In this document: one piece after another, positions 1-64,000 of the stretch
How the letters are laid out: every line of letters begins with the position of its first letter
Numbering within the stretch: position 1 is the stretch's first letter
Assembly: GCA_049793155.1 (NCBI GenBank)
Contig: JBARBN010000228.1
Location: 14,644 to 78,643, forward strand
Length of the DNA: 64,000 bases
Reading direction: 5' to 3'
Origin: Nitrospirota bacterium
Lineage (GTDB): Bacteria > Nitrospirota > UBA9217
The notes under the pieces: generated by a model
Databases searched by the model: none
Seen by the model: only the letters and a program-made list of their open reading frames with translations
What the model was told of the DNA's origin: nothing
Program-made: the position numbers and the translations under genes

Positions 1-447
1 GATTGCGCAGTGGGCTATGATGCCCCTCAGTGATTCACTCGCCTTCCTGATCAAGCTCAGCTCAAAGCGATTTTCTCTGCCCCCATTAAAAGAACCAACG
101 TCAATAAGCACATGGGGCGGCGACTGTTCTTTTATAAGGGAGCGCAAGAAACTGAAAACGAGAGCGCTCCGCGCACTGTGAGAGATAATGAGGTCATATT
201 TTTTTCTCTTTGAAAAGGCGGCAACGGCTTGAGCTATATAGAAATTGAGGACTTTGCCTTCAAAAGCATGAATAAGGGGTATCCTTCCGACATCTAAAAC
301 ATCAAAGTGGCAGAGGTGATCCGGCCAGTGTTTGAAGAACCAATAAGGACTGTTCTTTACCACCTTGTCGGGGGACTGAATGGAATCTGAGTCGACATCC
401 AGCCTGGCAACCCGCCAATCCACCGTGATCAATACTCTCATAATTAA
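1..447 (-). CDS. Partial CDS: N-terminal 149 aa of a hypothetical protein, possibly a glycosyltransferase-like N-domain; the gene continues past the window start
   Basis: Reverse-complement reading from the ATG at 447 gives MRVLITVDWRVARLDVDSDSIQSPDKVVKNSPYWFFKHWPDHLCHFDV... with no stop before position 1. An AGGAA Shine-Dalgarno lies 6 nt upstream. It follows the stop of the 469..3105 gene on the same strand. Confidence 0.4.
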
Positions 448-468
448 TTCCTATTCATGAGTTCAGGG

Positions 469-3105
469 TCACTGATAACCCTTTTCAAGGGCCGGAATGC
501 AGCTTACGAAAATGTCATCGATACAAAGGGCCTTATCATGTGTTGGGGTAATTCCAAACCAGTCCGCATATATCTTAAATACCGCCCGCGTGACATGCGG
601 AGGCATACGGAATCTGCCGTTATACATTCTGTAGTCCCGCTCTGCCGCGTTGAAGGGAAAATCCTTGGAAGCCACAGCCTCTATTTTCTTGGTGTGATCA
701 GCGTTCCAATACTGGAGTGTCGGGATGACTCTGAAATCACCATCTCTTTTCAGCCAAAACTCAATATAACCATTGCACCCTGGTGCGACGTCGAACGCCT
801 GCTCCATAAAAACAAACTTATCTGCAGGCTTCAACGTCAAGCTTGCGGCATATCTCCCGCTGTGACTGTCCTGCATTGTTTCCAGAGAGCCAAAGGATGA
901 CCATCGTGGAATAGAATCTCTACCGTGGCCGACAGGATCGAGTCGTTCTTCAAAACCCGCATTTTTCGTGAGGTTCATCGAATAATCTTTTTTTAGCCCG
1001 TCTTCCGCCGTCTCCAGCTTACCGTTGCCCTCTTCAAGCCATTCAAGCGCCTCATTTGACCAGTATCCTTGTCTTTCCATTTCCCGCCTGATCTCTGCGA
1101 GTCGATTGCGGCCATTTTTTATTATTTCCGAGGCTTCCGCGTTTAAACCCTTCATTGAAAGTTGCTTTGCCTGATAGTAAGTAGTTGTTGCACTGATCAA
1201 GAGGACCTGCCGGTAAGTGATGCCGAGGAAGCGTTTCAGTTTTTCCCTCACCGAACTGTCCATCTTTGGAGTACCCAGCGCTTGTTTCAGGCTCTCCAGG
1301 GCATTTTCCGCTTTTCTTAGTTGATCGCGGCTGGCATCCAATTCCGTTCCTGCCATGCTCTCACGGAGAACCTGACCGTAGAGTGCCGTGCTGCGCCAGC
1401 CGACGGGGTTGTTCCGAAAGAACTCGGCCATATAAGGAGCTGCTGCCTCGCCGAATTCAAGGCGACAGGCTTCCAGCAAAAGACCCCCCGTTGTCGGTTT
1501 CGGTTCTCGTGTCCCGTCAAACCAGGCCCACGAATTAACATCCGTGCCATTGACCATCTCTTTGCGGGAATGAAGTCTTCCACCAGTAATATTGATCTTG
1601 CCCGTTTTCTCTTCAATGACGTATCCGCTTCCTATTGCATCTACATTCCATTCATACTCAGACGAGATCAACTGCATCACTTCACCGTTAAAATATCCTA
1701 TCGGTTCCCAGTAGATGATTATGTCTTTTTTTCTCCCTTCGTCATAGGCCGATTTGGTGAACGCAGGGAGAGTCGAAAAGTATCTGCCCCATTGAAAGGC
1801 ATTTCCGTTGATCCAGTGGACGAGCGGCTGAGTGACGGCAGCAACCCAGGATTCAGTCTGATCCCTGTTGAGCTCGGCGACAGTAAAGTATATGTCGTGC
1901 GGGATCAACGCTGTTAATCGGGTCATCCATTTTTTGTAGCGCTCGTTACCGGCCAGATCGATGTTGGCGTGATAGGGGGACGCAACGAACTGCAGTTCGA
2001 TCCCCGGGTTGATCCTGCGTATCTCCCGGGTGAATATATTGATAACATTCGCGTCAGCCATTGCCCGGTCATTTCTGAAACGCGCACGTTCGTTTTTGCC
2101 GCGTTCGTCCCAGCCTTCCTCGTGCTTGTCAATGCAATGGAAATGCAGGGCATCGGCCTCGGTCTCCTTCGCAAACTGCGCAATTTCCAAGGCGCGCTTT
2201 CTTAGTAAACCGTCGTCACTCCAGGAATAATACTGAGCGTTAAAAAGTAAATTCCCCTGAAGCTCATCTCTGTTCCCTCCCGGGGATGTGGAGGCTACCG
2301 CCCACGTCAGCGCGTAATTGATCTTGATCCCCCGGTCTCTCGCATAGGCATTGATCTGCTTCAGATACCGGCGTTCTTCAGAGGTCGGAAGATTGAAGCC
2401 ATCCGGGGTTCTTTTTCTTGTCGTGTAGGTGTAAATCCTGTTGAACTTGTAGCGGAGCGCCCAATCGACGTATTTTTTGAAATCATCAAACGATCCGGGC
2501 AGCGGCCATACCGGCAGCCCCCGGAACTTGAAATCCGGCCAGTCCGTGACCTGCGCCTCGGTCGCGAAAATCGTAGAGCCTTCCTTCTTTATCAGCAGGC
2601 GAAAGGTACTGCCCGCATGCAGCAGTCCCTGCCATCCGACACCGGCGAGAAACGCCGCCTCGTTTTTACCCTGTCCCTTGAAAAACCGAATCGCATACCC
2701 CTGGTCGCCTTTTGCAGATACAATGTCCATGGCCTCCCGAATTTCACGGGAAATATCTCGGGAGGGATCTTCTCCCGGCACCGTCAGCGAGATCGTGTTC
2801 ATTCCAGAGAAGAGCCCTGCTGCGGCGCTACCGGTACCCCTGACCGTTGGCAATGGCTGTCCTCCCAAAGCTGTTATCCGGTCGTTGATCTCCCGGGCTG
2901 CAATAGCCGTTCTTCGATCGTCGTTATCCATGACTATAAATGCCACGGGTTTTTGGTTGTCATTCAACACGAATCTCTTATAAACTGCCTTCATCATTTT
3001 GGGCGTCGGCAGGACTCCCAGCGTTCCGTACGTTTCGTTCTCCGCTATGACCATTGCCGGGAAGAAGGAAATCGAGAGCAGCAATAGGAAAACAAGAAAA
3101 CGCAT
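469..3105 (-). CDS. Secreted GH20-like glycoside hydrolase (beta-N-acetylhexosaminidase-like) with a C-terminal discoidin/CBM-like domain
   Basis: Signal peptide MRFLVFLLLLSISFFPAMVIA. VTDWPDFKFRG matches the GH20 D-x-P-R-F-x-x-R-G signature. A TIM-barrel region follows with HFHCIDKHEEGWDE in place of the canonical H-x-GGDE. The C-terminal ~150 aa is jelly-roll/CBM-like. Confidence 0.55.
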   Translation of the reverse strand: MRFLVFLLLLSISFFPAMVIAENETYGTLGVLPTPKMMKAVYKRFVLNDNQKPVAFIVMDNDDRRTAIAAREINDRITALGGQPLPTVRGTGSAAAGLFSGMNTISLTVPGEDPSRDISREIREAMDIVSAKGDQGYAIRFFKGQGKNEAAFLAGVGWQGLLHAGSTFRLLIKKEGSTIFATEAQVTDWPDFKFRGLPVWPLPGSFDDFKKYVDWALRYKFNRIYTYTTRKRTPDGFNLPTSEERRYLKQINAYARDRGIKINYALTWAVASTSPGGNRDELQGNLLFNAQYYSWSDDGLLRKRALEIAQFAKETEADALHFHCIDKHEEGWDERGKNERARFRNDRAMADANVINIFTREIRRINPGIELQFVASPYHANIDLAGNERYKKWMTRLTALIPHDIYFTVAELNRDQTESWVAAVTQPLVHWINGNAFQWGRYFSTLPAFTKSAYDEGRKKDIIIYWEPIGYFNGEVMQLISSEYEWNVDAIGSGYVIEEKTGKINITGGRLHSRKEMVNGTDVNSWAWFDGTREPKPTTGGLLLEACRLEFGEAAAPYMAEFFRNNPVGWRSTALYGQVLRESMAGTELDASRDQLRKAENALESLKQALGTPKMDSSVREKLKRFLGITYRQVLLISATTTYYQAKQLSMKGLNAEASEIIKNGRNRLAEIRREMERQGYWSNEALEWLEEGNGKLETAEDGLKKDYSMNLTKNAGFEERLDPVGHGRDSIPRWSSFGSLETMQDSHSGRYAASLTLKPADKFVFMEQAFDVAPGCNGYIEFWLKRDGDFRVIPTLQYWNADHTKKIEAVASKDFPFNAAERDYRMYNGRFRMPPHVTRAVFKIYADWFGITPTHDKALCIDDIFVSCIPALEKGYQ

Positions 3106-3137
3106 AGTTCAGGGTTTGTAGCTGTGAATATTTCTCA

Positions 3138-4052
3138 TCAAAATTTCCCTGGCAAATAGGTTTGAAGCAGGGTTCTGTATTTTTTCCATTTTAGGTGAGC
3201 GGTTGCAGGCCTGGTATTGAGCAGTATCTTTCGGGCTGCTGCAGGATTTCCACCCTCGACGAGGCAATCATAACCGACAGCGAGCTGGAGCTTTACCATG
3301 TACTCAGTCAGGTCGCTCAAATCAGCAGTTCGGATCTCGCCCCGTCCGATTGCCTCCCTGGCCGATCGGACGAAAACCGCTTCAGGGTTCGTGATATAGT
3401 AGTGATGTCTACTACCCGGATGTTGATCGTCCTGGATGTATGATGCGCCGATCTTATTGCAAAAGGCGATGGGATATCTCAGCGCTATCCGTCCCCACAT
3501 ATCCAGGTCTTCCCCCAGGGGGATGCCAACGGGGAAAAAGCCCACCTCGTGAATAACATACTTGGGAACCGTCGTCGCGCTTGAGCAAACAGGGGGCGTA
3601 CCAAGGGATGAACGAAAATAACTGGGCAAAAGCCCTTGCCAGGGCTGACGGGGAACACCTTTATATTCGGGCCTGACAACCATGCCGTTCCGCCTGACTA
3701 TTTCATAGGCGGTCGCGTAAGCACCCGCCCCAGGGTATCGTTCGATCAACGATGCTACGATTTCCAGATAATTCGTTTTCCAGGTGTCATCGGCGTCGAG
3801 AAAGGCAATATAGTGCCCTGAGGCCGCCTTAATTCCGGCGTTTCGAGCAGCCGACACTCCGCGATTCTCCTGCCGAATGAGTCTGATGCGACGGTCGCCG
3901 TATCCGGCAACGATCTCCGGGCCATCATCGGTAGAGCCGTCGTCTACGACAATCACCTCATAGTCCTTTATTGTCTGCATCAACACGGAGTCCAGGGATC
4001 TCCTGATAAATCGAGCCTTATTGAAAAGTGGTATTATGACGGAAACGTGCAC
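3138..4052 (-). CDS. Family 2 glycosyltransferase
   Basis: VSVIIPLFNKARFIRRSLDSVLMQTIKDYEVIVVDDGSTDDGPEIV ... IAFLDADD is a classic GT2 (GT-A) N-terminus with a DxD motif. Confidence 0.8.
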   Translation of the reverse strand: MHVSVIIPLFNKARFIRRSLDSVLMQTIKDYEVIVVDDGSTDDGPEIVAGYGDRRIRLIRQENRGVSAARNAGIKAASGHYIAFLDADDTWKTNYLEIVASLIERYPGAGAYATAYEIVRRNGMVVRPEYKGVPRQPWQGLLPSYFRSSLGTPPVCSSATTVPKYVIHEVGFFPVGIPLGEDLDMWGRIALRYPIAFCNKIGASYIQDDQHPGSRHHYYITNPEAVFVRSAREAIGRGEIRTADLSDLTEYMVKLQLAVGYDCLVEGGNPAAARKILLNTRPATAHLKWKKYRTLLQTYLPGKF

Positions 4053-4101
4053 AGTCTCGAGGACCCCTCACCATTGAGAATCATTTGCCAGGTCTTTCTT
4101 C

Positions 4102-5460
4102 TTATCCCGCTGCCAGCTCAATATCTGTTATTTTGGTTCGCGATAACCTGTTGAAGGCGATGCCCCTCAACACTGCAGATAGAGAGTGCGCAGCAAGCAA
4201 TCCATAAGCCGCACCGATCAAGCCAAATGTGCGGACCAGGTATACATTTAATCCCAGCGTTGCGACCACCGCTATATTGATCTTGAAGTCAACATCGGCT
4301 CGTTCCATAGCAAAGAGGCCCCGCGAAAATGGAAATGTCGCCGAGCCCGCCACGAGGCTTAATGCAATAACAGAGAGAATCAAACTATTTCCGCTATACT
4401 TTTGACCATAAAGCAGAACGATCAACATATCGCCGAATATCATAATGAACACAAAGAATCCCAAGGTGAGCAAAACCAGGAGTGCTGCCGCTTTGAGGAC
4501 AAACCGGCGCATGGCTGGTGTGCCTCCCTGTGCGAAGGCATGAAGTATCCTGGGGCCAAGCAGGTTCTGCGTGCCGGCCAATACGATATTGCCGAGCCCT
4601 ATAACACCCATACAAACCGCCCATACGCCGTTGGCCTCAACTCCTTGAAAGACAGCAATGCACCACGGGAGAAGGCTGAATGCGGCCGACCACAGAAGAT
4701 TGCCCGCGGCGAGCCATTTTGCAAACATCCAGTTATGCCGGAATTCCGACCATGCTCTTGTCAGACTAAAGACAAATATATTTCTATTGAGAACCAGCCA
4801 AACCGCCGAGGTCAGACCGCACGCAATGCCTATAACAAGGAATGAACTATGAGCAGATAAAGCGCCATGCCATGCCAGCAACGATAAACCCCCAACCTGG
4901 AGCAGTACCGCAAAAGAATCCAGAATCAGCACTGTTTTCGCTCTCAAGGATGCAAAGCAGAGTTGGCGGATGAACTCCTTCAGCATGACAAATGTGATGA
5001 CGAGGATGACGGATCGCGAGACCTCCGCAAACCCCTTCGGTCCACGTGCGAAGGATAACACCGTCATGCAAATGACCATCACCAACAGCACGAGAACAGA
5101 ATAGGTCAGTTGATGAATGAGAGTGCTGCCATTGAATTGTCGGTGGCTATCGCCTTTTAATCGTGGGCTGTACACCGCGTAAGGTGTCGAAATAAATGCA
5201 GTCTGAAAGTCCGATACGAAGACCATAATGGTCAGTCCAAGTGCATAAAGACCAAGCTCTTCTTTTGTCGACGATCGGCCGATCAGCACGCTTGTCGCGA
5301 ATGCCGCGCCGCTGATCAACAGCTGATCAGAGAGGCCAAAGACCCCCTTGTTAGCTGCAAAAAGAAATTTATTTATCAAACCCCTTAAGAGAGGTTCGCG
5401 TGTCATGATGGCATCCCGGGCATTCTTGAATTTTTGCATGATATCAAAGAGAGCTGACAT
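4102..5460 (-). CDS. Polysaccharide biosynthesis protein / Wzx-like oligosaccharide flippase (MOP superfamily)
   Basis: 452 aa with about 12 predicted TM helices and a Wzx-like N-terminal amphipathic segment. It sits between a GT2 gene and galE. Confidence 0.55.
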   Translation of the reverse strand: MSALFDIMQKFKNARDAIMTREPLLRGLINKFLFAANKGVFGLSDQLLISGAAFATSVLIGRSSTKEELGLYALGLTIMVFVSDFQTAFISTPYAVYSPRLKGDSHRQFNGSTLIHQLTYSVLVLLVMVICMTVLSFARGPKGFAEVSRSVILVITFVMLKEFIRQLCFASLRAKTVLILDSFAVLLQVGGLSLLAWHGALSAHSSFLVIGIACGLTSAVWLVLNRNIFVFSLTRAWSEFRHNWMFAKWLAAGNLLWSAAFSLLPWCIAVFQGVEANGVWAVCMGVIGLGNIVLAGTQNLLGPRILHAFAQGGTPAMRRFVLKAAALLVLLTLGFFVFIMIFGDMLIVLLYGQKYSGNSLILSVIALSLVAGSATFPFSRGLFAMERADVDFKINIAVVATLGLNVYLVRTFGLIGAAYGLLAAHSLSAVLRGIAFNRLSRTKITDIELAAG

Positions 5461-5532
5461 TGTAACAGCTGAACCTGTTTCTCGTACTGCATGGTTGCCG
5501 TCTGCAAATATAAGAGGACGGCCGGATACACA

Positions 5533-7274
<1,742 letters not shown>

Positions 7275-7416
7275 TCATGTACCTGATGGTTGCAAAGCTC
7301 CGCCCTCTGAACTACGGGGCTCTTTTTTTATAGGTCCGCCATGTAATCCACAGGTTGATGTTGATAACGGTACGATTAGGCTTATCCCGGCCCCGGAATG
7401 ACCCCGGAAGAAACGA

Positions 7417-8430
7417 TCAGGGCTGTTTTGCCAGGATGCTTTCATCCTTTAAAAGTATTTCCACTTTGGCCTTTTCGCGCAATTTCCTGGCTTGAAGGTC
7501 CGCCTGCTGTTTCGATTTTTCCTCTCGGAGAAACTGTTTTATTTTCTCCTTCACGTTTTCATAGGCAAGCACGGTTTCAGGCTTTCTATCGGTCAGCTTG
7601 AAAATGTGGAAGGCGTAATCTGTCTCAATGATCTCCGTCGTTTCTCCCGGTTTGAGCGCAGCTATCGCGCTTTCAAACTGTTTCTCCAGTTGCCCGCTTC
7701 TGAGATACCCCAGATCGCCGCCGTGGGTCCGCGTGGGACCGTCGGACTGTTCCCGTGCAAGGGCGGAGAAGTCCTGCCCCTTCTTCAGGTTTTTCAGGAT
7801 CTGCTCGACCTTCCGGCGAGCCTCCTCTTTTCGAACATTGTCCCACGTGGGGTCCGAACGGACCATGATATGGCTTGCGCGCACCTGATACGGCTGCTTG
7901 AACAGGTCGAGGTGGCCCTCGTAATAAGCGACCATGTCGTCCTCCGAGACCTTTGTTTTCGCCCCGAACTGCCGCTCAATGTACTGCTGGACCGAATTGT
8001 TCCTTTCCAGCCTGGATCGCAAGACCTTTTCCGAGATATGTCTTCTGCTCAATTCATTATTAAATTCCGTCTCATCGGGAAACTGTTGCCTCAGCGCCTT
8101 GAGCTCGGCATTGATGCCGTTTTCATCAGGCTTGATGCCGGCTTTGCGGCTCTCCTGGCAAAGGATCTCACGCCGGATCATGCTTTCGAGCACCTCTGCC
8201 CTGATGGATGCGACCTGGTTCGAAGTGAGCGGCTTTCCGTAACCCAGGAGCGTTTTCTGGATCGTGAGGACCTCTCCCTCAAATTCTCCCCGGTCAATTG
8301 ATGAGCCGTTCACCAGTGCCGCCGTGTCATCTGCCGGTTCAGACTTCTTCACTTCAGCCTGGGCCGTCAGTACTACTGCAAGGAAGCCCATCATGATCAC
8401 CATCATCCGAAATCGCGAAACTCCGCTCAT
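7417..8430 (-). CDS. SurA/PrsA-like periplasmic parvulin-type peptidyl-prolyl isomerase / chaperone
   Basis: Signal peptide. N-terminal SurA-like chaperone region. Parvulin domain HIMVRSD...GGDLGYL...FHIFKL. Confidence 0.7.
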   Translation of the reverse strand: MSGVSRFRMMVIMMGFLAVVLTAQAEVKKSEPADDTAALVNGSSIDRGEFEGEVLTIQKTLLGYGKPLTSNQVASIRAEVLESMIRREILCQESRKAGIKPDENGINAELKALRQQFPDETEFNNELSRRHISEKVLRSRLERNNSVQQYIERQFGAKTKVSEDDMVAYYEGHLDLFKQPYQVRASHIMVRSDPTWDNVRKEEARRKVEQILKNLKKGQDFSALAREQSDGPTRTHGGDLGYLRSGQLEKQFESAIAALKPGETTEIIETDYAFHIFKLTDRKPETVLAYENVKEKIKQFLREEKSKQQADLQARKLREKAKVEILLKDESILAKQP

Positions 8431-8432
8431 GG

Positions 8433-9125
8433 TTATTCTCCTCCGTTATCTTTTTTATTATTGATCTTCTGCTGCTCGATCTCTTCCCGGTACTTCTGTG
8501 TAAGCTGTTCCAACTCGACCTTTTTGACCTGGACGATGGGTTCTCTCTCAAGAATGGCCGCGCCAATTCCCTTATTCCGATATTTTGTCAACAGTTCATC
8601 AGCAATGATGCAGAGCTCGGCGTTGTTTGACGCGCAATGGGCAAGGTCCTGGGTCTTTCTTTTCAACTCCGACTGGAGGGCCTGTTTCTCCCCGGTTGTC
8701 TTTTTCAGTCCCAGCTCCAGTTCCTTATTGCTCTGAGCTGTCTCCCGCAGTTCCTTTTTCATTTTGGTGGAAGCTTCTTCCGATGCCCTGGCCTGCATCT
8801 CGAGCTTTTGCACCTGTTCTTTTACCGTCCCCAACTGTCCCGTCAGGGTCTTCCGCTCATTACGGAGCGTGAGTTGGAGCTTGTCCAGATCACTCCGGCA
8901 CTTCTGTTCATTTTGCTCCAGGGAACTCATTGCCTCGGTTTTGTCCTCTGCCATTTTTTTCTGGAAAAAGGCGACCTTCTTGTTTGCCTCCTTGATCCTC
9001 TCCTGGCAGATCTTCTGCTCCTTGTTAATCTGAATGTGCCCCACGCCCAAACCGATGATCAGGCCGATCGCCAGTGCGGCCGCGGGTATGATGTGTTTTT
9101 TCTGAAGCACGGGCAGCTTTATCAT
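8433..9125 (-). CDS. Membrane-anchored coiled-coil protein of unknown function
   Basis: One N-terminal TM (IIPAAALAIGLIIGLGVG) followed by about 190 aa rich in heptad-like K/E/Q/L repeats. Contiguous with the flanking genes, so probably co-transcribed. Confidence 0.5.
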   Translation of the reverse strand: MIKLPVLQKKHIIPAAALAIGLIIGLGVGHIQINKEQKICQERIKEANKKVAFFQKKMAEDKTEAMSSLEQNEQKCRSDLDKLQLTLRNERKTLTGQLGTVKEQVQKLEMQARASEEASTKMKKELRETAQSNKELELGLKKTTGEKQALQSELKRKTQDLAHCASNNAELCIIADELLTKYRNKGIGAAILEREPIVQVKKVELEQLTQKYREEIEQQKINNKKDNGGE

Positions 9126-9201
9126 TTATGCTCTCCTCACACAGACCAGCACCGACACCCCGGAACAGTCATCAATTGGAAGTTATCGCGAGCTTGATAA
9201 A

Positions 9202-10806
9202 CTAAAATCTTGCATTAAGATCCACCTGCAGCACGTCGATCCCAAGCGGTGGACCGCTGATCTCGTCCGCCGTCAACCATCGAAGCGTAAGCCAGGTGTT
9301 CTTCGCCAACCCGACATCGGTCCCCAGGATCCACCCTTTTGCATTGGTGCCCCCCAGATGAAAATCTGAGTCTGTAAAGCCGTCCACCACGGCGTCCGCC
9401 CCCAGGCGTTTTTTGTAGAAATACACCTTCCACTGTCCTGGCGCATAAGCGGCCGGATACCCTACGGACATACCATATTGGTAGCCCTCGATTTGCCTGG
9501 CGGGATCGGGATTGCCCGTCCTCTGGGCAACATCGGATTTTTTAAAACCGAGGTTTTTCACATAATCGCCGAGGAAAACGATATGAAAAGGGTCCCAGAA
9601 GCCGATATCGAGGGTCCCCGTGACGTTCAGTTCCTTGAATTCCGAAGCAAGGGCCGTCTTATAGACGTTCGGGTCCGCGCTGATATTGAGCAGGGTGTTC
9701 CCCTTCTGCTGGAACAGAGGGGCGGTCCAGTCGGTGGCGCCGGGATTATTAGGATCATTGGGCACACCCGTGATGTTCTTGAAATCGTAGTAGGCGGAAC
9801 CGATCTTAAAACCTATGCCGTTCTGGCTTTTCCGGTCCAGTCCCAACTGCCCGGCCATAAGCCACTTCCCGTGCTGCGTGAAATCGTTCTGCTGCAGCGG
9901 AAAAGCGCCGGCAGTGAGAAAGGGCGTCCATGATTCCGCAATGGGCGTCCTCGCCTGCAGGGCTAGACCCTCGAAATTTAAATCCCTGGCCCACACAAGA
10001 TCGGACGAAAACCACGGATTAGGCATCCTCCCCCCGTACAAGGTGATCGACTTCCACGGCTGCCACTTGAGATAAGCAAGATCGAACAGGACAGAATCCT
10101 TGTTCATGTAGTCACCCATGGTCGAATTTGTCGACACGGGGTTTGTCGTGCTCCCTGAGGCCAGGCGAATGACTGCATCCCATTCTTCATTTACCATCGC
10201 CTCCGCGCCGAAACGGACCCGGTATTTGAAGCGGTCCGCGTCAACCTTTGTATTCATGAGTTGACTCGGGCTTGCCGGCTGGGCAAAATCGGCGTTGTTC
10301 TTGTCAAAGCGGTCTTTCTCATATCTCAGTCGAAGCTCGCCGTAAAAGCGAAGCCGCTTGTCTTTTTCGGTCAAGGCCCGATTTATCTTCCAGACTTCCC
10401 TGAGCAACTCATTCGTGACCTCGCTCCTGATCTCTTCTTTGATGTCCTCAAGCGATTTCTGCGATTCCAAAACAGCGGTAGAGACCTGCTCTTCGGCGGG
10501 CTCGGTCGCTGTTTGTCCGGTAATAAGAGCGGCATCTTCGTCGCTTATCACTTTTTTGCTCTTCAGGAGCTCCAGCAGTGCCGCGGTCTGCTGGTCGGGA
10601 AGCTCCTTCCGGCGCTGCAGATCAGCCAGAGTGGCCGCAATCCTCGGATCAGCTGGTTCCTTGCGGGCTTGCTCGGCGGACAAAGCGGCGTCGCTTTGAG
10701 AGGGCATTCTCTCATGTTGTATGATCACGGGCTGGGGAGCGGATGCGCATCCGATAAAAAGTGAAAGCAGGACCACCCCTATACCCCAACTGACTTTTTT
10801 TCTCAT
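9202..10806 (-). CDS. Outer-membrane beta-barrel protein (putative porin family), lipoprotein-type signal peptide
   Basis: Start taken at MRKKVSWGIGVVLLSLFIGCASAP (10806), which carries a lipobox. A long coiled/charged N-domain is followed by an aromatic-rich beta-strand region. The C-terminus ...LQVDLNARF ends with Phe, typical of outer-membrane beta-barrels. No TonB-dependent-receptor plug motifs were seen. Confidence 0.55.
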   Translation of the reverse strand: MRKKVSWGIGVVLLSLFIGCASAPQPVIIQHERMPSQSDAALSAEQARKEPADPRIAATLADLQRRKELPDQQTAALLELLKSKKVISDEDAALITGQTATEPAEEQVSTAVLESQKSLEDIKEEIRSEVTNELLREVWKINRALTEKDKRLRFYGELRLRYEKDRFDKNNADFAQPASPSQLMNTKVDADRFKYRVRFGAEAMVNEEWDAVIRLASGSTTNPVSTNSTMGDYMNKDSVLFDLAYLKWQPWKSITLYGGRMPNPWFSSDLVWARDLNFEGLALQARTPIAESWTPFLTAGAFPLQQNDFTQHGKWLMAGQLGLDRKSQNGIGFKIGSAYYDFKNITGVPNDPNNPGATDWTAPLFQQKGNTLLNISADPNVYKTALASEFKELNVTGTLDIGFWDPFHIVFLGDYVKNLGFKKSDVAQRTGNPDPARQIEGYQYGMSVGYPAAYAPGQWKVYFYKKRLGADAVVDGFTDSDFHLGGTNAKGWILGTDVGLAKNTWLTLRWLTADEISGPPLGIDVLQVDLNARF

Positions 10807-10910
10807 GCTCTCGAAGGCCCTCGTTATAATACTGTGATTCCGTTGTTTCATCGTGATATCCACCTTAAGTCTCTTGCCCCCGTTCCAAGCTGTCGTTCTC
10901 TCGCACACTG

Positions 10911-11615
10911 TCAACCCTGCGAAGTGATCCTGATGTCCATCGTCCGCGGCATCCCGTTTGGCGGCGGCTCACTGATCTTGATCGAGCCGAGGGTCCGCAG
11001 GACCGCCTCGTCCATCCTGTTGTTCCCCGAAGATCCGATGATCCGGAATCCGACTATGGCGCCGTCACTGTCCACGCTTAGTCTGACGACCGCCTGCAGT
11101 TTCCCCTTGGGGATCCCGCCTTCGTCGTCAAGGCTCTTCATGACCTTCTTCCTGATGGTTGTCGTCACGATCTGGGTATACCCGGCGTATTTGTTCAGAA
11201 GAGAGATCGCCCCCATGCCGTTTCCACCGGCAAGGAGGCTTCTGCCTCCCTTTTTTCCGACTAGTCCGAACGCGTCGTTCCCGGCGCCCCCTTCCGCATC
11301 CAGACCCAGTTTGTCGCCGGCCGGTGTGTTGTCATTATCGGCACTCGGAGCAGCCGGAGCCTCGTTCTTCTGTTCCGGATCTATGATGTCTTCCTTCTTC
11401 TGGGTCTCCTTGACCGGCTCCGGCTCCGGCGGTTTTTCCTTGATAACGACCGGCGGAGGTTTCATCAGGGTCACCGTGGCCACGGTATTCTTTTTTCTCG
11501 GGACCGTGTCGCTCATGGCTACTTTGACGATATATATTCCCGCGCCCAGAATGATGATCATCACGGCAATGAGCCCCCAGGACACGGAAGGCTTTTTATC
11601 CGGCATGTCGGACAT
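10911..11615 (-). CDS. tonB: TonB-family energy transducer
   Basis: Start at MSDMPDKK, with a GGGGA Shine-Dalgarno. One TM helix, a Pro/Glu/Lys-rich spacer (KPPPVVIKEKPPEPEPVKE) and a C-terminal TonB-CTD-like domain (YTQIVTTTIRKKV...GKLQAVVRLSVDSDGAIVGFRII). Confidence 0.75.
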   Translation of the reverse strand: MSDMPDKKPSVSWGLIAVMIIILGAGIYIVKVAMSDTVPRKKNTVATVTLMKPPPVVIKEKPPEPEPVKETQKKEDIIDPEQKNEAPAAPSADNDNTPAGDKLGLDAEGGAGNDAFGLVGKKGGRSLLAGGNGMGAISLLNKYAGYTQIVTTTIRKKVMKSLDDEGGIPKGKLQAVVRLSVDSDGAIVGFRIIGSSGNNRMDEAVLRTLGSIKISEPPPNGMPRTMDIRITSQG

Positions 11616-11747
11616 ATTTTTTCCCCAAATTACAAAGAGCCTCTTACAAATGCAGCACCTGTTATTGTAGCCGCAGGCTTTAGCCTGCGCCCGGAACGCT
11701 TCAGTGAAAGAAACACGCAAGCTGAAGCTTGCGGCTACCTACCAGCG

Positions 11748-12164
11748 TCACTTCACCAGCTTCTGCGTCACCAGCCCAAGCTGGGTGATCTCCAGTCGCT
11801 GGAGGATATCCAGGACCTCAATGACTTTTTTGTACGATATTTTTTCATCGCCCCGGATCACGACCGGGAAATTCGGCTCTGCGGCTTTATACTGCCGAAG
11901 CCTGCCTTCCAGTTCCTGCAGAGTGACGGGAAAACTGTCGAGGAAGATGGGCCCGTCAGCAGTGATCGTGATCGCCTTCGTGGTGGACTTTATTTTCCCG
12001 GCGGCGGCGCCTGCCTTGGGAAGATTGACGGCGATCCCCTGCACAGAGGCCGTCACGACGATCATGAACACGAGTAGGAGGTTCCACGCCAGGTCAAGCA
12101 TGGGTACCACGTTGATCTCATCGTATGATTCAAGTTCATCGAAGGGGTTTTTCCCATGACGCAT
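11748..12164 (-). CDS. exbD: ExbD/TolR biopolymer transport protein
   Basis: EINVVPMLDLAWNLLLVFMIV...PVVIRGD is the ExbD/TolR signature. The start MRHG (12164) abuts the upstream stop at 12166. Confidence 0.8.
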   Translation of the reverse strand: MRHGKNPFDELESYDEINVVPMLDLAWNLLLVFMIVVTASVQGIAVNLPKAGAAAGKIKSTTKAITITADGPIFLDSFPVTLQELEGRLRQYKAAEPNFPVVIRGDEKISYKKVIEVLDILQRLEITQLGLVTQKLVK

Positions 12165-12165
12165 A

Positions 12166-13989
12166 TCACTTGTCCCCTTCCAGCCTGAGGATGAAATCAT
12201 CGATAAAAACATTCACATCGGCATTCATATTTCTGATATGGCCGGTGACGTAACTGCTGGCGAACAGTGCGGGAATGGCGACCAGGAGACCTGCCATCGT
12301 GCAGGCAAGCGCTGAAGCAACACCCGGCGCGATCGCCGCGAGATTCGCTTCGCCGCTCTCAGCTAGGCCTGCAAAAGTGTTCATGACGCCCCAGACCGTG
12401 CCCAGAAGACCAAGGAAAGGCCCGCCCGCGACACTCATGTTCATGATGACCATGCCGGCGGAAAGTCTTCTGCTTTCATGCATGGCCTCTTTCTCAACAG
12501 CGGCCCGAAAACCGTTCATGGCCCTCCCGGAGAGTCCTTTTACTTCTTCATAAGATTCTCCCTTTCTCTCCAGCCCGTTTTTTATTTCTTCGCATCCGGC
12601 CCGGTAGACACGGTAGAGCGACGAGCCCGGGAATTCATGCTCCTTCTCAAGAAGCGCCAGGGGATGTTCGACATGCCGGAAGGACTGGGTAAACGTTTCA
12701 TTTCCCTTTTTTGCCTGGCCGAGTATGGTGATCTTCTGCCTGAAGATATACAGTGACCCGCATCCCATGAGGAACAGAAATCCGATGATAAGCCATCCAT
12801 CGAGGGTAATGGTCCGGATAATGACCTTCATAAGATGGACGGTCAAAGACTCGCCGCCTCCGCCGCCACCGCCCGTCTCTTCCTCCAGGTAGGACGTCAG
12901 CGCGCCGTCCGGTCCCTGGCCCTTGAAGGCCGCCTTGATCCAGCCGGCCGTTCTGGCCGTGTTGGACAACTGCACTTCATCCAGATCACCCGAAAACGCG
13001 TTGTCCCCTTTCTCGGATGCGCCGATGATGATTTCCGCTGAGGGCGCCGGTACCGCCCCTGTAAGTTTGATCGATGCTGTCTCAGTGCCATCCAGGTAAA
13101 GGGTGATCTTCTTATCGGGCTCCGCGGTCACGGCCAGATGATGCCAGCGATCCTGGACCAGGGCAGTTGTTTTCGGCGTCTCCGTGCTCCGACCTTTTCC
13201 CTGGCCCAGACTGCAGTATGCCTTAGCATCGTCGATCCCTATTACGATGGACTGGTTAAAGTCAGCCCAGGAAAAAAGACGCATATTCCCTGTAGAGCGG
13301 TTCAGGCGCACCCAGGCGGAAAAGGTGAATCCCTTGGCAAAGTTGAACGATGTCGCTCTGGCGACCGTCATCTTTGCATCGGTCCCGTTGAACTGAAAGC
13401 CGTTTCCGACGACCGACGGGATGCCGGGTTTGGCCGACGAAGAAGTGGTATGGTTGGCGTAAGCCGTTGCATCTTTCGGAAGTCCGAACAACTCATTCAG
13501 GTGATACACAGCCACCTGGTTCACATCATACGTCCCGCCCGCGTCCTGACCGTCCGGCGAGGAGGAGTTCCCGTAATACATCCAGATCGAATCCTGATCG
13601 GCCCCCCCGGAGATCCGGGGGACCTTGACCCATATCAGGGCGATCTCTTCCTTGGGATCGAACTTCTCGATATGATATTTCAGCGGTAACTTATCGTCCG
13701 CGCTCACAAACCTGAGGTCCGAGCCATCGGGCTTTGCATTGGGAAAATTGAAGTTGCCCGTATGGAGACGTACGAGAACGGGGACATCCGTGAGATCATC
13801 CTTGATGTCAGTGCCCTTGGATGTCGTATCGAACTGGATCTTTTTTCTTTGCTGCCACTTTCCGTCCCACCACGCATGCGCGCTCGGTGGAGCGAGCAGG
13901 CCGAGAACGAACACCAGCCCCGCAACAGCGGCCGCTGTTTTTATCAATGAACGCCACGGTATAAGAGAAGTTATTCTGCCCATAGACAC
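12166..13989 (-). CDS. Fusion protein: N-terminal periplasmic LamG/DUF2341-like domain of about 370 aa plus a C-terminal MotA/TolQ/ExbB proton-channel domain
   Basis: Signal/TM start. The N-terminal region is beta-rich and concanavalin/LamG-like, with a poly-Gly linker (GGGGGGG). The C-terminus AGGPFLGLLGTVWGVMNTFAGLA...AIAPGVASAL is the MotA/TolQ/ExbB channel signature, with three TM helices. Confidence 0.7.
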   Translation of the reverse strand: MSMGRITSLIPWRSLIKTAAAVAGLVFVLGLLAPPSAHAWWDGKWQQRKKIQFDTTSKGTDIKDDLTDVPVLVRLHTGNFNFPNAKPDGSDLRFVSADDKLPLKYHIEKFDPKEEIALIWVKVPRISGGADQDSIWMYYGNSSSPDGQDAGGTYDVNQVAVYHLNELFGLPKDATAYANHTTSSSAKPGIPSVVGNGFQFNGTDAKMTVARATSFNFAKGFTFSAWVRLNRSTGNMRLFSWADFNQSIVIGIDDAKAYCSLGQGKGRSTETPKTTALVQDRWHHLAVTAEPDKKITLYLDGTETASIKLTGAVPAPSAEIIIGASEKGDNAFSGDLDEVQLSNTARTAGWIKAAFKGQGPDGALTSYLEEETGGGGGGGESLTVHLMKVIIRTITLDGWLIIGFLFLMGCGSLYIFRQKITILGQAKKGNETFTQSFRHVEHPLALLEKEHEFPGSSLYRVYRAGCEEIKNGLERKGESYEEVKGLSGRAMNGFRAAVEKEAMHESRRLSAGMVIMNMSVAGGPFLGLLGTVWGVMNTFAGLAESGEANLAAIAPGVASALACTMAGLLVAIPALFASSYVTGHIRNMNADVNVFIDDFILRLEGDK

Positions 13990-13997
13990 GGTTTTAA

Positions 13998-16900
13998 TTA
14001 TTCCTCCTTACTCTTGTCATTATCGTCTTCAACAAAATCCACAACCTTCACATCCAGCCACTTCGCAATGATGTCCTCGACCATCTGAGATGCCTGCGCT
14101 CGAGACACGCCGATGCCGGATGCGTCAGTGTTCATCTGGGTGTTTTGCGTTATGCCGGTGCCCGCCAGCGTCCCCAGCGAAGCAGTGCCTTCCGAGGACT
14201 GGGGCACACCGATAGACCCAGCACTGAAGGTGATGTTCGAGGCATTGTTCACCTTGAGCGCCGCCAGGGTGATCTGTCCTCCCGCGATACCCGCTTCGCC
14301 CGCATCGATGACGCCCGTGGGTGCAAAGAGATGAACATTGCCGGGAACCGGCGGGTTGTCCCCGTACGTCAATGCCCGCATGCCGCTGCCGACAGCAGGG
14401 GGCGTAAACACCGTCTCATACACACCCGTCAAACCGGGAACTTGTTTCCGCTTTGGAGGAGAAGCGTTGACCGCGGTCCTTGATCCCCGGCCGGCATTAA
14501 TATTCCCCTGGTCGCTCCAGACGGTGATATCACCGTAAAGTTTCGTGGGGTCGACCATGTCCTGCCGGGAAAAAAAAGTCATGACGCGCGACTCCTGGAC
14601 ATTAATGTCTTTAACCGCGAAGATATTGATCGCTCCGCCATTGGCGGTCGTGATGCCGGTTGTGGTATTCACCACGCTTGCGCTCGGCAATGCGGTTTTT
14701 CCAAGGTTCAGGTTGCCGTTCGCGATGACGAAAATATCGGACGCAGCATTCGATGTCGAGATCTGCGAAGAGGTCATGTTGATATCGCCGGCGCCCGTAG
14801 GAGCGTCCAGGAGCGGAGCAATCGTTTTTGTTCTGGTCGTTTGCAACAGTTGGGATGCCTCATCCAATTTGCCATCGGCCATCAGCCCGGCGTATGTGTC
14901 ACCGGCCGTTCGAATGGAATTGAAGAAAGCCTGAATATCAGATGCCGGTTTGTCGAACCCGTATCCTGACAGGACAACCAGGCTGCTTTTTTCGGCTCCC
15001 AGGGCGGGATTATTGCCGTTGCCGATCTCCTGGATGCCGTCACTAAGCGATCCCAGGTCGATGGAACCTGCCGCCTGTACCAGGAAGACCCCCGGCCCGC
15101 CCTGGATCAGTCCGCCTTGTGCGGAGTTTTGCGAGGACGCCTTTACGTACTGTATCGATATGTCCCGGCCTGCCCGGATCATGGCTACATCATTAGAAGT
15201 AATGTTCTGTCCCTCATAGGTAATATCAACAATGTCCCGGCCTGCCGTCACTTCGGCCTTTTTCGAGAACTTCATGTTCAGACCTTTTATATCTTCGTCC
15301 GCATGGACCGTGATGGCTTGATCGTCCCCTGCATGCAGAGGCTCCGAAAACGACCATGTGTTGTCCGTTGGATCATACAGCCCGTGGAGGTTGGATGTTC
15401 GTTTACTGATCCATTGGCCGCTTTTCTCGGGGCTATCGGGGTTTCCGATATAGAAGAGCCCGTACCAGTTCTGGGTCGAGATGTCCGACATGAGGATCGT
15501 CGCAGATCGATAGGTTCCGTGAGCAGTATCCAGGACTTGTCCGATCACGTCGGCGCCGGCGTCGAGGCTGAGGTCCCCCTTGGAAAACGAGGCAAGGGTG
15601 AAATCATTCCGCAGCATAATATCCCCTCCCGCATCTACATTCACGGTCGCGGGCAGGACCCTCTCGTAATTCTTTGCATAACCCGTCGGATCATTTGCAT
15701 AGTAAGGCGAATTTCCTGCGATCGTTACATCGGTCCCGGCTTTGAGTTTGATGCTCGTTTCAGGCATATACGTACACTGCACAAAGTAGTTTCTGGACTC
15801 GTCTATCTTATCGCTTGCCAGTGTAGGATTGAGCACCGCGCCGATCTGCATCTCTCCCTGGGCAGTCACATTCATACGGCTGTTGAAAAGCTCGATCTGC
15901 GCCTGTTTATCAAATGCCCCGAAATTTCCCATGGCATGGATCTCCGCGCGTCCGGGCTCGCCTGCTGATCCATGATTCAGGAACCTGCCCTTGATATCCC
16001 CGCCGGAATAGATCGTAAGGTCTCCGGTCCCGAACGTCCCGGCCTGAGCAAGGAAATCTCCTCCTGTACGGACGGCAAGTTTCCCACCGCCCATGGTTGC
16101 CAGACCTGCGGTGCCGTTTACATAGTCGGCTGAGAAAACACCGTAATATGCAAGCGTCGCCGATCCTCCATTCCCCGCCAGCGGGAAAGAAACTTCTATC
16201 GGTGAAAAATAATCCCATGCATCTGTCTTGTCAGCTACTACCCATTGACCGGAGCTGTTCAATTTCCCCGCCTGTCTTCCCACCGAAAGGTTGATGTTGC
16301 CGCCTTTGTCGTATCTCCAATAATAGGTCTGGTAGATATCAGATTGAATTGATCCCGGGAGGGCAATTACCATCGGGTCAAAAGGATTATCTCCCCAGTT
16401 GGCAGCAGCCGCTGCTGCTGAAAGCCGGCCTGTCGTGCGGATCGCGCCGGCTCCGGCATTATTCGTATCATTTCCGACAAGGAGGTTCAGGTCTCGGCCG
16501 ATGTTGATGTCGATGTCGCCCGTCGCCGTCTGAATGGCTCCGGCTACAATGAGGTCACGGCCCACGTTTCCCCTGATCGATCCCGTAAAGGACGCAAGAC
16601 TATAGTTCATCATATAACTGGGCAGCATATACCCGGGCGGCTGGTCGGCAACGCCAATGATCGTGTCTTTTCCTGATGCGATACGGATGGGTGCGGTCTC
16701 GGTGTAAACAATTACATTGTTTGCAAAGCTAAGGTTTCCAGCGCCACTGTTGTTCACAGCCATATGATCGGCGCTCGACAGATCCGCTCCCGCAACAAGA
16801 TCAAATCCCCAGGAGTTTTGTCCTGAAGGGGCAGAGGTGATGTTGTAGCCGGATGGACTGTCCGCAAGATTGTTATTGATGTTGAGGTCACCCGCCGCGC

Positions 16901-19900
16901 GGATAGTCAGTACGCCTGGCTCGCCACCGAACCGGGAAGTGGTCGCATCCCAGGCTGCGTTCAAATCAATGTTGCCGTTACTGACTAATTCGATTCCAGG
17001 AAGGAGATGGAAATTATTGATGCCGGTTCCGAACCGGTTTGTATTATTCATATAATTTGTGTAGAAGGTCGTTGCGTCGCTGATCCCCGTGGGCAAGGCC
17101 AGATCGGGTGTCGAGGAAGATATATCGTATGATCTGACTGCTTCTGCGTATACTGCAGACGCGCCCGCGATGGCCCCCGAGGCTATAGTAGCGTTCAAGT
17201 CATTATTCGCCAAATTGCACTGCGCACGCAGGTAGACCACACCGGTGGGGGCAGTACCGTCGCTTCCGGACACATCAATCTTTCCGTTAATATTGATCGA
17301 TGCCGCTGATGAACTTAGCAGCACATTCGCATCCAAAGAACCGGATGTTGAAGAAACAGCCCGGATACTGCCGCCGGACTGAATGTTCAGGTCGTTCATG
17401 GCGTACAATTCGACACTGCCGCCTTGGCTGACTTCGATTCTTCCAGCGACATTGATGTTCCCATAAAGAGGATTGCCGTTGCTGTCCGTTAAGAGGACTC
17501 CATTTGCGTCTTTGGAGGGATCGTCTTCAGTAAGTTTGACAAGGTGCGCTGTCAGCTTATCGGTGGAAGCGATATCGATGTTTCCTTTTCTGGCCCGCAT
17601 ATCGACGGATTCCGTGAAGCCGCCCGCCGACAGGGTCCCGATGAGCCTGGTCATGTCAATGTCTGCAAGCTGACTGGTGTCGAGTATGAATGATCCGCCT
17701 GCTCCGCCATGAGCCGCAGCCATCAGACTGCCGTTAATCAAGACACCTCCTATGGGCGACTGAAGACTGATAAGCCCCGCGTCACCCTGGGAACCCGCGG
17801 ACACATCGATCAATGAAGACGAATCCAACACAATGCCGCCATTTACGGATTTCAGGAGCACCTGTCCTCCTGGCGCGTCAACAGTGCCTTGTGCGAGGAT
17901 CTTGCTGCCGCTGCGCAGCATGACGCCGTCGGCAGGTCCGGAACCCATTGCCGAGAGCTTAATGGACCCGCCATCGGCCTGTATCACTCCGCCCTGGTCG
18001 ATCGAAGCCCCCCAGAACTCCAGCGTCCCACCCTGCGTGGAGGATGGACCCGCAGCGTTTCCGTTGCCGGCAATAGTGATCTTATTGGTGGGGTTGGGAT
18101 CGTTTTGATCATTATGGTAATTAGCGCCGGCATAGACCGCGAAATCAGCAGGCGTAAGGGACGTCGTTGCCGTGCCGTCCTTATGCTTGTTTGTTCCAGC
18201 CGTGCTCACGGCAACCACGCGCGCGGCGCTGATCGACAGATCGGCGTTCCCCGCGCTCAGGCTTCCCTTTCCGTTCAGCGTCAAGTCGTTCCGGCTATTG
18301 AGATTGATCCTATTGAAATTTGCGAACAGAACATCGCCATCGCCGATGTTGATCGTGCCGATGCCGCCTGCATTGGCGGAAGTGGCGGCCGTGAAGATAG
18401 AGGCGCCCATGGACGCGTCGGGCGGTAACGTTGAAGCGGTTCCCGAATTCTTGAAATTGATGGTCGGTGCTTCCAGAGTAACTGCAATGGGACTCTGGCT
18501 CACGTTGGCAATGCGGCTTGCGTCCAGGGTCAGGCTGTTGCCGGCCGAAAGATTAAAGTTTTCCCGGAACTGGATGCCCGCATTATTGCCGCTGTTGCTG
18601 ACCAGGGTGATGTCCTGAAATCCGGTGAAATTATTAGTCCACATATTTTGTGTCACGTGAAGGCCGGTATCGGTCCGCGTCCCATCATCCAGAAATATGG
18701 CGCTGCTTTTCAGGGTCAGGGCGCCGTTGTCAGACTGGAGAGAACCTTTCATAGTTGCCACATTGTTCGCATCCAGACTTACGGCGTGAGTTGCGTGCAG
18801 AATAGCATTAGACCCGATATCAAGGGTGCCCGGCGTGGTCAATGTGATCACACCTTCGCCTGAGTTCGTATTCTGGTCAGTCACCGCCTGCAGTGAGGAT
18901 GATTTCCCGATCGTGATCTGATTCTTGGCTGCAAGCGAGATGATTGATGCGTTCAGGACCGTAGGTGCTTCAGCAGTGCTTGTAATCGTGATGCTGTTCG
19001 TTGAGCCTGCATCGCCCAAGTCGACTTCACGAAAACCCGTAAGACCGTCAGCGGACATTGTCAAGCCGCCTTTGAGTTTCTGGAGTTCGGGATGCAAAAG
19101 GTCGTCGAAACTGGTGTCGAAGTTGAAGTAATTCCCCAATGGGGATGTAGATGCGGTCTGCACGATGATATTCGCTGCGCTCAGGCTGATCTTCCCTCCC
19201 TGAAAGCCCTGTCCTGCAGCGGCTTTGAGCTTACCGTCGAGAATCATCGTATTCCCGGATATTTTTATGATGCCTGCATCGCCGGACAGGATTGGTTCCG
19301 GTTTCACATAACTCCCTTCCGCATGAAGGACTTCGGCCGCGGTCCGCACGGTGAAGACTTGCGGCCGCGTGCCCTGTATCGGGGTGTCCGCGACAGCCGA
19401 ATATCCGACAACAAGCGGGTACCCGTCTTTTGACAGCGCTCCCTGCTCCGGCAGGGATGGACCCGACTGCGCCTCGATGATAGAGGCCCCAGGGAGGAAC
19501 GCGTACCGCGCATTTTGAGGGTTCTTCGCATCCAGGGGGAGCAGGGTGTACATTCCCGCACTGAGGCCTCCCCCGCCCTGAAGATACACGGCCGTTCCGG
19601 GCATTGGGAAGGAATCGGCCTTGAAGACAACATAGCGTCCCGTCTTGGTGAGCGGATCAACGGAGCCTTCCACGCCCGGCTGGAATTTATACCCAAATAT
19701 CGAACCGCCGCCGGAAACGTCGATCACAGAACCTCCCCGGGCAACCACTTCGTCGGCATTCAGGGTGATGCCCTTCTGGGGAAGGCTGTCTTGCGTGATA
19801 CGCGATGTTGTTCCGGCGTTAATTCCCGGGTTGGACTTGTCCTCAAGGAGCCAAAGGTTGTTCGGGTCGATCAGACCGTACATTACCTCAGCACTCCCCG

Positions 19901-22900
19901 CGGTCGTCAGAACGCTGCCGTCGGCAAGATATATACGCTTTCCCGGGGCATTGAGTGTGATGGTCCCCATCGGGGCCGCGAGGGTCACGCCCTTTTCCAC
20001 ATCGATTCCTGCCAGGCCCTCCACAGTCAGGCTTCCGCCCGCCGAATAGATGGGCACATCTGCAGTGATATCCGCATTCTGGATCGTGTGCTGCAGCGTC
20101 ACTTTGCCGTTCGAGTGAACCGTGTAATCGGAGTACAGATCCGGATAGAATTGGCTTCCATGCGTCGTATATGAATAATAATTGCCCGGATATATCCGGT
20201 CCGCATCCAGAACCAGGTTGCCCGTTGTGGCCAGTATTCCATTCTTCACTGTTCCGGGATTGCCGTCTTTGCCGCTGGTGAAATTGTTGTCGTACAATAC
20301 CTGGCTCAGGCGTATATCCCGGTCGGTCCGCAGCGTGACATCACGAAAACCGTCGATCTGAACGTCTCCGATCACATCGATAAAGCCGCCATGTTTAACG
20401 CCGCTCGAATCTGTCCATCCTCCGGAAAGCGTGAACGATCCCGCGGTCGGGGAAGTTGAATTCGTGAGCGCCGGTGGAGACACTTTGGATGTGTTCGTAA
20501 GAACTATCCAGGGCGCGCTCAACGCCACGTTGTTTCCGGAGCCCGTGATCTCCGGCGCATCCAGGGTCAGCTTCCGGCCTATCAAGGCGTTATTGATGTT
20601 GCTGCTGAAGATAAGCGAGTACGCGCTCCTGAACGTCAGGTCGTCGAATCCCGTTGTGTGGAGAGCCAGCTTAGTGACGTCCATGCCGCTGGTCGCGTCT
20701 GTTTTGGCGATCGCCAGACTGCCTCCGCCCAGCCCCTCCAGTTGCGCATGATTGGCATATACGGAGCCCAGCGGATTCAGGTCGCTCCCGTAACTCAGGG
20801 AAACACTGCCCGGATTACTTGCTGTTTTATAGGTGGTGATCTTCCCGTTAGACAAGACCGTATTCTGGACCACGTCCGATCCTGAGACATCTACGATCGC
20901 CGAACGATCAATCTCCAGGGAACCAAAAGCAGTCAGTGACACATTGCCGCCGGTCATTGACTGGTAGTTGACGTCGAAGCCGTTTGGCGTAGATGACGGA
21001 TCAGGACGGTTGTATCCGGCTGCGGTTATTTTCGCGCCATTGCCCAGCAGAAGATCGCCCTTCGTCGCACTGAGGCTGATGTTTCCGGCCGGCGCGTCCA
21101 ACATTCCTTGCACGGTCACATTCGGGCCGGACAGAGATATGGATCCTCCGGGCGATGTTTGTATAACCGCGCCGTCGGAGACCATAAGGTTCACAGAGCT
21201 GCGATCTACGTCCTTTAAGTTGCCGGCAAAATTGCTGTTGCCGCTCGTCAGAGTGCCGTCAAAAAGTTTTGCCGCGTTCGCGGTAAATGAAGAGGGCCCG
21301 GCCATATAGCTCATAGCATCGTCGAGACGCATGAGATCGGGCCTTCCGGGTACCATGCTTCCTGAGGCATCCTGACCCTCGATCAGCGCTTTCCCTGTCT
21401 GCCCGATAATCGGATTGTTCATTCTGGCCAGCGAGGGAGTGATCGTTGTGTTTTTATCGATGATGAGATCATTCTGACTGTTGAGTGTGATCCGCGTGAA
21501 ACCAGTATCATCGAACCGGTTTTCGGCAAGGGTGAACTTGTCCTTCATCTCAGCGGAGACTGAAGATTTCTGTGGATCTGAACTGGCGGCATCAAAACTG
21601 CTCCAGTCGTATGTTTGAGGGATTGATGAAGCCGGAGCAACAGTAATATTGGTCGAAGCAAGGGTAATGGCGCCTCCCTGGAGTTTGCCGTTCGGATCAG
21701 CCAGGGCATAACCGCGCAGATCCCCGTCCAGCTCAATGTTCGTCCCCTGGATGCTTAATGACCCGGCATTCCCTCCCGTTACCTTGCCCTTCTGGTCGAT
21801 GGAGTATCCGCCGCTCACATCCATCAGGGCGCCCGTTTGCACGAAGACGCCCGCCCCCTGGTCCGTTTCATCCTTCAGAGAGACGGACCCGCCGTTCGTT
21901 CGCCCGGAACCTGCAAAGGCATTACCGGTTGTCCCCGCCTGGCTATTATCTATCCGTTCTCCCGACACATCGAGAACGCTCTTCTTTCCTGCAATGATCC
22001 TCTCATCGAGCGGCTCATAGGAGGCGCCATTGGACGTTCCGTTGGCGTTAAGTTGACTGGTGTTGTTCTGCGCCGCGTATAAATTTATTTCACCGCCGTG
22101 AACCGTGATCGAGCCCTCGTGGTCGATCCGTCTTGCCGTCGCCGCAAAAGAACCACCCGGTTGCAGCACGAGGCCGGCATCGGCAGCCGTGTCAATGGTC
22201 AGGTCTGCCGTAAGGTTCACGGTGCCCAGCTTCGCATTGTTCAGGGTCGTGGCCGAGATCAGCGTGGGACCGGTCAGGGGATCGGAACCGATGGTAAGCT
22301 TATTATCGATGCTAAGCTGTTGAGGGTCTATTTGCGAAAGGACGGAAATCGACGTGGGGTTATTGAGCGTAGTGCTTCCGGAATTGCCTATTTTCAGCGT
22401 TCCCGCCCTTGGTGTTTCGATGCCCTGGGCCTTGGAAAGCATCAGCGCTTCCTCGTAATCCGCATCGGTACCATATGCAGTTCTCGTCGTCCAGGCATTC
22501 TGATAGGTGCCGCGCGTTACACTGCCGTTGAGCTGACCATCGAGAACGACCGAGGACGCCGTGAGCGAAAGCGTGCCGGCATCGCCGCCCTGGGCATAGC
22601 CTTTCACATAGGTCTTCAACGAGGAGGCGCCGCCGTAGTATATCCCTGAATAGGACTCCCGGATACCGAACCCGTCGTACGTTTTTTCGTAATTTCCGAG
22701 GAGCTTATTATACTGAATGTTGGCCGGGGCATTGCCGATGTCGTAGATCTGCGTGCCTGACAGCAGCTTCGTGGAATCAACAAGGCCGCTTTGATAGTTG
22801 ATCAAGCCGCCGGCTAAATTGAGCGCGGCCCCTTGCTTGATGATAATATCGCCGTTCGTCACATTCATGTCTATGTTTCCGGTTTGGGGTTGATAGACCC

Positions 22901-24392
22901 AATGGTCCGGTAATTGGTTCGTGGAATCGTGCCATAAGTACTTTCTTATATCCCCGCCGACGAGCCGCTCATACGCAGTCTTGTCCCGGGTCAGCAATGC
23001 CTGCGAAATATCTCCGATCGATGACCCCGAGGTCACGGAGGTTGTTATTTTTTCACCCTGCAAAACACCGTTCTTCTGATCGTAATAATCCCGAAGCTCG
23101 ACGCTGGTCAATTTGGCATCGGCAACCACCGCAACGGGGAGGTCCTTCATGACACCGCTTACGTCGATGCTGCTGCCCGATTCCATGTAGACCCGGTCGG
23201 TCGCCCTCAAGGTTACGTTCCCCGCCGGCGCAACAATGTTTCCCCTCAGCTCGATCTCATTCGCGCTGTTGGTCCCTCCCCTCATGTCATTGTTGTTGTT
23301 CTTGCTCAAACCTCCTATGAACACGACCGGCTGAATGTCGAAGGTATCGCTGATGGTGCGCGGCAGGCCGGTCACCGGGTCCAATGAAACATCGACCGGC
23401 AGCAGAATCATGCTGTTAACGCCTGTGGTGATCTTTTTCGCTGCCCTCAATTCCACCTGACCGTTCTTATTCTGGAATGCCGTCACGGCACGGATGACCC
23501 CCCACTGATCAATGTTGTTGCCGTGCATGCCGGCCACGCCGCCATCGGCGTATAATTTCCCGCCCTCCCGGTTCACGGCACGGCCGAAATCAGGATCGGT
23601 ACTCATGGGCGCGTTCAGGAAGTCATCATTGATCACGACATAATAGCCGGATCTCGCCGTGTCGCTCTCTTGCGGGGTCAGCAGCTGCACGTCCGTCCCG
23701 GCAACCAGACCGATCTGGCCTGCGGGCGCATTGATGGTGCCGCCATTTTCCACACGGGGGGCCATAAGGAATACAGTGCCGCCATTTGCAGTGATCTCTC
23801 CAAAATTCGAGACCGTAGCCTGCAGATCAAAACCCGCTCCTGATTGCTGGTAGTCCTCCGCCTTGAATTTCAATGCATTGTTTATGAAATCGCCATCATG
23901 GATATTCAAGGCCGAGGCCACCAGGCTATTGACGTTCACTATCGAGCCCTGCCCGAAGAGGATGCCGTTCTGATTAATGAGGTAGATCTTTCCGTCCGCC
24001 GTGAGCTTTCCAAAGATCAGGCTGGGGTCCCTGCTCCAGATCCGGTTCAGGGCGGACCAGTTTGCATTTCCCTGCTGATCGAACTTTGTCCAGGCATCAG
24101 CGCCGATATCGAAAGATGACCAATCGATGATGACGTTCGGCTGGGTCTGATGGACGACGAGCTGGTTCTGCGAAGTATTATTATCAACAGTGACGCCAGG
24201 TATGGTTGCTGTCGGTTGTTGCAGCACAGGCAATTGTGTCCGGGGAGGAGGCGCTACCGTTGATCCGTAAAAGCCGGGAATATTGACCTGACCGGCCAGG
24301 GCGTAATGGGGGAACAGGACCAGCACGCAACCGAGCAGTCGCATCATGACATGAAAAAAGCTGATTTTCATTGCTCCCCTCCTGTACCTCAT
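13998..24392 (-). CDS. Giant TpsA exoprotein of a two-partner secretion system (filamentous-hemagglutinin-like; 3464 aa)
   Basis: Signal peptide, then a TPS secretion domain: NVIIDWSSFDIG...ALNRIWS...GKIYLINQNGILFG. This is the FhaB/ShlA-type NPNL/NPNGI-like core. About 3100 aa of degenerate G/N/S/T-rich beta-helix-like repeats follow. The C-terminus is acidic (...DFVEDDNDKSKEE). The real start is probably MKISFF at 24371. Confidence 0.85.
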   Translation of the reverse strand: MRYRRGAMKISFFHVMMRLLGCVLVLFPHYALAGQVNIPGFYGSTVAPPPRTQLPVLQQPTATIPGVTVDNNTSQNQLVVHQTQPNVIIDWSSFDIGADAWTKFDQQGNANWSALNRIWSRDPSLIFGKLTADGKIYLINQNGILFGQGSIVNVNSLVASALNIHDGDFINNALKFKAEDYQQSGAGFDLQATVSNFGEITANGGTVFLMAPRVENGGTINAPAGQIGLVAGTDVQLLTPQESDTARSGYYVVINDDFLNAPMSTDPDFGRAVNREGGKLYADGGVAGMHGNNIDQWGVIRAVTAFQNKNGQVELRAAKKITTGVNSMILLPVDVSLDPVTGLPRTISDTFDIQPVVFIGGLSKNNNNDMRGGTNSANEIELRGNIVAPAGNVTLRATDRVYMESGSSIDVSGVMKDLPVAVVADAKLTSVELRDYYDQKNGVLQGEKITTSVTSGSSIGDISQALLTRDKTAYERLVGGDIRKYLWHDSTNQLPDHWVYQPQTGNIDMNVTNGDIIIKQGAALNLAGGLINYQSGLVDSTKLLSGTQIYDIGNAPANIQYNKLLGNYEKTYDGFGIRESYSGIYYGGASSLKTYVKGYAQGGDAGTLSLTASSVVLDGQLNGSVTRGTYQNAWTTRTAYGTDADYEEALMLSKAQGIETPRAGTLKIGNSGSTTLNNPTSISVLSQIDPQQLSIDNKLTIGSDPLTGPTLISATTLNNAKLGTVNLTADLTIDTAADAGLVLQPGGSFAATARRIDHEGSITVHGGEINLYAAQNNTSQLNANGTSNGASYEPLDERIIAGKKSVLDVSGERIDNSQAGTTGNAFAGSGRTNGGSVSLKDETDQGAGVFVQTGALMDVSGGYSIDQKGKVTGGNAGSLSIQGTNIELDGDLRGYALADPNGKLQGGAITLASTNITVAPASSIPQTYDWSSFDAASSDPQKSSVSAEMKDKFTLAENRFDDTGFTRITLNSQNDLIIDKNTTITPSLARMNNPIIGQTGKALIEGQDASGSMVPGRPDLMRLDDAMSYMAGPSSFTANAAKLFDGTLTSGNSNFAGNLKDVDRSSVNLMVSDGAVIQTSPGGSISLSGPNVTVQGMLDAPAGNISLSATKGDLLLGNGAKITAAGYNRPDPSSTPNGFDVNYQSMTGGNVSLTAFGSLEIDRSAIVDVSGSDVVQNTVLSNGKITTYKTASNPGSVSLSYGSDLNPLGSVYANHAQLEGLGGGSLAIAKTDATSGMDVTKLALHTTGFDDLTFRSAYSLIFSSNINNALIGRKLTLDAPEITGSGNNVALSAPWIVLTNTSKVSPPALTNSTSPTAGSFTLSGGWTDSSGVKHGGFIDVIGDVQIDGFRDVTLRTDRDIRLSQVLYDNNFTSGKDGNPGTVKNGILATTGNLVLDADRIYPGNYYSYTTHGSQFYPDLYSDYTVHSNGKVTLQHTIQNADITADVPIYSAGGSLTVEGLAGIDVEKGVTLAAPMGTITLNAPGKRIYLADGSVLTTAGSAEVMYGLIDPNNLWLLEDKSNPGINAGTTSRITQDSLPQKGITLNADEVVARGGSVIDVSGGGSIFGYKFQPGVEGSVDPLTKTGRYVVFKADSFPMPGTAVYLQGGGGLSAGMYTLLPLDAKNPQNARYAFLPGASIIEAQSGPSLPEQGALSKDGYPLVVGYSAVADTPIQGTRPQVFTVRTAAEVLHAEGSYVKPEPILSGDAGIIKISGNTMILDGKLKAAAGQGFQGGKISLSAANIIVQTASTSPLGNYFNFDTSFDDLLHPELQKLKGGLTMSADGLTGFREVDLGDAGSTNSITITSTAEAPTVLNASIISLAAKNQITIGKSSSLQAVTDQNTNSGEGVITLTTPGTLDIGSNAILHATHAVSLDANNVATMKGSLQSDNGALTLKSSAIFLDDGTRTDTGLHVTQNMWTNNFTGFQDITLVSNSGNNAGIQFRENFNLSAGNSLTLDASRIANVSQSPIAVTLEAPTINFKNSGTASTLPPDASMGASIFTAATSANAGGIGTINIGDGDVLFANFNRINLNSRNDLTLNGKGSLSAGNADLSISAARVVAVSTAGTNKHKDGTATTSLTPADFAVYAGANYHNDQNDPNPTNKITIAGNGNAAGPSSTQGGTLEFWGASIDQGGVIQADGGSIKLSAMGSGPADGVMLRSGSKILAQGTVDAPGGQVLLKSVNGGIVLDSSSLIDVSAGSQGDAGLISLQSPIGGVLINGSLMAAAHGGAGGSFILDTSQLADIDMTRLIGTLSAGGFTESVDMRARKGNIDIASTDKLTAHLVKLTEDDPSKDANGVLLTDSNGNPLYGNINVAGRIEVSQGGSVELYAMNDLNIQSGGSIRAVSSTSGSLDANVLLSSSAASININGKIDVSGSDGTAPTGVVYLRAQCNLANNDLNATIASGAIAGASAVYAEAVRSYDISSSTPDLALPTGISDATTFYTNYMNNTNRFGTGINNFHLLPGIELVSNGNIDLNAAWDATTSRFGGEPGVLTIRAAGDLNINNNLADSPSGYNITSAPSGQNSWGFDLVAGADLSSADHMAVNNSGAGNLSFANNVIVYTETAPIRIASGKDTIIGVADQPPGYMLPSYMMNYSLASFTGSIRGNVGRDLIVAGAIQTATGDIDINIGRDLNLLVGNDTNNAGAGAIRTTGRLSAAAAAANWGDNPFDPMVIALPGSIQSDIYQTYYWRYDKGGNINLSVGRQAGKLNSSGQWVVADKTDAWDYFSPIEVSFPLAGNGGSATLAYYGVFSADYVNGTAGLATMGGGKLAVRTGGDFLAQAGTFGTGDLTIYSGGDIKGRFLNHGSAGEPGRAEIHAMGNFGAFDKQAQIELFNSRMNVTAQGEMQIGAVLNPTLASDKIDESRNYFVQCTYMPETSIKLKAGTDVTIAGNSPYYANDPTGYAKNYERVLPATVNVDAGGDIMLRNDFTLASFSKGDLSLDAGADVIGQVLDTAHGTYRSATILMSDISTQNWYGLFYIGNPDSPEKSGQWISKRTSNLHGLYDPTDNTWSFSEPLHAGDDQAITVHADEDIKGLNMKFSKKAEVTAGRDIVDITYEGQNITSNDVAMIRAGRDISIQYVKASSQNSAQGGLIQGGPGVFLVQAAGSIDLGSLSDGIQEIGNGNNPALGAEKSSLVVLSGYGFDKPASDIQAFFNSIRTAGDTYAGLMADGKLDEASQLLQTTRTKTIAPLLDAPTGAGDINMTSSQISTSNAASDIFVIANGNLNLGKTALPSASVVNTTTGITTANGGAINIFAVKDINVQESRVMTFFSRQDMVDPTKLYGDITVWSDQGNINAGRGSRTAVNASPPKRKQVPGLTGVYETVFTPPAVGSGMRALTYGDNPPVPGNVHLFAPTGVIDAGEAGIAGGQITLAALKVNNASNITFSAGSIGVPQSSEGTASLGTLAGTGITQNTQMNTDASGIGVSRAQASQMVEDIIAKWLDVKVVDFVEDDNDKSKEE

Positions 24393-25993
24393 CAGAACAC
24401 CGCCTTCAGTTTAAAATACAGCCTCAGATCATTGCTCTTTGTCCGGTCCGTGGCGTCCAGGGCCTTGGCCCCGTCCAGCTCGTATTCCAGGTTCTTCGCC
24501 ATCGAGCCCCGCAAGCCCACCCCGGCTCCTTCGAGCTTGACGCTGCCCGCCTGGCCAGGAAGGGGTTCTTGAGTAGTCAGCGCGGCAATGTCGTAGAAGA
24601 GAAAGGGGATCATCTGCAGCCACTTCCCGGTCCTGGTTTGTTCGAAAGGATTGGGGAAAGACACTTCCACCGTGCCATGCACGGCCTCATCGCCTGAAGC
24701 CTCGCTCTCCTTGTATCCCCGCACGCTTTCCATGCCACCCGCGACAAACTGCTCATTGTTGATAAGCGGCTGATCGGATGACTGCCCGTCCACCTTCACG
24801 AGCAGGTTCATCCCTCGGGGCAGCTTCTGGTTGCGCTGGATGGACGCTGTTTCGTAAACGTAGTCCGCCCTCCCCTTGAAGCGTTTGAGCTCGAACTGTC
24901 TCTCATGGGAACCCATGCCGCGGAAGGACATGTTCACTCCCGCGTTGAACTGTGTCATCCCTCCCCACTCATCCGGCAGGGACGCGTTGTAGGAAAAAGA
25001 AAGCGGCGTATAAGAGATCGGCGTATGGGTCGTCTCACCGCCTGCCGTGGTGAAACCGATGGCTTGATCGAATTGCTTGTAATCAATGCCCAGGGTCAGG
25101 TTATGTGAATATAGCTGGTACGGTGTCAGTGCTGTTACATATCGAGTGCCGAATATCTTTCCCTTTCCGATCACCTTGAAGTCTTCGCCAAATGCCGTAG
25201 TACTGTCCGACCAGATACCATACAGCGCCAGCTGATCGTCCTTCTGCCATGGCGCGGGCAGGACGTAGGATGCGCCCAGGACCTCAACCTCCTTCGTCTT
25301 TCGGGGAGCGGTCTGGTACTGAAAGGATAGGGAGTGCTCCGCTTGCCAGAGATTATCGTAACGGGCCATCCCGTTCAATCGCAATGCACTCGTGTCGTAG
25401 CTGGCCCTGTTGTTCAATTCCAGATACCCGTGAAAAGGAAGCCGGTCTTCCACCTTCAACTCAACATCGATGGTCCCTACTACCTTGCCCGGCGTCATTA
25501 CGGGTTCGACCTTGATGTCCTGGCTTCTGTTCAAGCGGCCGATCTCCTTCTGGACCTGCGGCAGATACAGGATCGAACCCGGGGTGAATGACGGCAGGTC
25601 CTTCATCACTTTTTCCATCGTGAAATACCGGTTGCCCGTGACCTTTACCCGGCCTATCCGGCTCTCGATGACCTGCAGCCGGACAACGCCCTCCTGCAGG
25701 GTTTGCTCGGGGATGTTCACCATAACAGCCGGATAACCGGCTTCGTGATAAAGTTTTTCGAGGACATCGCGGGCCTTTTCCACATCAACCGCTGTTTTTC
25801 CGGCGCCGGTCAACAACAAGACCGCTGCCTGCAGTTTATCTTCCGGCATGAGGGTATTTCCTGTGATCTCAAAGGTCTTGATCTCGAATCCTGATGTCCC
25901 GCCCTCCTCGGCGAGGCACACCCTGATCAGTGTTCCCTGCAGGGTCATGATCACGACCAGGAGACAGATGAGGCGCCTGCTGATATTCTCCAC
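24392..25993 (-). CDS. TpsB outer-membrane transporter (ShlB/FhaC family, Omp85 superfamily)
   Basis: Signal peptide, two POTRA-like regions and a 16-strand barrel region ending ...LRLYFKLKAVF (C-terminal Phe). Its stop overlaps the tpsA start. Confidence 0.8.
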   Translation of the reverse strand: MENISRRLICLLVVIMTLQGTLIRVCLAEEGGTSGFEIKTFEITGNTLMPEDKLQAAVLLLTGAGKTAVDVEKARDVLEKLYHEAGYPAVMVNIPEQTLQEGVVRLQVIESRIGRVKVTGNRYFTMEKVMKDLPSFTPGSILYLPQVQKEIGRLNRSQDIKVEPVMTPGKVVGTIDVELKVEDRLPFHGYLELNNRASYDTSALRLNGMARYDNLWQAEHSLSFQYQTAPRKTKEVEVLGASYVLPAPWQKDDQLALYGIWSDSTTAFGEDFKVIGKGKIFGTRYVTALTPYQLYSHNLTLGIDYKQFDQAIGFTTAGGETTHTPISYTPLSFSYNASLPDEWGGMTQFNAGVNMSFRGMGSHERQFELKRFKGRADYVYETASIQRNQKLPRGMNLLVKVDGQSSDQPLINNEQFVAGGMESVRGYKESEASGDEAVHGTVEVSFPNPFEQTRTGKWLQMIPFLFYDIAALTTQEPLPGQAGSVKLEGAGVGLRGSMAKNLEYELDGAKALDATDRTKSNDLRLYFKLKAVF

Positions 25994-26130
25994 CTGTCGC
26001 TACGCTCCAGTTCCGCTTTTGATCGTCCCCGCTTCCGCAACCTTGTCGATTGACGTATCGCAGGCCGGGAGCAGGAACACGACGGGTACGGCGGTATGCA
26101 GCCACGCACTGATCCGTTTTCTATATTGCA

Positions 26131-26325
26131 TCATGATGAAATTCCTTCTGCCCGCCTTTTTTCGTTTCTTGTCTCTCCCGACATAATGATCGCGGCATCG
26201 TTGATTTCTTCGTACTTTTCCACCCTCCCCAGGCTGCCCTGGCTGAAGTTGATCTTGACATATCCGCTGAATTCCCCTTCCACAAGCATCCTGATCACTT
26301 CGCTGAGACTTTTCATCCTGTCCAT
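26131..26325 (-). CDS. Small conserved protein S1 (64 aa), paralog of the ORF at 32339..32473
   Basis: MDRMKSLSEVIRMLVEGEFSGYVKINFSQGSLGRVEKYEEI... The corresponding 44-aa stretch of S1 (about 55% identical) aligns with MEKIKKMMEVIKALMDKKFTGYIRINFTRGSVERIEKFEEILKK. The shared core is EVI..L....F.GY..INF..GS..R.EK.EEI. It lies between the NusG-like gene and tpsB. Confidence 0.6.
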   Translation of the reverse strand: MDRMKSLSEVIRMLVEGEFSGYVKINFSQGSLGRVEKYEEINDAAIIMSGETRNEKRRAEGISS

Positions 26326-26363
26326 GGCCGCCCTCGTGATTCGCTGGTATTAAAATACCGGCA

Positions 26364-26867
26364 TTATGCCGCTTCAACATCGTCAGCGTAAATTTTTACG
26401 CCGACGCTTCTTCCCAGAAGCTCTATGCTGACGAGCAGAATGTGATGATCTTCTTTGCTCGCCAGTATCCCCTCTGCGCCCCTGAATACCCCGTTTTTTA
26501 CCCGCACCCGGGCGCCCTGTTTCAGATGCGGATAGACATCAATGTTTTCCCGGGCATCAAGGAGTATCTTCAGCGCGCGTATCTCTTCGGAAGCCACTGG
26601 TGTCGGATGTCCGGGCTCAAGGGATATGAACGTCACGGCGCCCCGGGTTTTCAAAACTCTTAGAAATTCCTCCGGACCCGGCAACAGGGAAACAAAGAGA
26701 TAGCCGGGGAACAGGGGAACGTCCACACGTTTTTTTCTGTCTTTCCATTGATTCAATTTTGTTACTGAAGGCAGAAAGGTTTCGATGCCCTTGCCTTGCA
26801 GTTCGCCCGAGACCACGAATTCATGTCGTGACTTCACGTGTACCGCATACCAGTTGGCGCTCATCAT
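26364..26867 (-). CDS. NusG-family specialised paralog (UpxY/LoaP/RfaH-like transcription antiterminator)
   Basis: NGN domain WYAVHVKSRHEFVV...FPGYLFV. C-terminal KOW-like GARVRVKNGVFRGAEGILA. Much shorter than housekeeping NusG and placed at the head of a long operon. Start taken at MMSANWYAV; the upstream 53-codon in-frame extension looks non-coding. Confidence 0.7.
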   Translation of the reverse strand: MMSANWYAVHVKSRHEFVVSGELQGKGIETFLPSVTKLNQWKDRKKRVDVPLFPGYLFVSLLPGPEEFLRVLKTRGAVTFISLEPGHPTPVASEEIRALKILLDARENIDVYPHLKQGARVRVKNGVFRGAEGILASKEDHHILLVSIELLGRSVGVKIYADDVEAA

Positions 26868-27035
26868 GGTCTTGCACCTAGGGAATGATTTGAGATTTGT
26901 ACAGACAAAGGGTGATACCGGAACGGACCATGAGGACTCGTTATGGGCTTTCCGGTCGTTGATGCTTTTTGAGCACCAACTCAGCAAAGTACCCGCATAC
27001 TCTTGCGGTGTGCGAAGCGATACCATACTATAGTC

Positions 27036-27089
27036 TTGTTAAAACTTGATGACTGTATTGTTACAATTTGATAAAGAATTTAATAACCG
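27036..27089 (-). promoter_or_regulatory. Direct-repeat array A (5 heptamers at 11-bp spacing) upstream of the NusG-like/tps operon
   Basis: TTGTTAAaac TTGATGActgt aTTGTTACaat TTGATAAagaa TTTAATA. It lies about 180 nt upstream of the NusG-like start. Confidence 0.5.
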
Positions 27090-27203
27090 CTAGTGCAAAA
27101 AGATTGTTCGCAAAGAACGCAATAAAAAGATCAAATATTTATTTTTGGCATTACGTGCTCTGTGTTCCATGCGAGCTCTACGGCTGATGTTTCTTCCCCG
27201 ATT

Positions 27204-28091
27204 CTAATCTGCCTTCAGTAAGGGCTTTGCATCAATGACCTTTCCCACGGTCACATCGCAAAGCAGCGTCTCACCGCCGAAGGAATTCCCGAAGTCGACG
27301 GTTATGCCCTTGTCGTCTACGTCGGTGATGTGTCCTACCATTTCGCCAGCCCGGACGAGCGCTCCTTTGCGGGCCTCAATGTCCACTTTGTAATCCTGGC
27401 CATCATCTCTGATGCGTCCGGGGCCGAAAGGCGTCTCGATGACGGCGCCTGGCGTCGCGGAAAACCGGATCGTCACTTCCTGGTCTGAAATGGACTCGAC
27501 CCTGCCGGGGAAATCGGGATCATAGGAATATGCTTGTCCCACTTCCGGAGATTGCTTGGCCCTGTACTCATAATCTCCCCTCGGCATTTTCATTTCCTTG
27601 GGCCGGGTGCGGACCCGGGTCAGGTGCGCGATATATTTTGGTGCTTCCTGATCCGGTACATCTTCCGCCTTGATCTCCGCCGTGCGACTATCGCCTTCCT
27701 TCATGCTGACAATGGCAAACGCGAGCTGATGCGAAATTTCCTCTTCCATTGACCGTTGCACGTAAGGCGTCGACTGCACTTGCACGGCATCCGCGGCGCT
27801 GACCGCCTCAATTGAAAGGGGAACAGCCTCATCCTTCTGCAAATAGGCGTTCGACTTTCGTTGGATCTCGGCAACGATGTCCGTTGCAGCCACAACCTCG
27901 CCCGACCGGAGTCGACACAAATAATGGACGGATGCCGTATCGCCGGGCTTTATCTCCTTCGCCTGCGCACGGTCAGTTGTGGGTTCAGGCTGCAAGGTCT
28001 GATGCGTTCCCGGGGTAGCACACCCCGTGATTGCCAGCAGGCAAACGGACACCTGAATAATTGTCTGAATTTCTTTCCCGTTAAACTTCAT
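27204..28091 (-). CDS. FKBP-type peptidyl-prolyl isomerase lipoprotein (two FKBP/SlyD-like segments)
   Basis: Lipobox LLAITGCATP. IKPGDTASVHYLCRLRSGEVVAATD resembles the FKBP GDxVxVHYxGxLxDG motif. The C-terminal GHITDVDDKGITVDFGNSFGGETL is SlyD-like. Confidence 0.5.
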   Translation of the reverse strand: MKFNGKEIQTIIQVSVCLLAITGCATPGTHQTLQPEPTTDRAQAKEIKPGDTASVHYLCRLRSGEVVAATDIVAEIQRKSNAYLQKDEAVPLSIEAVSAADAVQVQSTPYVQRSMEEEISHQLAFAIVSMKEGDSRTAEIKAEDVPDQEAPKYIAHLTRVRTRPKEMKMPRGDYEYRAKQSPEVGQAYSYDPDFPGRVESISDQEVTIRFSATPGAVIETPFGPGRIRDDGQDYKVDIEARKGALVRAGEMVGHITDVDDKGITVDFGNSFGGETLLCDVTVGKVIDAKPLLKAD

Positions 28092-28227
28092 GGCTCACTT
28101 CCTTTTCATAAATAAATTTTGCCACAAAAAGCACATTTAATATTCGCTTTCCCTTGTGTTCTTTGTGACTCTGTGGCTAAGACGATTTCAGGCTTATCCG
28201 GTTTAGGCAACGAACTCTATCACAGCT

Positions 28228-28270
28228 CTGTTACACCAATATGACAGTTGAATTAAGATTTGATGATAAC
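28228..28270 (-). promoter_or_regulatory. Direct-repeat array I upstream of the FKBP lipoprotein gene
   Basis: cTGTTACAccaa TATGACAgttg AATTAAGattt GATGATA. Preceded by CTATCAC, as in arrays C and D. Confidence 0.45.
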
Positions 28271-28282
28271 GTAAATAAAAAT

Positions 28283-28306
28283 GCGGGGCTCTGAACAGAG
28301 CCCCGC
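28283..28306 (-). terminator. Intrinsic terminator downstream of 28356..29615
   Basis: GCGGGGCTCTG-aaca-GAGCCCCGC. In the minus direction it is followed by AUUUUUAUUUACGUU. Confidence 0.6.
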
Positions 28307-28355
28307 GAAGGTTAAGACCAGCCCGTGATTTTTAACAGGCTGCAGAGTTCAAAGC

Positions 28356-29615
28356 TTAGTTGCAGTTTGCATTGTGATATTTCGTGTTTACTACGAAGCC
28401 GCCGAAATTGCTGTTTTTGATACGATGCATGTTGCACGAAGCTGACCAGTTGGGATTAACCGAAGTGATTGTGCTGGGCTGGCTTGCATACGTGCACAGG
28501 TCTTGCATGATGGGGGTCGCGGATACGGTGGTGTTCGCATACAGATTCTGGATCGTGGTGAATGGCCAGCTGTAGTCATCAACATTGGCCGTGATCGGTG
28601 AGATGCCGTCGAGTGTGAGGCGGACCGTATTGGGGAAGGTGGTGCCGAGAACCTGGTCCGCATCAGCATAACCGATGGCGCCGGCGCCGGTCCAGGTGCC
28701 GCTGCCGTTGACGCACCTCATCAGATCAGACGAACCGTCGTTAAAATAGAAATGCGCGCCGGAGCCGCCGGTGACAGCGTTCTGGATCATCCCTGAAGGC
28801 CGCATAAAGGAATCCATGGTTGCATGGGTGCCGGAACCCGCGTGGCGGTAGCAGACATTAACAGGCATAGAGGACATGCTGACAGCCTGCAGGTCCGCCC
28901 AGTTCTGAATAACGCCCTGGAATATCATCCTCGCTTCTGCGGTGCTGATGTTGCTTATCGTGGTGGTCCCATCCGCCAGTTTCACGGTGTTGTTCGCAAA
29001 GAACGCGAAGGGGACGGCAAGCGGACGGCAGTAAGCTGTCGTGTTTGAGGTGAGCACAAAAGGATTCGTCTGAAAATTGCGGACCGTCTGGACCCCGCCT
29101 AAGGGGCCAAGCAAAAGGCCGCTGGATTTCTGCACAAAGTCTCCCACCTGGACATCGGATGCGCCGATGGTCACGGGCTGGCAGGTCAAAAGTGTGGTGC
29201 TTCCGGGGTTGTCCAGCATCGGACGATAGTTAGCCCCGTTTGAAACTTCGCACGTCGTGTCACGGGACGGGTTGGTCGTGTTGCCATCCGCGGCAAGAGG
29301 ACCGTCATAGGAGGCCTTGGACGAAACGCGCCAATTGACGGTGTTTGATCCACAGGTGGCCTGCTGGATAAAGTGCTTGCCGTCAGATGATGAGGCGGAA
29401 CCGCCCAGGGTGCATCCTGCAGCCGTCAGATAGTGCGGGATCTCGCTCTTGAAAAAAGTAAACTCAGCTGATGCTCCATAGACGTTCAAGTCACCGGTAG
29501 GCGCGACCGGCGTGCCGGTTCCGGTTGAATATGTTGTCGCTGCCGAAGCGGCGCCCGCGAACGCGATGAGGGCTGCACCGGCAATGACGGAGGTAAAGAT
29601 ATTCTTGAGTTTCAT
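28356..29615 (-). CDS. Secreted protein with a divergent PstS-like (phosphate-binding periplasmic protein) fold
   Basis: Signal peptide. YRHAGSGTHATMDSFM parallels VHRSDGSGTTAIFTDYL in the bona fide PstS of this window. NVYGASAEF and IGYADADQ resemble PBP-fold motifs. Otherwise unknown. Confidence 0.35.
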   Translation of the reverse strand: MKLKNIFTSVIAGAALIAFAGAASAATTYSTGTGTPVAPTGDLNVYGASAEFTFFKSEIPHYLTAAGCTLGGSASSSDGKHFIQQATCGSNTVNWRVSSKASYDGPLAADGNTTNPSRDTTCEVSNGANYRPMLDNPGSTTLLTCQPVTIGASDVQVGDFVQKSSGLLLGPLGGVQTVRNFQTNPFVLTSNTTAYCRPLAVPFAFFANNTVKLADGTTTISNISTAEARMIFQGVIQNWADLQAVSMSSMPVNVCYRHAGSGTHATMDSFMRPSGMIQNAVTGGSGAHFYFNDGSSDLMRCVNGSGTWTGAGAIGYADADQVLGTTFPNTVRLTLDGISPITANVDDYSWPFTTIQNLYANTTVSATPIMQDLCTYASQPSTITSVNPNWSASCNMHRIKNSNFGGFVVNTKYHNANCN

Positions 29616-29699
29616 GTCATTTCTCCTTGGTTAGAGTGAAGGGTTCTTTACCGAACCCAATAAAGTTAACAATTAAAGTACATATCCTGTTTGTGACTA

Positions 29700-30449
29700 T
29701 TAGGCAACTGTCTTCCTACGGAGACCGACGAGACCCATCAGACCCGAGCCGAAGAGGTAGATAGCAGCCGGGATCGGCGTAGCTTGCGCGACCAGTTGCG
29801 TGGAGCCGTCAGCGAAGGTACGAATCGTAGCGATGCTCGTGCCTTGTGCTCCGGAACTCGGATCAGAGCCGTAGTAATAGAGAACCTGGTCAACATAGCT
29901 CGAAGTAGCAAGCGCCCCCAGATTCTTCTCGGCATCGCCCGATGCAAGATAATTGCCCATCGTTCCGATCATGGTTCCGCCGCCATTCATCATGTTCCAG
30001 TAGGAATACGTACCGGTCTGTGCAACCGTTGCATTGTTGCCGACTGCGGCGCCACGGTAAGTATCCAGAGTGCTACCTGCAGCTGGACTGAATGACCCCC
30101 AGAACGCATAGGGGTTGATGTTACCGGCGTTTGCCGGACCGCTGGCATAGGCAGAACCATTGCCGCCATTCGCGGTATTGGACAGGATGAAGTAGGCGAC
30201 ATTGGTATTGGCCAATGTCGCGCCTGACCCTAACTTGCTAAGGCTGAAGGTGTCCGTATTGAAGGCCACATTGGTGGTAAGAGGTGCGCTCGCTGAAAAA
30301 GCACCGAGGTCTGTTGCGTACTCCGTGCCGGCGCCGGTCCCGCTATATACCACGCGGATCAGATCGCCTTCGTCGAAAGCGGCCATTGCCTGACCGGCGA
30401 AACTGACCATGAGCATCATGGCTACAAAAAGCAAAATAATTTTTTTCAT
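29700..30449 (-). CDS. Secreted protein with a VPLPA-type PEP-CTERM exosortase sorting signal
   Basis: Signal peptide MKKIILLFVAMMLMVSFAGQAMA. The C-terminus ...ATPIPAAIYLFGSGLMGLVGLRRKTVA has a P-x-P-A motif, a TM helix and a basic cluster. Confidence 0.65.
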   Translation of the reverse strand: MKKIILLFVAMMLMVSFAGQAMAAFDEGDLIRVVYSGTGAGTEYATDLGAFSASAPLTTNVAFNTDTFSLSKLGSGATLANTNVAYFILSNTANGGNGSAYASGPANAGNINPYAFWGSFSPAAGSTLDTYRGAAVGNNATVAQTGTYSYWNMMNGGGTMIGTMGNYLASGDAEKNLGALATSSYVDQVLYYYGSDPSSGAQGTSIATIRTFADGSTQLVAQATPIPAAIYLFGSGLMGLVGLRRKTVA

Positions 30450-30845
30450 TGTTTTGTTTCCTCCTGAGTTTTTTAAAATCAATCGAAATCGTTCCTACCC
30501 AGCGTTTCGTGCGTGTATATCTGGAGACGCTGCGTATGCTTTTTACCCTCAGGCGACCCGGCCATCCACCTCTGGTGGACCCGCTGGTTTTCCGTCACCC
30601 GGTTGCCCGGGCTTTGGCTTTATTCTGAAGGCCGGATGCTGACTTGCGCAGACATCCTACCGAGTTGTATACATCATCTATGCTGTCTCTATCTCCCCCT
30701 CCTTTCTTTTATGGATGTATTGAGTGGGCCTGTCAATTTGAACTGTAATAAATCATTACGCGGCAGGCTCCCGACCCGGGCTTTCTGTTACCTTATTCAG
30801 GTCAGCTAAGTACCCTGGTACTAAATAAAAGACGATAAATAAAAA

Positions 30846-30892
30846 AAGCCCGAATCCTGATAAGAACTCACTCTTATCCATGATTCGGGCTT
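30846..30892 (-). terminator. Intrinsic terminator (hairpin plus U7) downstream of gene 31056..32228; part of repeat copy 1
   Basis: AAGCCCGAATC-ctgataagaactcactcttatccat-GATTCGGGCTT. In the minus direction it is followed by UUUUUUUAUUUAUCGUCUUUUAUUU. The loop carries its own inverted repeat (gataagaa/cttatc). Confidence 0.6.
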
Positions 30893-30940
30893 TCTGGTGC
30901 GCGACTGAATTCTGTCGGTCAGCAAAGGACCCTGATGATC
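30846..30940 (-). repeat. Leader/terminator repeat element, copy 1 (about 95 nt)
   Basis: Hairpin plus TTTCTGGT(A/G)C plus the CGGTCAGCAAAGGACCCTGA(T/G)GAT box. About 85% identical to copy 2 at 32237..32335. Confidence 0.6.
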
Positions 30941-30994
30941 ACTTGTTCATTTTATGCTTCTTGATCGTTAACGTAGCGAATACTACACGTCGCA

Positions 30995-31035
30995 GGTTAC
31001 ATGGTGATGACAGTTCAATGAAAGTTGTGTGAAGA
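30995..31035 (-). promoter_or_regulatory. Direct-repeat array X1 (TGATGA-type)
   Basis: ACATGGTGATGAcagtTCAATGAaagtTGTGTGAag. About 70% identical to array X2 at 32794. Confidence 0.4.
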
Positions 31036-31055
31036 TTTACGGCTCCGTCCTTCGG

Positions 31056-32228
31056 TTACTGAACAAACGATCGTGCTCTCCTGTCCAGGTCGGCGAGGTA
31101 ATTCGCCGTGAATATATACTCTGAGAGATACATTTTGTTCTTCCTCTGAACCGCCGAAGACCGGCTGTTTATGTATACCTGCAGTGCTTCGATGAAATTA
31201 TTTTCATTGACGACACGGATGAGATCGATCGGCGGGGCAACGACGATCGGATAGTCAAGGATTTCCCCGCCTGCAAGGGTGACCAGCCTCGCGTCCCAGG
31301 TCCCTTCACTCGGGAGGACCGTAATGACGATGTCTTTTTCGCGTGCTTCTTTCGACAACAGCGTGGCGTCGGACAGGGCGATCCCGGTTGAATGCGTTCC
31401 ATCCGACTGTACGTCTATCCGGATCGTGACCGGGGTTTTCCCGTCGGAGATCGCGATCGCAGGCTCCTGCCTGCATCGTTCGCCTTCGTTAGGCCCGAAC
31501 AGAGCGACAAACGAACTCAGGTCCTGCTCCCCCTTGTATTTTTTGAACCGCTGCAGTACGCTTTTTTCCTCACGCGTGAGGAGTGTTATCTTCGCCGCTT
31601 GAACCTGCCTGCCGACATTCCCCGGCGACCGCACCCCTGCTGTCATGGCAACGGGCGCATCAGTTCCCCTTATTCCATCCGGAGCAGCCGCGGAGTTATT
31701 TTTCGGGACTATTACAGTTGGGACCGTATTGTCTGTTCCGTTCCGGGAATTAATATTCTCGAGTCCGACCGTTGGTTCATCCGTTGGTCCGCCTGGCAGC
31801 GTGTTAGCATCAGACTCGGAGGGCCATGCGGTCGTGCTCCTGACACTCGCGGTTACATGATAGATGCCTTTGGTCGCATTCTCCGCCCACGCCTCCTCGA
31901 AATTTACAAAGATCTGGAGAAGAGGATCCGCGACCGGCCGGAAAATGCTGAGGAACAGTGTTCCCGGCACGTTGTCCTTTATCTGCCGCAATTCTCCCCC
32001 GCCGACCGTGATGTAAGGATGCGCCAGCATGGTGGAATCGTAGTCGATCTCTATATCCAGGGCCTGCACGCCGATGACATTTTCTCCTGTCATCACGAAG
32101 CTGCCCTGCCCATTCGGCTGGATGCTCATCGTGACGGCATCGGCAAATGAAAGAGCCGGGCAGATCACTACAAGCAGGAGACCCAGCAAAGGCAAATGTA
32201 GTGTTTTATAGATGATTTGTTTAATCAT
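31056..32228 (-). CDS. Secreted hypothetical protein
   Basis: Start at MIKQIIYKTLHLPLLGLLLVVICPALSFA (signal peptide). No recognisable domain. A structured leader lies immediately upstream. Confidence 0.5.
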   Translation of the reverse strand: MIKQIIYKTLHLPLLGLLLVVICPALSFADAVTMSIQPNGQGSFVMTGENVIGVQALDIEIDYDSTMLAHPYITVGGGELRQIKDNVPGTLFLSIFRPVADPLLQIFVNFEEAWAENATKGIYHVTASVRSTTAWPSESDANTLPGGPTDEPTVGLENINSRNGTDNTVPTVIVPKNNSAAAPDGIRGTDAPVAMTAGVRSPGNVGRQVQAAKITLLTREEKSVLQRFKKYKGEQDLSSFVALFGPNEGERCRQEPAIAISDGKTPVTIRIDVQSDGTHSTGIALSDATLLSKEAREKDIVITVLPSEGTWDARLVTLAGGEILDYPIVVAPPIDLIRVVNENNFIEALQVYINSRSSAVQRKNKMYLSEYIFTANYLADLDRRARSFVQ

Positions 32229-32236
32229 AATAACGC

Positions 32237-32285
32237 AAAAGCCCGAATCGGGATAAGAATATGATCTTATCTCTGATTCGGGCTT
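32237..32285 (-). terminator. Terminator-like hairpin in the 5' leader immediately before the start codon of 31056..32228 (candidate attenuator); part of repeat copy 2
   Basis: AAAGCCCGAATC-gggataagaatatgatcttatctct-GATTCGGGCTTT. In the minus direction it is followed by UUUGCGUUAUU and then the ATG. Confidence 0.5.
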
Positions 32286-32335
32286 TCTGGTACCCTGGCG
32301 ATATAATCCGCCGGTCAGCAAAGGACCCTGAGGAT
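32237..32335 (-). repeat. Leader/terminator repeat element, copy 2 (about 95 nt)
   Basis: Same modules as copy 1. A partial third copy (box plus a different hairpin) lies at 44441..44514. A box-only match TCAGCAAAGTACCC lies at 26977..26990. Confidence 0.6.
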
Positions 32336-32338
32336 ATG

Positions 32339-32473
32339 CTACTTTTTTAGAATTTCTTCAAATTTCTCGATCCGCTCGACGCTTCCGCGGGTGAAATTGA
32401 TCCTGATGTATCCTGTGAATTTTTTGTCCATAAGAGCTTTAATTACTTCCATCATTTTTTTTATTTTTTCCAT
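32339..32473 (-). CDS. Small conserved protein S2 (44 aa), paralog of 26131..26325; absent from the ORF track because it is under 60 aa
   Basis: Hand translation of the reverse complement: ATG GAA AAA ATA AAA AAA ATG ATG GAA GTA ATT AAA GCT CTT ATG GAC AAA AAA TTC ACA GGA TAC ATC AGG ATC AAT TTC ACC CGC GGA AGC GTC GAG CGG ATC GAG AAA TTT GAA GAA ATT CTA AAA AAG TAG. Confidence 0.55.
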   Translation of the reverse strand: MEKIKKMMEVIKALMDKKFTGYIRINFTRGSVERIEKFEEILKK

Positions 32474-32556
32474 CGATCTCTGCTCTTTTCGTGGACATGC
32501 CTGATGTAGCTGAATGCTTTAGTTCCGGCTGTAGGGAACAATTTATAACATACAAT

Positions 32557-32600
32557 TGTTACATTTTGATGACCATTTAATTAAAGTTCCGTGAAATGAT
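32557..32600 (-). promoter_or_regulatory. Direct-repeat array B upstream of small protein S2
   Basis: aaTTGTTACAttt TGATGACcatt TAATTAAagtt CCGTGAAA. It lies about 85 nt upstream of the S2 start. A TATAAA/TATGTT -10-like element lies beyond it in the minus direction. Confidence 0.45.
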
Positions 32601-32793
32601 CATTGGCAATTGCATTTTTCATATTCGAGTGACCAACAGCGCATTTCCTTAATATTCTGTTCATAAGTGCGATAATATTTTGATATCCTTGTTACTCTTT
32701 CCTTTGACCGCATAGGTACGATACTGTTCATTCCATCTGATATTTTCCCTGGCGCTCTTAACTAATGACTCATCTTTTACCACATATATATTT

Positions 32794-32832
32794 CATGGTG
32801 ATGAACGTTCGATGAAAGTTCAGTTAATTTAT
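32794..32832 (-). promoter_or_regulatory. Direct-repeat array X2 (TGATGA-type)
   Basis: CATGGTGATGAacgtTCGATGAaagtTCAGTTAATTTATC. Confidence 0.4.
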
Positions 32833-32853
32833 CGCAGATACATTTATCACTCC

Positions 32854-34692
32854 TTACGAAAAATGCTTTCTGCCGCGGAATAACACAAGACACAAGACAG
32901 CCGCTAAGAATGCAAAACCAGCCGGGGAAACTGCTGGCACCGGTGTGGCGGTCTGAATTGCGGCAAAGGTTGCCTCGACAGTGTGCGCGGAGGTGACAGC
33001 GGCAATAGTATAGGTGAATGTTCCAACCGGATATTCAACTGCCGATACTGATGAGCCGTTATCCTTGAGAGCGACGAGTGTATACCCTGTCAACGGCTTG
33101 ATGGTAAAGAAGGCGCTGCTTCCATAATTGGCAGTCGGGCTGCTGGGCGTATTGGAGCCGCCCAGGGAGTTGGTGACCGTACCCACAAGGGTATAGCTGG
33201 TAATCACGGCGCCGCAGTTTGCCGTACTCCCTCCGTTCTGTCCAGTGCAGGTCCAGTACCATGGACCGGTTCCGGTAACTGTTGACGGGGTGCCGGCGGA
33301 ACAAAGGCCGGTTGTGGGTGCTGTGGTATAGGTCTGGCCGTTCGCGCTGCCGCACAGGCCGTTGATCGGGGGCGGCAGCCCCAGACTGGCTGCGAGATTA
33401 AGACGGGGTTTGACGATCGAATTGCGCGGATCGGTTATGGGAACCCCGTTCGTCGTCATGCGCGCTGTAGTCTGGTCAAGCGAGTCTGTAGGGAAAGCAG
33501 CCCTGAGTATGGCCACCGCGCCTGCCACGTGGGGTGATGCCTGCGATGTCCCTCCCATGGTAATGTTGGCCGCGGTGATCAATGCCCCCGGCGCCACCAT
33601 GGTCAGAAACGAGGCGCTGTTCGAGAAGCAGGTGACCTGATCTGCCGTTGTCGTAAAATCGGTGCAGATACCCCAGTTCAGTCCTCCTACATTGCTGTCA
33701 TAAACCGCGCCCACAGACACGACTCCCGGCGTGCAGGCAGGGCTTGCAATGCCGTTCGTATAGGCATCGTTGCCGGATGCCGCCACCGGGAGGATGCCTG
33801 CCGATCGAGTGTTATTGAGCGGCGTGACAAAAGGGTTGGTATGACTGTTGCTGCATGGGGCGGCATAGTTGACATCGTCACCCAGGCTCATATTCAGGGC
33901 GACGATATTGTATGCGCTTTTATTGGTAATGGTCCAATTGATTCCGGCAAGGACCCAGTTGGTGTTCGAGGACCCGTTGGAAAATACGTTGATCGCAGCG
34001 ATTCGGGCGCCCGGAGCAACTCCGGCCACGATCCCGGCAACATTAGTGCCGTGATTGTTCGGATCGGTATTCAGCGTAAGGTTATTGCCGGTCACATCCA
34101 CAGAGGCGGCAACTTTACAATCTGAAGGAACTCCCGGCGCAGAGCATGAACCGAAAGCTGCGAGGGTATAGTTGATCCCGGTGTCGATGACCGCCACCCC
34201 CGAGCCGCTCCCGGTAAAGCCGGCCTGAATTGCCTGAGGCTGATTGATGAGGGGCAGACTTTGGGTTAATGAAGGATAGATAGGACGATTTTCATAGACC
34301 GCCACGACCTCGGGCCGCGTCAGGAAACGTTCGAGGGCCGGACGACTTTTGAATCGAATAAAGGACATGGGGAGATGGCTATAGTCCTGAACAAGCTCGG
34401 CTTCGCCGGGCAACATCACTGCCTCGGCCCGCTGCTTGATCTCCCGGTAGCGGTCCGCCCTGAAAGAAAGGATGGCATCATCATCGTGCGGTAGATGAGC
34501 ACGGTCCCTTCGGGCTGTTGCCTCTGTTTCAACATCGCGATCATCATAAAGAACGATCACGTCCTGCGGGACACCAGCCGCCAGACTGTCCAGCACACCC
34601 TGGGGAAGGGCCGGCGCGGCGATTGCGGTCAGCGACGCGGTGCAGCAGATCGTTGCGATGGCGTATATAACGAGACGTCTGAGGATACACAA
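32854..34692 (-). CDS. Subtilisin-like serine protease (peptidase S8) with a C-terminal PEP-CTERM-like sorting signal
   Basis: Catalytic triad contexts VAVIDTGI (Asp), NNHGTNVAGIVAG (His) and GTSQASPHVAGAVAIL (Ser). Signal peptide. The C-terminus ...ATPVPAVSPAGFAFLAAVLCLVLFRGRKHFS carries the sorting tail. Confidence 0.8.
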   Translation of the reverse strand: MCILRRLVIYAIATICCTASLTAIAAPALPQGVLDSLAAGVPQDVIVLYDDRDVETEATARRDRAHLPHDDDAILSFRADRYREIKQRAEAVMLPGEAELVQDYSHLPMSFIRFKSRPALERFLTRPEVVAVYENRPIYPSLTQSLPLINQPQAIQAGFTGSGSGVAVIDTGINYTLAAFGSCSAPGVPSDCKVAASVDVTGNNLTLNTDPNNHGTNVAGIVAGVAPGARIAAINVFSNGSSNTNWVLAGINWTITNKSAYNIVALNMSLGDDVNYAAPCSNSHTNPFVTPLNNTRSAGILPVAASGNDAYTNGIASPACTPGVVSVGAVYDSNVGGLNWGICTDFTTTADQVTCFSNSASFLTMVAPGALITAANITMGGTSQASPHVAGAVAILRAAFPTDSLDQTTARMTTNGVPITDPRNSIVKPRLNLAASLGLPPPINGLCGSANGQTYTTAPTTGLCSAGTPSTVTGTGPWYWTCTGQNGGSTANCGAVITSYTLVGTVTNSLGGSNTPSSPTANYGSSAFFTIKPLTGYTLVALKDNGSSVSAVEYPVGTFTYTIAAVTSAHTVEATFAAIQTATPVPAVSPAGFAFLAAVLCLVLFRGRKHFS

Positions 34693-34901
34693 TGCAATCT
34701 CCTAACCTGGACAAACCGGAAAAGCTCTTAGCCACAAAAGTCACAGAAAGCACAGAGAAAAGCTTTTTTTATAAATCAAATCCTTTTTAAAAAAACTATG
34801 TGTCTTATGTGCATTCTGTGGCAAAATATTCGCGACCCGGATCAACATCGCGAAGAGGCCGATTTGCCGCAATCGCCGTATCAGGTGTTGTTTCGAATTG
34901 A

Positions 34902-35216
34902 TCATGGTTCGATGATCAATTTGCCAACGGGTTCATCCGTAGGAAATTCTATCTGTGCAGCGAATCCTTCTAGAATTCTGAGAAACGCTTCCTGCTTATC
35001 CCGCCCTTCAACCTGCCAATAGGCGTGCGCGATATGCCTCATCAAGTCTGCAATCATGATCCCATAAGCCGCCGGGTCTTTCCAGGCGTCGGCTCTGACC
35101 GTAACGTAAGGAGCGCCATCAACATACCAGACGCTGAATAGCTCGAAGGCATCCGCCGCTTGAGTAGTCTTGTTCGGTGCGGGCAATGCCTTCATTTTCG
35201 GAATCACTGATGCCAT
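34902..35216 (-). CDS. Hypothetical small protein (104 aa)
   Basis: Intact ORF with coding-like composition: WYVDGAPYVTVRADAWKDPAAYGIMIADLMRHIAHAYWQVEG. A direct-repeat array lies about 135 nt upstream. Confidence 0.45.
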   Translation of the reverse strand: MASVIPKMKALPAPNKTTQAADAFELFSVWYVDGAPYVTVRADAWKDPAAYGIMIADLMRHIAHAYWQVEGRDKQEAFLRILEGFAAQIEFPTDEPVGKLIIEP

Positions 35217-35351
35217 GTCTCATCACCTTTTCGGTATGCATGCCGGATGCTGCAGGGGGCATCGTATGTGGCGCCCCTTCAATAGGCCTTACTGTTCCAT
35301 AACTGCAAAAGATTTATAATTAATGCAATGCACGCGTCACCCTATCAGTTG

Positions 35352-35395
35352 ATTGTTACAAGGTTATGAAGGACAGGTTAATTTATAATTAATTT
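35352..35395 (-). promoter_or_regulatory. Direct-repeat array C upstream of 34902..35216
   Basis: gaTTGTTACAagg TTATGAAGgac aGGTTAATTtat aATTAATTT. Almost identical in architecture to array D. Confidence 0.5.
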
Positions 35396-35412
35396 TTCGT
35401 TGCACAGGTTTA

Positions 35413-36456
35413 CTAAATATTTTCCGGAGCATTGATAACTGCTTTTCGCCGATAGCGGATCATGTAAATCAACAGCAGTAGAGGGAAGAGGTATTGCCCG
35501 ACTGCGATGAGGGTCAGGTCCATTGTTCTGGCGGATGTGTAATTAAAGTACGCCAGCAAAACATTGTCAATCCGGTGAAAAAGATGGATGACAAAAAGGA
35601 GCCCCAACCCCGCGGCGAGCCCCTTGATTTTCATTGCCCACGGTACTGAGCTAACAGCAAGGACCAGCGACGTAAAGATGACAATGCTGAAGGTTTCATA
35701 GTAGACGGTGGTTTCCTGCGCGAGGCCTACATGGTGATCGAAGAGAGAAAAACCCAGGACCATAAACCAATCCAGGAACCGGATATACCCGTGATGGACC
35801 TTCATCCATACAAGAAATAGACCGCTGGATATCAGCACAAAGCGTACAAAAAACCACGCTGCTTTCATGGGCATGCCCTTGTTCGACTCTTCCCGGTCGA
35901 TCCATTTCAGCCACAGGATGCAGGCCAGCAGGACAAATAACATAGTGAATACCTGGCCCAAATACACATGAAAAACCTCAAAGAGCCCCCGGTCATACCG
36001 ACTTACCATGAAGGTGAGTGCCAGCCGGAACAGGTTGCCCATATAGAGTAAGGGGATTCCCATTGCAAGACCGGTTGTCTTCTGTCGCGCCGTAGCGGGA
36101 TGAAAGATAACGAAGCTCAGGAAAAGGCCCGTTGTGAAGAGCGGAGTGCACTCGGGGATGATCTGGAACGCCAATGCGCCTTCCGATACCGTGTCGTTGA
36201 CAGTCGATGCGGGAATGCCGAAAGCATTCAGGACCAGGACCAGGGTCGCCGCAACGTGTTCGTTTATCGGCTTTGTGAAAGACGGCGGCAATGCGTTAAT
36301 GATCGCATAGATCGCAATGCAGGAAAGGGCGAACGCAGCGGCAAAGCGAAAACTACGCGACCGGATCATATTCGATATTAAAGATCCGAGAGAATCGCCT
36401 TTTTTTTCGGCGGCCTTCTGTTTCTCATGTCGATGCTTTGATTTCTGTTTTGCCAT
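35413..36456 (-). CDS. Exosortase (EpsH/Xrt family transpeptidase)
   Basis: About 8 TM helices. A conserved Cys sits in IIPECTPLFTTGLFLSF (exosortase E-C-[ST]-G/P-like motif) and Arg residues in FRLALTFMVSRYDR. It shares the window with five proteins carrying matching C-terminal sorting tails. Its start is 3 nt from the upstream stop. Confidence 0.6.
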   Translation of the reverse strand: MAKQKSKHRHEKQKAAEKKGDSLGSLISNMIRSRSFRFAAAFALSCIAIYAIINALPPSFTKPINEHVAATLVLVLNAFGIPASTVNDTVSEGALAFQIIPECTPLFTTGLFLSFVIFHPATARQKTTGLAMGIPLLYMGNLFRLALTFMVSRYDRGLFEVFHVYLGQVFTMLFVLLACILWLKWIDREESNKGMPMKAAWFFVRFVLISSGLFLVWMKVHHGYIRFLDWFMVLGFSLFDHHVGLAQETTVYYETFSIVIFTSLVLAVSSVPWAMKIKGLAAGLGLLFVIHLFHRIDNVLLAYFNYTSARTMDLTLIAVGQYLFPLLLLIYMIRYRRKAVINAPENI

Positions 36457-36458
36457 AC

Positions 36459-37859
36459 TTAACGTGTCCGCGGGTCATCCCCTTTCAGCGGAACGGTCGA
36501 CAAGTCAAGGGCATTGCTCAGGTCATTGGCAGCTGCGTCGCGCGTACCCAAAGGTGCCAGGTTCCATCGGCGTTCGATGAACTTCAGAATGGATGTCGTG
36601 TCGTACTGCGTGTGATCGACAAATCCTTTCTTTGCAAAGGGTGAAATGATGATCGCCGGGACTCTCGTACCGGGGCCCCAGCGGTCGCCCTTCGGCGGGG
36701 CCACATGGTCCCACCGGCCGCCGTTCTCGTCATAAGTGATGATGATCACGCTGTCGTTCCAATAAGGACTTTCCTGCACCGCCTTGACGAGTTCAGCCAC
36801 ATGCAGCTGTCCAAAAAGGAGCGCTGAATACCCGGGATGTTCGTTGTAGGAGCCGATCGGCTTGATGAAGGACACAGACGCCAATGCGCCTTTATTCAGG
36901 TCCGTGAGAAAGTCATTCTCGTCCTTAAGATGCGCTGCTTTGGCGACCGTATTGTCGGAAAAATTTGCGAAATAGGCAAAAGGCTGGTGATGGAACTGAA
37001 AATCTCCGGCCGGCTTTCCGGCGACGGCGTCGTTCCATCCTCCGGAATACCAGGTCCAGGAGAGGTTCTTCTCCGTAAGCCGGTCTCCGATAGTCGGCTG
37101 GGTCTGCGGCGGAACAAGATCTTTTGCGCCTTTCGGATGAGGCTGGTTTACCGAGTAAGAGGTATTGACGACGAAGCCATCAGGCGTCACAGCGCCGTCT
37201 TCTTCGAGGATCCCTTTCGAATCAAGCTTTGCTCTCATCAAGGGCGGTGCATCAGGCCAAACCGGCGTGCAGGCGCAGATGAGCCAGAAATGATTTAGGA
37301 ACGAACCGCCGAATGCCGCCTGAAAGAAATTGTCGGCGAGCGTGTATTGCCTCGCCAGCTTTCCCTCGGGCAGGTCGCCGGCATCAACATAGCTCATGAC
37401 GAGCCCTGGATTGTCACTCCAGGTCGCGAACTTGTCCATTTTGCCTCCGTCTATCTGGAGTTGGTTCTGGTAGAAGCGATGAACGAGGTCCCCCGTTTTT
37501 TCGTTCCCGGGAACATACCGGGCCAGATCATACGGTTTTGCCGGCATCTGCTCCGGAAATCGAAGATCGGGCACTGGAGGCTTCAGACAGGTATCCAACG
37601 GCCTCTTAAGAGTTTTAAGCGGCCTGCCCTCTTTGTCAATCTGGTTCAACGCATCTCCCGCATTCGCGATCCCGTTCGCGCCGGGAAAATTCCCATAAAG
37701 GCCGTCGAAGCTCCAGTTCTCCTGGTAGATGACGATGACATGATTGATCTTTGACTGGAGCGCTGTCGTAGTTGTATCTGCGGCCTGCACGAGCGTTGTG
37801 CAGAAAATCGTCGCTGCGGATAACGCAAAAATCCTTACGAACCGAGAGAGAAAAGGCAT
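36459..37859 (-). CDS. Phosphoesterase-family protein (PlcN/AcpA-type non-haemolytic phospholipase C / acid phosphatase), secreted
   Basis: Signal peptide. INHVIVIYQENWSFDGLYGNFPG is the PF04185 phosphoesterase N-motif. Immediately upstream of the exosortase and in the same transcriptional direction. Confidence 0.7.
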   Translation of the reverse strand: MPFLSRFVRIFALSAATIFCTTLVQAADTTTTALQSKINHVIVIYQENWSFDGLYGNFPGANGIANAGDALNQIDKEGRPLKTLKRPLDTCLKPPVPDLRFPEQMPAKPYDLARYVPGNEKTGDLVHRFYQNQLQIDGGKMDKFATWSDNPGLVMSYVDAGDLPEGKLARQYTLADNFFQAAFGGSFLNHFWLICACTPVWPDAPPLMRAKLDSKGILEEDGAVTPDGFVVNTSYSVNQPHPKGAKDLVPPQTQPTIGDRLTEKNLSWTWYSGGWNDAVAGKPAGDFQFHHQPFAYFANFSDNTVAKAAHLKDENDFLTDLNKGALASVSFIKPIGSYNEHPGYSALLFGQLHVAELVKAVQESPYWNDSVIIITYDENGGRWDHVAPPKGDRWGPGTRVPAIIISPFAKKGFVDHTQYDTTSILKFIERRWNLAPLGTRDAAANDLSNALDLSTVPLKGDDPRTR

Positions 37860-37977
37860 ATCTCCTCCTTAATTTAAAGCTATTGTACTAGCCGATAGTC
37901 GGCGACCGGTAGGTTTAGTTGGAAGACATGGATCATTCGCAGCCGATCATGTTTCTTATTCATGCGTTATGCTACGC

Positions 37978-38022
37978 TATCAGAATATTGTTACAGATTT
38001 ATGAAGGGCAGGTTAATTTATG
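37978..38022 (-). promoter_or_regulatory. Direct-repeat array D upstream of the phosphoesterase-exosortase operon
   Basis: taTTGTTACAgat TTATGAAGggc aGGTTAATTtat gATTAATTC. It lies about 120 nt upstream of the phosphoesterase start. Confidence 0.5.
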
Positions 38023-38052
38023 ATTAATTCTGTTGAAGAAAAGGGATTATAA

Positions 38053-38077
38053 TAAAAAAAAAAGGAGCTGCAAAAAA
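38053..38077 (-). terminator. Intrinsic terminator downstream of the transposase remnant
   Basis: GGAGCT-gcaaaaaaccgat-AGCTCC. In the minus direction it is followed by U10. Confidence 0.45.
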
Positions 38078-38132
38078 CCGATAGCTCCCCGAACATGAAC
38101 AAGCAGACGCCGCGCCTCATTAATTCGTACTG

Positions 38133-38303
38133 TTATGCCGCGCAATCACGGTCCTTGTGCCATTCCTTTCCATGCGTGTGATACCGCCTCAGCCACTTAT
38201 AAAACCATTGTTTAGACCGGTTGAGACTGATATAAATGCTCTTCGGCGATTCGCCCTGCAGGATGTAGCGCCGAACTGCTGCTTTTCTGATCTCTTCTTC
38301 CAT
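38133..38303 (-). pseudogene. IS630-like transposase N-terminal helix-turn-helix fragment (remnant)
   Basis: MEEEIRKAAVRRYILQGESPKSIYISLNRSKQWFYKWLRRYHTHGKE then stops. A transposase helix-turn-helix, but no DDE domain follows. Confidence 0.45.
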
Positions 38304-38441
38304 CACATGCTCCTTTGAGACGGCCGGCAGTGACAACCAAAGCCGTTCACTACCGGCACGCCTCACCCGCCCTATGACGGGAAATCCTCATAACTCTGAA
38401 GTTGAATGCTTTTATCCGTTTATTCGCTACTTCGCTGCGCA

Positions 38442-41400
38442 CTAAGAATGACGCCGTCTCCGGGATATATATCCTGCCAGCATCGCTACCGTCGCCATCA
38501 TCCCCCATATCCCGAGGGCCGGGACCGAATCCGCCTGCGATGCTGAGATCGTCATCGATCCAGCGGCGCTTCCCTGATAGTTGGGGTCGCTGATCGTCGC
38601 GACCACGGTGTAATTGCCCATGGCGGACGGAGCAGTGGCAGAACCATTGTAGGTCACCGTAACAGCACGTCCGGCAGGATTAGTGGTTACTGTAACACTC
38701 TTGGCCGAGCCGTCGTAGGTGAAGCTCATTGTACCCAGTGTGACAATCGCCGATGCTTTATCGATCGTGTAGGTGCCGCCGGCCAAGCCGGAATAGCCTG
38801 GCTGGGCAACTGTTGCCGAAACGGCGTACGCTCCCGCGTTGACCGGAACAGTGATGCCGCCGTTGTAGGTCACGTTGGTTAATAGTCCCGGCGGAATCGT
38901 GGTCACGCTGACCGGCTTTGCCGTTCCATCGAATGTGGCTGACAATGCGCCGAGAGTCATGATCGCTTCCGTTGTATAGGGCGGTGCGGCAGTGTAGTGC
39001 ACAGAAGACTGTGCGGCAGCGGGTGTCGGTTCCACATTATTGTTACTGTCAATTGCCTGGCTGTAGAACTCGTAATAGCCATAGCCCTGCGAATAATTAA
39101 ATGTTGCCGTATACGGCGCTGTCGTACTGGTTGCAAACTGCGTCCAGGCACTCCAGGATGTGTTGTCCGAGGAATAGCGGTAGTAGAACTTCACTTGCGC
39201 TATGGTCGCGCCGGAGGCCTGCGTATTTATCTGCAATACCGGTCCATTGCTGCCGTACTCCTTGGCGTCAAAGCCATAGCTTGGCGGTGTAGCGTCAGTC
39301 GAGCTTTCAGTTACAGGCTTGACGACAAGAGAGATGAGTTTATTGCCGCCCCACTTGGTCTGGGCAAAGGATGTGACATCCCACTGATACCAGATATTGC
39401 TCGTAGCGGAATCAAGGGTCTGGGTGGAAACTGCAGCTCCGAGAGCCGGTTGGGTGTTCCAGGTAATGCCGGTCTCTGTCCAGGTGTCGTCAGAGCCGCC
39501 ACGTACTTCGGCCGGCATTGGCGCTCCGGCAACCTTCCAGTTCCAGAGCTGGAGATTTGCGCTGGTAATGGTTGCGCCTGCCGGGATTGCGGAAAGATCG
39601 AACCTCAACCAGCCCCGCTCATTGCCGTAGCCGGCTGCGGCGCTTTGTACATACAGGTTAGTGCCGGACCCGTAATTGGTAGTCGGGTTTCCGCTGGCAA
39701 CCTGGGCATCGGCCACTGGTGTGAGGAAGTATGTTCCTGCGCTTGAAGAGGCGGATGCTGTCAGCGTGATTGGTGAGACGGTCGTCCCGGCCGGCGTAGA
39801 GTCTACTCTGGACGAAACAACGGAGGCCTCCGGTAAGCTTGAATTGGTTGTCGAGACGTTATCGCACCGGAACCTCAGCCCGTAGTTCTCCATGGTCGGG
39901 ACACCGGAAACGAGAAGTATATCCCCCACATTGCCAGGGACGGTCTTGTTCGCATAGCCGGTCGCGTCCATGAGCGTTATCGTCTGACCGTTCTGGTCGC
40001 TTACGGAGTTGGCGCCGGCTTTCCTGGCCAGGAACTCGACGTAGTGGTTCTTGGACTGGTCATTCCAGAAAGCGCCAATGGACGACATGAAGGCCGGCTT
40101 AGCCAGGCTGGCGTCGTGGCCGACGATATTGAATTCGACGCCATCGGAGTAGATCCCTTCCTGGTCAACAAATTCCGGGTTGCCGCCGTAGAAACTCCCC
40201 TTGCCCCAGGTTTCGATGATGTCTCCCGGTTTGAGGACACCGGTTTTGAAACCAAGGAAGCTGCGGTACATCTCCTGTTCAGCCAGATGATGCGCCGGAT
40301 TGATCGTACCATCGGCGTTGACCAGGTCTGTCGGGACCTGCTGAGAGCCGCGGCGCGCAAGGGTCTCGGGCGTGGCGCTCAGGAATCGGATGAAGGCGTC
40401 CTCGAAGGTCGTCTTGGTGTCGTTGTCGTTCATCATGGTGACGACCGCGCGGAAACCTCCCGAGAACTCGGTGTTCAGGTGATACCGTGGACCGCCGACC
40501 TGGTAGGCGTTGGCCTGGTCCGAATGCTGGCTCCGCATGAAATCAACGATCCCTTCGCGGCAGAGATAGGTCGAGGTGAGCGGGGCCGTGTCGGCCCAGG
40601 TCCAGTTGGCAGGAGGATGGGCATACATGTAGTTGTTGATCGCCACGGTATAGGTCTGATTCAGGTTGATCGGCTGACCATTGAACTTGACGCTCGCCGG
40701 TGTGCCATCATAGGCGGTCACATCCAGAGCGCTGGAGAAACCGGCGTTCATATTGGTTACCTTCAAAAAATTTACGATCTCCTGACCGCTCATGTTGACT
40801 CGATAGAAAGAGTCGTCGTTCCAGGGGAAGGTCTCGTAGATCTGCAAATAGGTTACCGGTCCGGCGGGGATATCGGCGCGGACACCGCCGCCGGCCTCGA
40901 TGGCGAGATCGGTTTGTCCAAAGAGCTGCTCGGACTTCCAGCGCATGGCGTCGCAGATCCACTGGCCCGCGGTATTGTTGCCGCTCCAGGGGTATTCGTC
41001 CGCCGACCACCATTTCATGTCATTGTCGAGCATCAGGTCGTCGGCAGTGTAGCCGACGACTTCATCCACCGGGTGGCCGGGGTGGTCGTTATTGTATTGT
41101 GTGGTCAGATCATTGAGCAGCGTCTGCACATCCGGGTCGGGTGAGATGTCTGCATCGCGGATCACGTGATTCGTGGCGCTGAAGTACTTGCCCGTGTCGG
41201 TCAACTGCAGTTCGCCGATGTATTTCATATAACTGTTCGCTTCGGTGAAGATCGTTTTGTAATTGAGCATCTCCGGCTGCCAGACGGTGTCGGCAATCGT
41301 GTGCCAGTGCCCGGTGACAACTACCTCGGGGAGTTTGGCCGCTCCGTTATCGGCCAGCACCGGTGCGGTCGGATCGACCAGGGCGCTGTGTCCGCTGTGC

Positions 41401-42947
41401 GCGGCAAGAATGACAAGATCGACATTATTGGGAGCATTGCGCAGCTCATTCACATAGTCGGACATATTGCACACAGCGCTGCCGCTCCATGCGCAGGGAA
41501 CGACTTCCAGGATATCGGCAAGGGTCGGCCCTATTTCCGCCGTATCGATGGTGTAGCCGATGATGCCGATCTTTTTACCATTGATCGTAACGACGTTGGA
41601 TGCGGCGAAGTACGGAAGGTGAGTATTTTTGTCCCGAACATTGACCGAAAGCACGGGTACACCGGAATTCCTGAGCGAGGTCAGATTGCTGATGTAGTTT
41701 ATATCGCGGACATCATGGTTGCCGACAACGACCGCGTCCATGCCGCGTCCGCGCTGGGCATTCAGTTTATTGGAGAGCAGGGTATAGAACATCGTCATAC
41801 TGCCATTGCCGTTCATATCGCCGATTGGGTTTCCCTCGGAGATATCACCTGCATCGATGACCAGCGAGTTCGGTTGAGCCGCGGTAAGCTGCAGCATTTC
41901 GGCGGCCAGGTAGGCCGCACCGCCTACGTCTTCAAACTGGCCGGAACCGGTCCCGTGGGCCGGGATGATCATCTTGTGCGGCGTCACCCGGGCATGGGTG
42001 TCGTTCACGTGGAAGATTGTCAAACCGGCTGAGGTCGCGGTAAAGTTCGCGGTGCAGGACTTGTTGTCCTCCATGACCACGGTGATCGTGGCGCTGCTGC
42101 TGCTCGAACAACCGCTCCACCCGCTGAACGCGGAGTTGTTCCCTGCTGTGGCGGTGATGACGGCGTTGCTCCCCGAGGTATATGGGTTGGCGACACCGGA
42201 TATGGTTCCGCTGCCGTTGCCCGCCGTGGCGGTGGTCAGCGTGTAATTCTGGGTTGCCTGGCCATCGGCAACGGTCCCCTGTATCTCAAAATCGCCGGCC
42301 GTGGTGTTGGCGACATCGAAGATATACCAGGTGCCGCTTGCTCCGCCTCCATAGTTGACTATCCGGAAGGTCACGGCCGTTCCGGCTGGAACGTTTTGTA
42401 ATGCGCTAATCGCTGAGAGGTCAATAGCTGCCAGCGAGGCCCCCGAGGACGCGCTGGAAGAATAGCCTAACGTTGTTATGTCGGCAAAAGCACCTGTCCC
42501 CACCTGGTACTGGAGAACGCCGTTTGCAGGTCCGGTTCCAGAGCGCCGGTAGTCGAATTTGCTGATCGAGCTGAACGAGACCTGCTTGCCGGTGTTAGCC
42601 GTGATCGTGAAGGAGGCAAACTTGTTGTCGGTAACGGCCGCAGCAGCATTTGCACTGTTCCAGGCAACGCCCCCCCAGGCCCGTGCGGCGCCGGAGCCGG
42701 TAATACCGACACCCGAGCCGCGGGTCAGGCCGACGACGGTCAGGTTTGGATCGCTCACCGACGCGGCCAGCGGCGAAGGCCCAAAATTATTGGTACCCCC
42801 GGGGAGGGCATGAACATCAAAGCCCGCCAGGGTGGCCGCGAAAACAGACCCGGCAACCGCCGTCAGCCCGAGGGTAATGATAAGGAAAGCAATTAAAAAT
42901 CTTTTAAGATGGGCTGCAAAGATCCGGTTGCCTGAATGCATGGTCAT
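38442..42947 (-). CDS. Giant (1501 aa) multidomain cell-surface 5'-nucleotidase/metallophosphoesterase with an exosortase sorting signal
   Basis: Signal peptide. InlB-B-repeat-like segment (TLTTATAGNGSGTISGV...AFSGWSGC). Calcineurin-like metallophosphatase motifs HVNDTHAR, DAGDISEG and GNHDVRD. DNRLRE-like domain (LYVQSAAAGYGNERGWLRFDLSAIPAGATITSANLQLW). Two MBG-like repeats. The C-terminus ...SVPALGIWGMMATVAMLAGYISRRRRHS carries the sorting tail. Confidence 0.75.
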   Translation of the reverse strand: MTMHSGNRIFAAHLKRFLIAFLIITLGLTAVAGSVFAATLAGFDVHALPGGTNNFGPSPLAASVSDPNLTVVGLTRGSGVGITGSGAARAWGGVAWNSANAAAAVTDNKFASFTITANTGKQVSFSSISKFDYRRSGTGPANGVLQYQVGTGAFADITTLGYSSSASSGASLAAIDLSAISALQNVPAGTAVTFRIVNYGGGASGTWYIFDVANTTAGDFEIQGTVADGQATQNYTLTTATAGNGSGTISGVANPYTSGSNAVITATAGNNSAFSGWSGCSSSSSATITVVMEDNKSCTANFTATSAGLTIFHVNDTHARVTPHKMIIPAHGTGSGQFEDVGGAAYLAAEMLQLTAAQPNSLVIDAGDISEGNPIGDMNGNGSMTMFYTLLSNKLNAQRGRGMDAVVVGNHDVRDINYISNLTSLRNSGVPVLSVNVRDKNTHLPYFAASNVVTINGKKIGIIGYTIDTAEIGPTLADILEVVPCAWSGSAVCNMSDYVNELRNAPNNVDLVILAAHSGHSALVDPTAPVLADNGAAKLPEVVVTGHWHTIADTVWQPEMLNYKTIFTEANSYMKYIGELQLTDTGKYFSATNHVIRDADISPDPDVQTLLNDLTTQYNNDHPGHPVDEVVGYTADDLMLDNDMKWWSADEYPWSGNNTAGQWICDAMRWKSEQLFGQTDLAIEAGGGVRADIPAGPVTYLQIYETFPWNDDSFYRVNMSGQEIVNFLKVTNMNAGFSSALDVTAYDGTPASVKFNGQPINLNQTYTVAINNYMYAHPPANWTWADTAPLTSTYLCREGIVDFMRSQHSDQANAYQVGGPRYHLNTEFSGGFRAVVTMMNDNDTKTTFEDAFIRFLSATPETLARRGSQQVPTDLVNADGTINPAHHLAEQEMYRSFLGFKTGVLKPGDIIETWGKGSFYGGNPEFVDQEGIYSDGVEFNIVGHDASLAKPAFMSSIGAFWNDQSKNHYVEFLARKAGANSVSDQNGQTITLMDATGYANKTVPGNVGDILLVSGVPTMENYGLRFRCDNVSTTNSSLPEASVVSSRVDSTPAGTTVSPITLTASASSSAGTYFLTPVADAQVASGNPTTNYGSGTNLYVQSAAAGYGNERGWLRFDLSAIPAGATITSANLQLWNWKVAGAPMPAEVRGGSDDTWTETGITWNTQPALGAAVSTQTLDSATSNIWYQWDVTSFAQTKWGGNKLISLVVKPVTESSTDATPPSYGFDAKEYGSNGPVLQINTQASGATIAQVKFYYRYSSDNTSWSAWTQFATSTTAPYTATFNYSQGYGYYEFYSQAIDSNNNVEPTPAAAQSSVHYTAAPPYTTEAIMTLGALSATFDGTAKPVSVTTIPPGLLTNVTYNGGITVPVNAGAYAVSATVAQPGYSGLAGGTYTIDKASAIVTLGTMSFTYDGSAKSVTVTTNPAGRAVTVTYNGSATAPSAMGNYTVVATISDPNYQGSAAGSMTISASQADSVPALGIWGMMATVAMLAGYISRRRRHS

Positions 42948-42971
42948 CCTCCGAAAATAATTGTAAGGTGC

Positions 42972-43448
42972 CTACTCAGCATGGGCCATCACACTCTTCC
43001 GGACGACAGGAACCTGCTCCGGCATGCCCTTGCCCAGCGCTTCTTGCACGATCCTGAGGAGTTCGAACGTGTTCACGGGCTTGATAATGTATTCGAAGAT
43101 GCCTGGATCAACAGCCTTGGAATAACTGTCGATATCACCGTGTTCGACAAGAAGGACCATCGGGACATCGGGATGCTGACGCTTCAGTGCTTCAACTAAT
43201 TCCAGACCGTTTATGCCTGGCAAGCGATAGTCGGTTATGACGAGATCGAACCTCCTGACGCCGAGGATCGAAAAATGGTGCGCTGATGGTGCATCATAAA
43301 AGACAGCGATGCCGTAGCCCTTCCTGCGCAGTACCTCTGACATGTACTTCAAGCGTACATGGTCGTTATCGACCAGGAGGACCGTCTGCTGACCCTCGCA
43401 TGCGGGCGATCCGTCCGGGTCGTGCATACTGTTAAGATGATCATTCAT
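42972..43448 (-). CDS. Single-domain response regulator (CheY-like receiver)
   Basis: VLLVDNDHV...FDLVITDYRLPGINGLELVEALK...PMVLLVEHGD gives the phospho-acceptor Asp context and a conserved Lys region. Confidence 0.75.
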   Translation of the reverse strand: MNDHLNSMHDPDGSPACEGQQTVLLVDNDHVRLKYMSEVLRRKGYGIAVFYDAPSAHHFSILGVRRFDLVITDYRLPGINGLELVEALKRQHPDVPMVLLVEHGDIDSYSKAVDPGIFEYIIKPVNTFELLRIVQEALGKGMPEQVPVVRKSVMAHAE

Positions 43449-43683
43449 GTATTTTTAAAACCTCCCTATGATGCATGCCTCGATTCATTCCGACCGAGTT
43501 CATGATGTTGTCAGTACAGCGACCGGCATCAATCGTCAAATCGAACACCGGAATTCGCTTACGATATAACCCGGACCGGAGTCGAAACCCGGTCCGGGCA
43601 GTGTTCAGCGGAAGTCGTGATCCCCAGTGGCAGCATGGCCTTGATTTAATTTGGAGGGCATTGACTATTTGCTGAAACTCTTA

Positions 43684-44376
43684 TTAGCTCTGTTTTCTTC
43701 TCATTTCTATCAACCCCGCGAGGCCTGAACCGAAAAGCCATACTGCGGCCGGAATCGGGGTGGCAACAGGGTTTGGATCAGGTGTGCCGGCGATAAAGAT
43801 GGTATTGCCGCCGGCATCAGTGGTACGAATGGCCGCAGTGGTAGTGCTCGGATTGGCGGTCATCCTGGGATAGAGGCTGAAGTTTGCCGTTGTTCCATAG
43901 CCGACGAGATCAACGAGGTTGGCGGACGTTGCAACGGTGCTTGCGCCGGTTGCAGTCGTATCGAACAATGCCAGCTTACCCGCGGTAGCGGACAAGTTGA
44001 GACCAGCGAAAGTACCCAGGGTCAGATCATAAGCCGGGTCGGGTGCCGTGCCGACGAGGCCCGTTCCCCGTCCTTCTTGAATGAGAAAATAGCTGTTTGG
44101 ATTGATGATACCGGACAGGTTGTGCGAGTTCGATGGGCCAAAAGTCGTTGTATTGGTAGCACTTGCATACTGGAGGCTGTAGCCGCTCAGATCGATCGCA
44201 GAAGTCCCGTCATTGTACAACTGGACCCAATCGTTGCTATACAGAGGATTAGTACTCGTTGCGCCGCCTCCCCCGTAGATCTGGCTGATGACAAGATCCG
44301 CATGGGCGGACTGGGGCGCTGCCATCAGCATTACCGTGAACATAACTGCTGTCAGTGTTAGCATTACCCTTTTCAT
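43684..44376 (-). CDS. Secreted protein with a VPLPA-type PEP-CTERM sorting signal
   Basis: Signal peptide MKRVMLTLTAVMFTVMLMAAPQSAHA. C-terminus ...VATPIPAAVWLFGSGLAGLIEMRRKQS. Confidence 0.65.
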   Translation of the reverse strand: MKRVMLTLTAVMFTVMLMAAPQSAHADLVISQIYGGGGATSTNPLYSNDWVQLYNDGTSAIDLSGYSLQYASATNTTTFGPSNSHNLSGIINPNSYFLIQEGRGTGLVGTAPDPAYDLTLGTFAGLNLSATAGKLALFDTTATGASTVATSANLVDLVGYGTTANFSLYPRMTANPSTTTAAIRTTDAGGNTIFIAGTPDPNPVATPIPAAVWLFGSGLAGLIEMRRKQS

Positions 44377-44440
44377 TGTACTTCTCCTTTTGTTATTAAA
44401 TTATTCGCCTGGTAGGGCGATAGAACCTGGCAAAATAAAA

Positions 44441-44481
44441 AAACCCGGAGAAGAACCTCAACAGGTTCGTTTTCCGGGTTT
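44441..44481 (-). terminator. Terminator-like hairpin in the leader of the VPLPA-CTERM gene 43684..44376
   Basis: AAACCCGGAGAA-gaacctcaacaggttcg-TTTTCCGGGTTT. In the minus direction it is followed by UUUUUUAUUUUGCC. It sits between array E and the ATG, just after the conserved box GGGCCCTTTGCTGACC. Confidence 0.5.
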
Positions 44482-44552
44482 TCTGTTTCCTTTATAAGGT
44501 CAGCAAAGGGCCCATGTCTGATTACGAATTCTTGCGTATTAAATCATATTTT

Positions 44553-44595
44553 CATTACAAGATGATGAAGGATCCGTTAATTTGCCGTTAAATTA
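44553..44595 (-). promoter_or_regulatory. Direct-repeat array E upstream of the VPLPA-CTERM gene 43684..44376
   Basis: cATTACAAgatgaTGAAGGatcc GTTAATTtgcc GTTAAATT. A TATGAT -10-like element follows in the minus direction. Confidence 0.45.
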
Positions 44596-44937
44596 TCTTT
44601 GGCAGCTGTTAATTTTAACTTGCCTGCAAGTTATCTCCCTTTTCCTTTTAAGAAGTTTGAAGCCCTCTTTCCCCGTGGTATACCCATGGGATAGAGGGTC
44701 AGCATAATGCCGGGCACCGCGCCGGGCAGCCAGATACAGGGAGCATTGCTTCCGATCGCGGCAATGAAATGTAGCTTCTCAGTAAGCTCCAATTCCAGGC
44801 TTTAATACCAATTTCGAACTATTCCATTATTTCTTACTCCCCTATGGTTTTCTCAGTGCGCCAAATATAAGAAAGCAATATGGTCATGCGCTCTGTCAGG
44901 GACGTTTTATTCTCAAACGGGCCGCCTCCCCTCACCC

Positions 44938-46356
44938 TTATATCGGCAGCAGCTTCAGGTTGAACCCCCGCTCGATAAGCCAGGTAAAACCCAGCAGGAA
45001 TATGGCAAGCGACACGCCGATGGTCACTTTTCTGAATTCTAACTTATTTTTGAGCAGGTACAAAACCGGCAGCAGTACCAGGAAGATCATCAATTGCCCT
45101 ATTTCCACACCCAGGTTGAACGAGACCACCGATACCAGCAAATTCGATTTCCCGACGATCAGGTCCTGGAGAACGCTTGCAAAGCCGAAGCCGTGGACCA
45201 GCCCGAACCCGAACGTCACGAGCCAGCGGTAATTCACCTTCTTCTTGTACAGGTTTTCAAGCGCGACAAAGCAAATGGAAAAGGCTATCACCGATTCCAC
45301 GATCCGGGAATTCAGACTAACAACCTGCGTTGCCGCCAGGAGCAGGGTTATGCTGTGCGCTACGGTAAATGCCGTGATTATCTTCAACACTTCCCTGATC
45401 GACAGCCCGATGACGATGAGCGCGAGCAGAAACGCTATGTGGTCGTAGCCCGTCAGAATATGCTCGATGCCGAGCACGATGAATTCGCCTATGTTCGCCC
45501 ATTGGGACCGTTTTGCAGGCATGTTCGCAACAGTATCGGGAGAGGTCGCGGCTGAAAGAGATTTTGATAAAACAGAAAGATTTCTCTCTACTATCCGTTC
45601 GGCCGGAAGCGCCCCGGCAATCCGACGGGAGATTTTTTTTGAGCCGGAATTCAGCGCGTTTGCGATGCCGCTTTTCGCGGCGATTGCAGCCCTGTTTTGT
45701 CCGGCAATATCTTTTATACTGCTTGATCCGACGTTGACAGCGTGGTTGTCAGCTTTCGGCGCTGCGGCGGGCTCCTGTGCAACGCCTTTGACGGACATTT
45801 CCCATACCGGAGCGTTATGGTCAAAGGTGGTCTGCATCGCTGGCGGGGAGAAATCAAAGACCTTTTGCAGTTCAGCTCCTGTTGCCTCGGACAAATATCC
45901 ATAGGCGAGGTTCACGTGCGCATTGTTCGTCTCTTCAAACAATAGGGTGTAATCGATCCTCACAGGATTTACGGGGCTGGTAAAGCTGATATCATTTACT
46001 GACAGCCATATGGTATACAGGTTGCCGCTTCTGACTATCTTGTTTACCTTGGCCGGATATATCTTGCCGGCTACTGCTATGGAAAGTCTTTTGTCTATAT
46101 AAGGCTGCAGTATATCGGTTGCAATGTGCTGCAGTTGCTCATCGGTAAGCGAATCAAGATCAAAATGTCCCTCCTTTATTCCTTTTATTTCCGCTAATAA
46201 AGACGGACCGAGATCTATATTGCCGATAATAGTGTTTTTACCGAAACACCACCTTGAGCCGCCCATGGGCAGGTTGTGCGCGTGAACAGGAACGGTTATT
46301 AAACAGAGCAAACCCGTTATGAAGAATAAGAATAATTTTCTGAACGTCATAAACAC
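44938..46356 (-). CDS. HupE/UreJ-family (Ni/Co transporter-like) membrane protein with an N-terminal periplasmic domain
   Basis: The C-terminal half has HILTGYDHIAFLLALIVIG (HupE/UreJ H-x-x-x-G-x-DH motif) and 6 TM helices. The N-terminal about 250 aa is soluble and follows a signal peptide. Confidence 0.55.
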   Translation of the reverse strand: MFMTFRKLFLFFITGLLCLITVPVHAHNLPMGGSRWCFGKNTIIGNIDLGPSLLAEIKGIKEGHFDLDSLTDEQLQHIATDILQPYIDKRLSIAVAGKIYPAKVNKIVRSGNLYTIWLSVNDISFTSPVNPVRIDYTLLFEETNNAHVNLAYGYLSEATGAELQKVFDFSPPAMQTTFDHNAPVWEMSVKGVAQEPAAAPKADNHAVNVGSSSIKDIAGQNRAAIAAKSGIANALNSGSKKISRRIAGALPAERIVERNLSVLSKSLSAATSPDTVANMPAKRSQWANIGEFIVLGIEHILTGYDHIAFLLALIVIGLSIREVLKIITAFTVAHSITLLLAATQVVSLNSRIVESVIAFSICFVALENLYKKKVNYRWLVTFGFGLVHGFGFASVLQDLIVGKSNLLVSVVSFNLGVEIGQLMIFLVLLPVLYLLKNKLEFRKVTIGVSLAIFLLGFTWLIERGFNLKLLPI

Positions 46357-46405
46357 GAAAATACCTCCTTACTCAGTCCCGAGAGATCGTTCCTGAACGA
46401 AGGAC

Positions 46406-46996
46406 TCAACCTTCTTCAGATGAGAAGTGCATGCTCTTTTCTTTCGCCCACAGGAAAAGGATCAGGCCGGACAGCGCCAGTAAAAAGCTCAGCCCGCTCA
46501 TAGGCGGCAAGCCTCCGTTCCACTTCTGGACATTCAACGTATCTTTTAAGCCCATGGCAAAAAGATGGCCTGCAACCAGGGCGTATGCCAGGGCCGTGAA
46601 AGTCCGCCGAAGGTCCGGCGTCGTTTTGGCGGTGCGCAGGCGCCAGAAACAATAAACAGCCAACGCTCCCATGAGCAGCACCAGTTCTCCGGTCAGGCTC
46701 ATCTTGTCACCGTCAAAGAAATTGACGTAATATCCCTTCGAAAGAATCCCGAGCGAGAGAATGATGTGAACGAACACCAGCTGCGCACATGCATTCGTCC
46801 AGAAACGGGCTGCGTCCTTCTCTTCCCGCATGAGGCAGAGGGCAGCCATAAACATCGCCTCCACCCCCGTCATGCATATCGCTTTGTTCATGATATAGGC
46901 CGGCAGGTGATCCAGGGAAACATGGCCGAACCCGGCATATCGAATGACCGCATAGGCAAGCGTAAACACAAACGCCGTCAGAAATTGTTTGACCAT
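46406..46996 (-). CDS. Hypothetical polytopic membrane protein
   Basis: Five to six hydrophobic helices. No recognisable motif. Confidence 0.4.
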   Translation of the reverse strand: MVKQFLTAFVFTLAYAVIRYAGFGHVSLDHLPAYIMNKAICMTGVEAMFMAALCLMREEKDAARFWTNACAQLVFVHIILSLGILSKGYYVNFFDGDKMSLTGELVLLMGALAVYCFWRLRTAKTTPDLRRTFTALAYALVAGHLFAMGLKDTLNVQKWNGGLPPMSGLSFLLALSGLILFLWAKEKSMHFSSEEG

Positions 46997-47079
46997 TTTG
47001 TTCTCTTTTGTCGACTGTTTCACCATTTTTATCTCCTTTGCCGCAGGTTTTTAAAATATCCTGTCCCCATCTGACAACT

Positions 47080-48228
47080 TCACTCCGCCGTGTCCACGAA
47101 CGGGCACTCCGGGTCGGGAGCGAAGATGTCGCCGGAAACAAACCCGCTCACGGCGCGGCACCCTCCCTTGCAGATCTTGAGATAGTCGCATGATCGGCAG
47201 GGCTCCGGGGCCCGCTCGATCCAGCTGCGCAGACGAGAGAGGTGCTCGGACCCGTTCCACAGCCGGGGCAGGTCTAGAATGCTCTCTTCTCCTGACAAGA
47301 AGGAGCAACCCGCGAACCTGCCGTCGGAGCGGACCCCCACAAGAACATTGCCGGCCTCGCACCCGTAGACCGAAAGCTGCTCCATGGTCTTTTTGTCCGG
47401 CCTATGCCAGCAGAACATCGGAACGAAAGAGCAGTCGATCTTTACCGGTACCCGGTGTTCCAGGGAAAGGCGTCTGATCATCGGATAGAATTCCCGGTTC
47501 TGATCCCGTGTTAATCTCCTGTCAAAATAGTCCTGCTTCCCCCGTCCCTTGGGTTTTAAGCGAAGGAGTTCCACGTCGGCAAGTCCACGCTCCCCGGCAA
47601 AGCTGAGCACGCCGGCCAGTTGATCGAAATTCCGGCGCGTCACGACGCAGTTCAGTCCGACCTTGACACTGGCCTTCAAAAGCAGATCTACCGCTCGCAC
47701 CGCTGCCGCGAGAGCAGCTGGGTCCCGGTCTGTTCCTTCGGGGCTGTCGAGCCCGTCGATACTTACGTTGACCTGACCGAACACGCGGCACCGTGCGGCA
47801 ATTTCATTGGTCATTAAAAATCCATTCGTGGTCAGGTTGGGGACGATGCCGCGGCTGCGCACGTAGGCGGCCAATTCAAAAAAGTCGGGACGCTCCAGCG
47901 CTTCTCCGCCTCCCAGCGCCATGTGGAAAACACCCATCCCGGCCAGCAGGTCCACGGCCTTTCGGAAATCCCCCGTAGACAGCTCGTTCGCATCTTTTTC
48001 CCCCGAATCCATGTAGCAGTGCCCGCACCGCAGGAAACAGGAGTTGGTAACCGAAAAATGGACCTCAAGGGGAGCGGAGAGAAGACCATCTTCGGGTTTA
48101 TCCCACAGGGGGCTGTGCTTATGACCCAGGCTGCGCATGAAGTCTTGGTCCACGTGCACCAGCACCGGAGGATCTTCTAGGGCCAGTATCCCGCCGAACG
48201 ATTCGAACCGATGCTTCATAACGCTCAT
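47080..48228 (-). CDS. Radical SAM / SPASM-domain enzyme (peptide-maturase-like)
   Basis: CFLRCGHC is a Cx3Cx2C radical-SAM cluster motif. The C-terminal SPASM cysteines are CSFVPMFC...CEAGN...CSF and CRSCDYLKICKGGC. An N-terminal extension of about 60 aa precedes the core. Confidence 0.8.
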   Translation of the reverse strand: MSVMKHRFESFGGILALEDPPVLVHVDQDFMRSLGHKHSPLWDKPEDGLLSAPLEVHFSVTNSCFLRCGHCYMDSGEKDANELSTGDFRKAVDLLAGMGVFHMALGGGEALERPDFFELAAYVRSRGIVPNLTTNGFLMTNEIAARCRVFGQVNVSIDGLDSPEGTDRDPAALAAAVRAVDLLLKASVKVGLNCVVTRRNFDQLAGVLSFAGERGLADVELLRLKPKGRGKQDYFDRRLTRDQNREFYPMIRRLSLEHRVPVKIDCSFVPMFCWHRPDKKTMEQLSVYGCEAGNVLVGVRSDGRFAGCSFLSGEESILDLPRLWNGSEHLSRLRSWIERAPEPCRSCDYLKICKGGCRAVSGFVSGDIFAPDPECPFVDTAE

Positions 48229-48479
48229 CTCTGATTCTCCCCACGACTGACTACGGGCGTTTCCTTCAATGTGTCCAGCGGCACCGCCTCCCCGGCCTTT
48301 GCCGCTGCAAGGACCGCGGCAAGCGTGTTGAAGAGGACCATCATGGCCGCTCCGGCGGTGAAAAAGACCACCGTATCTACGCCGATACTGCTTGAGTTCG
48401 GGTTGTAGCCGGTCTTGATCTTCAGGATTTGTCCTTTCATTTCCCCTACTTTCCTGTTTTGATTTTCTTTTTTATCCAA
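48225..48479 (-). CDS. Small membrane peptide (71-84 aa); its stop overlaps the start of the radical-SAM/SPASM gene (ATGA); candidate substrate or partner
   Basis: ...MKGQILKIKTGYNPNSSSIGVDTVVFFTAGAAMMVLFNTLAAVLAAAKAGEAVPLDTLKETPVVSRGENQR. One TM helix, no Cys. The likely start is the internal MKGQ preceded by AGGAAAGTAGGGGAA. Confidence 0.45.
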   Translation of the reverse strand: MDKKENQNRKVGEMKGQILKIKTGYNPNSSSIGVDTVVFFTAGAAMMVLFNTLAAVLAAAKAGEAVPLDTLKETPVVSRGENQR

Positions 48480-48504
48480 CTTATGCTCATTCTTCCCCGG
48501 TGCG

Positions 48505-49629
48505 TTACAGAAAGCTCACTTTATATTTGTACCGGAACGTATCGGCAAAAATGTCCATGAGCGCCGGTCCGTTGGGATAGTATACAAAGAATAGATAAAG
48601 CACTGCCGTAGTCATCAGCAGGGTCAGGACAGGGCTCGCCCACCGAAGCGCCCGGGACCGGGTCTGCCAGAACTTTCCCTTTGTCAAAAGCATAAGCCAG
48701 AAGAGGATCGTCAGGTTGAGTCCTGCGACAATGTAGACCACCTTATCAGGGATGACGATCGGATAGCCCCCGGTCTCTATGGAATAGTACGTCGGCATTC
48801 TGACGGCACTCAGCAGCACCCACACAAGCGCCAGTATCAGGAAATAGCCGATCGAGGACCGGGTCAGCAGTTTCCAGGGCCTCATCAGCAGGGCCGCAAC
48901 CCAGAGAATCACTACGACTCCCCACGCGACCCCTGCCCAGACTGTTGTCTCTTTCCAGTGGCGGCCTGCCGCTTCGTAGGCCGCCTGGTCGCTTGAAGAG
49001 AGTGTTTTTCCGTTGTTACCGGAAATGGACTGAAAGGCGAGATAGCTTTGCCGGCTCTTGTCCATGCGGGCGTAGGCGTATCCCAATTCGCTCAGCACCT
49101 TGTCCTTTAAAATAAATTCGGGATGGGCCTTCAGCAGCGCCTCGAACTTCTGCGCCATGACTTCATCGCCCTGATCGGCGGACAGGATCGCTTGATAGGT
49201 TTTAAAAGCCTCCTCTTGGTTCATCAGCTTTTCCAGAGAAGCCAGTTTCTCCTTGTAAAAGGGGAACTGACGGGGGTCGGCATACTTCTCAAGAAATTCC
49301 CGGTCCCATTTGATAGCCTTCTTTACATCGACGAGGTTGTTTTCGTATATGGTCCCCAGCATCTGTACGGCATAACGACGCTCCTCGCTTTCAGGATGCT
49401 TCTCTGCAATTTCCCGGTTTAAGGCTGCGGCCTCGGCGTAGCGGCTGTTGATAAATGCGTGCTGGGCCTTCTTCTTCAACGCATTCACTGCCGGGCTGTC
49501 TTGGGCCGCATATCCGGCAGGCGGTAGAAGTAACAAATTTATTAGGAGCGCAAGAATAGACAAAGGAACGAGCCTGATGCGCCGGATTGCGGAAAGCGTG
49601 CGCGACGGAATAACAGTTATAATTTTCAT
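48505..49629 (-). CDS. Membrane protein with a periplasmic TPR-like domain followed by 5 TM helices
   Basis: Signal/TM, then a helical repeat region (YAEAAALNREIAEKHPESEERRYAVQMLGTIYE...), then a hydrophobic C-terminal half. Confidence 0.5.
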   Translation of the reverse strand: MKIITVIPSRTLSAIRRIRLVPLSILALLINLLLLPPAGYAAQDSPAVNALKKKAQHAFINSRYAEAAALNREIAEKHPESEERRYAVQMLGTIYENNLVDVKKAIKWDREFLEKYADPRQFPFYKEKLASLEKLMNQEEAFKTYQAILSADQGDEVMAQKFEALLKAHPEFILKDKVLSELGYAYARMDKSRQSYLAFQSISGNNGKTLSSSDQAAYEAAGRHWKETTVWAGVAWGVVVILWVAALLMRPWKLLTRSSIGYFLILALVWVLLSAVRMPTYYSIETGGYPIVIPDKVVYIVAGLNLTILFWLMLLTKGKFWQTRSRALRWASPVLTLLMTTAVLYLFFVYYPNGPALMDIFADTFRYKYKVSFL

Positions 49630-49783
49630 TTTTTCGTCTCCATCATTTCAGGCCTCTGATGGTACTCCTTGTTTATTACAAGAGTATGACGATATAATTA
49701 TTTTTTTGTTACAGCGGAAACTTGAAGTGATATTGAAACGGGATAAATCCACTTTGAAAACCGTTTGTCTTTGCTGAAAAAAA

Positions 49784-49802
49784 GGGGGGCCCGAAGGCCC
49801 CC
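49784..49802 (-). terminator. Intrinsic terminator downstream of 49833..50411
   Basis: GGGGGGCC-cgaa-GGCCCCC. In the minus direction it is followed by UUUUUUU. Confidence 0.6.
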
Positions 49803-49832
49803 AAGAGCTCATCTTTATTCTTCACTAATTAC

Positions 49833-50411
49833 TTACACGGTCATCCTTCTGCGGATGCCGGCAAGGCCCATCACGCCGGAGCCGAACAGCCAAGCGGCTG
49901 CCGGGATCGGAGTTGCAGCCACAGTCACCTGGCTGCTGTTACTATTGATAGCAGCGCCATTCGCATTCATATCGATAGTAGTTGCAAACCCACTCGGATC
50001 ACTGGTCAAAAGCGACGTTACACCATCTGCCCCGTAGAAAGACAGCCCAAACGAGTTGTCGGCGCTGCCTGCGAGGTTAAGAGTAAAATGTGCGCCGTTG
50101 CCAAACGTTAACGCCTGGAAGTAATCGTTCCAACCAGTTGTGTTGTTGATTGTGACGGCGCCGGGAAGCGCTCCCGTGACGTCACCCGTTAAGATTGAAG
50201 CGCCAAGCGCAGCATCGGAAGTGAAATTTGAAATGACTGCGCTGGCGACGCCCGGATTGAGCCCGGGGTTGAACTGAAGCTCCAGATACCCGGTTTGCCC
50301 GGAAATGGACGATGTGTTCACGTCGAAATTGTAGGAATAATCCGCGAAGGCCGACGTGGCTGCAAACATGATCGCCGCAATGACGAGAAGCTTGATCATA
50401 TGTCGTTTCAT
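49833..50411 (-). CDS. Secreted protein with a VPLPA-type PEP-CTERM sorting signal
   Basis: Signal peptide. C-terminus ...VAATPIPAAAWLFGSGVMGLAGIRRRMTV. An intrinsic terminator lies downstream at 49784..49802. Confidence 0.65.
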   Translation of the reverse strand: MKRHMIKLLVIAAIMFAATSAFADYSYNFDVNTSSISGQTGYLELQFNPGLNPGVASAVISNFTSDAALGASILTGDVTGALPGAVTINNTTGWNDYFQALTFGNGAHFTLNLAGSADNSFGLSFYGADGVTSLLTSDPSGFATTIDMNANGAAINSNSSQVTVAATPIPAAAWLFGSGVMGLAGIRRRMTV

Positions 50412-50421
50412 TGTATTTCTC

Positions 50422-52179
50422 CTATTCCTGGTAGGTCACAGGGTTAAAGTTGATTTTGACATTATTCGGGTTGCTGAACTGAAGCGGTACGGTGATCGAA
50501 TCGCCGGCGGCAAGTCCATTGGCCGAAACCCTGATCATCGGTTCGCCGTTGTTAGAGCCGGTTGCATTGAGCAGCGTAACGGTGGAGATGAGGCCGCTCC
50601 CTGCCGGAGACGTCTTACCCGTTGCGGGATTCGCAGCGATCTTCGAGGCAAGTTTCGGGGTGGTCGTGCTGTACTGGTTGTCTGCATTGCCGATCCCCGG
50701 GAGGTTGAGAATACCGTCCAGGACAACGTGGATATTACCGGTGAGGTCGGAGGAGCCATTATTCGTGATCGTCAGGTTGCCGGTATATTTCCCGGTTGCG
50801 CGGCTGTACAAAAATCCGCTAGACGTGACGCTGACCTGCGGCGAGACATTGGTGAAGTGATTAACAACAGTCGTTTCAATCGGCGAGAGGGACAGGGTCG
50901 ACCCCCCGTCTGCAGCTGGGAACGTTGTCGACAAAGGATTGATCGTAGTCGAGCTCGCGCTGTTGACCTGGTAGGCGGTCATGGTGAGGGTCTTCCCCTG
51001 AATGTCGAAGGCCATGAATTCCGTAGAGGGCCATGCTGTGATGACATGCGGATAGCTATTCATGTTGGTCATATCGGGCTGGTACACCGGTGCGCCGCCG
51101 CCGCCGCTCGTGATGTGCGGGACGTTCAGGGCAACCGTGTCGCCGCCTGCCTGGGCGAGGGTATAGGCCCCGGTCCTGGCATAGTTGTGGCTGTGGCCGC
51201 AGTAGATCACATCCACACCGTACTGGGTAACGAGAGGCTCGAGCTGCCTCACGGTAGTGTCGTCAGCATCGCTTCCGGCAGAATAGGCGGGTGCGTGGTA
51301 AACAAGGACTTTCCAGGGCTTGGTTGTTGTGGCTAGGTCATTTTCGAGCCAGTTACGCTGCGCAGTGCCGACAGCGTAGGTTGAGTACTGGTCTACGAAG
51401 GTGAAGTGGACCGGGCCGTAATCGAAGGACCAGTACAGGTTGTTATAGTAAGGATTGCCGCTGGCATCCGTCAAAGGAGCAACTGTTTTAGCGGTCTGAT
51501 TCACGTACGGAAAGGGAAAGTACTTCGGGAAAGTGGCGCTGTACCCTGAGGCGTTGTCATGGTTGCCTTTGACCCCGTTGATAGGCGTGTTTGAAGTGTA
51601 GGCGACGATGTCTGTTTTGGTCGGGTCGAACCACTGGCTCGTCCAGTAGCTCTCACCGTCGGTGCTCACCCAGTCCCCATTGTGGATCGAAAGTCTCTGA
51701 TAATCCTCGTAGCCGGGCTGTGAATAGAAGGCCTTCATAGCCTTCACCATATTGTCAAAGGTGAAAGGATTGGTCCGCGAATCGCCCTGGGCTGTAAAGC
51801 GAATGGAGGTCACGTTCTCATCCGGCGCCGTAATGAACGACCCGGCGCCATAGACGCCGTTGGTCTGGTCAGCCACCTGATAGTAGTATTTCGTGTTCGG
51901 CGTCAGTCCGGTGATTGTATATTTGTGCTGATTATAGCTCCCGTACTCGGCTACCGTTGTAGTCCCCATGCTGCAAAGCGTATCAGTGCCCCAGCTGATC
52001 ACGTTCGTCGTCTCGCTGCCATTATCCTGCCAGAGGACCTGCATCTGGGTATTCTGCCCCGGGTAGATCAGGTAGGGGCTCTTAAGAATGCCGGCGAAGG
52101 CCGCGGTGCTGAACGCGGCAAAGGCCAGCACAAAGACCAGGCCGATCAAAGCCTTTTTCTTCATGGTATTCGTATTCAT
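50422..52179 (-). CDS. Secreted purple-acid-phosphatase-like metallophosphoesterase
   Basis: Signal peptide. An FN3-like N-domain. Metallophosphatase motifs FTAQGDSRT, IHNGDWV, GNHDNAS and YCGHSHNYAR (GHxH). About 150 aa of C-terminal beta-rich extension. Confidence 0.75.
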   Translation of the reverse strand: MNTNTMKKKALIGLVFVLAFAAFSTAAFAGILKSPYLIYPGQNTQMQVLWQDNGSETTNVISWGTDTLCSMGTTTVAEYGSYNQHKYTITGLTPNTKYYYQVADQTNGVYGAGSFITAPDENVTSIRFTAQGDSRTNPFTFDNMVKAMKAFYSQPGYEDYQRLSIHNGDWVSTDGESYWTSQWFDPTKTDIVAYTSNTPINGVKGNHDNASGYSATFPKYFPFPYVNQTAKTVAPLTDASGNPYYNNLYWSFDYGPVHFTFVDQYSTYAVGTAQRNWLENDLATTTKPWKVLVYHAPAYSAGSDADDTTVRQLEPLVTQYGVDVIYCGHSHNYARTGAYTLAQAGGDTVALNVPHITSGGGGAPVYQPDMTNMNSYPHVITAWPSTEFMAFDIQGKTLTMTAYQVNSASSTTINPLSTTFPAADGGSTLSLSPIETTVVNHFTNVSPQVSVTSSGFLYSRATGKYTGNLTITNNGSSDLTGNIHVVLDGILNLPGIGNADNQYSTTTPKLASKIAANPATGKTSPAGSGLISTVTLLNATGSNNGEPMIRVSANGLAAGDSITVPLQFSNPNNVKINFNPVTYQE

Positions 52180-52322
52180 CTCTTCTCCTTTTTTTTTATT
52201 TAATAATTTTGCTGATGCTTGTGACTCTTCTCACGCTCTGTATTGCCTGATAAACTATTATTTTACCTCCTTCTCACATGCAGTCCGGCAGTTAAAATAT
52301 TACCGCTGCCGGATGCAGTGCT

Positions 52323-53015
52323 CTATTTATCGAGGTTTACAAGTTTGGGGTCCATCAACGACTTGCTATCCAGGTTTGCCCCTCTCATGTTCGCCCCATT
52401 CAGATTCGCCCTGGTCAGGTCCGTCCCGCTCAGGTTCGCCTTGCTCAGGTCCGCCTTGCTGAAGTCCGTACTGCTCACATTCGCATTACTCAAGTCCGCC
52501 TCGCTCAGGTTCGATTTGCTCAGGTCCGCCTTGCTCAAGTCCGCCTTAGTCAGGTCCGCCTTGCTCAAGTTCGCCTTACTCAGGACCGCACCGCTCAAGT
52601 TCGCTTTGCGCAAGTTCGTCCCGCTCAGGTCTTGTTCTTCCAGATTTATTCCGTTCAGGTCCGCCCCATTTAAGTCCGCTCCGCTCAGGTCCGCTCCGCT
52701 CAAGTCCGCTCCGCTCAGGTTCGCGCCGCTCAAGTCCGCCCCGCTCAGATTCGCCCCGCTCAAATCTACCTCGCTCAGTTCCGCCCCGCTCAAGTTCGTC
52801 TTGCTCAGGTCCGCCCCGTCCAAGTCCTGCCCCTTCAGGTTCACCCCGTTCAGGTCCGCTCCGCTCAGGTCGCACTGGGCGCATTGATTGGTCTCTCTTA
52901 ATCTATCCAGATCAGGCTGCGCAAAACCGTATACGACGCTGCCTGTCAGAAACACGCAAAAAAAGGTTATCCCCAGCAGTGTTGCGGTCATCCTTCTCTT
53001 CATTTTTGTCTCCAT
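52323..53015 (-). CDS. Secreted pentapeptide-repeat protein
   Basis: Signal peptide METKMKRRMTATLLGITFFCVFLTG, then about 35 consecutive A(D/N)LSG pentapeptides (DLSGADLSGANLSGADL...). Encoded by 15-bp-periodic DNA. Confidence 0.8.
   Translation of the reverse strand: METKMKRRMTATLLGITFFCVFLTGSVVYGFAQPDLDRLRETNQCAQCDLSGADLNGVNLKGQDLDGADLSKTNLSGAELSEVDLSGANLSGADLSGANLSGADLSGADLSGADLNGADLNGINLEEQDLSGTNLRKANLSGAVLSKANLSKADLTKADLSKADLSKSNLSEADLSNANVSSTDFSKADLSKANLSGTDLTRANLNGANMRGANLDSKSLMDPKLVNLDK
52380..52900 (-). repeat. 15-bp-periodic tandem DNA repeat encoding the pentapeptide repeats
   Basis: Runs of GTCCGC(C/T)CCGCTCAG variants (for example 52675-52760: gtccgctccgctcaggtccgctccgctcaagtccgctccgctcaggttcgc...). 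Confidence 0.7.
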
Positions 53016-53041
53016 GTCAACTCCGGTTCCTGGAATAAAAA

Positions 53042-53073
53042 AAAGCCCGCCACGAATGAATTCGCAGCGGGCT
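53042..53073 (-). terminator. Terminator-like hairpin plus U8 in the leader immediately before the pentapeptide-repeat gene start
   Basis: AAGCCCGC-cacgaatgaattcgca-GCGGGCTT. In the minus direction it is followed by UUUUUUUU, then about 18 nt, then the ATG. Confidence 0.45.
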
Positions 53074-53285
53074 TTAAGGTACCCCTGATAGAGGGGCCTA
53101 AAAAGTACCCAATGATTAAATGACAGCCACTTGCTGAATGGGCGAGTGTTACTTCTGATCACCCATCGTGATAAGGTAAAAAAATCAAGTCTCACACAAA
53201 ACCACAAAGTAAAGAAACTTCGTTAATCAAGAGATTATCTTTGTGATCACTATTCGAATCATTTTTTAACACATAATTATTACAA

Positions 53286-53325
53286 GATGATGACCGTTAA
53301 ATTAATATTTCGTGAAATTGTCGTG
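53286..53325 (-). promoter_or_regulatory. Direct-repeat array F upstream of the pentapeptide-repeat gene
   Basis: TTATTACAAgatgaTGACC GTTAAATtaat ATTTCGTGAAATT. Confidence 0.4.
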
Positions 53326-53622
53326 ATAAATAACCTTTATAGATGCAGGCCTTGTCACCCTGAGTGGACGGGATAAACATCGAACATGGTGCTACTTGAG
53401 CCCGAGATCAGCGATAGTACTTTGACCACGCCGATGCTTTCAGGCAAACAGTCATAATTACCGGGCGTTGCTGGAGAAGACGGGATGGAGGGCATTGTTC
53501 GACGGAACTAACCGAAGAGCAACGTGGAATCATTAGCGGTATAAGTTCTTAGTCCGCTCCCATTGAGAGGAGCCGAAGAAGATATTTGTTCTGCTTTATC
53601 TGTCGTCCCACCAAACTACATC

Positions 53623-54312
53623 TCAACTTGGATTGCTGTCATCACTCGCCCGCTCTTCACATGCCGTGTGGCGAATGACCTTCCCTTTGACCATATACAC
53701 GACCATCTCCGCGATGTTGGTGGCATGGTCGGCAATGCGCTCAAGATACTTCGTAATGTAAGTGAGGCGAACAGCGCGTGATATGTTCTTTGGATCTTTC
53801 AGCATATACACGAGCAATTCATTGAAAATCTGATAGTTCAAATTGTCCACATAGTCATCAGACGCACACACCTTCATGGCGAGGTCGGCATCCTCTCTCA
53901 CAAAGGAATCAAGGCTGTCCTTGAGCATTGTCTGAGCCGCTTCTGCCATCCGAGGAATATCGATAAATGGCTTGAGCGGCGGTTCTTCGTTCAGCTCGAT
54001 GGCCCGCTCGCAGACGTCGACGGCCAGATCGCCCATGCGTTCGAGATCGGTGATGATCTTTATGGCGGTTGTAATCAAACGGAGCGTGCTGCCCGTGGGC
54101 TGCCAGATGGCAAGCAGTCTGATGCACTCTTCCTCGATCTCGACATCGTAATTATTGACAATGGCGTCGCCGTCGATGACCGTGATTGCCAGGTTCCGGT
54201 CCCGTTCAACCAGCGCTTTGACGGACTGCCTGATGGACTCTTCGACAAGGCCCCCCATTTTGAGGACCCGCTCCTTCAGCGCTTCAATATCCTCTTCTTT
54301 TTGTCTGGCCAT
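53623..54312 (-). CDS. phoU: Phosphate transport system regulator PhoU
   Basis: Two PhoU repeats with the conserved ...ITDLERMGDLAVD... and ...YLERIADHATNIAE... helices. Confidence 0.85.
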   Translation of the reverse strand: MARQKEEDIEALKERVLKMGGLVEESIRQSVKALVERDRNLAITVIDGDAIVNNYDVEIEEECIRLLAIWQPTGSTLRLITTAIKIITDLERMGDLAVDVCERAIELNEEPPLKPFIDIPRMAEAAQTMLKDSLDSFVREDADLAMKVCASDDYVDNLNYQIFNELLVYMLKDPKNISRAVRLTYITKYLERIADHATNIAEMVVYMVKGKVIRHTACEERASDDSNPS

Positions 54313-54405
54313 TCAGTACTCCCTCTTTGTAATTGAAGCATTATAAGAATACGGATTGAATAAAATCAAAGCACCGCCAAGCATTCGTCGTTCAACCTTT
54401 TCCGT

Positions 54406-55170
54406 TTAACCGAACCTTCCCGTTATATAATCGTCGGTTTGCTTATTGTCCGGGTTCGTAAAGATCTTCTCCGTGGTCGCGTACTCGATCAGTTCGCCCA
54501 TATACAGCAGGCCTGTCATGTCCGATACGCGGGCTGCCTGCTGCATGTTGTGAGTGACGATGATGATCGTAACATCCTTTTTCAACGACACGACAAGTTC
54601 CTCGATCTTGGCCGTTGAAATCGGGTCCAGCGCCGAGGTGGGCTCATCAAAGAGGAGGACTTCCGGTTCAACGGCCAGGGCCCGTGCAATGACAAGACGC
54701 TGCTGTTGTCCTCCGGACAACTCATAGGCGCTCTCATTCAGCTTGTCCCTGACTTCCGTCCAGAGCGCCGCGTGTTTGAGCGCATCTTCGATCCGCCCGA
54801 CGAGTTCCGATTTGTTCCTGATGCCTCTCAATCTGAGTCCATATGCTATGTTCTCGGCAATGCTCATGGGAAACGGCGTCGGCTTCTGGAATACCATTCC
54901 GATTCGGCTGCGTAGATGGATGAGGTCAATGTCATGCGCCAGAATATTCTTGTCCTGGAAGTGGATCTCCCCCTCATACCGGTGTTTCGGATACAGGTCA
55001 TGCATTCGGTTAAAGCATCTGAGCAGCGTCGTTTTGCCGCAGCCGGACGGACCGATCAAGGCGGTAACCTTTTCCTTATAGATCGTCAGCGATATATTCT
55101 GAAGGGCGTGAATATCTCCGTTATAGTAAAAATCCAGGTTTTTGACCTCGATCTCTCTCGTTGCTGTCAC
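54406..55170 (-). CDS. pstB: Phosphate ABC transporter ATP-binding protein PstB
   Basis: Walker [13 protein letters not shown] signature [14 protein letters not shown], Walker [13 protein letters not shown] and a PstB-like C-terminus. Confidence 0.9.
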
Positions 55171-56009
55171 TGCTTATACCTCCACTTTAAGATGAGTCTT
55201 CCGGCAATAGTAAGCATGAGAATAAAAAGGGTTATGACCAATGCCGCGCCCCATGCCTGGGAATGCCAGCTTTTATAGGGCCCCATGGCATACTGGAAGA
55301 TAGTGACCGTCAGCGACGCGATAGGCCGGTTCATGTCCGTTGAAAAAAAATTATTGTTGAACGAGGTAAACAGGAGCGGCGCGGTTTCACCCGCGACCCG
55401 GGCGATGGACAGCAGAATACCGGTCAGTATGCCGGTGGCCGCGCCGCGGTACACGACCTGGACGATCACCTTGTAATAGGGAGCGCCGAGGGCAAACGCC
55501 GCTTCCCGCAACGTCCAGGGCACCAGTGACAGCATGTCCTCCGTTGTCCTGAGCACCACCGGGATCATGATGATCGAGAGCGCGAACGCCCCCGCCCAGC
55601 CGCTGAAATGATGGAGCGGTCTGACAAGGATCGCGTACACAAAAGCGCCGACCACAATGGAAGGAATGCTGACCATGATGTCGGAAATAATACTGATTAT
55701 CCTCGCGATCGTTCTTCCCCGGGCATACTCGGCCAGAAAGGTCCCGCCGAGAACGCCGACCGGAACCCCGATTAACGTGGCGGCCAGGGTAATCATCAGT
55801 TGCCCGATAAAAGCGTTTTTTAAGCCCCCGCCTTCAACACCTGCAGGTGCAGGATCATTGAAGAACAGGCTTAAGTGCAACGCGCCCAGGCCATGGATGA
55901 GAACGTCGGCCAGGATATACACAAGCCAGAAGAGACCCGTTGCCGCGGCAAGACCGCTCAGCGTCAGCGCGACGAAGCTCTCTATCTTTCTTTTTTTCTC
56001 GACGTTCAT
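55167..56009 (-). CDS. pstA: Phosphate ABC transporter permease PstA
   Basis: Six TM helices. EAA-like loop ...[18 protein letters not shown]. Its stop overlaps pstB. Confidence 0.85.
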
Positions 56010-56947
56010 CGTGAATACTTTCTCTCTGCCTTCAGAAGAAAGAATTTGGATATCGCAAGGATGATAAAACTCATCGCGAACAGTATGAGCGCGAGATAAA
56101 AGAGTGACGAGAGATAGAGGTCGCTGTCAGCTTCCGTAAATTCGTTCGCAAGGCTCACCGTTATGGTGGAGGCAGCGTCGAGAAGCGACGTGGCGATCTT
56201 GTGATTGTTCCCGAGCACGAAGGCTACCGCCATGGTCTCGCCCAGCGCCCGGCCCAGGGACAGTGCTACGCCCCCAAACACGCCGAGCTTAGAATAGGGA
56301 AGCACCACGTTTTTGACCACTTCCCACTGAGTCGCCCCGATAGCATAGGCCGACTCCTTGACCACGGAGGGGGTCAGATTGAATGAATCACGCGCGATGC
56401 TCGCCGTGAACGGAATGATCATAATGGCGAGGATAACACTCGCCGTCAGCAGGTCGATGCCCATGGGAGTGCCCTTGAACAGAATGCCGACGAGGGGCAG
56501 CTGTCCGATGGTGTTCTGGAGCGCTGGTTCGATATACTTAGACATGATCGGAGCAAGGGCGAACAGCCCCCACATGCCATAGATGATGCTCGGGATTGCG
56601 GCAAGTAGTTCTATTGCGATGCCGATGGGACCCTTCAGAAAATTGGGCGCGATTTCTGTGACAAAGATGGCGATACCGATGGCGGTGGGTATGGCGAAGA
56701 GCAGGGCCAGGCCGGTCGTGAGGAATGTGCCGTAAATTGTGGTTGCCGCGCCGAACATTCCGGTCACGGGATTCCACGCCGTCGAGGTCAGAAATTCAAT
56801 CAGCCCGAACTTCCCGATCGCGAGTGAGGACTCCTGCAAAAGCACGGTGATGATGCCGATAATAAAGATGATGACGGTAAAGGAGGCGATTGCAGTGAGG
56901 GAGAGAAAGAGCATCTCAGGGATGTTTTTTTTCGACAATATGGCCAA
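56006..56947 (-). CDS. pstC: Phosphate ABC transporter permease PstC
   Basis: Six TM helices. ESAYAIGATQWEVVKNVVLP loop. Its stop overlaps pstA. Confidence 0.85.
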   Translation of the reverse strand: MAILSKKNIPEMLFLSLTAIASFTVIIFIIGIITVLLQESSLAIGKFGLIEFLTSTAWNPVTGMFGAATTIYGTFLTTGLALLFAIPTAIGIAIFVTEIAPNFLKGPIGIAIELLAAIPSIIYGMWGLFALAPIMSKYIEPALQNTIGQLPLVGILFKGTPMGIDLLTASVILAIMIIPFTASIARDSFNLTPSVVKESAYAIGATQWEVVKNVVLPYSKLGVFGGVALSLGRALGETMAVAFVLGNNHKIATSLLDAASTITVSLANEFTEADSDLYLSSLFYLALILFAMSFIILAISKFFLLKAERKYSR

Positions 56948-57066
56948 TGCATGGACCTTTCCGCATTAACGAACGATTCCCAACAAAACGTAAACGGGTC
57001 AGGCATCATTGGTATAGATACCTGACCCGCTTATTTCAATCTATTTCTTATCTATCGGACTGACGT

Positions 57067-58080
57067 TTACTGAATGCCGTTCGCTTTCCAGTACGCCCTA
57101 ATTTTATTCTGCAGCGATAGCGGAAGGGGAACATAAATCAGCTCTTCGGCTTTCGCCGCGCCGTTTTTAAATGCCCAGTCAAAGAATTTCACGACCTTCA
57201 CATTCGATTCCTTTTTCTCCTTAGCGAGCAGGATGAACGTAGCGCCCGCAATGGGCCACGCCTTCTTGCCCGGGGCATTGGTGAGCATGTAGTAGAAATC
57301 AATCTTCGGATCGAACGTGCCCGTGGCAGCGGCGTCTTCAAAACTGTCCGAACTCGGTGTGACGACGGCGTTGGCGGAGTTCTTAAGAAGCGTATATGCC
57401 ATATTGTTCTGTTTCGCATAGGCGAATTCCACGTACCCGATGGAGTTTGCCTGCTGCTGCACGTAATTGGCTACACCCTCGTTGCCTTTCCCGCCGATGC
57501 CGACGGGCCAGCTCACAGATGTCCCGGTCCCGACTTTTTCTTTCCACATCGGTGACACCTTGCACAGATAATCCGTAAAGATAGCGGTCGTGCCAGAACC
57601 ATCGGAGCGATGGACCACGGTAATTTCAGCCGCCGGAAGGTTGAGCTTCGGGTTCAGCGCTTTGAGTTTCGGATCGTTCCAGTTTTTTATTTCGCCCAGG
57701 TAGATTTTAGCGACCGCTTCCGAATCGAGGGTCAATTCTCCCGCCTTCACGCCGGGAATATTGACCACGAGTACGTCCGCGCCAATCACTGCCGGGAATT
57801 GGATCAGGTTGTCCTTAGCGAGCTCTTCCGGCTTCAGCGGCTTGTCCGAAGCACCGAAGTCAACCGTCCGTTCGGTGATCTGCTTGATGCCTCCGCCCGA
57901 ACCGATGGATTGATAGTTCAACTTCATTCCCGTCACCTTGTTGTATTCATTGGCCCATGCCGAGTATACGGGATAGGGAAACGTGGCGCCTGCGCCGTTC
58001 AACATCTCTTCCGCCTGCGCCATATTGAACGACAGCAGACCTATAACCACTAACGCAAAAACGAGTACACTTCTTTTCAT
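57067..58080 (-). CDS. pstS: Phosphate-binding protein PstS
   Basis: Start at MKRSVLVFALVVIGLLSFNMAQA, preceded by an AAGGAGG Shine-Dalgarno. Motifs GAGATFPYPVYSAWA, SIGSGGGI and HRSDGSGTTAIFTDYL are canonical PstS. Confidence 0.9.
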   Translation of the reverse strand: MKRSVLVFALVVIGLLSFNMAQAEEMLNGAGATFPYPVYSAWANEYNKVTGMKLNYQSIGSGGGIKQITERTVDFGASDKPLKPEELAKDNLIQFPAVIGADVLVVNIPGVKAGELTLDSEAVAKIYLGEIKNWNDPKLKALNPKLNLPAAEITVVHRSDGSGTTAIFTDYLCKVSPMWKEKVGTGTSVSWPVGIGGKGNEGVANYVQQQANSIGYVEFAYAKQNNMAYTLLKNSANAVVTPSSDSFEDAAATGTFDPKIDFYYMLTNAPGKKAWPIAGATFILLAKEKKESNVKVVKFFDWAFKNGAAKAEELIYVPLPLSLQNKIRAYWKANGIQ

Positions 58081-58129
58081 CTTTTTTTCCTCCTTAAATT
58101 TTAAATCATTGAAATAGTATGCCATGTAA

Positions 58130-58172
58130 TTGTTACAGGATTGTTACAAGTTGATTAATTTTCTGTTAAATT
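58130..58172 (-). promoter_or_regulatory. Direct-repeat array G: candidate Pho-box-type promoter of the pstSCAB-phoU operon
   Basis: TTGTTACAgga TTGTTACAagt TGATTAATttt CTGTTAAAttg is four heptamers at exact 11-bp spacing. In the minus direction it is followed after about 8 nt by a CATACTAT -10-like element, then AAGGAGG and the pstS ATG. Confidence 0.6.
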
Positions 58173-58285
58173 GCTTTCGCGTTGCAATTTATTTTACGAG
58201 CCGTTACTTGAAACTACTGTTGTATATGAATTTTCGGGTATTCCAAGCTGAGCATCCTGATGGCTGAAGCTTTTATTATTCCGTC

Positions 58286-59452
58286 TTATTCTGCACTATA
58301 AAGGCCTCTCTGACTATTCACCTGTTGTAACGGCAGAGATACGACAAATGTCGTTCCTTTCCCATAGCTGCTTGTTAGTGAGATCGTACCGCCTAAAAGT
58401 TCCGCAAGATTCTTGCTGATCGACAGGCCAAGCCCCGTCCCGCCCTGTTCTTTGGTTTTTGCGTCCTCGATCCGGCCGTAGGTTGTAAAGAGCTTATGAA
58501 CGTCCTCTTCTTTTATCCCGACACCCGTATCGCTGATCGCGATCTCCATCCAGCTACCGATGACGGAAAGCGTGATCATGATTTTACCCTGTTCGGTGTA
58601 CTTCGCCGCATTGCTGACCAGGTTAATGAGGATCTGCCTGAGCCTGACGTTGTCCGTATTTATCATCACGGACAGTGAGGGCTCCCTGACCTCCACGCTC
58701 ACCGGCTTATTCCCGATAAGGATGCGGGCGGTTTCCGCAATTTCAGAAATGAGCAATGCTGCATTAACCATCTGATTCGCCACCCCGGCATTTAACACAA
58801 CATCGGCCGGTTCACTTATCACTGGAGCGATGTCGACGTGTTTGACGGACAGGCTTTTTCCTCTTGTTTCAAGCCGGGGCAGAGGTGTCGCGTCACGAAG
58901 CAGGCGTTCTGCATGGGAAGCGACAGTATTAATGGTCTGGAGATGTTTATTCGAGCTATCCTGTCTGAGAGCGTGTGATGAAAATCCGCCAATGACATGT
59001 ATTGAACCTTTTAATTCATGAACTAAACACTGCAGGGCCGTGTCCTGTTCCTGCTCACGGGCCATGAGCTCTTTGATCGTTTCCTGTCGGTCAATGTGTT
59101 TTTTTATCTTCAGCAGCAGTTCTTTCACGGAATATGGCTTGGAAAGGTAATCATCGGCGCCAAGGCTGAGGCCCTTGACGCGCTCCTCTTCTTCGGACAG
59201 CGCGGTCAGCATGATGATCGGCAGCGATTTTCCGTTTGTGCTCTCGCGCAAAATACGGCAAACTTCCCAGCCATTAAGCTCGGGCATCATGACATCCAGG
59301 AGGACCACATCCGGCATTTGCCGCTGCACGGCTTCTATTGCTTCCTTCCCGTTGCGCGCGATCACCGCTTCATAGTTCTCTTTTTGGAGGTTATACGTGA
59401 GGAGCTCTGCACAATCATTTTCATCTTCAACAATAAGAATTTGTTTTTTCAT
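58286..59452 (-). CDS. Hybrid response-regulator/histidine-kinase (N-terminal receiver plus HisKA plus HATPase)
   Basis: Receiver: ILIVEDE...VVLLDVMMPELNGWEV...IIMLTA. H-box LVHELKGSIH. ATPase boxes NLVSNAAKY, ISDTGVGI and GGTGLGLSISK. No TM segments. Confidence 0.8.
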   Translation of the reverse strand: MKKQILIVEDENDCAELLTYNLQKENYEAVIARNGKEAIEAVQRQMPDVVLLDVMMPELNGWEVCRILRESTNGKSLPIIMLTALSEEEERVKGLSLGADDYLSKPYSVKELLLKIKKHIDRQETIKELMAREQEQDTALQCLVHELKGSIHVIGGFSSHALRQDSSNKHLQTINTVASHAERLLRDATPLPRLETRGKSLSVKHVDIAPVISEPADVVLNAGVANQMVNAALLISEIAETARILIGNKPVSVEVREPSLSVMINTDNVRLRQILINLVSNAAKYTEQGKIMITLSVIGSWMEIAISDTGVGIKEEDVHKLFTTYGRIEDAKTKEQGGTGLGLSISKNLAELLGGTISLTSSYGKGTTFVVSLPLQQVNSQRGLYSAE

Positions 59453-59513
59453 AAAACACTGGTCCCAACCTTTGCAGGTAATTTCAATTAGCAGTCAACA
59501 CTATAACCTGATT

Positions 59514-59560
59514 CTGTTACAGGAATATGAAGCCTGCGTTAAATGTTGGTTACAATAAGA
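59514..59560 (-). promoter_or_regulatory. Direct-repeat array H upstream of the receiver/histidine-kinase hybrid gene
   Basis: CTGTTACAgga ATATGAAGcct GCGTTAAAtgt TGGTTACAata. A TATAGT -10-like element follows in the minus direction. Confidence 0.5.
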
Positions 59561-59631
59561 TATGCGTATGGAAGGCAGGACTCACGACTGCATCCACGGG
59601 ACTGCCGAGGCAAACGACATGCGAAACTCTT

Positions 59632-60483
59632 TTATGAAGAACTCTTCAGTGGTAAAGAAACGGTAACGATCGTACCCTCGCCTGTTTTACTTGCAATGGA
59701 AAGGCTGCCTCGCAGCTGCTTGATCAGTTTATTGATGATCCGGAACCCCGGACAGCGCGGCAAGGAGGCATTATTTTCAATGTCAGGCTCATGATCAGAT
59801 AACGACAGGATCGCATCGACCTGTTCCTGCGCCATCCCTTTACCGGTATCGGCAATGGTCAGTCTGACTTCATCGTTATCCTTGTTCAGGATCATTGCGA
59901 TCCTTCCCCGCTCGGTGAATGATGCCGCATTGCTCATAAGACCAGTCATGATCCGCCTGATCTTAGCAGGATCGCAATGGATGAAAAAGGGCGTTGCGAA
60001 GGCATCATCCAACACTTTTATTGGTTTGTCCCGTACCAGCGCTCGTGCGGCATGGGAGACCTCCTGCAAAAGCGCTGCGATATCGAAGTCTTGACCGGTC
60101 GTCTCGGACGGCTTGAACCCCTTGCGGGAAAATTCGGTGATCATTGAGAGTGTTGACGAGAGCGCCCCGGCCTGAAGCAAAATGATCTCAAGCCTGTTCA
60201 GAGCGCTTTCCAGTTCCCCTTTTTCGTATGCCACCCGCAGAAGTTCGGCCATGCCCAGAAGTTCATACAGCGTCGACCCTGCTTCGCGGGTAGCCTGGGC
60301 AATGACAGGCGATTGTATACCTTGAAGAGGCGAATCATCATGCATGGCCGCTGGCAGGGACCTTCCCCGTGTTCGCGGGATGGCGGGTATGTACGGTAAT
60401 AGCATTTTAACGTTTGCAACGTCATCCTGAACTGACTTCATGATCATCTCCTTTGTGATCAACCTGCATGGCATTAGCATCAT
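59632..60483 (-). CDS. Soluble histidine-kinase-like protein (HATPase_c domain; atypical or absent H-box)
   Basis: MTGLMSNAASFT (N-box), IADTGKGMAQE (G1) and GFRIINKLIKQLRGSLSIASKTGEGT (G2). No TM helix. The N-terminal region is helical. Confidence 0.6.
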   Translation of the reverse strand: MMLMPCRLITKEMIMKSVQDDVANVKMLLPYIPAIPRTRGRSLPAAMHDDSPLQGIQSPVIAQATREAGSTLYELLGMAELLRVAYEKGELESALNRLEIILLQAGALSSTLSMITEFSRKGFKPSETTGQDFDIAALLQEVSHAARALVRDKPIKVLDDAFATPFFIHCDPAKIRRIMTGLMSNAASFTERGRIAMILNKDNDEVRLTIADTGKGMAQEQVDAILSLSDHEPDIENNASLPRCPGFRIINKLIKQLRGSLSIASKTGEGTIVTVSLPLKSSS

Positions 60484-60515
60484 TCCAGCAGAATTTTACG
60501 ATAACGCGCGCGCTG

Positions 60516-61658
60516 CTATTCTCCGGCAAGACCAGTAACCCGATGCGCCGTCGGTCCGGCTTGCACCGATCCGCTCTCCTGAATGACAGACAATGATTCC
60601 GGCTTCGGCCTTTTCATGATGAGGAAAAGGACCGCGGCAAGGAGCAGGAGAAAGTAAAACGTCAGAAAACGCCATCCCATGATCACCCCGCCGATAGAAT
60701 CCGCGGCGAGAAAGGGCCGGTAAAAGAGATAGAATACCGCTTCAGCGCCGCCTGCCCCTCCCGGCGTCGGAATGAACGACATGAGTGCGAACACAAGTAC
60801 CTGCAGTGACATGAAGAGGACAGGTCGTGCCGGGAGCCCGAGGCTCATGAGCAGCAGGGAAATTATGGCATACCGGCAGATCCACTGGGCAGCTGTCAAC
60901 ACAAAGGTCAGGGCAAAGACCGATTTTCCGCTGCACGTGATGGTTCTCCAGGTCAGAATAAACCTATGATATGCCGACCCTATCGTTGTTACGAAGCGAG
61001 CCGACGGCCGGAACCGCATTACGAGTGTTCGAAAGCGCGGTCGTGCCAGCACAAGGACAGCAGTGCAGGCAACCCCGCTTCCTGCAAGGAACATCCGGGG
61101 CGATGTATGGCGGATGCCGGACAGCAGACCCTGTATCACCGGCAGGTCCCAGGATGACGAAAGCGTGATGGCGAGCGGTACCATGAGGAGGAAGAACAAA
61201 CTTTCCTCCATGCTCTCGATCACGGTTAGAGACAGAGCCGCTCCGCTGGAGAGGCCTTGCTGCATCAGCATGCAGGTTTTTACAGCAGTTCCTCCGATCA
61301 TGGGCGGGCTTATAGCCGCGCCGAGCTCCGCTCCGAGCGCTATCCGAAACGTATCACGATAACGAAATCTGTTCCCAAGGAACCTGCTCCAGAGCAGCAG
61401 CCGAAGCGACCCCATAAACCAGGGGGCAATGCTCAGAAGCATGGCGATGATAATATATCCCGGTGAAAAACGGGGCACGGAGCGGAACAGAGACCCGCCG
61501 GTCGCAAGCAGAACAAAGACCACATTACCAATGACCCCGAGCGGTATGAGAAATATCAATTTTCTGAAGAGCGGATCTATCCATGACGGCTGGCGCGACA
61601 GCGTCGGCTCCATGGCATGATTGCCGGTGTCCATGGTCGCGTTACGCTCAGGCGACAA
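60516..61658 (-). CDS. UPF0104 / flippase-like (lysyl-phosphatidylglycerol-synthase TM-region-like) membrane protein
   Basis: About 8 TM helices. IPTPGGAGGAEAVFYLF matches the TPGGxGxxE signature of the LPG-synthase-TM/flippase-like domain. Confidence 0.55.
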   Translation of the reverse strand: MSPERNATMDTGNHAMEPTLSRQPSWIDPLFRKLIFLIPLGVIGNVVFVLLATGGSLFRSVPRFSPGYIIIAMLLSIAPWFMGSLRLLLWSRFLGNRFRYRDTFRIALGAELGAAISPPMIGGTAVKTCMLMQQGLSSGAALSLTVIESMEESLFFLLMVPLAITLSSSWDLPVIQGLLSGIRHTSPRMFLAGSGVACTAVLVLARPRFRTLVMRFRPSARFVTTIGSAYHRFILTWRTITCSGKSVFALTFVLTAAQWICRYAIISLLLMSLGLPARPVLFMSLQVLVFALMSFIPTPGGAGGAEAVFYLFYRPFLAADSIGGVIMGWRFLTFYFLLLLAAVLFLIMKRPKPESLSVIQESGSVQAGPTAHRVTGLAGE

Positions 61659-63495
61659 GACGGTCCCGTTTCATTGCTTCATGATGGTCAAGAAACATGC
61701 GGGCACCGTCCTTGCCAAGGTACCGATCCAGTATTCGCGGTTCAGTTTTCGTCAGGTCGACGATGATCAGGCCATCAACAACATTTCCGAATGCGGTATC
61801 GACATTAAAACCTGCGATCTCGCCACCCAGCTTGAGATATTGCTTCAGCAGGATCGGGACGCCTTTGCGGTCTGATTCCACGCAGGAGATCAACTCCGAT
61901 ATGTTCTCCACGTCGTCCTTCAGAAGCCGCACTGCGGCATCGATGTCCCAGCCTTTTAGTGGTTTTACCGGTAAGGGTTTTTTCGGTTTGACGAAGCCGG
62001 CCATATCACTGCGGTACCTGGTCATTTTCAGGTAACTGACCAGAAATTGCCTCGACAGCGACCGGTACTCATCACTGATGCTTACGGGACCAAAGAGGGT
62101 TTTATATTGCGGGTTTTCGACAACGAATCTGCCGATGCCTTTCCAGAGGAGCAGGAGAGGTGCGAAGGATTTTTGGTATTCCAGCCGGATAAAGGACCGT
62201 CCCATTTCCAGGGCAGGCCCCATCTGTTCGAAAAATTCTGGTTTGTAACGAAATAGGGAACTCGTGTAAAGGCCGCTCACTCCCTTTTGTCTGATGATCT
62301 CATCGGCCTTGCCGAGGCGATAGGCGCCGACCACTTCTTTTTTTAACCGATTCCATATAAAAAGATGGAGATAGGAGCTATCGAACCGGTCAATATCAAC
62401 GGCCTTTCCCGTCCCCTCGCCCACGGTACGGAAGGTGACCTCCCGCAGCCTGCCGATCTCGAGCAGGAGGTGAGGTATCTGGTCAGTCGTCGCCTGAATC
62501 ACGGCATGCTCGTTGCTCTCAACGAGCGTCTGGCTCGGCATCAGCCTGCGAATCTCCTCGGCCATGACATCCGGGTTCTGGGGTGGCATGATCTCGCCGA
62601 AGGCCTCGGTTTTTGCCTTTCGAATAAATGCCCCAATGCTGGGCACTTCTTCTTTATCGCCGCGATACTCCAGTATATAAGTGCGCAACCGCAGGTACGC
62701 AGTCATGTCGTCATCTTGGTCAAAGGACTCCAACTTGCCAATTGGCACAAGATCTCCGACGCGCACCTGAATCTTTCTGCTGTTCTTGTTAAACAGTTCA
62801 TTCGGCAGCATGGCCGTGCGAAGAACAGGATGTACCATGCCCGCTATATGAAATGCCGCGCTGTTCGTCCCTTGAAAGAACACCGGAAGCACCGGCACCC
62901 CGGTTTTCCTGATAATGCGCGCTATGCTCGGGCTCCATTCAGGATCGGTGATCGTACCTTTCCGGGCATCAAAGTGAGAAACCGCGCCCGCGGGAAAGAC
63001 CACGAGCATGCCGCCGTTCCTGACCCATTGGATGGCTTCTCTGAGCGGCCTGATGTTGTCGCGGACCGAAGTCTTTCCCGGAAAAGGGTTCACGGATATC
63101 AATAGGTCCCGTATTTCCGGTATCGCGTTCAACAGAGAATTGGCCATGAACTTGACATCGCAGCGCATCGAACGCAGGATCGAAGCAAGGATAACGGTTT
63201 CGATGAGCCCAAAGGGATGATTTGCCACAACGATCACCGGACCTTTGGGGATCATGATCCGCGAGAGGTCCTCTTCAGGAATATCGTAGAGCACGCCCAA
63301 TCGATCTAAGACCTTGTCCGAGAACGGACGGTTGTCAGGCATCCTGCTTACGTCATCGTAGAAAAGGTTCAATCGCTGCAAGCCAATAGCATGTTCAATC
63401 GGCCCCTTTACCAGCGAAAAAAGTCTGTTCTGCAACGGGCCTCTGAAAGCAAGGTTGAGGTTGAAGATCCGGGTTGTCTGTACTTGATCCATCAT
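61648..63495 (-). CDS. Bifunctional acyltransferase, OlsF-like: N-terminal PlsC/AGPAT-like O-acyltransferase plus C-terminal OlsB/GNAT-like N-acyltransferase (candidate ornithine or other amino-lipid synthase)
   Basis: N-domain VVANHPFGLIETVIL (H-x4-D/E box) and LVVFPAGAVS (FPEGT-like box). The C-domain of about 300 aa is hemolysin/GNAT-fold-like (YLHLFIWNRLKKEVVGAYRLG...). Its stop overlaps the start of the downstream flippase-like gene. Confidence 0.5.
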   Translation of the reverse strand: MMDQVQTTRIFNLNLAFRGPLQNRLFSLVKGPIEHAIGLQRLNLFYDDVSRMPDNRPFSDKVLDRLGVLYDIPEEDLSRIMIPKGPVIVVANHPFGLIETVILASILRSMRCDVKFMANSLLNAIPEIRDLLISVNPFPGKTSVRDNIRPLREAIQWVRNGGMLVVFPAGAVSHFDARKGTITDPEWSPSIARIIRKTGVPVLPVFFQGTNSAAFHIAGMVHPVLRTAMLPNELFNKNSRKIQVRVGDLVPIGKLESFDQDDDMTAYLRLRTYILEYRGDKEEVPSIGAFIRKAKTEAFGEIMPPQNPDVMAEEIRRLMPSQTLVESNEHAVIQATTDQIPHLLLEIGRLREVTFRTVGEGTGKAVDIDRFDSSYLHLFIWNRLKKEVVGAYRLGKADEIIRQKGVSGLYTSSLFRYKPEFFEQMGPALEMGRSFIRLEYQKSFAPLLLLWKGIGRFVVENPQYKTLFGPVSISDEYRSLSRQFLVSYLKMTRYRSDMAGFVKPKKPLPVKPLKGWDIDAAVRLLKDDVENISELISCVESDRKGVPILLKQYLKLGGEIAGFNVDTAFGNVVDGLIIVDLTKTEPRILDRYLGKDGARMFLDHHEAMKRDRLVA

Positions 63496-63501
63496 TTTGC
63501 A

Positions 63502-63999
63502 TTACCCCCTCCGACTACCTGATGCCTCGTTCCGTAGTTCATTCCGTCCGATTAAATCGTTGCAGCAATCTACTTCCCTCCCATCGAGAGCCCGGTGAAG
63601 TGCCCCGAACAGCTCTTCGCGGGTGAACGGTTTTGTCAGTTTTCCTATAAAACCGTAATCCCTGAAGTTCGTTAATGCCGGATCGAGAATGTCGCCGCTC
63701 GAAACAATGACCTTCACATCAGGGTCGAGTTCAAGCAGGCCTTTGATCGTTTCCTTGCCGCCCTTGCCAAGCGGGACGTTCAGATCCACGATCACTGCAT
63801 CATAGGGACAACCGGCCTCTTTTGCTTTTCGATAACACTCGATCGCTTCTTCGCCGTTTTCCATCACCTGTACCGCATATCCTTTTTTTTCGAGAGCGCG
63901 CTGAGTAACTGACCTCAGCAATTCTTCATCTTCCATCAAAAGGACTTTTCGTCTATTCTGCCCCACCGTTCCCCCTACCTTGACTGTTCCCTCCATCAT
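63502..63999 (-). CDS. Response-regulator receiver protein (the start may lie at or beyond the window edge)
   Basis: KVLLMEDEELL...DAVIVDLNVPLGKGGKET...KVIVSSG. Confidence 0.6.
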   Translation of the reverse strand: MMEGTVKVGGTVGQNRRKVLLMEDEELLRSVTQRALEKKGYAVQVMENGEEAIECYRKAKEAGCPYDAVIVDLNVPLGKGGKETIKGLLELDPDVKVIVSSGDILDPALTNFRDYGFIGKLTKPFTREELFGALHRALDGREVDCCNDLIGRNELRNEASGSRRG

Positions 64000-64000
64000 G

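Follow-up and report, generated by a model that had tools for sequence, protein, structure and literature searches.

Our analysis of a 64,000-nucleotide stretch of DNA (the window) from an uncultured Nitrospirota bacterium points to what is probably a phosphate-regulated exosortase H (XrtH), encoded together with an AcpA-type acid phosphatase, with a secreted 5'-nucleotidase as cognate cargo, an S8 subtilase as probable second cargo, and three proteins with VPLPA-type tails that belong to the same regulon and are not recognisable as enzymes. The sorting machinery is of a known kind; the link to phosphate and the cargo swap, with a 5'-nucleotidase in place of a protease, appear undescribed. The core of the region comprises the following features:

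35413..36456, (-) strand: long-form XrtH, 347 aa (TIGR04177, TIGR04178, and a 20-sequence alignment)
36459..37859, (-) strand: AcpA-type acid phosphatase (PLC/phosphoesterase family), 466 aa (TIGR03397, PF04185)
37974..38026, (-) strand: Pho-box-type promoter driving AcpA-XrtH, made up of four 11-bp units with TGATAGCGT after them as -10 element
38133..38300, (-) strand: HTH_23-like (transposase N-terminal) fragment, 56 aa, between the 5'-nucleotidase and AcpA genes
38442..42947, (-) strand: secreted 5'-nucleotidase, 1501 aa, with Metallophos, 5_nucleotid_C, CBM96/DNRLRE, and 2 MBG domains
38445..38528, (-) strand: sorting signal of the 5'-nucleotidase, SVPALGIWG followed by MMATVAMLAGYIS and RRRRHS

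The gene at 35413..36456 had been predicted to encode an exosortase, and profile searches confirmed this with 90 bits for the XrtH model TIGR04177 (cut-off 86) and 51 bits for TIGR04178 (cut-off 23). Its exosortase domain (residues ~37-187) includes C103, R144, and H163, which are invariant in an alignment of 20 homologues (52-94% identity), and homologues carry the name exosortase H in their source records. Judged from its sequence, the protein is a genuine exosortase of the XrtH type with a Cys/Arg/His triad. An additional conserved membrane domain of 4 helices (residues ~193-340, motifs YYETF and HLFHRIDN) is fused to XrtH in every case (~131 clusters at 50% identity). It is not an exosortase of the VPLPA type. 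Literature searches retrieved no biochemical data on any XrtH. As a separate observation, the margin over the TIGR04177 cut-off is slim.

The gene directly upstream encodes AcpA (467 bits for TIGR03397, cut-off 363; 287 bits for PF04185), which starts with a signal peptide but lacks a sorting tail. The suspected coupling of the exosortase to this phosphoesterase is in line with a gap of only 2 nt between the AcpA stop codon and the XrtH start (junction TAA-GT-ATG), and the promoter array of the operon is kept at the orthologous position in two related loci (L034/L035). Co-transcription of XrtH with AcpA from a Pho-box-type promoter is thereby supported. Among 98 loci with a related XrtH, which served as the comparison set, AcpA adjoins XrtH in the window's own lineage only.

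Exactly five window proteins end in a motif, a hydrophobic helix, and a basic cluster, all of them at the predicted positions. However, they do not form the single TP(I/V)PA(A/V) class that had been proposed: only the three TPIPAA tails match VPLPA-CTERM and are of the VPLPA/PEP-CTERM type (22.4, 26.5, and 28.4 for the isolated tails against a cut-off of 25.35, under which all three proteins fall when scored full-length), and the S8 protease and 5'-nucleotidase tails gave no match to this model. The 5'-nucleotidase tail is of the IPTLxxWG type, the class assigned to XrtH, and represents a divergent form of IPTLxxWG-CTERM, PALGxWG; with IPTL_CTERM it scored 11.6, below the curated cut-off of 20.5, which was passed by 3 of 10 tails from relatives (25.1, 22.6, and 22.2). 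A PALGxWG cargo-tail profile made only from the protease tails of 14 relatives was searched against 339 window ORFs and returned the 5'-nucleotidase tail as the sole significant match (48 bits, E=1.4e-14), while the VPLPA tails did not score. Their signal class is not the one with which the XrtH family co-occurs and co-varies.

Within the comparison set, 38 neighbours of XrtH, mostly 0-160 bp upstream of it, end in PALGxWG, and the usual cargo among them is an S53 pro-protease (29 of the 38), with 5'-nucleotidases (5), S8-labelled proteins (2), and fragments (2) making up the remainder. The ancestral and dominant cargo of window-type XrtH across the 98 loci is thus a protease (S53 or S8) and not a phosphatase. 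Nevertheless, 5'-nucleotidase cargo recurs in about five lineages, and orthologues with the same tail were found near XrtH in loci L034, L035, L038, L048, L060, and L070, where XrtH shares 94% (L034/L035), 77% (L038), 61% (L048), and 56% (L060 and L070) identity with that of the window. Moreover, the tail of an S53 protease in L036 (SVPGLGIWGMMATAAILAGYASWNRRKR) is nearly identical to that of the window's 5'-nucleotidase. Single genomes hold as many as four XrtH paralogues, and every paralogue neighbours a different tail variant; the paralogues cluster by tail class, and those beside GPALS-type cargo group as one clade. Tail sequence follows the sortase lineage and not the cargo. Taken together, the match of its tail to the XrtH family supports the 5'-nucleotidase as the predicted cognate XrtH substrate of the window. 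Between its gene and XrtH lie AcpA, the IS-like fragment, whose L038 orthologue is annotated HTH_23, and a terminator-like hairpin, i.e., a stem-loop and T10 run after the fragment.

The window XrtH and its cargo can be compared with XrtH (TIGR04177) and IPTLxxWG-CTERM (TIGR04174), a sorting system defined computationally in TIGRFAMs/NCBIfam. Besides the model match and the common Cys/Arg/His core, the signal spacing is identical (V-P-A-L-x-x-W-G vs I-P-T-L-x-x-W-G, then helix and basic cluster), tails of some relatives pass the IPTL-CTERM cut-off, and the sortase gene adjoins its cargo. In contrast to this system, the window protein has 347 aa vs 158 model positions, owing to the always-fused 4-helix domain, the motif is PALGxWG with a window tail below the curated cut-off, and the typical cargo of relatives is an S53 pro-protease; further differences are the Pho-box promoter, the co-transcribed acid phosphatase, and the 5'-nucleotidase cargo of the window.

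The remaining tailed proteins, together with the first gene of the S8 unit, are as follows:

32854..34692, (-) strand: S8 subtilase with the tail TPVPAVSPAG...RGRK (PF00082, 97 bits)
34902..35216, (-) strand: DUF5076 protein, encoded at the head of the Pho-box-driven unit to which the S8 gene belongs (promoter 35339..35391)
29700..30449, (-) strand: VPLPA1, a 249-aa beta-sandwich with VPLPA-type tail (Pho-box promoter 30980..31032)
43684..44376, (-) strand: LTD-domain protein with VPLPA-CTERM tail (PF00932, 60 bits; isolated tail 26.5 vs 25.35)
49833..50411, (-) strand: NF038129-family PEP-CTERM protein with VPLPA-type tail (119 bits, cut-off 65; isolated tail 28.4)

The S8 subtilase is probably a second XrtH substrate. 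Its orthologues abut XrtH in loci L005, L015, L031, L067, and L090 with tails reading VPALS, VPAFS, or VPALSQWG, and the window tail, which scored a non-significant 4.3 bits with the PALGxWG profile, can be read as a degenerate form of the 5'-nucleotidase's signal.

The VPLPA-tailed trio is genuinely of the VPLPA/PEP-CTERM class and lies in the same regulon as AcpA-XrtH. The VPLPA1 gene is paired with a PstS-like gene (28356..29615), and the NF038129-family gene sits 10 bp downstream of a purple acid phosphatase gene (50422..52179), with a Pho-box promoter (53263..53315) upstream of a pentapeptide-repeat gene ahead of both. The LTD gene, with its Pho-box promoter at 44538..44590, is followed by a response regulator gene (42972..43448) and the 5'-nucleotidase gene; in L038, a VPLPA-tailed gene with a Pho box upstream directly precedes the 5'-nucleotidase. 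The original prediction had the 5'-nucleotidase gene preceded by a Pho-box array. None lies directly in front of it; the closest one (44554..44568) stands ahead of the LTD gene, 1.6 kb further upstream. Domain and structure comparison revealed no recognisable enzyme or phosphatase among the three VPLPA-tailed proteins, and the VPLPA1 beta-sandwich had no significant match among solved structures. Thus, the cargo is not predominantly phosphate-scavenging enzymes, as had been proposed: the 5'-nucleotidase is the only one, and neither AcpA nor the purple acid phosphatase has a sorting tail. PEP-CTERM/XrtA and VPLPA-CTERM systems sort exopolysaccharide-associated proteins (Haft et al. 2006, cited in PMC3333781). 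The window shares with them the tripartite signal, with three tails of that class and one protein in the NF038129 PEP-CTERM family, but its exosortase resembles neither XrtA nor XrtD, no EPS locus lies in the island, and the VPLPA genes stand behind Pho-box-type promoters, paired with phosphate-related instead of EPS genes.

It is conceivable, though rather unlikely, that the lone exosortase of the window processes all five tails, VPLPA included, as one exosortase-dependent surface phosphate-acquisition assembly. While the five tailed genes are spread over no more than 21 kb and share one kind of promoter, the Pho-box type, and each VPLPA-tailed gene has a tail-less phosphate-related partner (PstS-like, purple acid phosphatase, or 5'-nucleotidase), the VPLPA tails are a separately curated signal class left unscored by the cargo-tail profile, and their proteins are not recognisable enzymes. 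Around XrtH, 29 VPLPA-tailed genes occur in 20 of the 98 loci, 26 of them on the same strand, including genes directly upstream in L059 (102 bp) and L070 (223 bp) and 1.2 kb upstream in L019; however, the density of such genes does not fall with distance from XrtH. Models of the XrtA or XrtD type, XrtD (TIGR04152) being presumably the VPLPA-specific exosortase, did not match 35413..36456 at E<0.01, and the clustering by tail class of up to four XrtH paralogues per genome argues for narrow specificity. Even though searches of the window and of the 10 kb around each XrtH locus turned up no second exosortase, a separate exosortase elsewhere in the genome is the more likely sortase for the VPLPA tails. 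A reading of the tails as plain C-terminal membrane anchors, with no functional tie to the exosortase gene, is highly improbable, since PALGxWG before the helix is kept across S53, S8, 5'-nucleotidase, and repeat proteins, almost always adjoins XrtH, and varies with sortase lineage rather than cargo; in favour of plain anchors, processing has been shown for no XrtH substrate, and the analogous nuclease ExeM is little affected in activity by rhombosortase loss (PMC6085458).

Phosphate-related genes predicted in the window were all found:

53623..58125, (-) strand: pstS-pstC-pstA-pstB-phoU operon (Pho-box array 58127..58179)
50422..52179: purple acid phosphatase
28356..29615: PstS-like binding protein (weak assignment)

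Together with the arrays, they support the view that the region of ~27-63.5 kb is a phosphate-starvation (Pho-type) gene island. The predicted Pho-box-like arrays were strongly substantiated: TCATN5TGTAAY has 9 exact matches in the window vs 0.15 expected, all intergenic, on the coding strand, and in register with the -10 element. The arrays consist of four 11-bp-phased T(A/C)A(C/T) units, with an extended -10 element close behind, and precede pstS, AcpA-XrtH, and nine other operons (at least eleven promoters). A count over 1.1 Mb of loci gave 42 boxes on the XrtH strand, 3 on the opposite strand, and 0 matches to a reversed control pattern, and the box is kept at orthologous promoters in L034 and L038. 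PhoB boxes are known from E. coli (CTGTCAT-N4-CTGTCAT) and D. vulgaris (yGTnAC) (PMC3333781, PMC4415409); like these, the window arrays are 11-bp-period direct repeats in place of a -35 element at pstS and phosphatase genes, but they comprise four T(A/C)A(C/T)-N7 units with a TGTAAC core, and the regulon would take in VPLPA-tailed proteins as well as an exosortase and its cargo, be it a protease or a nucleotidase. The window hexamer fits both the experimentally determined D. vulgaris box and the 7+4-bp periodicity of E. coli (PMC3333781). As no PhoB or PhoR gene lies within the window, the Pho-box label rests on the pstS association and this resemblance.

The array could instead serve as operator for a different regulator, either from the OmpR family or specific to the lineage (e.g., of general nutrient scavenging or the envelope), so that the exosortase would not be specifically phosphate-regulated. 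In line with this, the window's pstS copy has one mismatch (and an extra TGTAAC unit), and several genes that follow the motif in relatives have no obvious relation to phosphate: protease-XrtH operons, a NusG paralogue at the head of a two-partner-secretion locus, and the genes for an FKBP-like and a TPR membrane protein. We consider this unlikely, as the motif stands ahead of pstS in two genomes (with an exact box in L003) and, in the window, also ahead of AcpA and of the operons with the purple acid phosphatase and PstS-like genes. Both the hexamer and the phasing of 11 bp agree with PhoB boxes described elsewhere (PMC3333781), and the island is flanked by pst-phoU and by a gene for an OlsF-like aminolipid synthase.

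The phosphate link of the original prediction is thus supported by a Pho-type promoter and by a single cognate cargo that scavenges phosphate; its cohort of phosphatase cargos is not supported. By analogy with the sortase/archaeosortase/exosortase paradigm, the 5'-nucleotidase would be exported via Sec and stay lodged in the inner membrane through its C-terminal helix until XrtH cuts it at PAL-G, using Cys103 together with Arg144 and His163. Once transferred to an acceptor, the processed enzyme would either remain at the cell surface or be released there, and it may liberate phosphate from nucleotides alongside the Pst importer and two secreted enzymes, AcpA and the purple acid phosphatase. 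In this lineage, the 5'-nucleotidase would occupy the cargo slot that the S53 pro-protease fills in sister lineages.

Gram-positive cocci have LPXTG/sortase A-anchored 5'-nucleotidases, e.g., S. aureus AdsA. Common to both are a surface 5'-nucleotidase, a C-terminal sorting signal, and a dedicated cysteine transpeptidase; however, the sortase families are unrelated, the window organism is a diderm, and the role suggested here is phosphate nutrition, not immune evasion. The extracellular nucleases ExeM and Xds (Shewanella and Vibrio) are GlyGly-CTERM/rhombosortase cargo (PMC6085458, PMC6219818). They, too, are nucleic-acid- or nucleotide-degrading phosphoesterases with a C-terminal motif, helix, and basic cluster for envelope retention, are associated with an LTD domain, and act on extracellular DNA or nucleotides as phosphorus source, but the motif is unrelated and the sorting enzyme is a rhomboid serine protease, unlike the window's cysteine enzyme. 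Furthermore, LTD is fused to the enzyme in ExeM, whereas in the window an upstream gene encodes it as a protein of its own with a VPLPA tail.

The original prediction of an exosortase at 35413..36456 (minus strand) was borne out by HMM searches. The 347-aa product, referred to as XrtH, scored 90 bits against the exosortase H model TIGR04177, a narrow margin over the cut-off of 86, and its residues 97-186 matched the exosortase/archaeosortase signature TIGR04178 with 51.2 bits (cut-off 23). TIGR04177 was the best subfamily model, with XrtX as runner-up (56.7 vs. a cut-off of 170), and no match to XrtA-type, XrtD-type or CAAX-protease models was found. Because matches were obtained solely to exosortase and archaeosortase models, a CAAX protease is ruled out. 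Furthermore, 20 aligned XrtH homologues (52-94% identity) all share C103 (IPECTP), R144 (GNLxRL) and H163 (HVYLGQ). By family models and invariant residues, the protein is a genuine exosortase, with predicted cleavage and transfer activities and a structure predicted to be all-helical and membrane-like, and the machinery appears to belong to the database-defined XrtH/IPTLxxWG-CTERM kind. A 100%-identical protein is recorded in the annotation of a Nitrospirota MAG. Over 200 homologues of the long form of XrtH (~345 aa) are distributed across Nitrospirota, Thermodesulfovibrionia, Syntrophobacterales and Syntrophorhabdales, and many are from peat.

The additional length of these proteins corresponds to a C-terminal domain that falls beyond the 158-position XrtH model:

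35413..35880, minus strand, extra domain of XrtH (residues 193-347), with a conserved 4-helix membrane part at about 193-340

It carries the motifs YYETF and HLFHRIDN, with YYETF, H291, H294, R295, N298 and D313 being invariant, and it is fused to the exosortase core in every case across ~131 clusters at 50% identity. No family relative or fold match of this domain was detected. The long proteins thus constitute a sizeable XrtH subfamily with a conserved second membrane domain.

The start codon of xrtH lies 2 nt past the stop codon (TAA-GT-ATG) of the acid phosphatase gene acpA (36459..37859, minus strand), the product of which scored 467 bits against TIGR03397 (cut-off 363). This operon is, as judged from its upstream region, under a putative Pho-type promoter, with binding of PhoB and induction by phosphate limitation being predicted. 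The Pho-box-like array anticipated there was strongly confirmed: the core TCAT-N5-TGTAA(C/T) occurs at 9 exact sites in the window compared to 0.15 expected, all of them intergenic and on the coding strand. Alignment of the sites showed that 11 promoters carry four 11-bp units in phase, T(A/C)A(C/T)-N7, followed directly by TGnTAnAAT:

Exact, acpA-xrtH
Exact, DUF5076 gene and S8 subtilase gene
Exact, LTD-domain protein gene (then response regulator and 5'-nucleotidase)
Exact, VPLPA1 (29700..30449) and PstS-like gene
Exact, p421
Exact, FKBP-like gene
Exact, TPR membrane protein gene
Exact, hybrid kinase gene
Exact, pentapeptide-repeat gene, purple acid phosphatase gene and the gene for the NF038129-family protein
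One mismatch, pstS (plus an extra unit)
One mismatch, NusG paralogue

The array, the phased repeats of which lie immediately before the -10 element and take the place of a -35 element, fits the Pho-box layout, and the hexamer fits the experimentally defined PhoB box of D. vulgaris (yGTnAC) as well as the 7+4 periodicity of E. coli (PMC3333781). The orthologous promoters in two of the loci fetched around XrtH homologues, L034 and L038, keep the motif; it also precedes protease-xrtH operons in L005, L009, L015, L022, L031, L060, L062 and L084, and an exact copy is carried by pstS in L003. Within 1.1 Mb of such loci, the XrtH strand carries 42 copies of the motif and the opposite strand 3, and the reversed control pattern was found 0 times. 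No PhoB gene is present in the 64-kb window. A Pho box had also been expected in front of the 5'-nucleotidase gene, but this gene has none of its own, the nearest preceding the LTD gene. A terminator scan between the LTD, response regulator and 5'-nucleotidase genes revealed no clear terminator, its matches being no commoner than in shuffled sequence, and L038 retains a unit in which a Pho box is succeeded by a VPLPA-tailed gene and then the nucleotidase gene.

A mechanical scan of every ORF in the window found that exactly five proteins end in a motif followed by a hydrophobic helix and an R/K cluster, precisely those named beforehand:

29700..30449, minus strand, VPLPA1
32854..34692, minus strand, S8 subtilase
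38442..42947, minus strand, 1501-aa 5'-nucleotidase
43684..44376, minus strand, LTD-domain protein
49833..50411, minus strand, NF038129 PEP-CTERM-family protein

Their assignment to a single VPLPA-type class did not hold, since the S8 and 5'-nucleotidase tails lack a VPLPA match, leaving two classes. When scored in isolation, the three TPIPAA(A/I/V)(W/Y)LFGSG tails reached 22.4, 26.5 and 28.4 against VPLPA-CTERM (TIGR03370; cut-off 25.35), with 2 of 3 passing; within the full-length proteins, all remained below this cut-off (16.9, 22.2 and 24.5), and these tails match other PEP-CTERM-family tails as well. For the tails of the S8 protease and the 5'-nucleotidase (SVPALGIWGMMATVAMLAGYISRRRRHS), only weak matches were obtained, to the XrtH-linked models IPTL-CTERM and midcut-by-XrtH, with the latter tail reaching 11.6 against IPTL-CTERM (cut-off 20.5). 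The spacing of its V-P-A-L-G-I-W-G is identical to that of I-P-T-L-x-x-W-G (P-x-L-x-x-W-G). Among 10 tails encoded beside xrtH in relatives, 3 pass the same cut-off (25.1, 22.6 and 22.2), and others fail (18.5 and 14.8). As these 3 pass a curated cut-off, the PALGxWG class is considered a divergent branch of the IPTL-CTERM signal. Furthermore, a profile built from the cargo tails of 14 relatives, leaving out the window and its 94% sister, was run over 339 window ORFs and matched one of them significantly, through the tail of the 5'-nucleotidase (48 bits, E=1.4e-14). Second in rank, but not significant, was the S8 tail, and the VPLPA tails scored nothing.

The cargo associated with XrtH was surveyed across 32 loci fetched from genomes, 6 from the closest metagenomic relatives and 59 from metagenomes, with the census reported over 98 loci. 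This census was used in place of a database census for PALGxWG with a 42-aa alignment, which had scored only 734 candidates, yielded a single 79-aa match and was thus uninformative. In most loci, the gene directly upstream of xrtH encodes a protein ending in xPALGxWG, a helix and RKRRK, and all 12 such proteins tested are sedolisin/kumamolisin-type (S53) pro-peptidases. The 38 PALGxWG-tailed proteins in the 98 loci comprise S53 proteases (29/38), 5'-nucleotidase homologues (5/38), S8-labelled proteins (2/38) and fragments (2/38). The order 5'-nucleotidase - AcpA - XrtH - DUF5076 - S8 is retained in the 94% relative (L034/L035). L038 (77% XrtH identity) encodes an orthologous nucleotidase (84% identical) with the tail PVPALGVWGMM…, and its AcpA slot holds two unrelated genes; within the 98-locus set, AcpA adjoins XrtH in the window's lineage only. 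Nucleotidase homologues with PALGxWG tails were also found in L048, L060 and L070 (56-61%), that of L060 located 163 bp upstream of xrtH. In L036 (80%), the cargo is a canonical S53 protease, the tail of which, SVPGLGIWGMMATAAILAGYASWNRRKR, is nearly the same as that of the window 5'-nucleotidase. S8 orthologues adjoin XrtH in L005, L015, L031, L067 and L090, and their tails (VPALS, VPAFS and VPALSQWG) link the VPAVS tail of the window S8 protease to the same signal class.

Up to four long-XrtH paralogues occur per genome, each adjoining its own cargo with a distinct tail (PALGxWG or GPALSILAA…), as in one MAG represented by L006, L014, L016 and L025 and another represented by L012, L018, L027 and L030. 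In a neighbour-joining tree, all 8 XrtH paralogues with a GPALS-type neighbour tail form one clade. Together with the presence of a separate cargo for each paralogue, this indicates that the tail tracks the sortase and argues for narrow specificity. The cargo slot is modular, holding an S53 protease, S8 protease, repeat protein or nucleotidase.

Additional features were observed around this slot. A short ORF in L036 (6602..6769), just upstream of the S53-XrtH genes, shares 78% identity with ~55 aa of the window 5'-nucleotidase and may be what is left of a nucleotidase gene, the present cargo of this lineage being the protease. Two Thermodesulfovibrionia loci (L005, 7871..8344; L015, 9429..9902) have a 157-aa ORF between xrtH and the Pho box that weakly matches the N-terminal, CBM48-like region of glycogen-branching enzyme. 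In the window, the following fragment, which has an orthologous ORF in L038, is accompanied by a hairpin and T10 run (~38050..38090) and may mark a recombination that put acpA before xrtH:

38133..38300, minus strand, HTH_23-like transposase N-terminal fragment (56 aa), between the 5'-nucleotidase and acpA genes

VPLPA-type genes are frequent around xrtH (29 genes in 20 of the 98 loci) and, in L059 and L070, immediately precede it. A search of the window and of the 10 kb around each XrtH locus found no second exosortase. It is conceivable, if improbable, that long XrtH is the core of a phosphate-starvation-induced surface display in Nitrospirota and allied anaerobes, which would process PALGxWG cargo (nucleotidase and proteases) as well as VPLPA-tailed beta-sandwich proteins, possibly via its extra membrane domain. 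The VPLPA proteins would then anchor or scaffold tail-less partners (the PstS-like binder and purple acid phosphatase), resulting in an organised extracellular phosphorus-harvesting complex. However, VPLPA gene density, as counted within the 98 loci only, is flat with distance from xrtH. Since XrtH paralogues co-vary with tail type, a separate exosortase for the VPLPA tails, rather than XrtH, is more likely.

The VPLPA-tailed genes each share an operon-like unit with a phosphate-related partner that lacks a tail (28356..30449; 49833..52179; 38442..44376). A gap of 84 bp separates VPLPA1 from the PstS-like gene behind it, and this pair is conserved in at least 13 loci. The NF038129 gene comes 10 bp after that of the purple acid phosphatase, a pair also present in L034, and in the third unit the LTD gene is first, then the response regulator gene and that of the 5'-nucleotidase. 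The 606-bp region 30450..31055 is gene-free in the window, so that the Pho box at 30996..31010 lies ~550 bp from VPLPA1, and L034 encodes a 232-aa PEP-CTERM protein there (15849..16547).

The phosphate genes reported for the window (pstSCAB-phoU, purple acid phosphatase and PstS-like binding protein, the last being a weak match) were all recovered, and all genes from 26 to 64 kb are on the minus strand. The 5'-nucleotidase exceeded the cut-offs of Metallophos (PF00149, 32 bits) and 5_nucleotid_C (PF02872, 64 bits), and its translation shows the metal-binding motifs NDTH, DAGD and GNHD. The broader proposal of exosortase-linked phosphate acquisition stands in part: a phosphate-scavenging enzyme is one predicted cognate cargo, and Pho-type regulation is likely for the sortase operon. 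Its cohort of VPLPA phosphatase substrates finds no support. Of the three VPLPA-tailed proteins, which include one with an LTD domain and a member of the NF038129 PEP-CTERM family, none can be recognised as an enzyme, and the usual cargo of the XrtH family is proteases.

Sortase-anchored 5'-nucleotidases occur in Gram-positive bacteria, and we take these to be one of the closest functional analogues of the window system. Another is ExeM, an envelope-associated nuclease with a rhombosortase signal and an LTD domain, from a species that can use extracellular DNA for phosphorus (PMC6085458). Our literature search found nothing relevant on XrtH, IPTL-CTERM or VPLPA-CTERM, including XrtH physiology, and no report tying exosortase or PEP-CTERM systems to phosphate scavenging. 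XrtH and the IPTLxxWG signal are known from database models only, and the locus offers a testable physiological context through its Pho-type promoter, the acid phosphatase just ahead and the 5'-nucleotidase cargo, which would serve as a tractable model substrate for exosortase biochemistry. PEP-CTERM-class proteins in this Nitrospirota lineage are tied to phosphate-related operons, not exopolysaccharide loci. Peat and wetland soils, in which the recycling of organic phosphorus is important, are the source of many related genomes, and a sortase-dependent surface nucleotidase would add a mechanism to known bacterial phosphorus scavenging.

Two further genes adjoin the pst operon:

61648..63495, minus strand, OlsF/GlsBA-like bifunctional aminolipid synthase
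60516..61658, minus strand, LPG_synthase_TM protein

The location of the OlsF-like synthase (394 bits, under the cut-off of 620) beside pst fits a phosphate-sparing island, and the two genes suggest phosphorus-free membrane-lipid remodelling within it. At 13998..27026 (minus strand), a NusG paralogue, preceded by two one-mismatch Pho-like boxes (27038..27074), is followed by a transporter of the ShlB/TpsB type and a giant TpsA-like protein of 3464 aa; in L036, xrtH is followed by genes in this same order (NusG-ShlB-TPS). Moreover, a small ORF of ~68 aa (MKGQILKIKTGYNPNSS…; ~48240..48440, minus strand) lies upstream of a radical SAM/SPASM gene (47080..48228). This pair, which is also found in L036 (1274..1480 and 1504..2652), may constitute a peptide and its maturase within the island.

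Follow-up and report, generated by a model that had tools for sequence, protein, structure and literature searches.

In the hut operon of Bacillus subtilis, the HutP protein is believed to target the very transcript that encodes it, and promoter, small first gene, an RNA site with an intrinsic terminator and the downstream genes gated by it follow one another. In the RAT sites of the BglG/SacY family and in ANTAR systems, a short, bulged and imperfect hairpin overlaps with its 3' side the 5' side of a terminator and persists only with the help of a factor, as the terminator is the more stable structure; ANTAR targets consist of two tandem hairpins with hexanucleotide loops, the second of which overlaps the terminator. 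ON riboswitches such as the pbuE adenine riboswitch share the 3' strand of their P1 helix with a terminator and terminate by default, and riboswitches can be arranged in tandem. In the LoaP/UpxY/RfaH group of NusG paralogs, a leader element and terminators precede long operons of the secretion or polysaccharide type; for LoaP, dependence on an RNA hairpin in the leader, upstream of terminators, is reported, a specialised NusG paralog normally has its gene within or adjacent to the operon that it targets, and the ops sequence is GGCGGTAGnnTG. Bacteria of sediments, soils and biofilms are rich in PEP-CTERM/exosortase substrates, whose regulation outside the Proteobacteria has, to our knowledge, hardly been described. 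For the Proteobacteria, a conserved non-coding 'PEP-CTERM box' in the long upstream regions of single-gene PEP-CTERM operons has been described, namely a DNA activator site with TTTACA and a sigma-54 -24/-12 promoter, associated with PrsR/PrsK/PrsT (Haft et al., 2006; PMC1569441).

The element reported here was found in a window of 64 kb, by which we mean the whole stretch of DNA that was analysed. It is a widespread structured leader RNA that is absent from Rfam 15 and undescribed in the literature we searched. At the gathering threshold, Rfam 15 matched the whole window only with c-di-GMP-I and not at the element, and at E-values up to 10 the region 30700-32400 yielded only chance matches of the terminator hairpin to microRNA models and a match to the DUF2800 RNA with 15 bits against a cut-off of 60. 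Our searches of the literature on RNA regulation of PEP-CTERM/exosortase genes and on the box sequence did not return a description of the element, and the text of the 224-motif paper does not mention a Geobacter or Nitrospira motif. We regard the element as a candidate new RNA family for Rfam. From our point of view, it most plausibly represents a conditional terminator that is off by default and is switched on by a factor holding a conserved helix, P1, closed, with a 44-aa protein as the likeliest candidate for this factor, a reading to which we assign a probability of about 0.5.

Helix P1 is formed by box A (GGGNNCUUUGCUGAC), which pairs, with bulges, with box B (CAGAAAGCCC) through GGG:CCC, C:G, UUU:AAA and CUG:CAG, leaving a 2-nt bulge and a bulged G, and it encloses a small hairpin, P2, that is variable in sequence and varies widely in loop length. 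If folding is cut before the 3' arm of the terminator, every copy adopts this same fold, with -15.3 kcal/mol for P1 and P2 in copy 1 and -17.7 kcal/mol in copy 2. A sequence-only reading of this DNA had taken the box to be single-stranded and had named covariation analysis with a covariance model as the way to check the element. The outcome of that analysis contradicts a single-stranded box, which is the 5' strand of P1: 95% of the pair cells are paired, versus 23-58% with the partners slid, the observed covariation score was reached by none of 500 shuffles, and P2 shows compensatory changes at all four pairs. P1 is almost invariant, with compensatory changes of CUG:CAG to CCG:CGG in five sequences, of UUU:AAA to UUC:GAA in five and of GGG:CCC to GGA:UCC in one; few sequences thus stand behind the covariation of this helix. 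The pairing and shuffle results hold in the motif-selected set as well as in a set picked independently via the small protein. Invariant positions coincide with the Watson-Crick pairs of P1, and the unpaired NN bulge and the 3' internal loop vary. An alternative register of P1 proposed by RNAfold (GGGU:GCCC with UUUG:CAGA) is rejected by the compensatory changes, because U-to-C together with A-to-G changes fit only the register given above. The TTTCTGGTRC stretch, previously taken for a spacer, turned out to be the second conserved box, i.e. box B.

A covariance model seeded mostly from other genomes, with four of the six window copies outside the seed alignment, finds exactly six copies in the 64 kb (E 2e-14 to 5.5e-4), the next best match scoring only 9 bits. 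All six lie on the minus strand, which is the gene strand and on which the coordinates below are read, and all are located within leaders or between genes; none lies inside a credible gene, the sole overlap being that of one copy with the upstream extension of the program-listed ORF of a NusG paralog. The sequence-only reading had located the two near-identical copies correctly: exact occurrences of the box TCAGGGTCCTTTGCTGACC lie at 30917-30935 and 32313-32331 and a 3-mismatch version at 30800-30818, a pattern search of the window gives 3 matches versus 0.02 expected by chance, and a repeat search recovers the hairpin copies and the box copies. Copy 1 (30885..30934; 42.8 bits, E 1.5e-10, outside the seed) consists of box A GGGUCCUUUGCUGAC, P2 CGAC..GUCG and box B ACCAGAAAGCCC, the last of which is the 5' foot of the copy's terminator (30840..30895; stem AGAAAGCCCGAAUC...GAUUCGGGCUUUUU, then U7). 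A tandem second copy (30776..30817; 55.5 bits) with the box A variant GGGUACUUAGCUGACC and P2 ACCU-GAAUA-AGGU has no U-tract terminator after it, and this tandem variant (CUU[G/C/A]GCUG) is also present behind the first terminator in Nitrospirota and Smithella loci. Copy 2 (32278..32330; 48.1 bits, E 3.6e-12, outside the seed) begins 10 nt past the stop codon of a 44-aa ORF, and the interrupted U tract UUUUGCGUUAUU of its terminator (32232..32287) runs into the ATG at 32228 of a 390-aa gene.

Copy 3 (44474..44515; 49 bits, in the seed), with box A GGGCCCUUUGCUGACC and box B ACAGAAAACCC and a terminator (44434..44484) followed by a U7 run, is part of the leader of a gene (43684-44376, minus strand) whose product combines an LTD domain with a VPLPA-CTERM-like tail. 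Copy 4 (26943..26996; 35.4 bits, E 3e-08, outside the seed) has a long P2, GUUGGUGCU..AGCAUCAAC, and box B CCGGAAAGCCC, and lies in the leader of the UpxY-like gene. Sequence and covariance-model matches agree that the third and fourth loci proposed earlier (44441-44514 and 26977-27000) are true copies. The fifth copy (53067..53112; 21.5 bits, E 5.5e-4, outside the seed) is divergent and contains box A GGGUACUUUUUAGG, P2 CCCCU..AGGGG and box B CCUUAAAGCCC; by eye, AGG:CCU stands in place of CUG:CAG, which would be compensatory. The hairpin and U tract that had been listed for a further leader at 53042 are real and represent the terminator of this fifth copy (53034..53075, then a U8 run); the one at 29651 (GGGUUC..GAACCC with a weak U run) gives no covariance-model match and is no member of the family.

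The suspicion of terminator-like structures in 5' leaders was borne out, as the element is a cis element of leaders and intercistronic gaps that ends in an intrinsic terminator, and its logic would consequently be one of conditional termination. Within the leader, a G+C-rich stem with a U run follows four of the six window copies and, in the whole set of 185 copies, at least 142. Both hairpins of the form AAAGCCCGAATC...GATTCGGGCTTT contain a nested GATAAGA/TCTTATC stem and fold as strong terminators (z -4.7 and -4.95), a stability that none of 200 shuffles attained. The seven bases that close box B (AAAGCCC) double as the 5' foot of the terminator stem, and because they are common to both structures, P1 and the complete terminator are mutually exclusive. 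In copy 1, the minimum-free-energy fold contains the terminator and reaches -35.6 kcal/mol versus -27.3 kcal/mol with P1 enforced; the corresponding values are -41.6 versus -32.4 kcal/mol for copy 2, -29.1 versus -19.1 kcal/mol for copy 3 and -34.9 versus -24.9 kcal/mol for copy 5. Since the terminator is 8-10 kcal/mol more stable and excludes P1, termination should be the default. A conserved, covariation-backed alternative helix that shares bases with the terminator stem is a feature expected of an attenuator or antiterminator switch, and this overlap argues for a structural switch at that very terminator rather than for processive antitermination. Copy 4 has instead an alternative hairpin (26917..26956; ACCGGAA...UUCCGGU) that takes part of box B and is without a U tract. 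Its subtype also occurs in seven other loci (L112, L017, L162, L178, L175, L180 and L185), whose members show an equivalent alternative pairing, GGGAAGC...GCUUCCC. A hairpin without a U tract suggests a different expression platform in this subtype, and termination would therefore not be the sole output of the element, given these UpxY/two-partner-secretion leaders without a U-tract terminator.

In reference genomes, at least 120 pattern matches were obtained, about 85 of which are true, from Geobacteraceae, Smithella/Syntrophales, Syntrophobacteraceae and Desulfobacterales (Desulfobacterota) and from Nitrospirota. The conserved neighbour of the motif is an unannotated 44-aa protein and not the NusG paralog. 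The gene of this basic protein (MEKIKKMMEVIKALMDKKFTGYIRINFTRGSVERIEKFEEILKK), a candidate trans factor, lies at 32339..32473 on the minus strand, and a second paralog of 61 aa (26131..26316, minus strand; profile HMM E 5e-23, also found by tblastn) lies directly 3' of the UpxY gene and hence downstream of copy 4. Homologs are detected by tblastn in about 30 motif-selected loci, where they usually end 4-50 nt before box A. The motif follows within 260 nt downstream of 45 type-1 ORFs, and the distance between stop codon and box A amounts to 4-16 nt in about half of these arrangements and to 24-187 nt in the rest. When metagenome loci were picked only for encoding the small protein, 58 of 80 carried the architecture, with 89 copies in total, 88 of which match the strand of the neighbouring small gene. 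About 20% of the type-1 small ORFs have no motif in the sequence examined, and a renewed search of 22 motif-less small-protein loci with the filters off gave one marginal match only; linkage in cis is not obligatory. The small ORF is also absent beside many motif copies, including three of the six in the window (copies 1, 3 and 5) and those of most Geobacter loci; these three terminator-bearing window copies and most Geobacter copies have no upstream ORF and lie about 20-40 nt from the inferred transcription start.

That the ORF is coding is evident from the differences by codon position (24/18/58%). The 44-aa protein contains 12 K/R versus 7 D/E, as read from its sequence, and belongs to a family of 273 clusters with invariant residues and paralogs, for which the present data provide a first functional hypothesis. 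Scans of Pfam (E up to 0.1) and NCBIfam returned no significant family, NCBIfam giving only a weak sub-threshold match; Pfam domains were found in none of 31 database homologs, and a PDB profile search yielded nothing meaningful (best E 3.8). An AF2 model predicts a helix and a beta hairpin (pLDDT 83), for which Foldseek against the PDB gave only matches with E >1 and no recognisable RNA-binding fold. Three invariant residues of the protein are glutamates, which is unusual for an RNA-binding surface, and its gene may be nothing more than one further member of the regulon. A suspected resemblance of the 44-aa protein to DUF2292/YezD is unsupported, as the Pfam scan contains no such match.

The genes behind the motif are mostly PEP-CTERM-like exosortase substrates, and 37 of 68 first downstream ORFs carry a strict PxP..GSGL..RR tail, with several more near misses. 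In the window, a c-di-GMP-I riboswitch (30549..30628, minus strand; Rfam RF01051, 53.9 bits versus a gathering score of 35) sits between copy 1 with its tandem copy and a PEP-CTERM-like gene (29700-30482), and the order of motif, c-di-GMP-I riboswitch and gene recurs in 10 of 18 other loci. With promoter, the switch of the element and c-di-GMP, PEP-CTERM-like genes would receive at least three stacked inputs. The motif thereby offers a concrete and testable control point for these genes, with more than 140 examples in two phyla and with cultured hosts such as Geomesophilobacter sediminis and Desulfosarcina cetonica.

As the box pairs with the terminator foot, the element looks like an on/off switch for secreted-protein genes in Nitrospirota and Desulfobacterota. 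The data show the structure, its overlap with the terminator, its conservation and its gene context; which way the element switches and which factor acts on it are inferred, and the following sequence of events is proposed for what would be a cis-acting RNA switch of mRNA leaders and intercistronic regions. Left alone, the terminator would win by 8-10 kcal/mol and transcription would stop; if a factor holds P1 closed, only a shortened hairpin could form, with several unpaired bases between it and the U run, and transcription would continue past this point. The likeliest factor would be the co-conserved basic 44-aa protein, whose gene immediately precedes many copies and lies downstream of others. 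In the window, promoters of the phosphate-starvation type would precede the switch, a c-di-GMP-I riboswitch would often be placed in series with it, and the switch would gate exosortase-sorted secreted proteins as well as a two-partner-secretion-like operon. More tentatively, and with a likelihood that we place somewhat below even, this could amount to a hitherto unknown ribonucleoprotein antitermination system, in which a 44-residue protein recognises the bulged helix and blocks the terminator, in series with c-di-GMP riboswitches and behind phosphate-starvation promoters. If so, the protein would be among the smallest dedicated RNA-binding regulators, and the inputs would jointly time the deployment of exosortase-sorted surface proteins in Nitrospirota and Desulfobacterota. 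What the element represents would depend on the effector: with the protein in this role, it would be a new class of protein-RNA antitermination, and otherwise a new class of orphan riboswitch that senses some signal.

The latter possibility is the main rival, although we consider it unlikely: the P1-P2 domain would be an aptamer for a metabolite, an ion or a second messenger, the ligand would stabilise P1 and prevent termination, and the small protein would merely be co-regulated. An ON-type architecture with the 3' strand of P1 common to the terminator, more than one type of expression platform after the same conserved domain, conservation across two phyla, the tandem with c-di-GMP-I riboswitches in 10 of 18 loci, which is reminiscent of known two-input arrangements, and the absence of the small ORF near many copies are all consistent with such a riboswitch. 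However, the invariant positions are the paired ones of P1 and the unpaired ones vary, which is the opposite of most ligand pockets; the domain is very small and simple, the regulated secreted proteins, whose function is not known, do not suggest a ligand, and the strong linkage to one small-protein family would be left unexplained. An improbable alternative starts from that same ORF and assumes ribosome-mediated attenuation, where a ribosome reaching the end of the 44 codons would mask box A, so that P1 could not form and termination would be favoured, while slow translation would favour read-through. For about one half of the type-1 arrangements, the gap from the stop codon to box A is indeed no more than 4-16 nt (10 nt in the window), but the other half spans 24-187 nt, three terminator-bearing window copies and most Geobacter copies have no upstream ORF, and the ORF encodes a conserved family with invariant residues and paralogs instead of a leader peptide with regulatory codons, such that the ORF at every copy expected for a trp-type leader peptide is not found.

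The sequence-only reading had pointed to yet another mechanism, in which a UpxY/LoaP-like NusG paralog is loaded at the box or hairpin and RNA polymerase then ignores terminators. The window does encode a UpxY-family NusG paralog (26364..26867, minus strand; NCBIfam NF033644, E 1.6e-36) with copy 4 in its leader, loci L162 and L178 share the gene order of the window, the operon behind UpxY is very long and encodes a 3464-aa protein, and the reported need of LoaP for a leader RNA hairpin would fit as well. The UpxY-like gene is, however, the downstream cargo of copy 4 and not the conserved partner of the motif: tblastn with UpxY found homologs in 0 of 120 motif-selected loci and in only 2 of 80 protein-selected ones (L162 and L178), i.e. 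in 2 of 200 other loci, and the orthologous operon leader retains the motif without UpxY in L112, L017, L175, L180 and L185. Nearly all element loci thus have no such paralog encoded in or beside them, as would be the norm for a specialised NusG paralog, and processive antitermination does not need a recruitment element that shares bases with the terminator, which is always the case here. The link to the paralog does not hold and the partnership is rejected as a general mechanism by tblastn over the 200 loci, so that we deem this reading very improbable. The terminated transcripts could alternatively be trans-acting small RNAs with box A as the seed that pairs with other mRNAs, and the stretch of copy 1 between its own promoter-like box and a strong terminator would correspond to an RNA of about 130 nt; since box A is paired inside the element, copies always immediately precede a co-oriented gene, in many cases with a riboswitch in between, and tandem copies occur inside one leader, this explanation appears highly improbable. 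Finally, the identity of 84-90% between copies 1 and 2 over about 95 nt and at a distance of 1.4 kb could suggest a REP- or MITE-like repeat, or ordinary terminators that are alike owing to recent duplication. Such repeats should occupy random sites in either orientation whatever the gene context, a notion that is already contradicted by the comparative data and that we find barely credible: the element is conserved with covariation in two phyla, 6 of 6 and 88 of 89 copies are strand-consistent, the genes downstream belong to one class, and no copy resides in credible coding sequence.

A conditional terminator that is relieved by a factor at P1 resembles in its switch logic the HutP system of the Bacillus hut operon and shares with it the order of promoter, small first gene, RNA site with terminator and gated genes, but no similarity of the 44-aa protein to HutP, nor to any entry of Pfam, NCBIfam or the PDB, could be detected, and the RNA is an imperfect hairpin with invariant paired bases whereas the hut site consists of spaced triplet repeats. 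The overlap of a bulged hairpin with the 5' side of a more stable terminator is likewise seen in RAT and ANTAR systems; the consensus sequence is, however, unrelated, the scanned proteins, which cover part of the window ORFs, showed neither a CAT/PRD nor an ANTAR domain, and the element differs from ANTAR targets by its single P2, its widely variable loop length and its long conserved P1. With ON riboswitches it has in common the shared P1 strand and default termination, and with tandem riboswitches the arrangement in series with a c-di-GMP-I riboswitch; the differences are that conservation resides in helices and not in loops, that no ligand is suggested by the gene context and that Rfam 15 gives no match. 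Leader element, terminators, long secretion-type operons and the one copy preceding UpxY recall LoaP, UpxY and RfaH, but the paralog is missing from nearly all other motif loci, the element overlaps the terminator and the box does not resemble ops.

Like the PEP-CTERM box, the element is a conserved non-coding feature upstream of PEP-CTERM genes, but it is a transcribed hairpin with covarying pairs and lies behind sigma-70/Pho-box-like promoters. The spacing does not allow the box to be read as a sigma-54 promoter, since GG and GC in GGGTACTTTGCTG are 7-8 bases apart compared with GG-N10-GC, and the covariation argues for an element at the RNA level. Upstream of copy 1, a Pho-box-like repeat GTCAT-N6-GTAAC is present at 30996..31011 on the minus strand, its counterparts begin at 32573, 44569 and 53294, with a less strict box near 27040-27058; these repeats probably act as promoters. 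Across the window, the GTCAT-N6-GTAAC pattern has 11 matches on the minus strand versus 1 on the plus strand, and one of the matches is the pstS promoter.

Since every gene from 14 kb to 63 kb of the window is carried by the minus strand, the correct reading of the repeated leader element is the reverse complement of the version first described. Each copy then presents, in this order, box A (GGGNNCUUUGCUGAC, the 'box' of the sequence-only reading), a short hairpin that differs in sequence between copies (P2), box B ((A)CCAGAAAGCCC, formerly regarded as a TTTCTGGTRC 'spacer') and a long, perfect stem, which opens with AAAGCCC, shared with box B, and closes with GGGCUUU and a U run. That the box is a genuine repeat, as had been proposed, is borne out by a 19-nt box with two exact occurrences and a third that has three mismatches (chance expectation 0.02), and a repeat search of the window recovered hairpin and box each as a repeat family. 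Compared with shuffled sequences, the terminator folds of three copies reached z-scores of -4.7, -4.95 and -5.4, with none of 200 shuffles as good, and the fold near 44.5 kb reached -3.3 (1 of 200).

A covariance model (R1) with a seed of 62 short-type copies, of which other genomes contributed 60, returned six matches when the 64 kb were scanned with all filters off, all on the minus strand and none inside a credible gene, everything else scoring 9 bits or less. These are copy 1 (30885-30934), copy 2 (32278-32330), copy 3 (44474-44515), copy 4 (26943-26996), copy 5 (53067-53112) and a variant copy at 30776-30817; four of the six are absent from the seed alignment of the model. The hairpin at 29651, which had been listed alongside them, has no R1 match and does not belong to the element. 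The variant copy exemplifies a tandem layout seen in Nitrospirota and Smithella, in which a copy with CUU[G/C/A]GCUG and a short P2 stands behind the first copy and its terminator.

Searching 185,579 species genomes for the exact pattern gave at least 120 loci; among the matches listed, about 85 have the full architecture and about 35 fall by chance within coding sequence, many of them in one conserved Roseomonas gene. The hosts among these listed matches are Geobacteraceae and other Desulfuromonadales, Smithella and other Syntrophales, Syntrophobacteraceae, Desulfobacterales and several Nitrospirota, with Geomesophilobacter sediminis, Desulfosarcina cetonica and Desulfobacterium sp. N47 among the cultured ones. 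Several genomes have at least four copies, and one Nitrospiraceae genome has three within about 70 kb, resembling the island of the window. No family in Rfam 15 matches the element, and we found no earlier description of it, or of the box sequence itself, in the journals covered by our literature search. The element already known upstream of PEP-CTERM genes in Proteobacteria is distinct, as it consists of a sigma-54 promoter and an activator site (PMC1569441).

The box had been described as single-stranded, which did not hold, as RNAfold and the alignments pair box A with box B in a helix (P1) that encloses P2. When each copy was truncated immediately 5' of the terminator's 3' arm, thereby mimicking the nascent RNA, all window copies and about 100 copies elsewhere adopted one common fold. 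In the alignment of 62 sequences (A1), 95.0% of cells held standard pairs, compared with 25-58% in controls with the partners slid by 1-3 columns. Each of the four P2 pairs was changed on both sides, and 0 of 500 shuffles reached the covariation score. Because the pattern used for collection had fixed most of P1, A1 is uninformative on this helix, and we therefore fetched 80 metagenome loci by the neighbouring small protein only. R1 found 89 matches there, spread over 58 loci, with 88 on the strand of the small protein. In the resulting alignment (A3), 95.3% of cells were paired (23-58% in the slid controls) and 8 of 14 pairs showed changes on both sides, counts that are biased towards the model structure by the alignment to R1. 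Within P1, CUG:CAG is replaced by CCG:CGG in five sequences, UUU:AAA by UUC:GAA in five and GGG:CCC by GGA:UCC in one, P1 being otherwise near-invariant, so that its covariation support comes from a handful of lineages. These changes are incompatible with the slightly different register preferred by RNAfold and match GGG:CCC / C:G / UUU:AAA / CUG:CAG, a register that has a bulge of 2 nt and a bulged G.

The final seven bases of box B are at the same time the first seven of the terminator stem. With P1 enforced, the computed energy changes from -35.6 to -27.3 kcal/mol at copy 1, from -41.6 to -32.4 kcal/mol at copy 2, from -29.1 to -19.1 kcal/mol at copy 3 and from -34.9 to -24.9 kcal/mol at copy 5, and the enforced fold retains a shortened upper hairpin with unpaired bases between it and the U run. 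A shortened hairpin detached from its U run is not known to cause intrinsic termination, and for this reason the RNA alone should terminate and read-through should need a stabilised P1. We infer this direction of switching, in which termination would be the default and some factor would stabilise P1. By a crude test (a GGGCUUU arm and at least five U within the next nine bases), 142 of 185 copies have a terminator on their 3' side, and more than one kind of downstream structure stands behind the same conserved domain. Terminator-less copies (L041:3294-3405 and L093, minus strand) lie 41-61 nt upstream of the start codon of a GT4-type glycosyltransferase; there, pairing is possible between the Shine-Dalgarno region and the bases that follow box B, which may form a translational expression platform. 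Overall, the element is very probably an RNA switch.

Regarding the factor, a small ORF of 44 aa (32339-32473, minus strand) travels with the motif. About 30 of the motif-selected loci contain a homolog, the end of which usually lies 4-50 nt ahead of box A, and the motif is present in 58 of the 80 protein-selected loci. Differences fall on codon positions 1/2/3 in shares of 24/18/58%, which indicates a coding ORF. The product is basic and belongs to a family of 273 clusters at 50% identity with the core motif FTGYIKINFxxGxxGRIEKFEEILKK (G21, G30, E36, E39 and E40 are among the invariant residues); neither Pfam nor NCBIfam gave a significant match, and no source has a name for it. Its AF2 model is a helix with a beta hairpin (pLDDT 83), for which neither a sequence profile search nor a fold search found a relative in the PDB. 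A 61-aa paralog lies 3' of the UpxY gene (26131-26316, minus strand); the 126-aa ORF that overlaps it (26000-26380, minus strand) is probably an other-frame shadow and not a gene, as its tblastn matches coincide with those of the small protein.

From our point of view, the best reading as a whole (probability roughly 0.5) is autogenous, protein-dependent antitermination, which best accounts for a conserved helix competing with the terminator, several kinds of structure downstream of one domain and a co-travelling small basic protein that the same transcripts encode. The small protein, made from these transcripts, would act at P1 to permit read-through, and the closest analogy is HutP, for which the first gene of the operon is followed by its own RNA site and then by a terminator. 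The invariant positions of the element are base pairs, the bulge and internal loop vary, and the motif is linked to the small protein, all of which favours a protein over a metabolite; an orphan riboswitch is rather unlikely. However, the small protein is a candidate RNA binder by context, its fold is unfamiliar, and it could be just another regulated gene, so that as the effector it is a tentative candidate, somewhat short of an even chance. Moreover, its linkage in cis is incomplete: with a stricter regular expression, type-1 ORFs had the motif within 260 nt downstream in 45 cases, lacked it in 24 (several of these have a copy 300-400 nt away) and met the contig end in two, and about 20% of them had no recognisable motif in the sequence searched. 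At L155, L156 and L172, a diverged box (CAGCCUUUGCAUGACC) with a hairpin replaces the canonical motif about 50-110 nt after the small ORF.

A partnership with the NusG paralog had also been suggested. A UpxY-like protein is indeed encoded at 26364-26867 (E 1.6e-36), but general co-occurrence with the motif was not seen: tblastn found UpxY homologs in none of the 120 motif-selected loci and in two of the 80 protein-selected ones, both with the order of the window (motif, UpxY, small paralog, POTRA gene). Five loci (L112, L017, L175, L180 and L185) have the same operon leader with the same motif subtype and no UpxY gene, and a UpxY-dependent switch appears very improbable; we consider ribosome-mediated attenuation and a trans-acting small RNA, as further explanations of the switching, to be just as remote. 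Autogenous antitermination by the small protein would be a mechanism of a known kind; novelty appears to lie in the RNA family and in its candidate protein partner.

Targets in the window are a 260-aa protein (29700-30482) and an LTD-domain protein (43684-44376), both with PEP-CTERM-like tails, a 390-aa protein with no assigned family, a pentapeptide-repeat protein and the operon (13998-27026, minus strand) that encodes UpxY, the small-protein paralog, a POTRA/Omp85 (TpsB-like) protein and a protein of 3464 aa and looks like two-partner secretion. The gene for an FKBP-like lipoprotein lies within this operon in relatives and upstream of it in the window (27204-28091). In 37 of 68 complete first downstream ORFs the product ends in a strict P-x-P...GSGL...RR tail, with about eight further near misses, and these tailed products are predicted PEP-CTERM-like exosortase substrates. 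An XrtH-like exosortase is encoded at 35413-36456 (minus strand), and this protein and the FKBP-like protein are 64-73% identical to their counterparts in L067 and L112, which points to a Nitrospirota bacterium as the probable source of the window. A c-di-GMP-I riboswitch (30549-30628, minus strand, 53.9 bits) lies downstream of two motif copies, between them and a PEP-CTERM-like gene, and the order motif, c-di-GMP-I riboswitch, gene recurs in 10 of 18 other loci tested, GGC and UAU variants included.

A direct-repeat box, GTCAT-N6-GTAAC with 11-bp phasing, occupies the presumed -35 position and occurs 11 times on the minus strand of the window (starts at 59531, 58158, 58147, 53294, 49690, 44569, 38005, 35370, 32573, 31011 and 28245) and once on the plus strand, with looser minus-strand sites near 32827 and 27058. 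These Pho-box-like repeats, often four half-sites in 11-bp phase, stand ahead of about 12 transcription units, among them pstS of a complete pstSCAB-phoU operon, the acid phosphatase, the ornithine-lipid synthase region and four motif-bearing transcripts. In other genomes, 72 of 181 motif copies have the box within 450 nt upstream, about 10-fold more than the roughly seven expected from background density. Given the boxes here and their enrichment elsewhere, the island looks phosphate-starvation induced, and we infer PhoB as the regulator of the boxes. The pstSCAB-phoU operon is located at 53623-58080, the phosphatase, a Burkholderia-type acid phosphatase/phospholipase C, at 36459-37859 and the OlsF-like ornithine-lipid synthase at 61648-63495, all on the minus strand; with these genes the window as a whole resembles a phosphate-starvation island.

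Two different substrates share a C-terminal sorting signal (TPIPAA..LFGSGLMGLVGLRRK) encoded by a DNA repeat at 29711-29783 and 49844-49916, and a 15-nt tandem periodicity with 24 registers at 52354-52886 is the coding sequence of the pentapeptide-repeat protein. Lastly, a radical SAM/SPASM maturase-like gene (47080-48228, minus strand), nearest to the mycofactocin and GeoRSP types, is flanked by genes for proteins without a family, and together they could constitute a peptide-modification cassette.

Follow-up and report, generated by a model that had tools for sequence, protein, structure and literature searches.

A 44-codon open reading frame on the minus strand of a Nitrospirota genome raises two questions: is so short a frame a gene, and if so, what does its product do just upstream of genes for secreted and cell-surface proteins? 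We call the frame S2, and we call its paralog S1. The whole stretch of DNA that we analyzed, which we call the window, comprises 64,000 nucleotides of contig JBARBN010000228.1. We discuss the gene and its protein family first, then the RNA element that follows it, the genes around it, and its possible role.

The S2 gene and the S family

The two family members in the window are:

32339..32473, minus strand: S2, 44 codons plus a TAG stop, with an ATG start (translation, homologs, purifying selection, AlphaFold2, GenBank)
26131..26325, minus strand: S1, a 64-amino-acid paralog of S2 with the S domain and a variable tail, directly downstream of a UpxY-type NusG paralog (tblastn, homologs)

Re-translating the minus strand from 32473 down to 32339 gave a clean frame from ATG to TAG, as the first-pass annotation had described. 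The product, MEKIKKMMEVIKALMDKKFTGYIRINFTRGSVERIEKFEEILKK, has 44 residues, a mass of 5.4 kDa, and a pI of 9.8. A search of 5.8 billion proteins returned 31 close homologs (64-98% identity); nearly all of these have 44-54 amino acids and the C-terminus ...VEKFEEILKK. Within the window, tblastn identified S1 as the sole paralog of S2 (49% identity over 41 residues, E = 7.5e-13), which agrees with the relationship proposed in the first-pass annotation. Using S1 as the query, we found a second group of homologs that have the same core and variable tails. A profile built from both groups (A1) matched 290 of 1.84 billion cluster representatives at E <= 1e-3, and 161 cluster representatives at E <= 1e-10. 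The first-pass annotation had named two things that would count against the gene, a frame broken by a sequencing error and a lack of conserved homologs. We found neither: the frame is intact, and there are 31 close proteins and 290 cluster representatives.

Codon statistics from 96 non-identical copies of S-family genes, taken from related loci, show that substitutions cluster at third codon positions. The entropy is 0.72, 0.55, and 1.40 for codon positions 1, 2, and 3, so that the third position has twice the entropy of the others. Mean pS is 0.77 and mean pN is 0.25, and the median dN/dS of moderately diverged pairs is 0.24. Given the short frame, the weak ribosome-binding site, and the leader-rich region, one might suspect a chance ORF or a non-coding stretch whose conservation reflects RNA or DNA elements instead of a protein. 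But the excess of third-position entropy and of pS over pN across the 96 genes refutes this. Also, the 290 cluster representatives conserve both length and C-terminus, and independent gene callers call S2. We give this explanation practically no weight. The sequence just 5' of S2 (MSTKRAE...) is in frame in the relatives P0001-P0004 and out of frame in the window. Because this stretch is in frame in only some relatives, the 44-codon form is the conserved unit, which fixes the start of the 44-residue protein.

S2 is a genuine conserved small-protein-coding gene, and its existence is already on record. GenBank contains an identical protein from a Nitrospirota MAG, MGC1456608.1 ("hypothetical protein WA946_15595 [Nitrospirota bacterium]"), and S1 (P0032) is identical to WA946_15565 in GenBank; the spacing of the two locus tags agrees with the gene order in the window. 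S2 is also called as a 44-amino-acid gene in a Logan assembly of the same organism (L217 1603-1737). The first-pass annotation was therefore mistaken in describing S2 as unannotated. Its broader remark, that small genes are routinely missed, is fair given another MAG (GCA_016212985.1), in which an S2-type ORF (L015 663-800) has no gene call, though it does not apply to S2 in this genome, which is listed in GenBank. What is new is the definition of the S family, its two architectures, and its coupling to a previously undescribed leader RNA.

As judged from these searches, the S family comprises about 290 sequence clusters, is uncharacterised, and falls into two subtypes. S2-type proteins, which we defined by a tail of at most 14 residues, end in ...KFEEILKK. 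In S1-type proteins the tail is variable, and some of these proteins are anchored in the membrane or fused to other domains. The conserved residues of S2 include FTGY...EKFEE. An AlphaFold2 model of S2, from an alignment of the family, has a pLDDT of 88.8, with a helix at residues 2-15 and strands at 21-28 and 31-39. S2 is the free-standing form of this small domain, and it is predicted to be a cytoplasmic protein whose 44 residues form an amphipathic helix and then a beta-hairpin. S2 is probably oligomeric and may form a dimer via the hairpin. S2-type proteins are basic (mean net charge of +3), and the best-conserved surface motif, E-K-x-E-E, is acidic.

S1-type domains are sometimes fused in frame to a hydrophobic or lipobox segment and an FKBP-like periplasmic domain (P0085, P0096, L134 6306-7367, and L208 1527-2627). 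These fusion proteins have 353-360 amino acids. Several other S1-type tails end in a hydrophobic segment. The fusions imply that the S domain can serve as the N-terminal, cytoplasmic part of a membrane protein. A cytoplasmic domain followed by a membrane segment and a periplasmic domain is the architecture typical of the cytoplasmic output domains of transmembrane regulators; as an N-terminal module, the S domain fits a role in transmembrane signalling or an export-related role alike. The fusions are also Rosetta-stone evidence that S1 and the FKBP-like lipoprotein would work jointly.

A 44-codon ORF on the minus strand of the window (25999-26133; MMQYRKRISAWLHTAVPVVFLLPACDTS...) overlaps the stop of S1 and contains a lipobox-like hydrophobic segment; it has a counterpart at L217 7942-8076. 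In other loci, this position is occupied by a gene of about 290 codons for the FKBP-like lipoprotein. The ORF may be a remnant of the signal peptide of the FKBP-like gene, left behind after the gene moved to 27204-28091.

S2, S1, and the rest of the family had no significant match in Pfam, NCBIfam, or PDB (for the family profile against PDB, none at E <= 10). In particular, no Pfam match to UpxZ was found in S2, S1, or members of the S family. The sequence pattern of S2 is one that we take to be like that of DUF2292/YezD (PF10055), which prompted a comparison of profiles. S2 alone had no match to PF10055 at E <= 10, and among 41 S-family members there was a single match, which was below threshold (E = 0.017). 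Aligning the S-family profile (A2) to a DUF2292 profile (A3; 36 aligned proteins from 240 PF10055 proteins retrieved) with hhalign gave a probability of 0.12% (E = 0.47), although the whole domain aligned in the expected register despite this non-significant score. The two domains are of similar size, and their helix-strand-strand topology and spacing are identical in the predicted models (for DUF2292, H11-26, E30-38, and E41-50, with a pLDDT of 64, which is lower confidence than for S2). In both, a short linker ends in an aromatic residue and then Gly, there are two strands of about 9 residues with a Gly at the turn, and the end is E-[KR]-x-E. But the signature residues of DUF2292 and of the S family differ (FTGYIKINFSQGSIGRVEKFEE against YGSVEIVVHDGRVVQIERREK). 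We kept DUF2292/YezD as a resemblance only, with the same topology and no significant profile match. As modeled, S2 and DUF2292 appear to share a fold design; membership is not demonstrated, and homology lacks statistical support. Since DUF2292 is uncharacterised in the literature, the resemblance yields no function for S2.

We also rejected other candidates. The resemblance of a segment of S2 to the Sm1 motif of Hfq (ALMDKKFTGYIRINFTRGSVERIEKFEEI) had an hhalign probability of 0.2%, and S2 does not have the combination of Sm1 and Sm2 motifs and five-stranded fold that defines Hfq/Sm-like proteins. When we looked by eye for c-di-GMP binding motifs like those of PilZ or MshEN, the spacing in S2 was unsuited. 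Our search of the literature on DUF2292/YezD, on PEP-CTERM with NusG, and on XrtH found nothing about the S family or the leader RNA motif.

A candidate antiterminator/terminator switch downstream of S2

The stop codon of S2 ends at 32339, and a repeat (D3, 32307-32335) begins 3 nt later, just as the first-pass annotation had placed a conserved leader box 3 nt from the stop. The leader RNA features in the window are:

32278..32330, minus strand: core of the leader RNA motif after S2 (covariance model, 50.2 bits, E = 2.8e-11)
32237..32287, minus strand: intrinsic terminator hairpin (RNAfold minimum-energy and centroid structures)
30885..30934, minus strand: motif copy plus terminator (48.9 bits; repeats D2 and D3), between the gene for a 390-amino-acid protein and a PEP-CTERM gene
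30776..30817, minus strand: motif copy, short-P2 variant (54.1 bits), in tandem with the copy at 30885..30934
26943..26996, minus strand: motif copy, long-P2 variant (42 bits, E = 4.8e-9), in the leader of the UpxY-like/S1/TPS operon
44474..44515, minus strand: motif copy plus terminator (covariance model), before a VPLPA-CTERM gene at 43684-44376 (TIGR03370 match)
53067..53112, minus strand: weak motif copy (covariance model)

We built the covariance model from 32 instances of the motif. Its six copies in the window are all on the gene strand, and there are 117 copies in 89 sources across related loci. On unrelated contigs, the consensus found 3' of S2 homologs is GGGU(a/c)CUU(u)GCUGA, a variable hairpin, (a)ACCAGAAAGCCCG, and a long hairpin ending in GGGCUUUUUU. 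The first helix (P1) pairs GGG..CUU..CUG with CAG.AAG.CCC and encloses the variable hairpin (P2); in the S2 leader, GGGUcCUUuGCUG pairs with CAGAAAGCCC. We read this predicted P1-P2 core after S2 as an antiterminator.

In P2, all 5 of 5 pairs show compensatory changes. For P1, the pairing is 98.4%, and a few of the changes are compensatory or wobble; because the P1 sequences are nearly invariant, the covariation support for P1 is thin. All of the pairing measures exceed those of 500/500 shuffles and of all slid controls, with the caveat that the alignment (A5) was fitted to the model.

The 5' arm of the terminator, AAAGCCCGAAUC, overlaps the 3' strand of P1. The terminator hairpin is followed by UUUUGCGUU and then by the start of the gene for a 390-amino-acid secreted protein (31056-32228). 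The 116-nt leader folds at -43.5 kcal/mol (z = -4.6), and the terminator at 32237-32287 dominates the equilibrium fold. (Unlike thermodynamic folding, a simple terminator scan did not flag this hairpin.) The same arrangement holds in 81 of 99 distinct motif instances: a strong hairpin with a U-tract after it uses as its 5' arm the AAAGCCC that also belongs to the 3' strand of P1. The median energy of these terminator hairpins is -24.9 kcal/mol. When the motif core is isolated, it folds into P1 in 82 of 92 cases (median of -15.5 kcal/mol). Since P1 and the terminator compete for AAAGCCC and are mutually exclusive, we conclude that the element is an antiterminator/terminator switch. Under this folding model, only the transcripts that keep P1 would read through into the genes for XrtH exosortase substrates and a two-partner secretion system. 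More generally, copies of the motif precede genes for PEP-CTERM or VPLPA-CTERM proteins.

Rfam 15 had no match to the motif at the gathering score over the whole window. Over 30400-32900, the only matches with E <= 10 were to a c-di-GMP riboswitch and, spuriously, to miRNA hairpins. We propose that the motif is a candidate class of cis-regulatory RNAs that is absent from Rfam. We also scanned genomes (596 Gb) for the box GGGTNCTTTGCTGACC, which has 15 specified bases, and set the result aside: chance matches were dominant, and just 3 of the 120 loci returned carry an S-family gene (L038, L048, and L134).

Gene neighborhoods of S2 and of the switch

In addition to S2, S1, and the leader motifs, the window contains these regulatory features:

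26364..26855, minus strand: UpxY-family NusG paralog (NF033644, 125.8 bits with a cutoff of 100; Pfam NusG at residues 58-152)
30549..30628, minus strand: c-di-GMP-I riboswitch aptamer (RF01051, 53.9 bits with a gathering score of 35)
32544..32600, minus strand: promoter-like box upstream of S2 (repeat families D1 and D4)

The switch is linked to S2-type genes in particular. Across related loci we counted 78 distinct S2-type genes; a motif copy follows within 600 nt of 60 of them, and another four lie at contig ends. For S1-type genes, a motif copy follows in 2 of 21. The distance between the stop of S2-type genes and the switch ranges from 3 to over 300 nt. The median distance to the GGG of P1 is 16 nt, with 32/60 genes under 20 nt and 28/60 at 20-600 nt. 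In the window, the motif as defined by its structure starts 8 nt after the stop of S2 (at 32330), and the GGG of P1 is at 32328. S2 is the first cistron of its transcription unit, and the structural genes come after the switch. Some motif copies, including 5/6 of those in the window, have no S2 gene upstream.

Two loci (L157 1094-1826 and L159 3479-4378) have two or three S-family genes in tandem, in which each S2-type copy has its own motif and the last S-family copy runs into a ShlB gene. These tandems show that the S2 gene and the switch duplicate as a module. Other arrangements were seen as well. On a 1.9-Mb contig (L011 7815-8234), a type II secretion operon (GspC, PagL, GspD, E, F, G) opens with a tandem pair of one S2-type and one S1-type gene, and we recognised no leader motif there; the S family thus also occurs outside the PEP-CTERM/TPS cassette that we describe next. 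In L189, L191, and L199, genes for an S8 peptidase and an exosortase, the neighbors that S2 also has in the window, are beside divergent S2-type genes without the motif.

Mapping the proteins of the window onto about 60 loci gave the order of a cassette that is conserved in about 45 loci: S2, the motif or motifs, a PEP-CTERM-type protein of 260 amino acids, a PBP-like protein of 419 amino acids, S1, the FKBP-like lipoprotein, a ShlB-type transporter, and a giant TpsA. The window has a variant of this cassette, with the FKBP-like gene relocated upstream (27204-28091) and the UpxY-family NusG paralog directly before S1. A UpxY-like gene adjoins S1 in just two of the loci that we examined, the window and L196. 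The mechanical ORF for the UpxY-like protein (26364-27026, minus strand) is matched by family models from residue 58-59 onward, so the true start is probably near 26855, and the 5' end of the ORF probably includes about 57 codons too many. The motif copy at 26943-26996 lies inside this apparent N-terminal extension.

The c-di-GMP-I riboswitch is directly upstream of the PEP-CTERM gene at 29700-30482, and it shares the leader with two motif copies, so that this leader is a tandem of three elements. Just upstream of S2 are genes for a subtilase of 612 amino acids with a C-terminal tail that resembles a sorting signal (32854-34692, minus strand) and for an XrtH exosortase (35413-36456, minus strand; TIGR04177, 90 bits).

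The promoter-like box, about 70-130 nt before S2, consists of TTTCAC...GGTCATCA and an inverted repeat, TGTAACA-N6-TGTTATA, that overlaps an extended -10 element (TGnTATAAA) about 71-90 nt before the ATG. We read the box at 32544-32600 as a putative promoter on the basis of these motifs; a simple sigma-70 scan did not call it. Copies of the box (TTTCAy...TCATCA...TGTAACA-N6-TGTTAyA) are at 27057-27086, 28231-28267, 30997-31033, 32555-32595, 32791-32827, and 35352-35381, and the box is found upstream of S2, the UpxY-like gene, the FKBP-like gene, the PEP-CTERM leader, and a DUF5076 gene. Its recurrence before several transcription units suggests that the whole region is under the control of a single transcription factor or sigma factor. 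In other loci, similar boxes are found 85-165 nt upstream of S2-type genes, and the strict inverted repeat is present in 21 of 75.

Possible roles of S2

S2 probably helps to regulate genes for cell-surface proteins, to judge from where its gene lies. Our preferred reading is that S2 is a trans-acting component of a circuit that controls transcription elongation at the leader switch, to which we assign a probability of about 40%. S2 is encoded upstream of the gate, so it would be made whether the gate is open or closed. It would most likely bind the nearly invariant P1 and its bulge in the leader RNA, or else a paused complex of RNA polymerase and the UpxY-type NusG, and this binding would decide between antiterminator and terminator. 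S1, which is encoded after the UpxY-like gene and is sometimes membrane-tethered, would be a partner or antagonist. Because S2 is upstream of the gate, is evolutionarily tied to it, is basic and putatively oligomeric, and has a paralog beside a UpxY-type gene, a trans-acting role seems the most likely. The proximity of the UpxY-like gene to S1, the c-di-GMP-I riboswitch, the presence of the cassette in about 45 loci, and the membrane fusions of S1-type proteins are also consistent with it. Still, it is gene order that would place S2 in this circuit, and gene order only. The acidic E-K-x-E-E surface of the modeled domain would be untypical for RNA binding, the motif also occurs without an upstream S2, a UpxY-like gene is beside S1 in only two of the loci examined, and the S1-lipoprotein fusions would fit a role in secretion just as well.

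The circuit would have parallels in known systems. In Bacillus subtilis, the hut operon (hutP-terminator-hutHUIG) is a regulator-first antitermination operon; HutP has 148 amino acids, is hexameric, and has a known RNA motif and ligand. As in the hut operon, the candidate regulator S2 is encoded first, the structural genes come after a terminator that has an alternative structure, and the regulator would be made whether or not the structural genes are. But S2 has just 44 amino acids and is unrelated to HutP in sequence, and its RNA binding is putative. In the leader-peptide attenuators of trp, his, and pheA, the stop of a short ORF is beside mutually exclusive terminator and antiterminator hairpins. 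S2 is likewise a short ORF with its stop beside such hairpins. Unlike those leader peptides, it is strongly conserved and predicted to be folded, it has no runs of regulatory codons, and it lies anywhere from 3 to over 300 nt from the switch, depending on the locus. Given the purifying selection over the whole ORF and this variable distance, S2 does not fit the pattern of an attenuator leader peptide. Another parallel is the control of capsule operons in Bacteroides by UpxY and UpxZ (PMC11685472). There, as in the window, a locus-specific UpxY-family NusG paralog heads an operon for a surface structure, the gene for a small modulator (here S1) comes next, and leaders combine a conserved element with a hairpin in the nascent RNA (PMC11685472). 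However, S1 and S2 have no Pfam match to UpxZ, S2 is not beside the UpxY-like gene, and S1 has no adjacent UpxY gene in most related loci (the exceptions being the window and L196). Also, the conserved element here is paired with an explicit terminator/antiterminator alternative. The logic of S2 and its switch thus appears to resemble both regulator-first antitermination and UpxY/UpxZ, while S2 itself seems, by sequence comparison, to lie outside of UpxZ, DUF2292, Hfq, and other catalogued families.

Could the S domain instead assist export, with no regulatory function? It might be a cytoplasmic chaperone, a targeting factor, or a domain that precedes a signal peptide, serving the neighboring lipoprotein, PEP-CTERM, or TpsA proteins, so that its position at the switch is incidental. 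This would account for S1-type domains whose translation is coupled to that of the FKBP-like lipoprotein gene, or which are fused in frame ahead of its signal or lipobox segment (P0085, P0096, L134, and L208), for the hydrophobic segments at the ends of several S1-type tails, and for family genes beside type II secretion genes. But the strong terminator between S2-type genes and the secreted-protein genes implies that the two are not expressed stoichiometrically, and this would be unusual for a dedicated chaperone. Furthermore, the downstream proteins carry ordinary Sec signal peptides, and the fusions are found in S1-type proteins only. We consider an export accessory unlikely. A different view is that the act of translating S2, and not its product, matters in cis. 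A ribosome at the S2 stop would cover the 5' strand of P1, so that the antiterminator would not form and the terminator would win; with slow translation or none, transcription would continue past the terminator, as it does in trp-type attenuation. The 5' strand of P1 does begin 3-16 nt after the stop in about half of the loci (median of 16 nt; 32/60 under 20 nt), and in the window the motif is only 8 nt after it. The duplication of S2 and the motif together as a module also fits, as do the Shine-Dalgarno sequences of S2-type genes, which by inspection are weak compared to those of S1-type genes. But in the other 28/60 loci the spacing is 20-600 nt, which is beyond the footprint of a ribosome. 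All 44 residues are under purifying selection and the fold is confidently predicted, and leader peptides are not so conserved. The same domain is also found in S1-type proteins with no downstream switch and at the N-terminus of larger proteins. The translated-leader explanation therefore strikes us as rather improbable.

S2 might also act at initiation, as a small DNA- or RNA polymerase-binding transcription factor that recognizes the promoter box (TGTAACA-N6-TGTTAYA) and has no effect on termination. The box is shared by S2 and other operons of the locus and is upstream of many S2-type genes elsewhere, and S2 is basic and may dimerise through its hairpin. But the predicted fold of S2 is not among the known DNA-binding folds, only 21/75 of the regions upstream of S2-type genes have the strict inverted repeat, and the tie of S2 in particular to the RNA switch would be left unexplained. 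We think that such a role is very unlikely. Finally, a more specific and more speculative form of the trans-acting reading is that S-domain proteins bind, as ligands, to antiterminator RNAs of a new class, in a partner-switching circuit in which S1 opposes or sequesters S2. Free S2 would lock P1 of the GGGUaCUUuGCUG...CAGAAAGCCC leader and so turn on the genes for exosortase substrates and two-partner secretion. S1, which is often membrane-anchored or fused to the FKBP-like domain, would sequester or oppose S2 according to the status of the envelope or of secretion. Surface-protein export would thereby be coupled to transcription elongation, layered with the UpxY-type NusG paralog and c-di-GMP. 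We regard this detailed scheme as doubtful.

Proteins of fewer than 50 residues are under-studied, and the family that S2 defines, with its roughly 290 clusters, has no entry in Pfam or NCBIfam. The weight of the finding is mostly in the module of S2 plus the switch, and not in the ORF itself. The switch RNA gates genes for PEP-CTERM proteins (exosortase XrtH) and for giant two-partner-secretion adhesins, and the module is found in Nitrospirota, Syntrophales-like bacteria, and Geobacteraceae from anoxic soils and peat. Even if S2 does not read the switch, the small gene and the RNA motif form a clean, testable module, as a 135-nt gene and a 100-nt leader could be moved into a reporter. If S2 does read the switch, then it would represent a new minimal antitermination system, and it would provide a handle on how surface layers are controlled in uncultured organisms.
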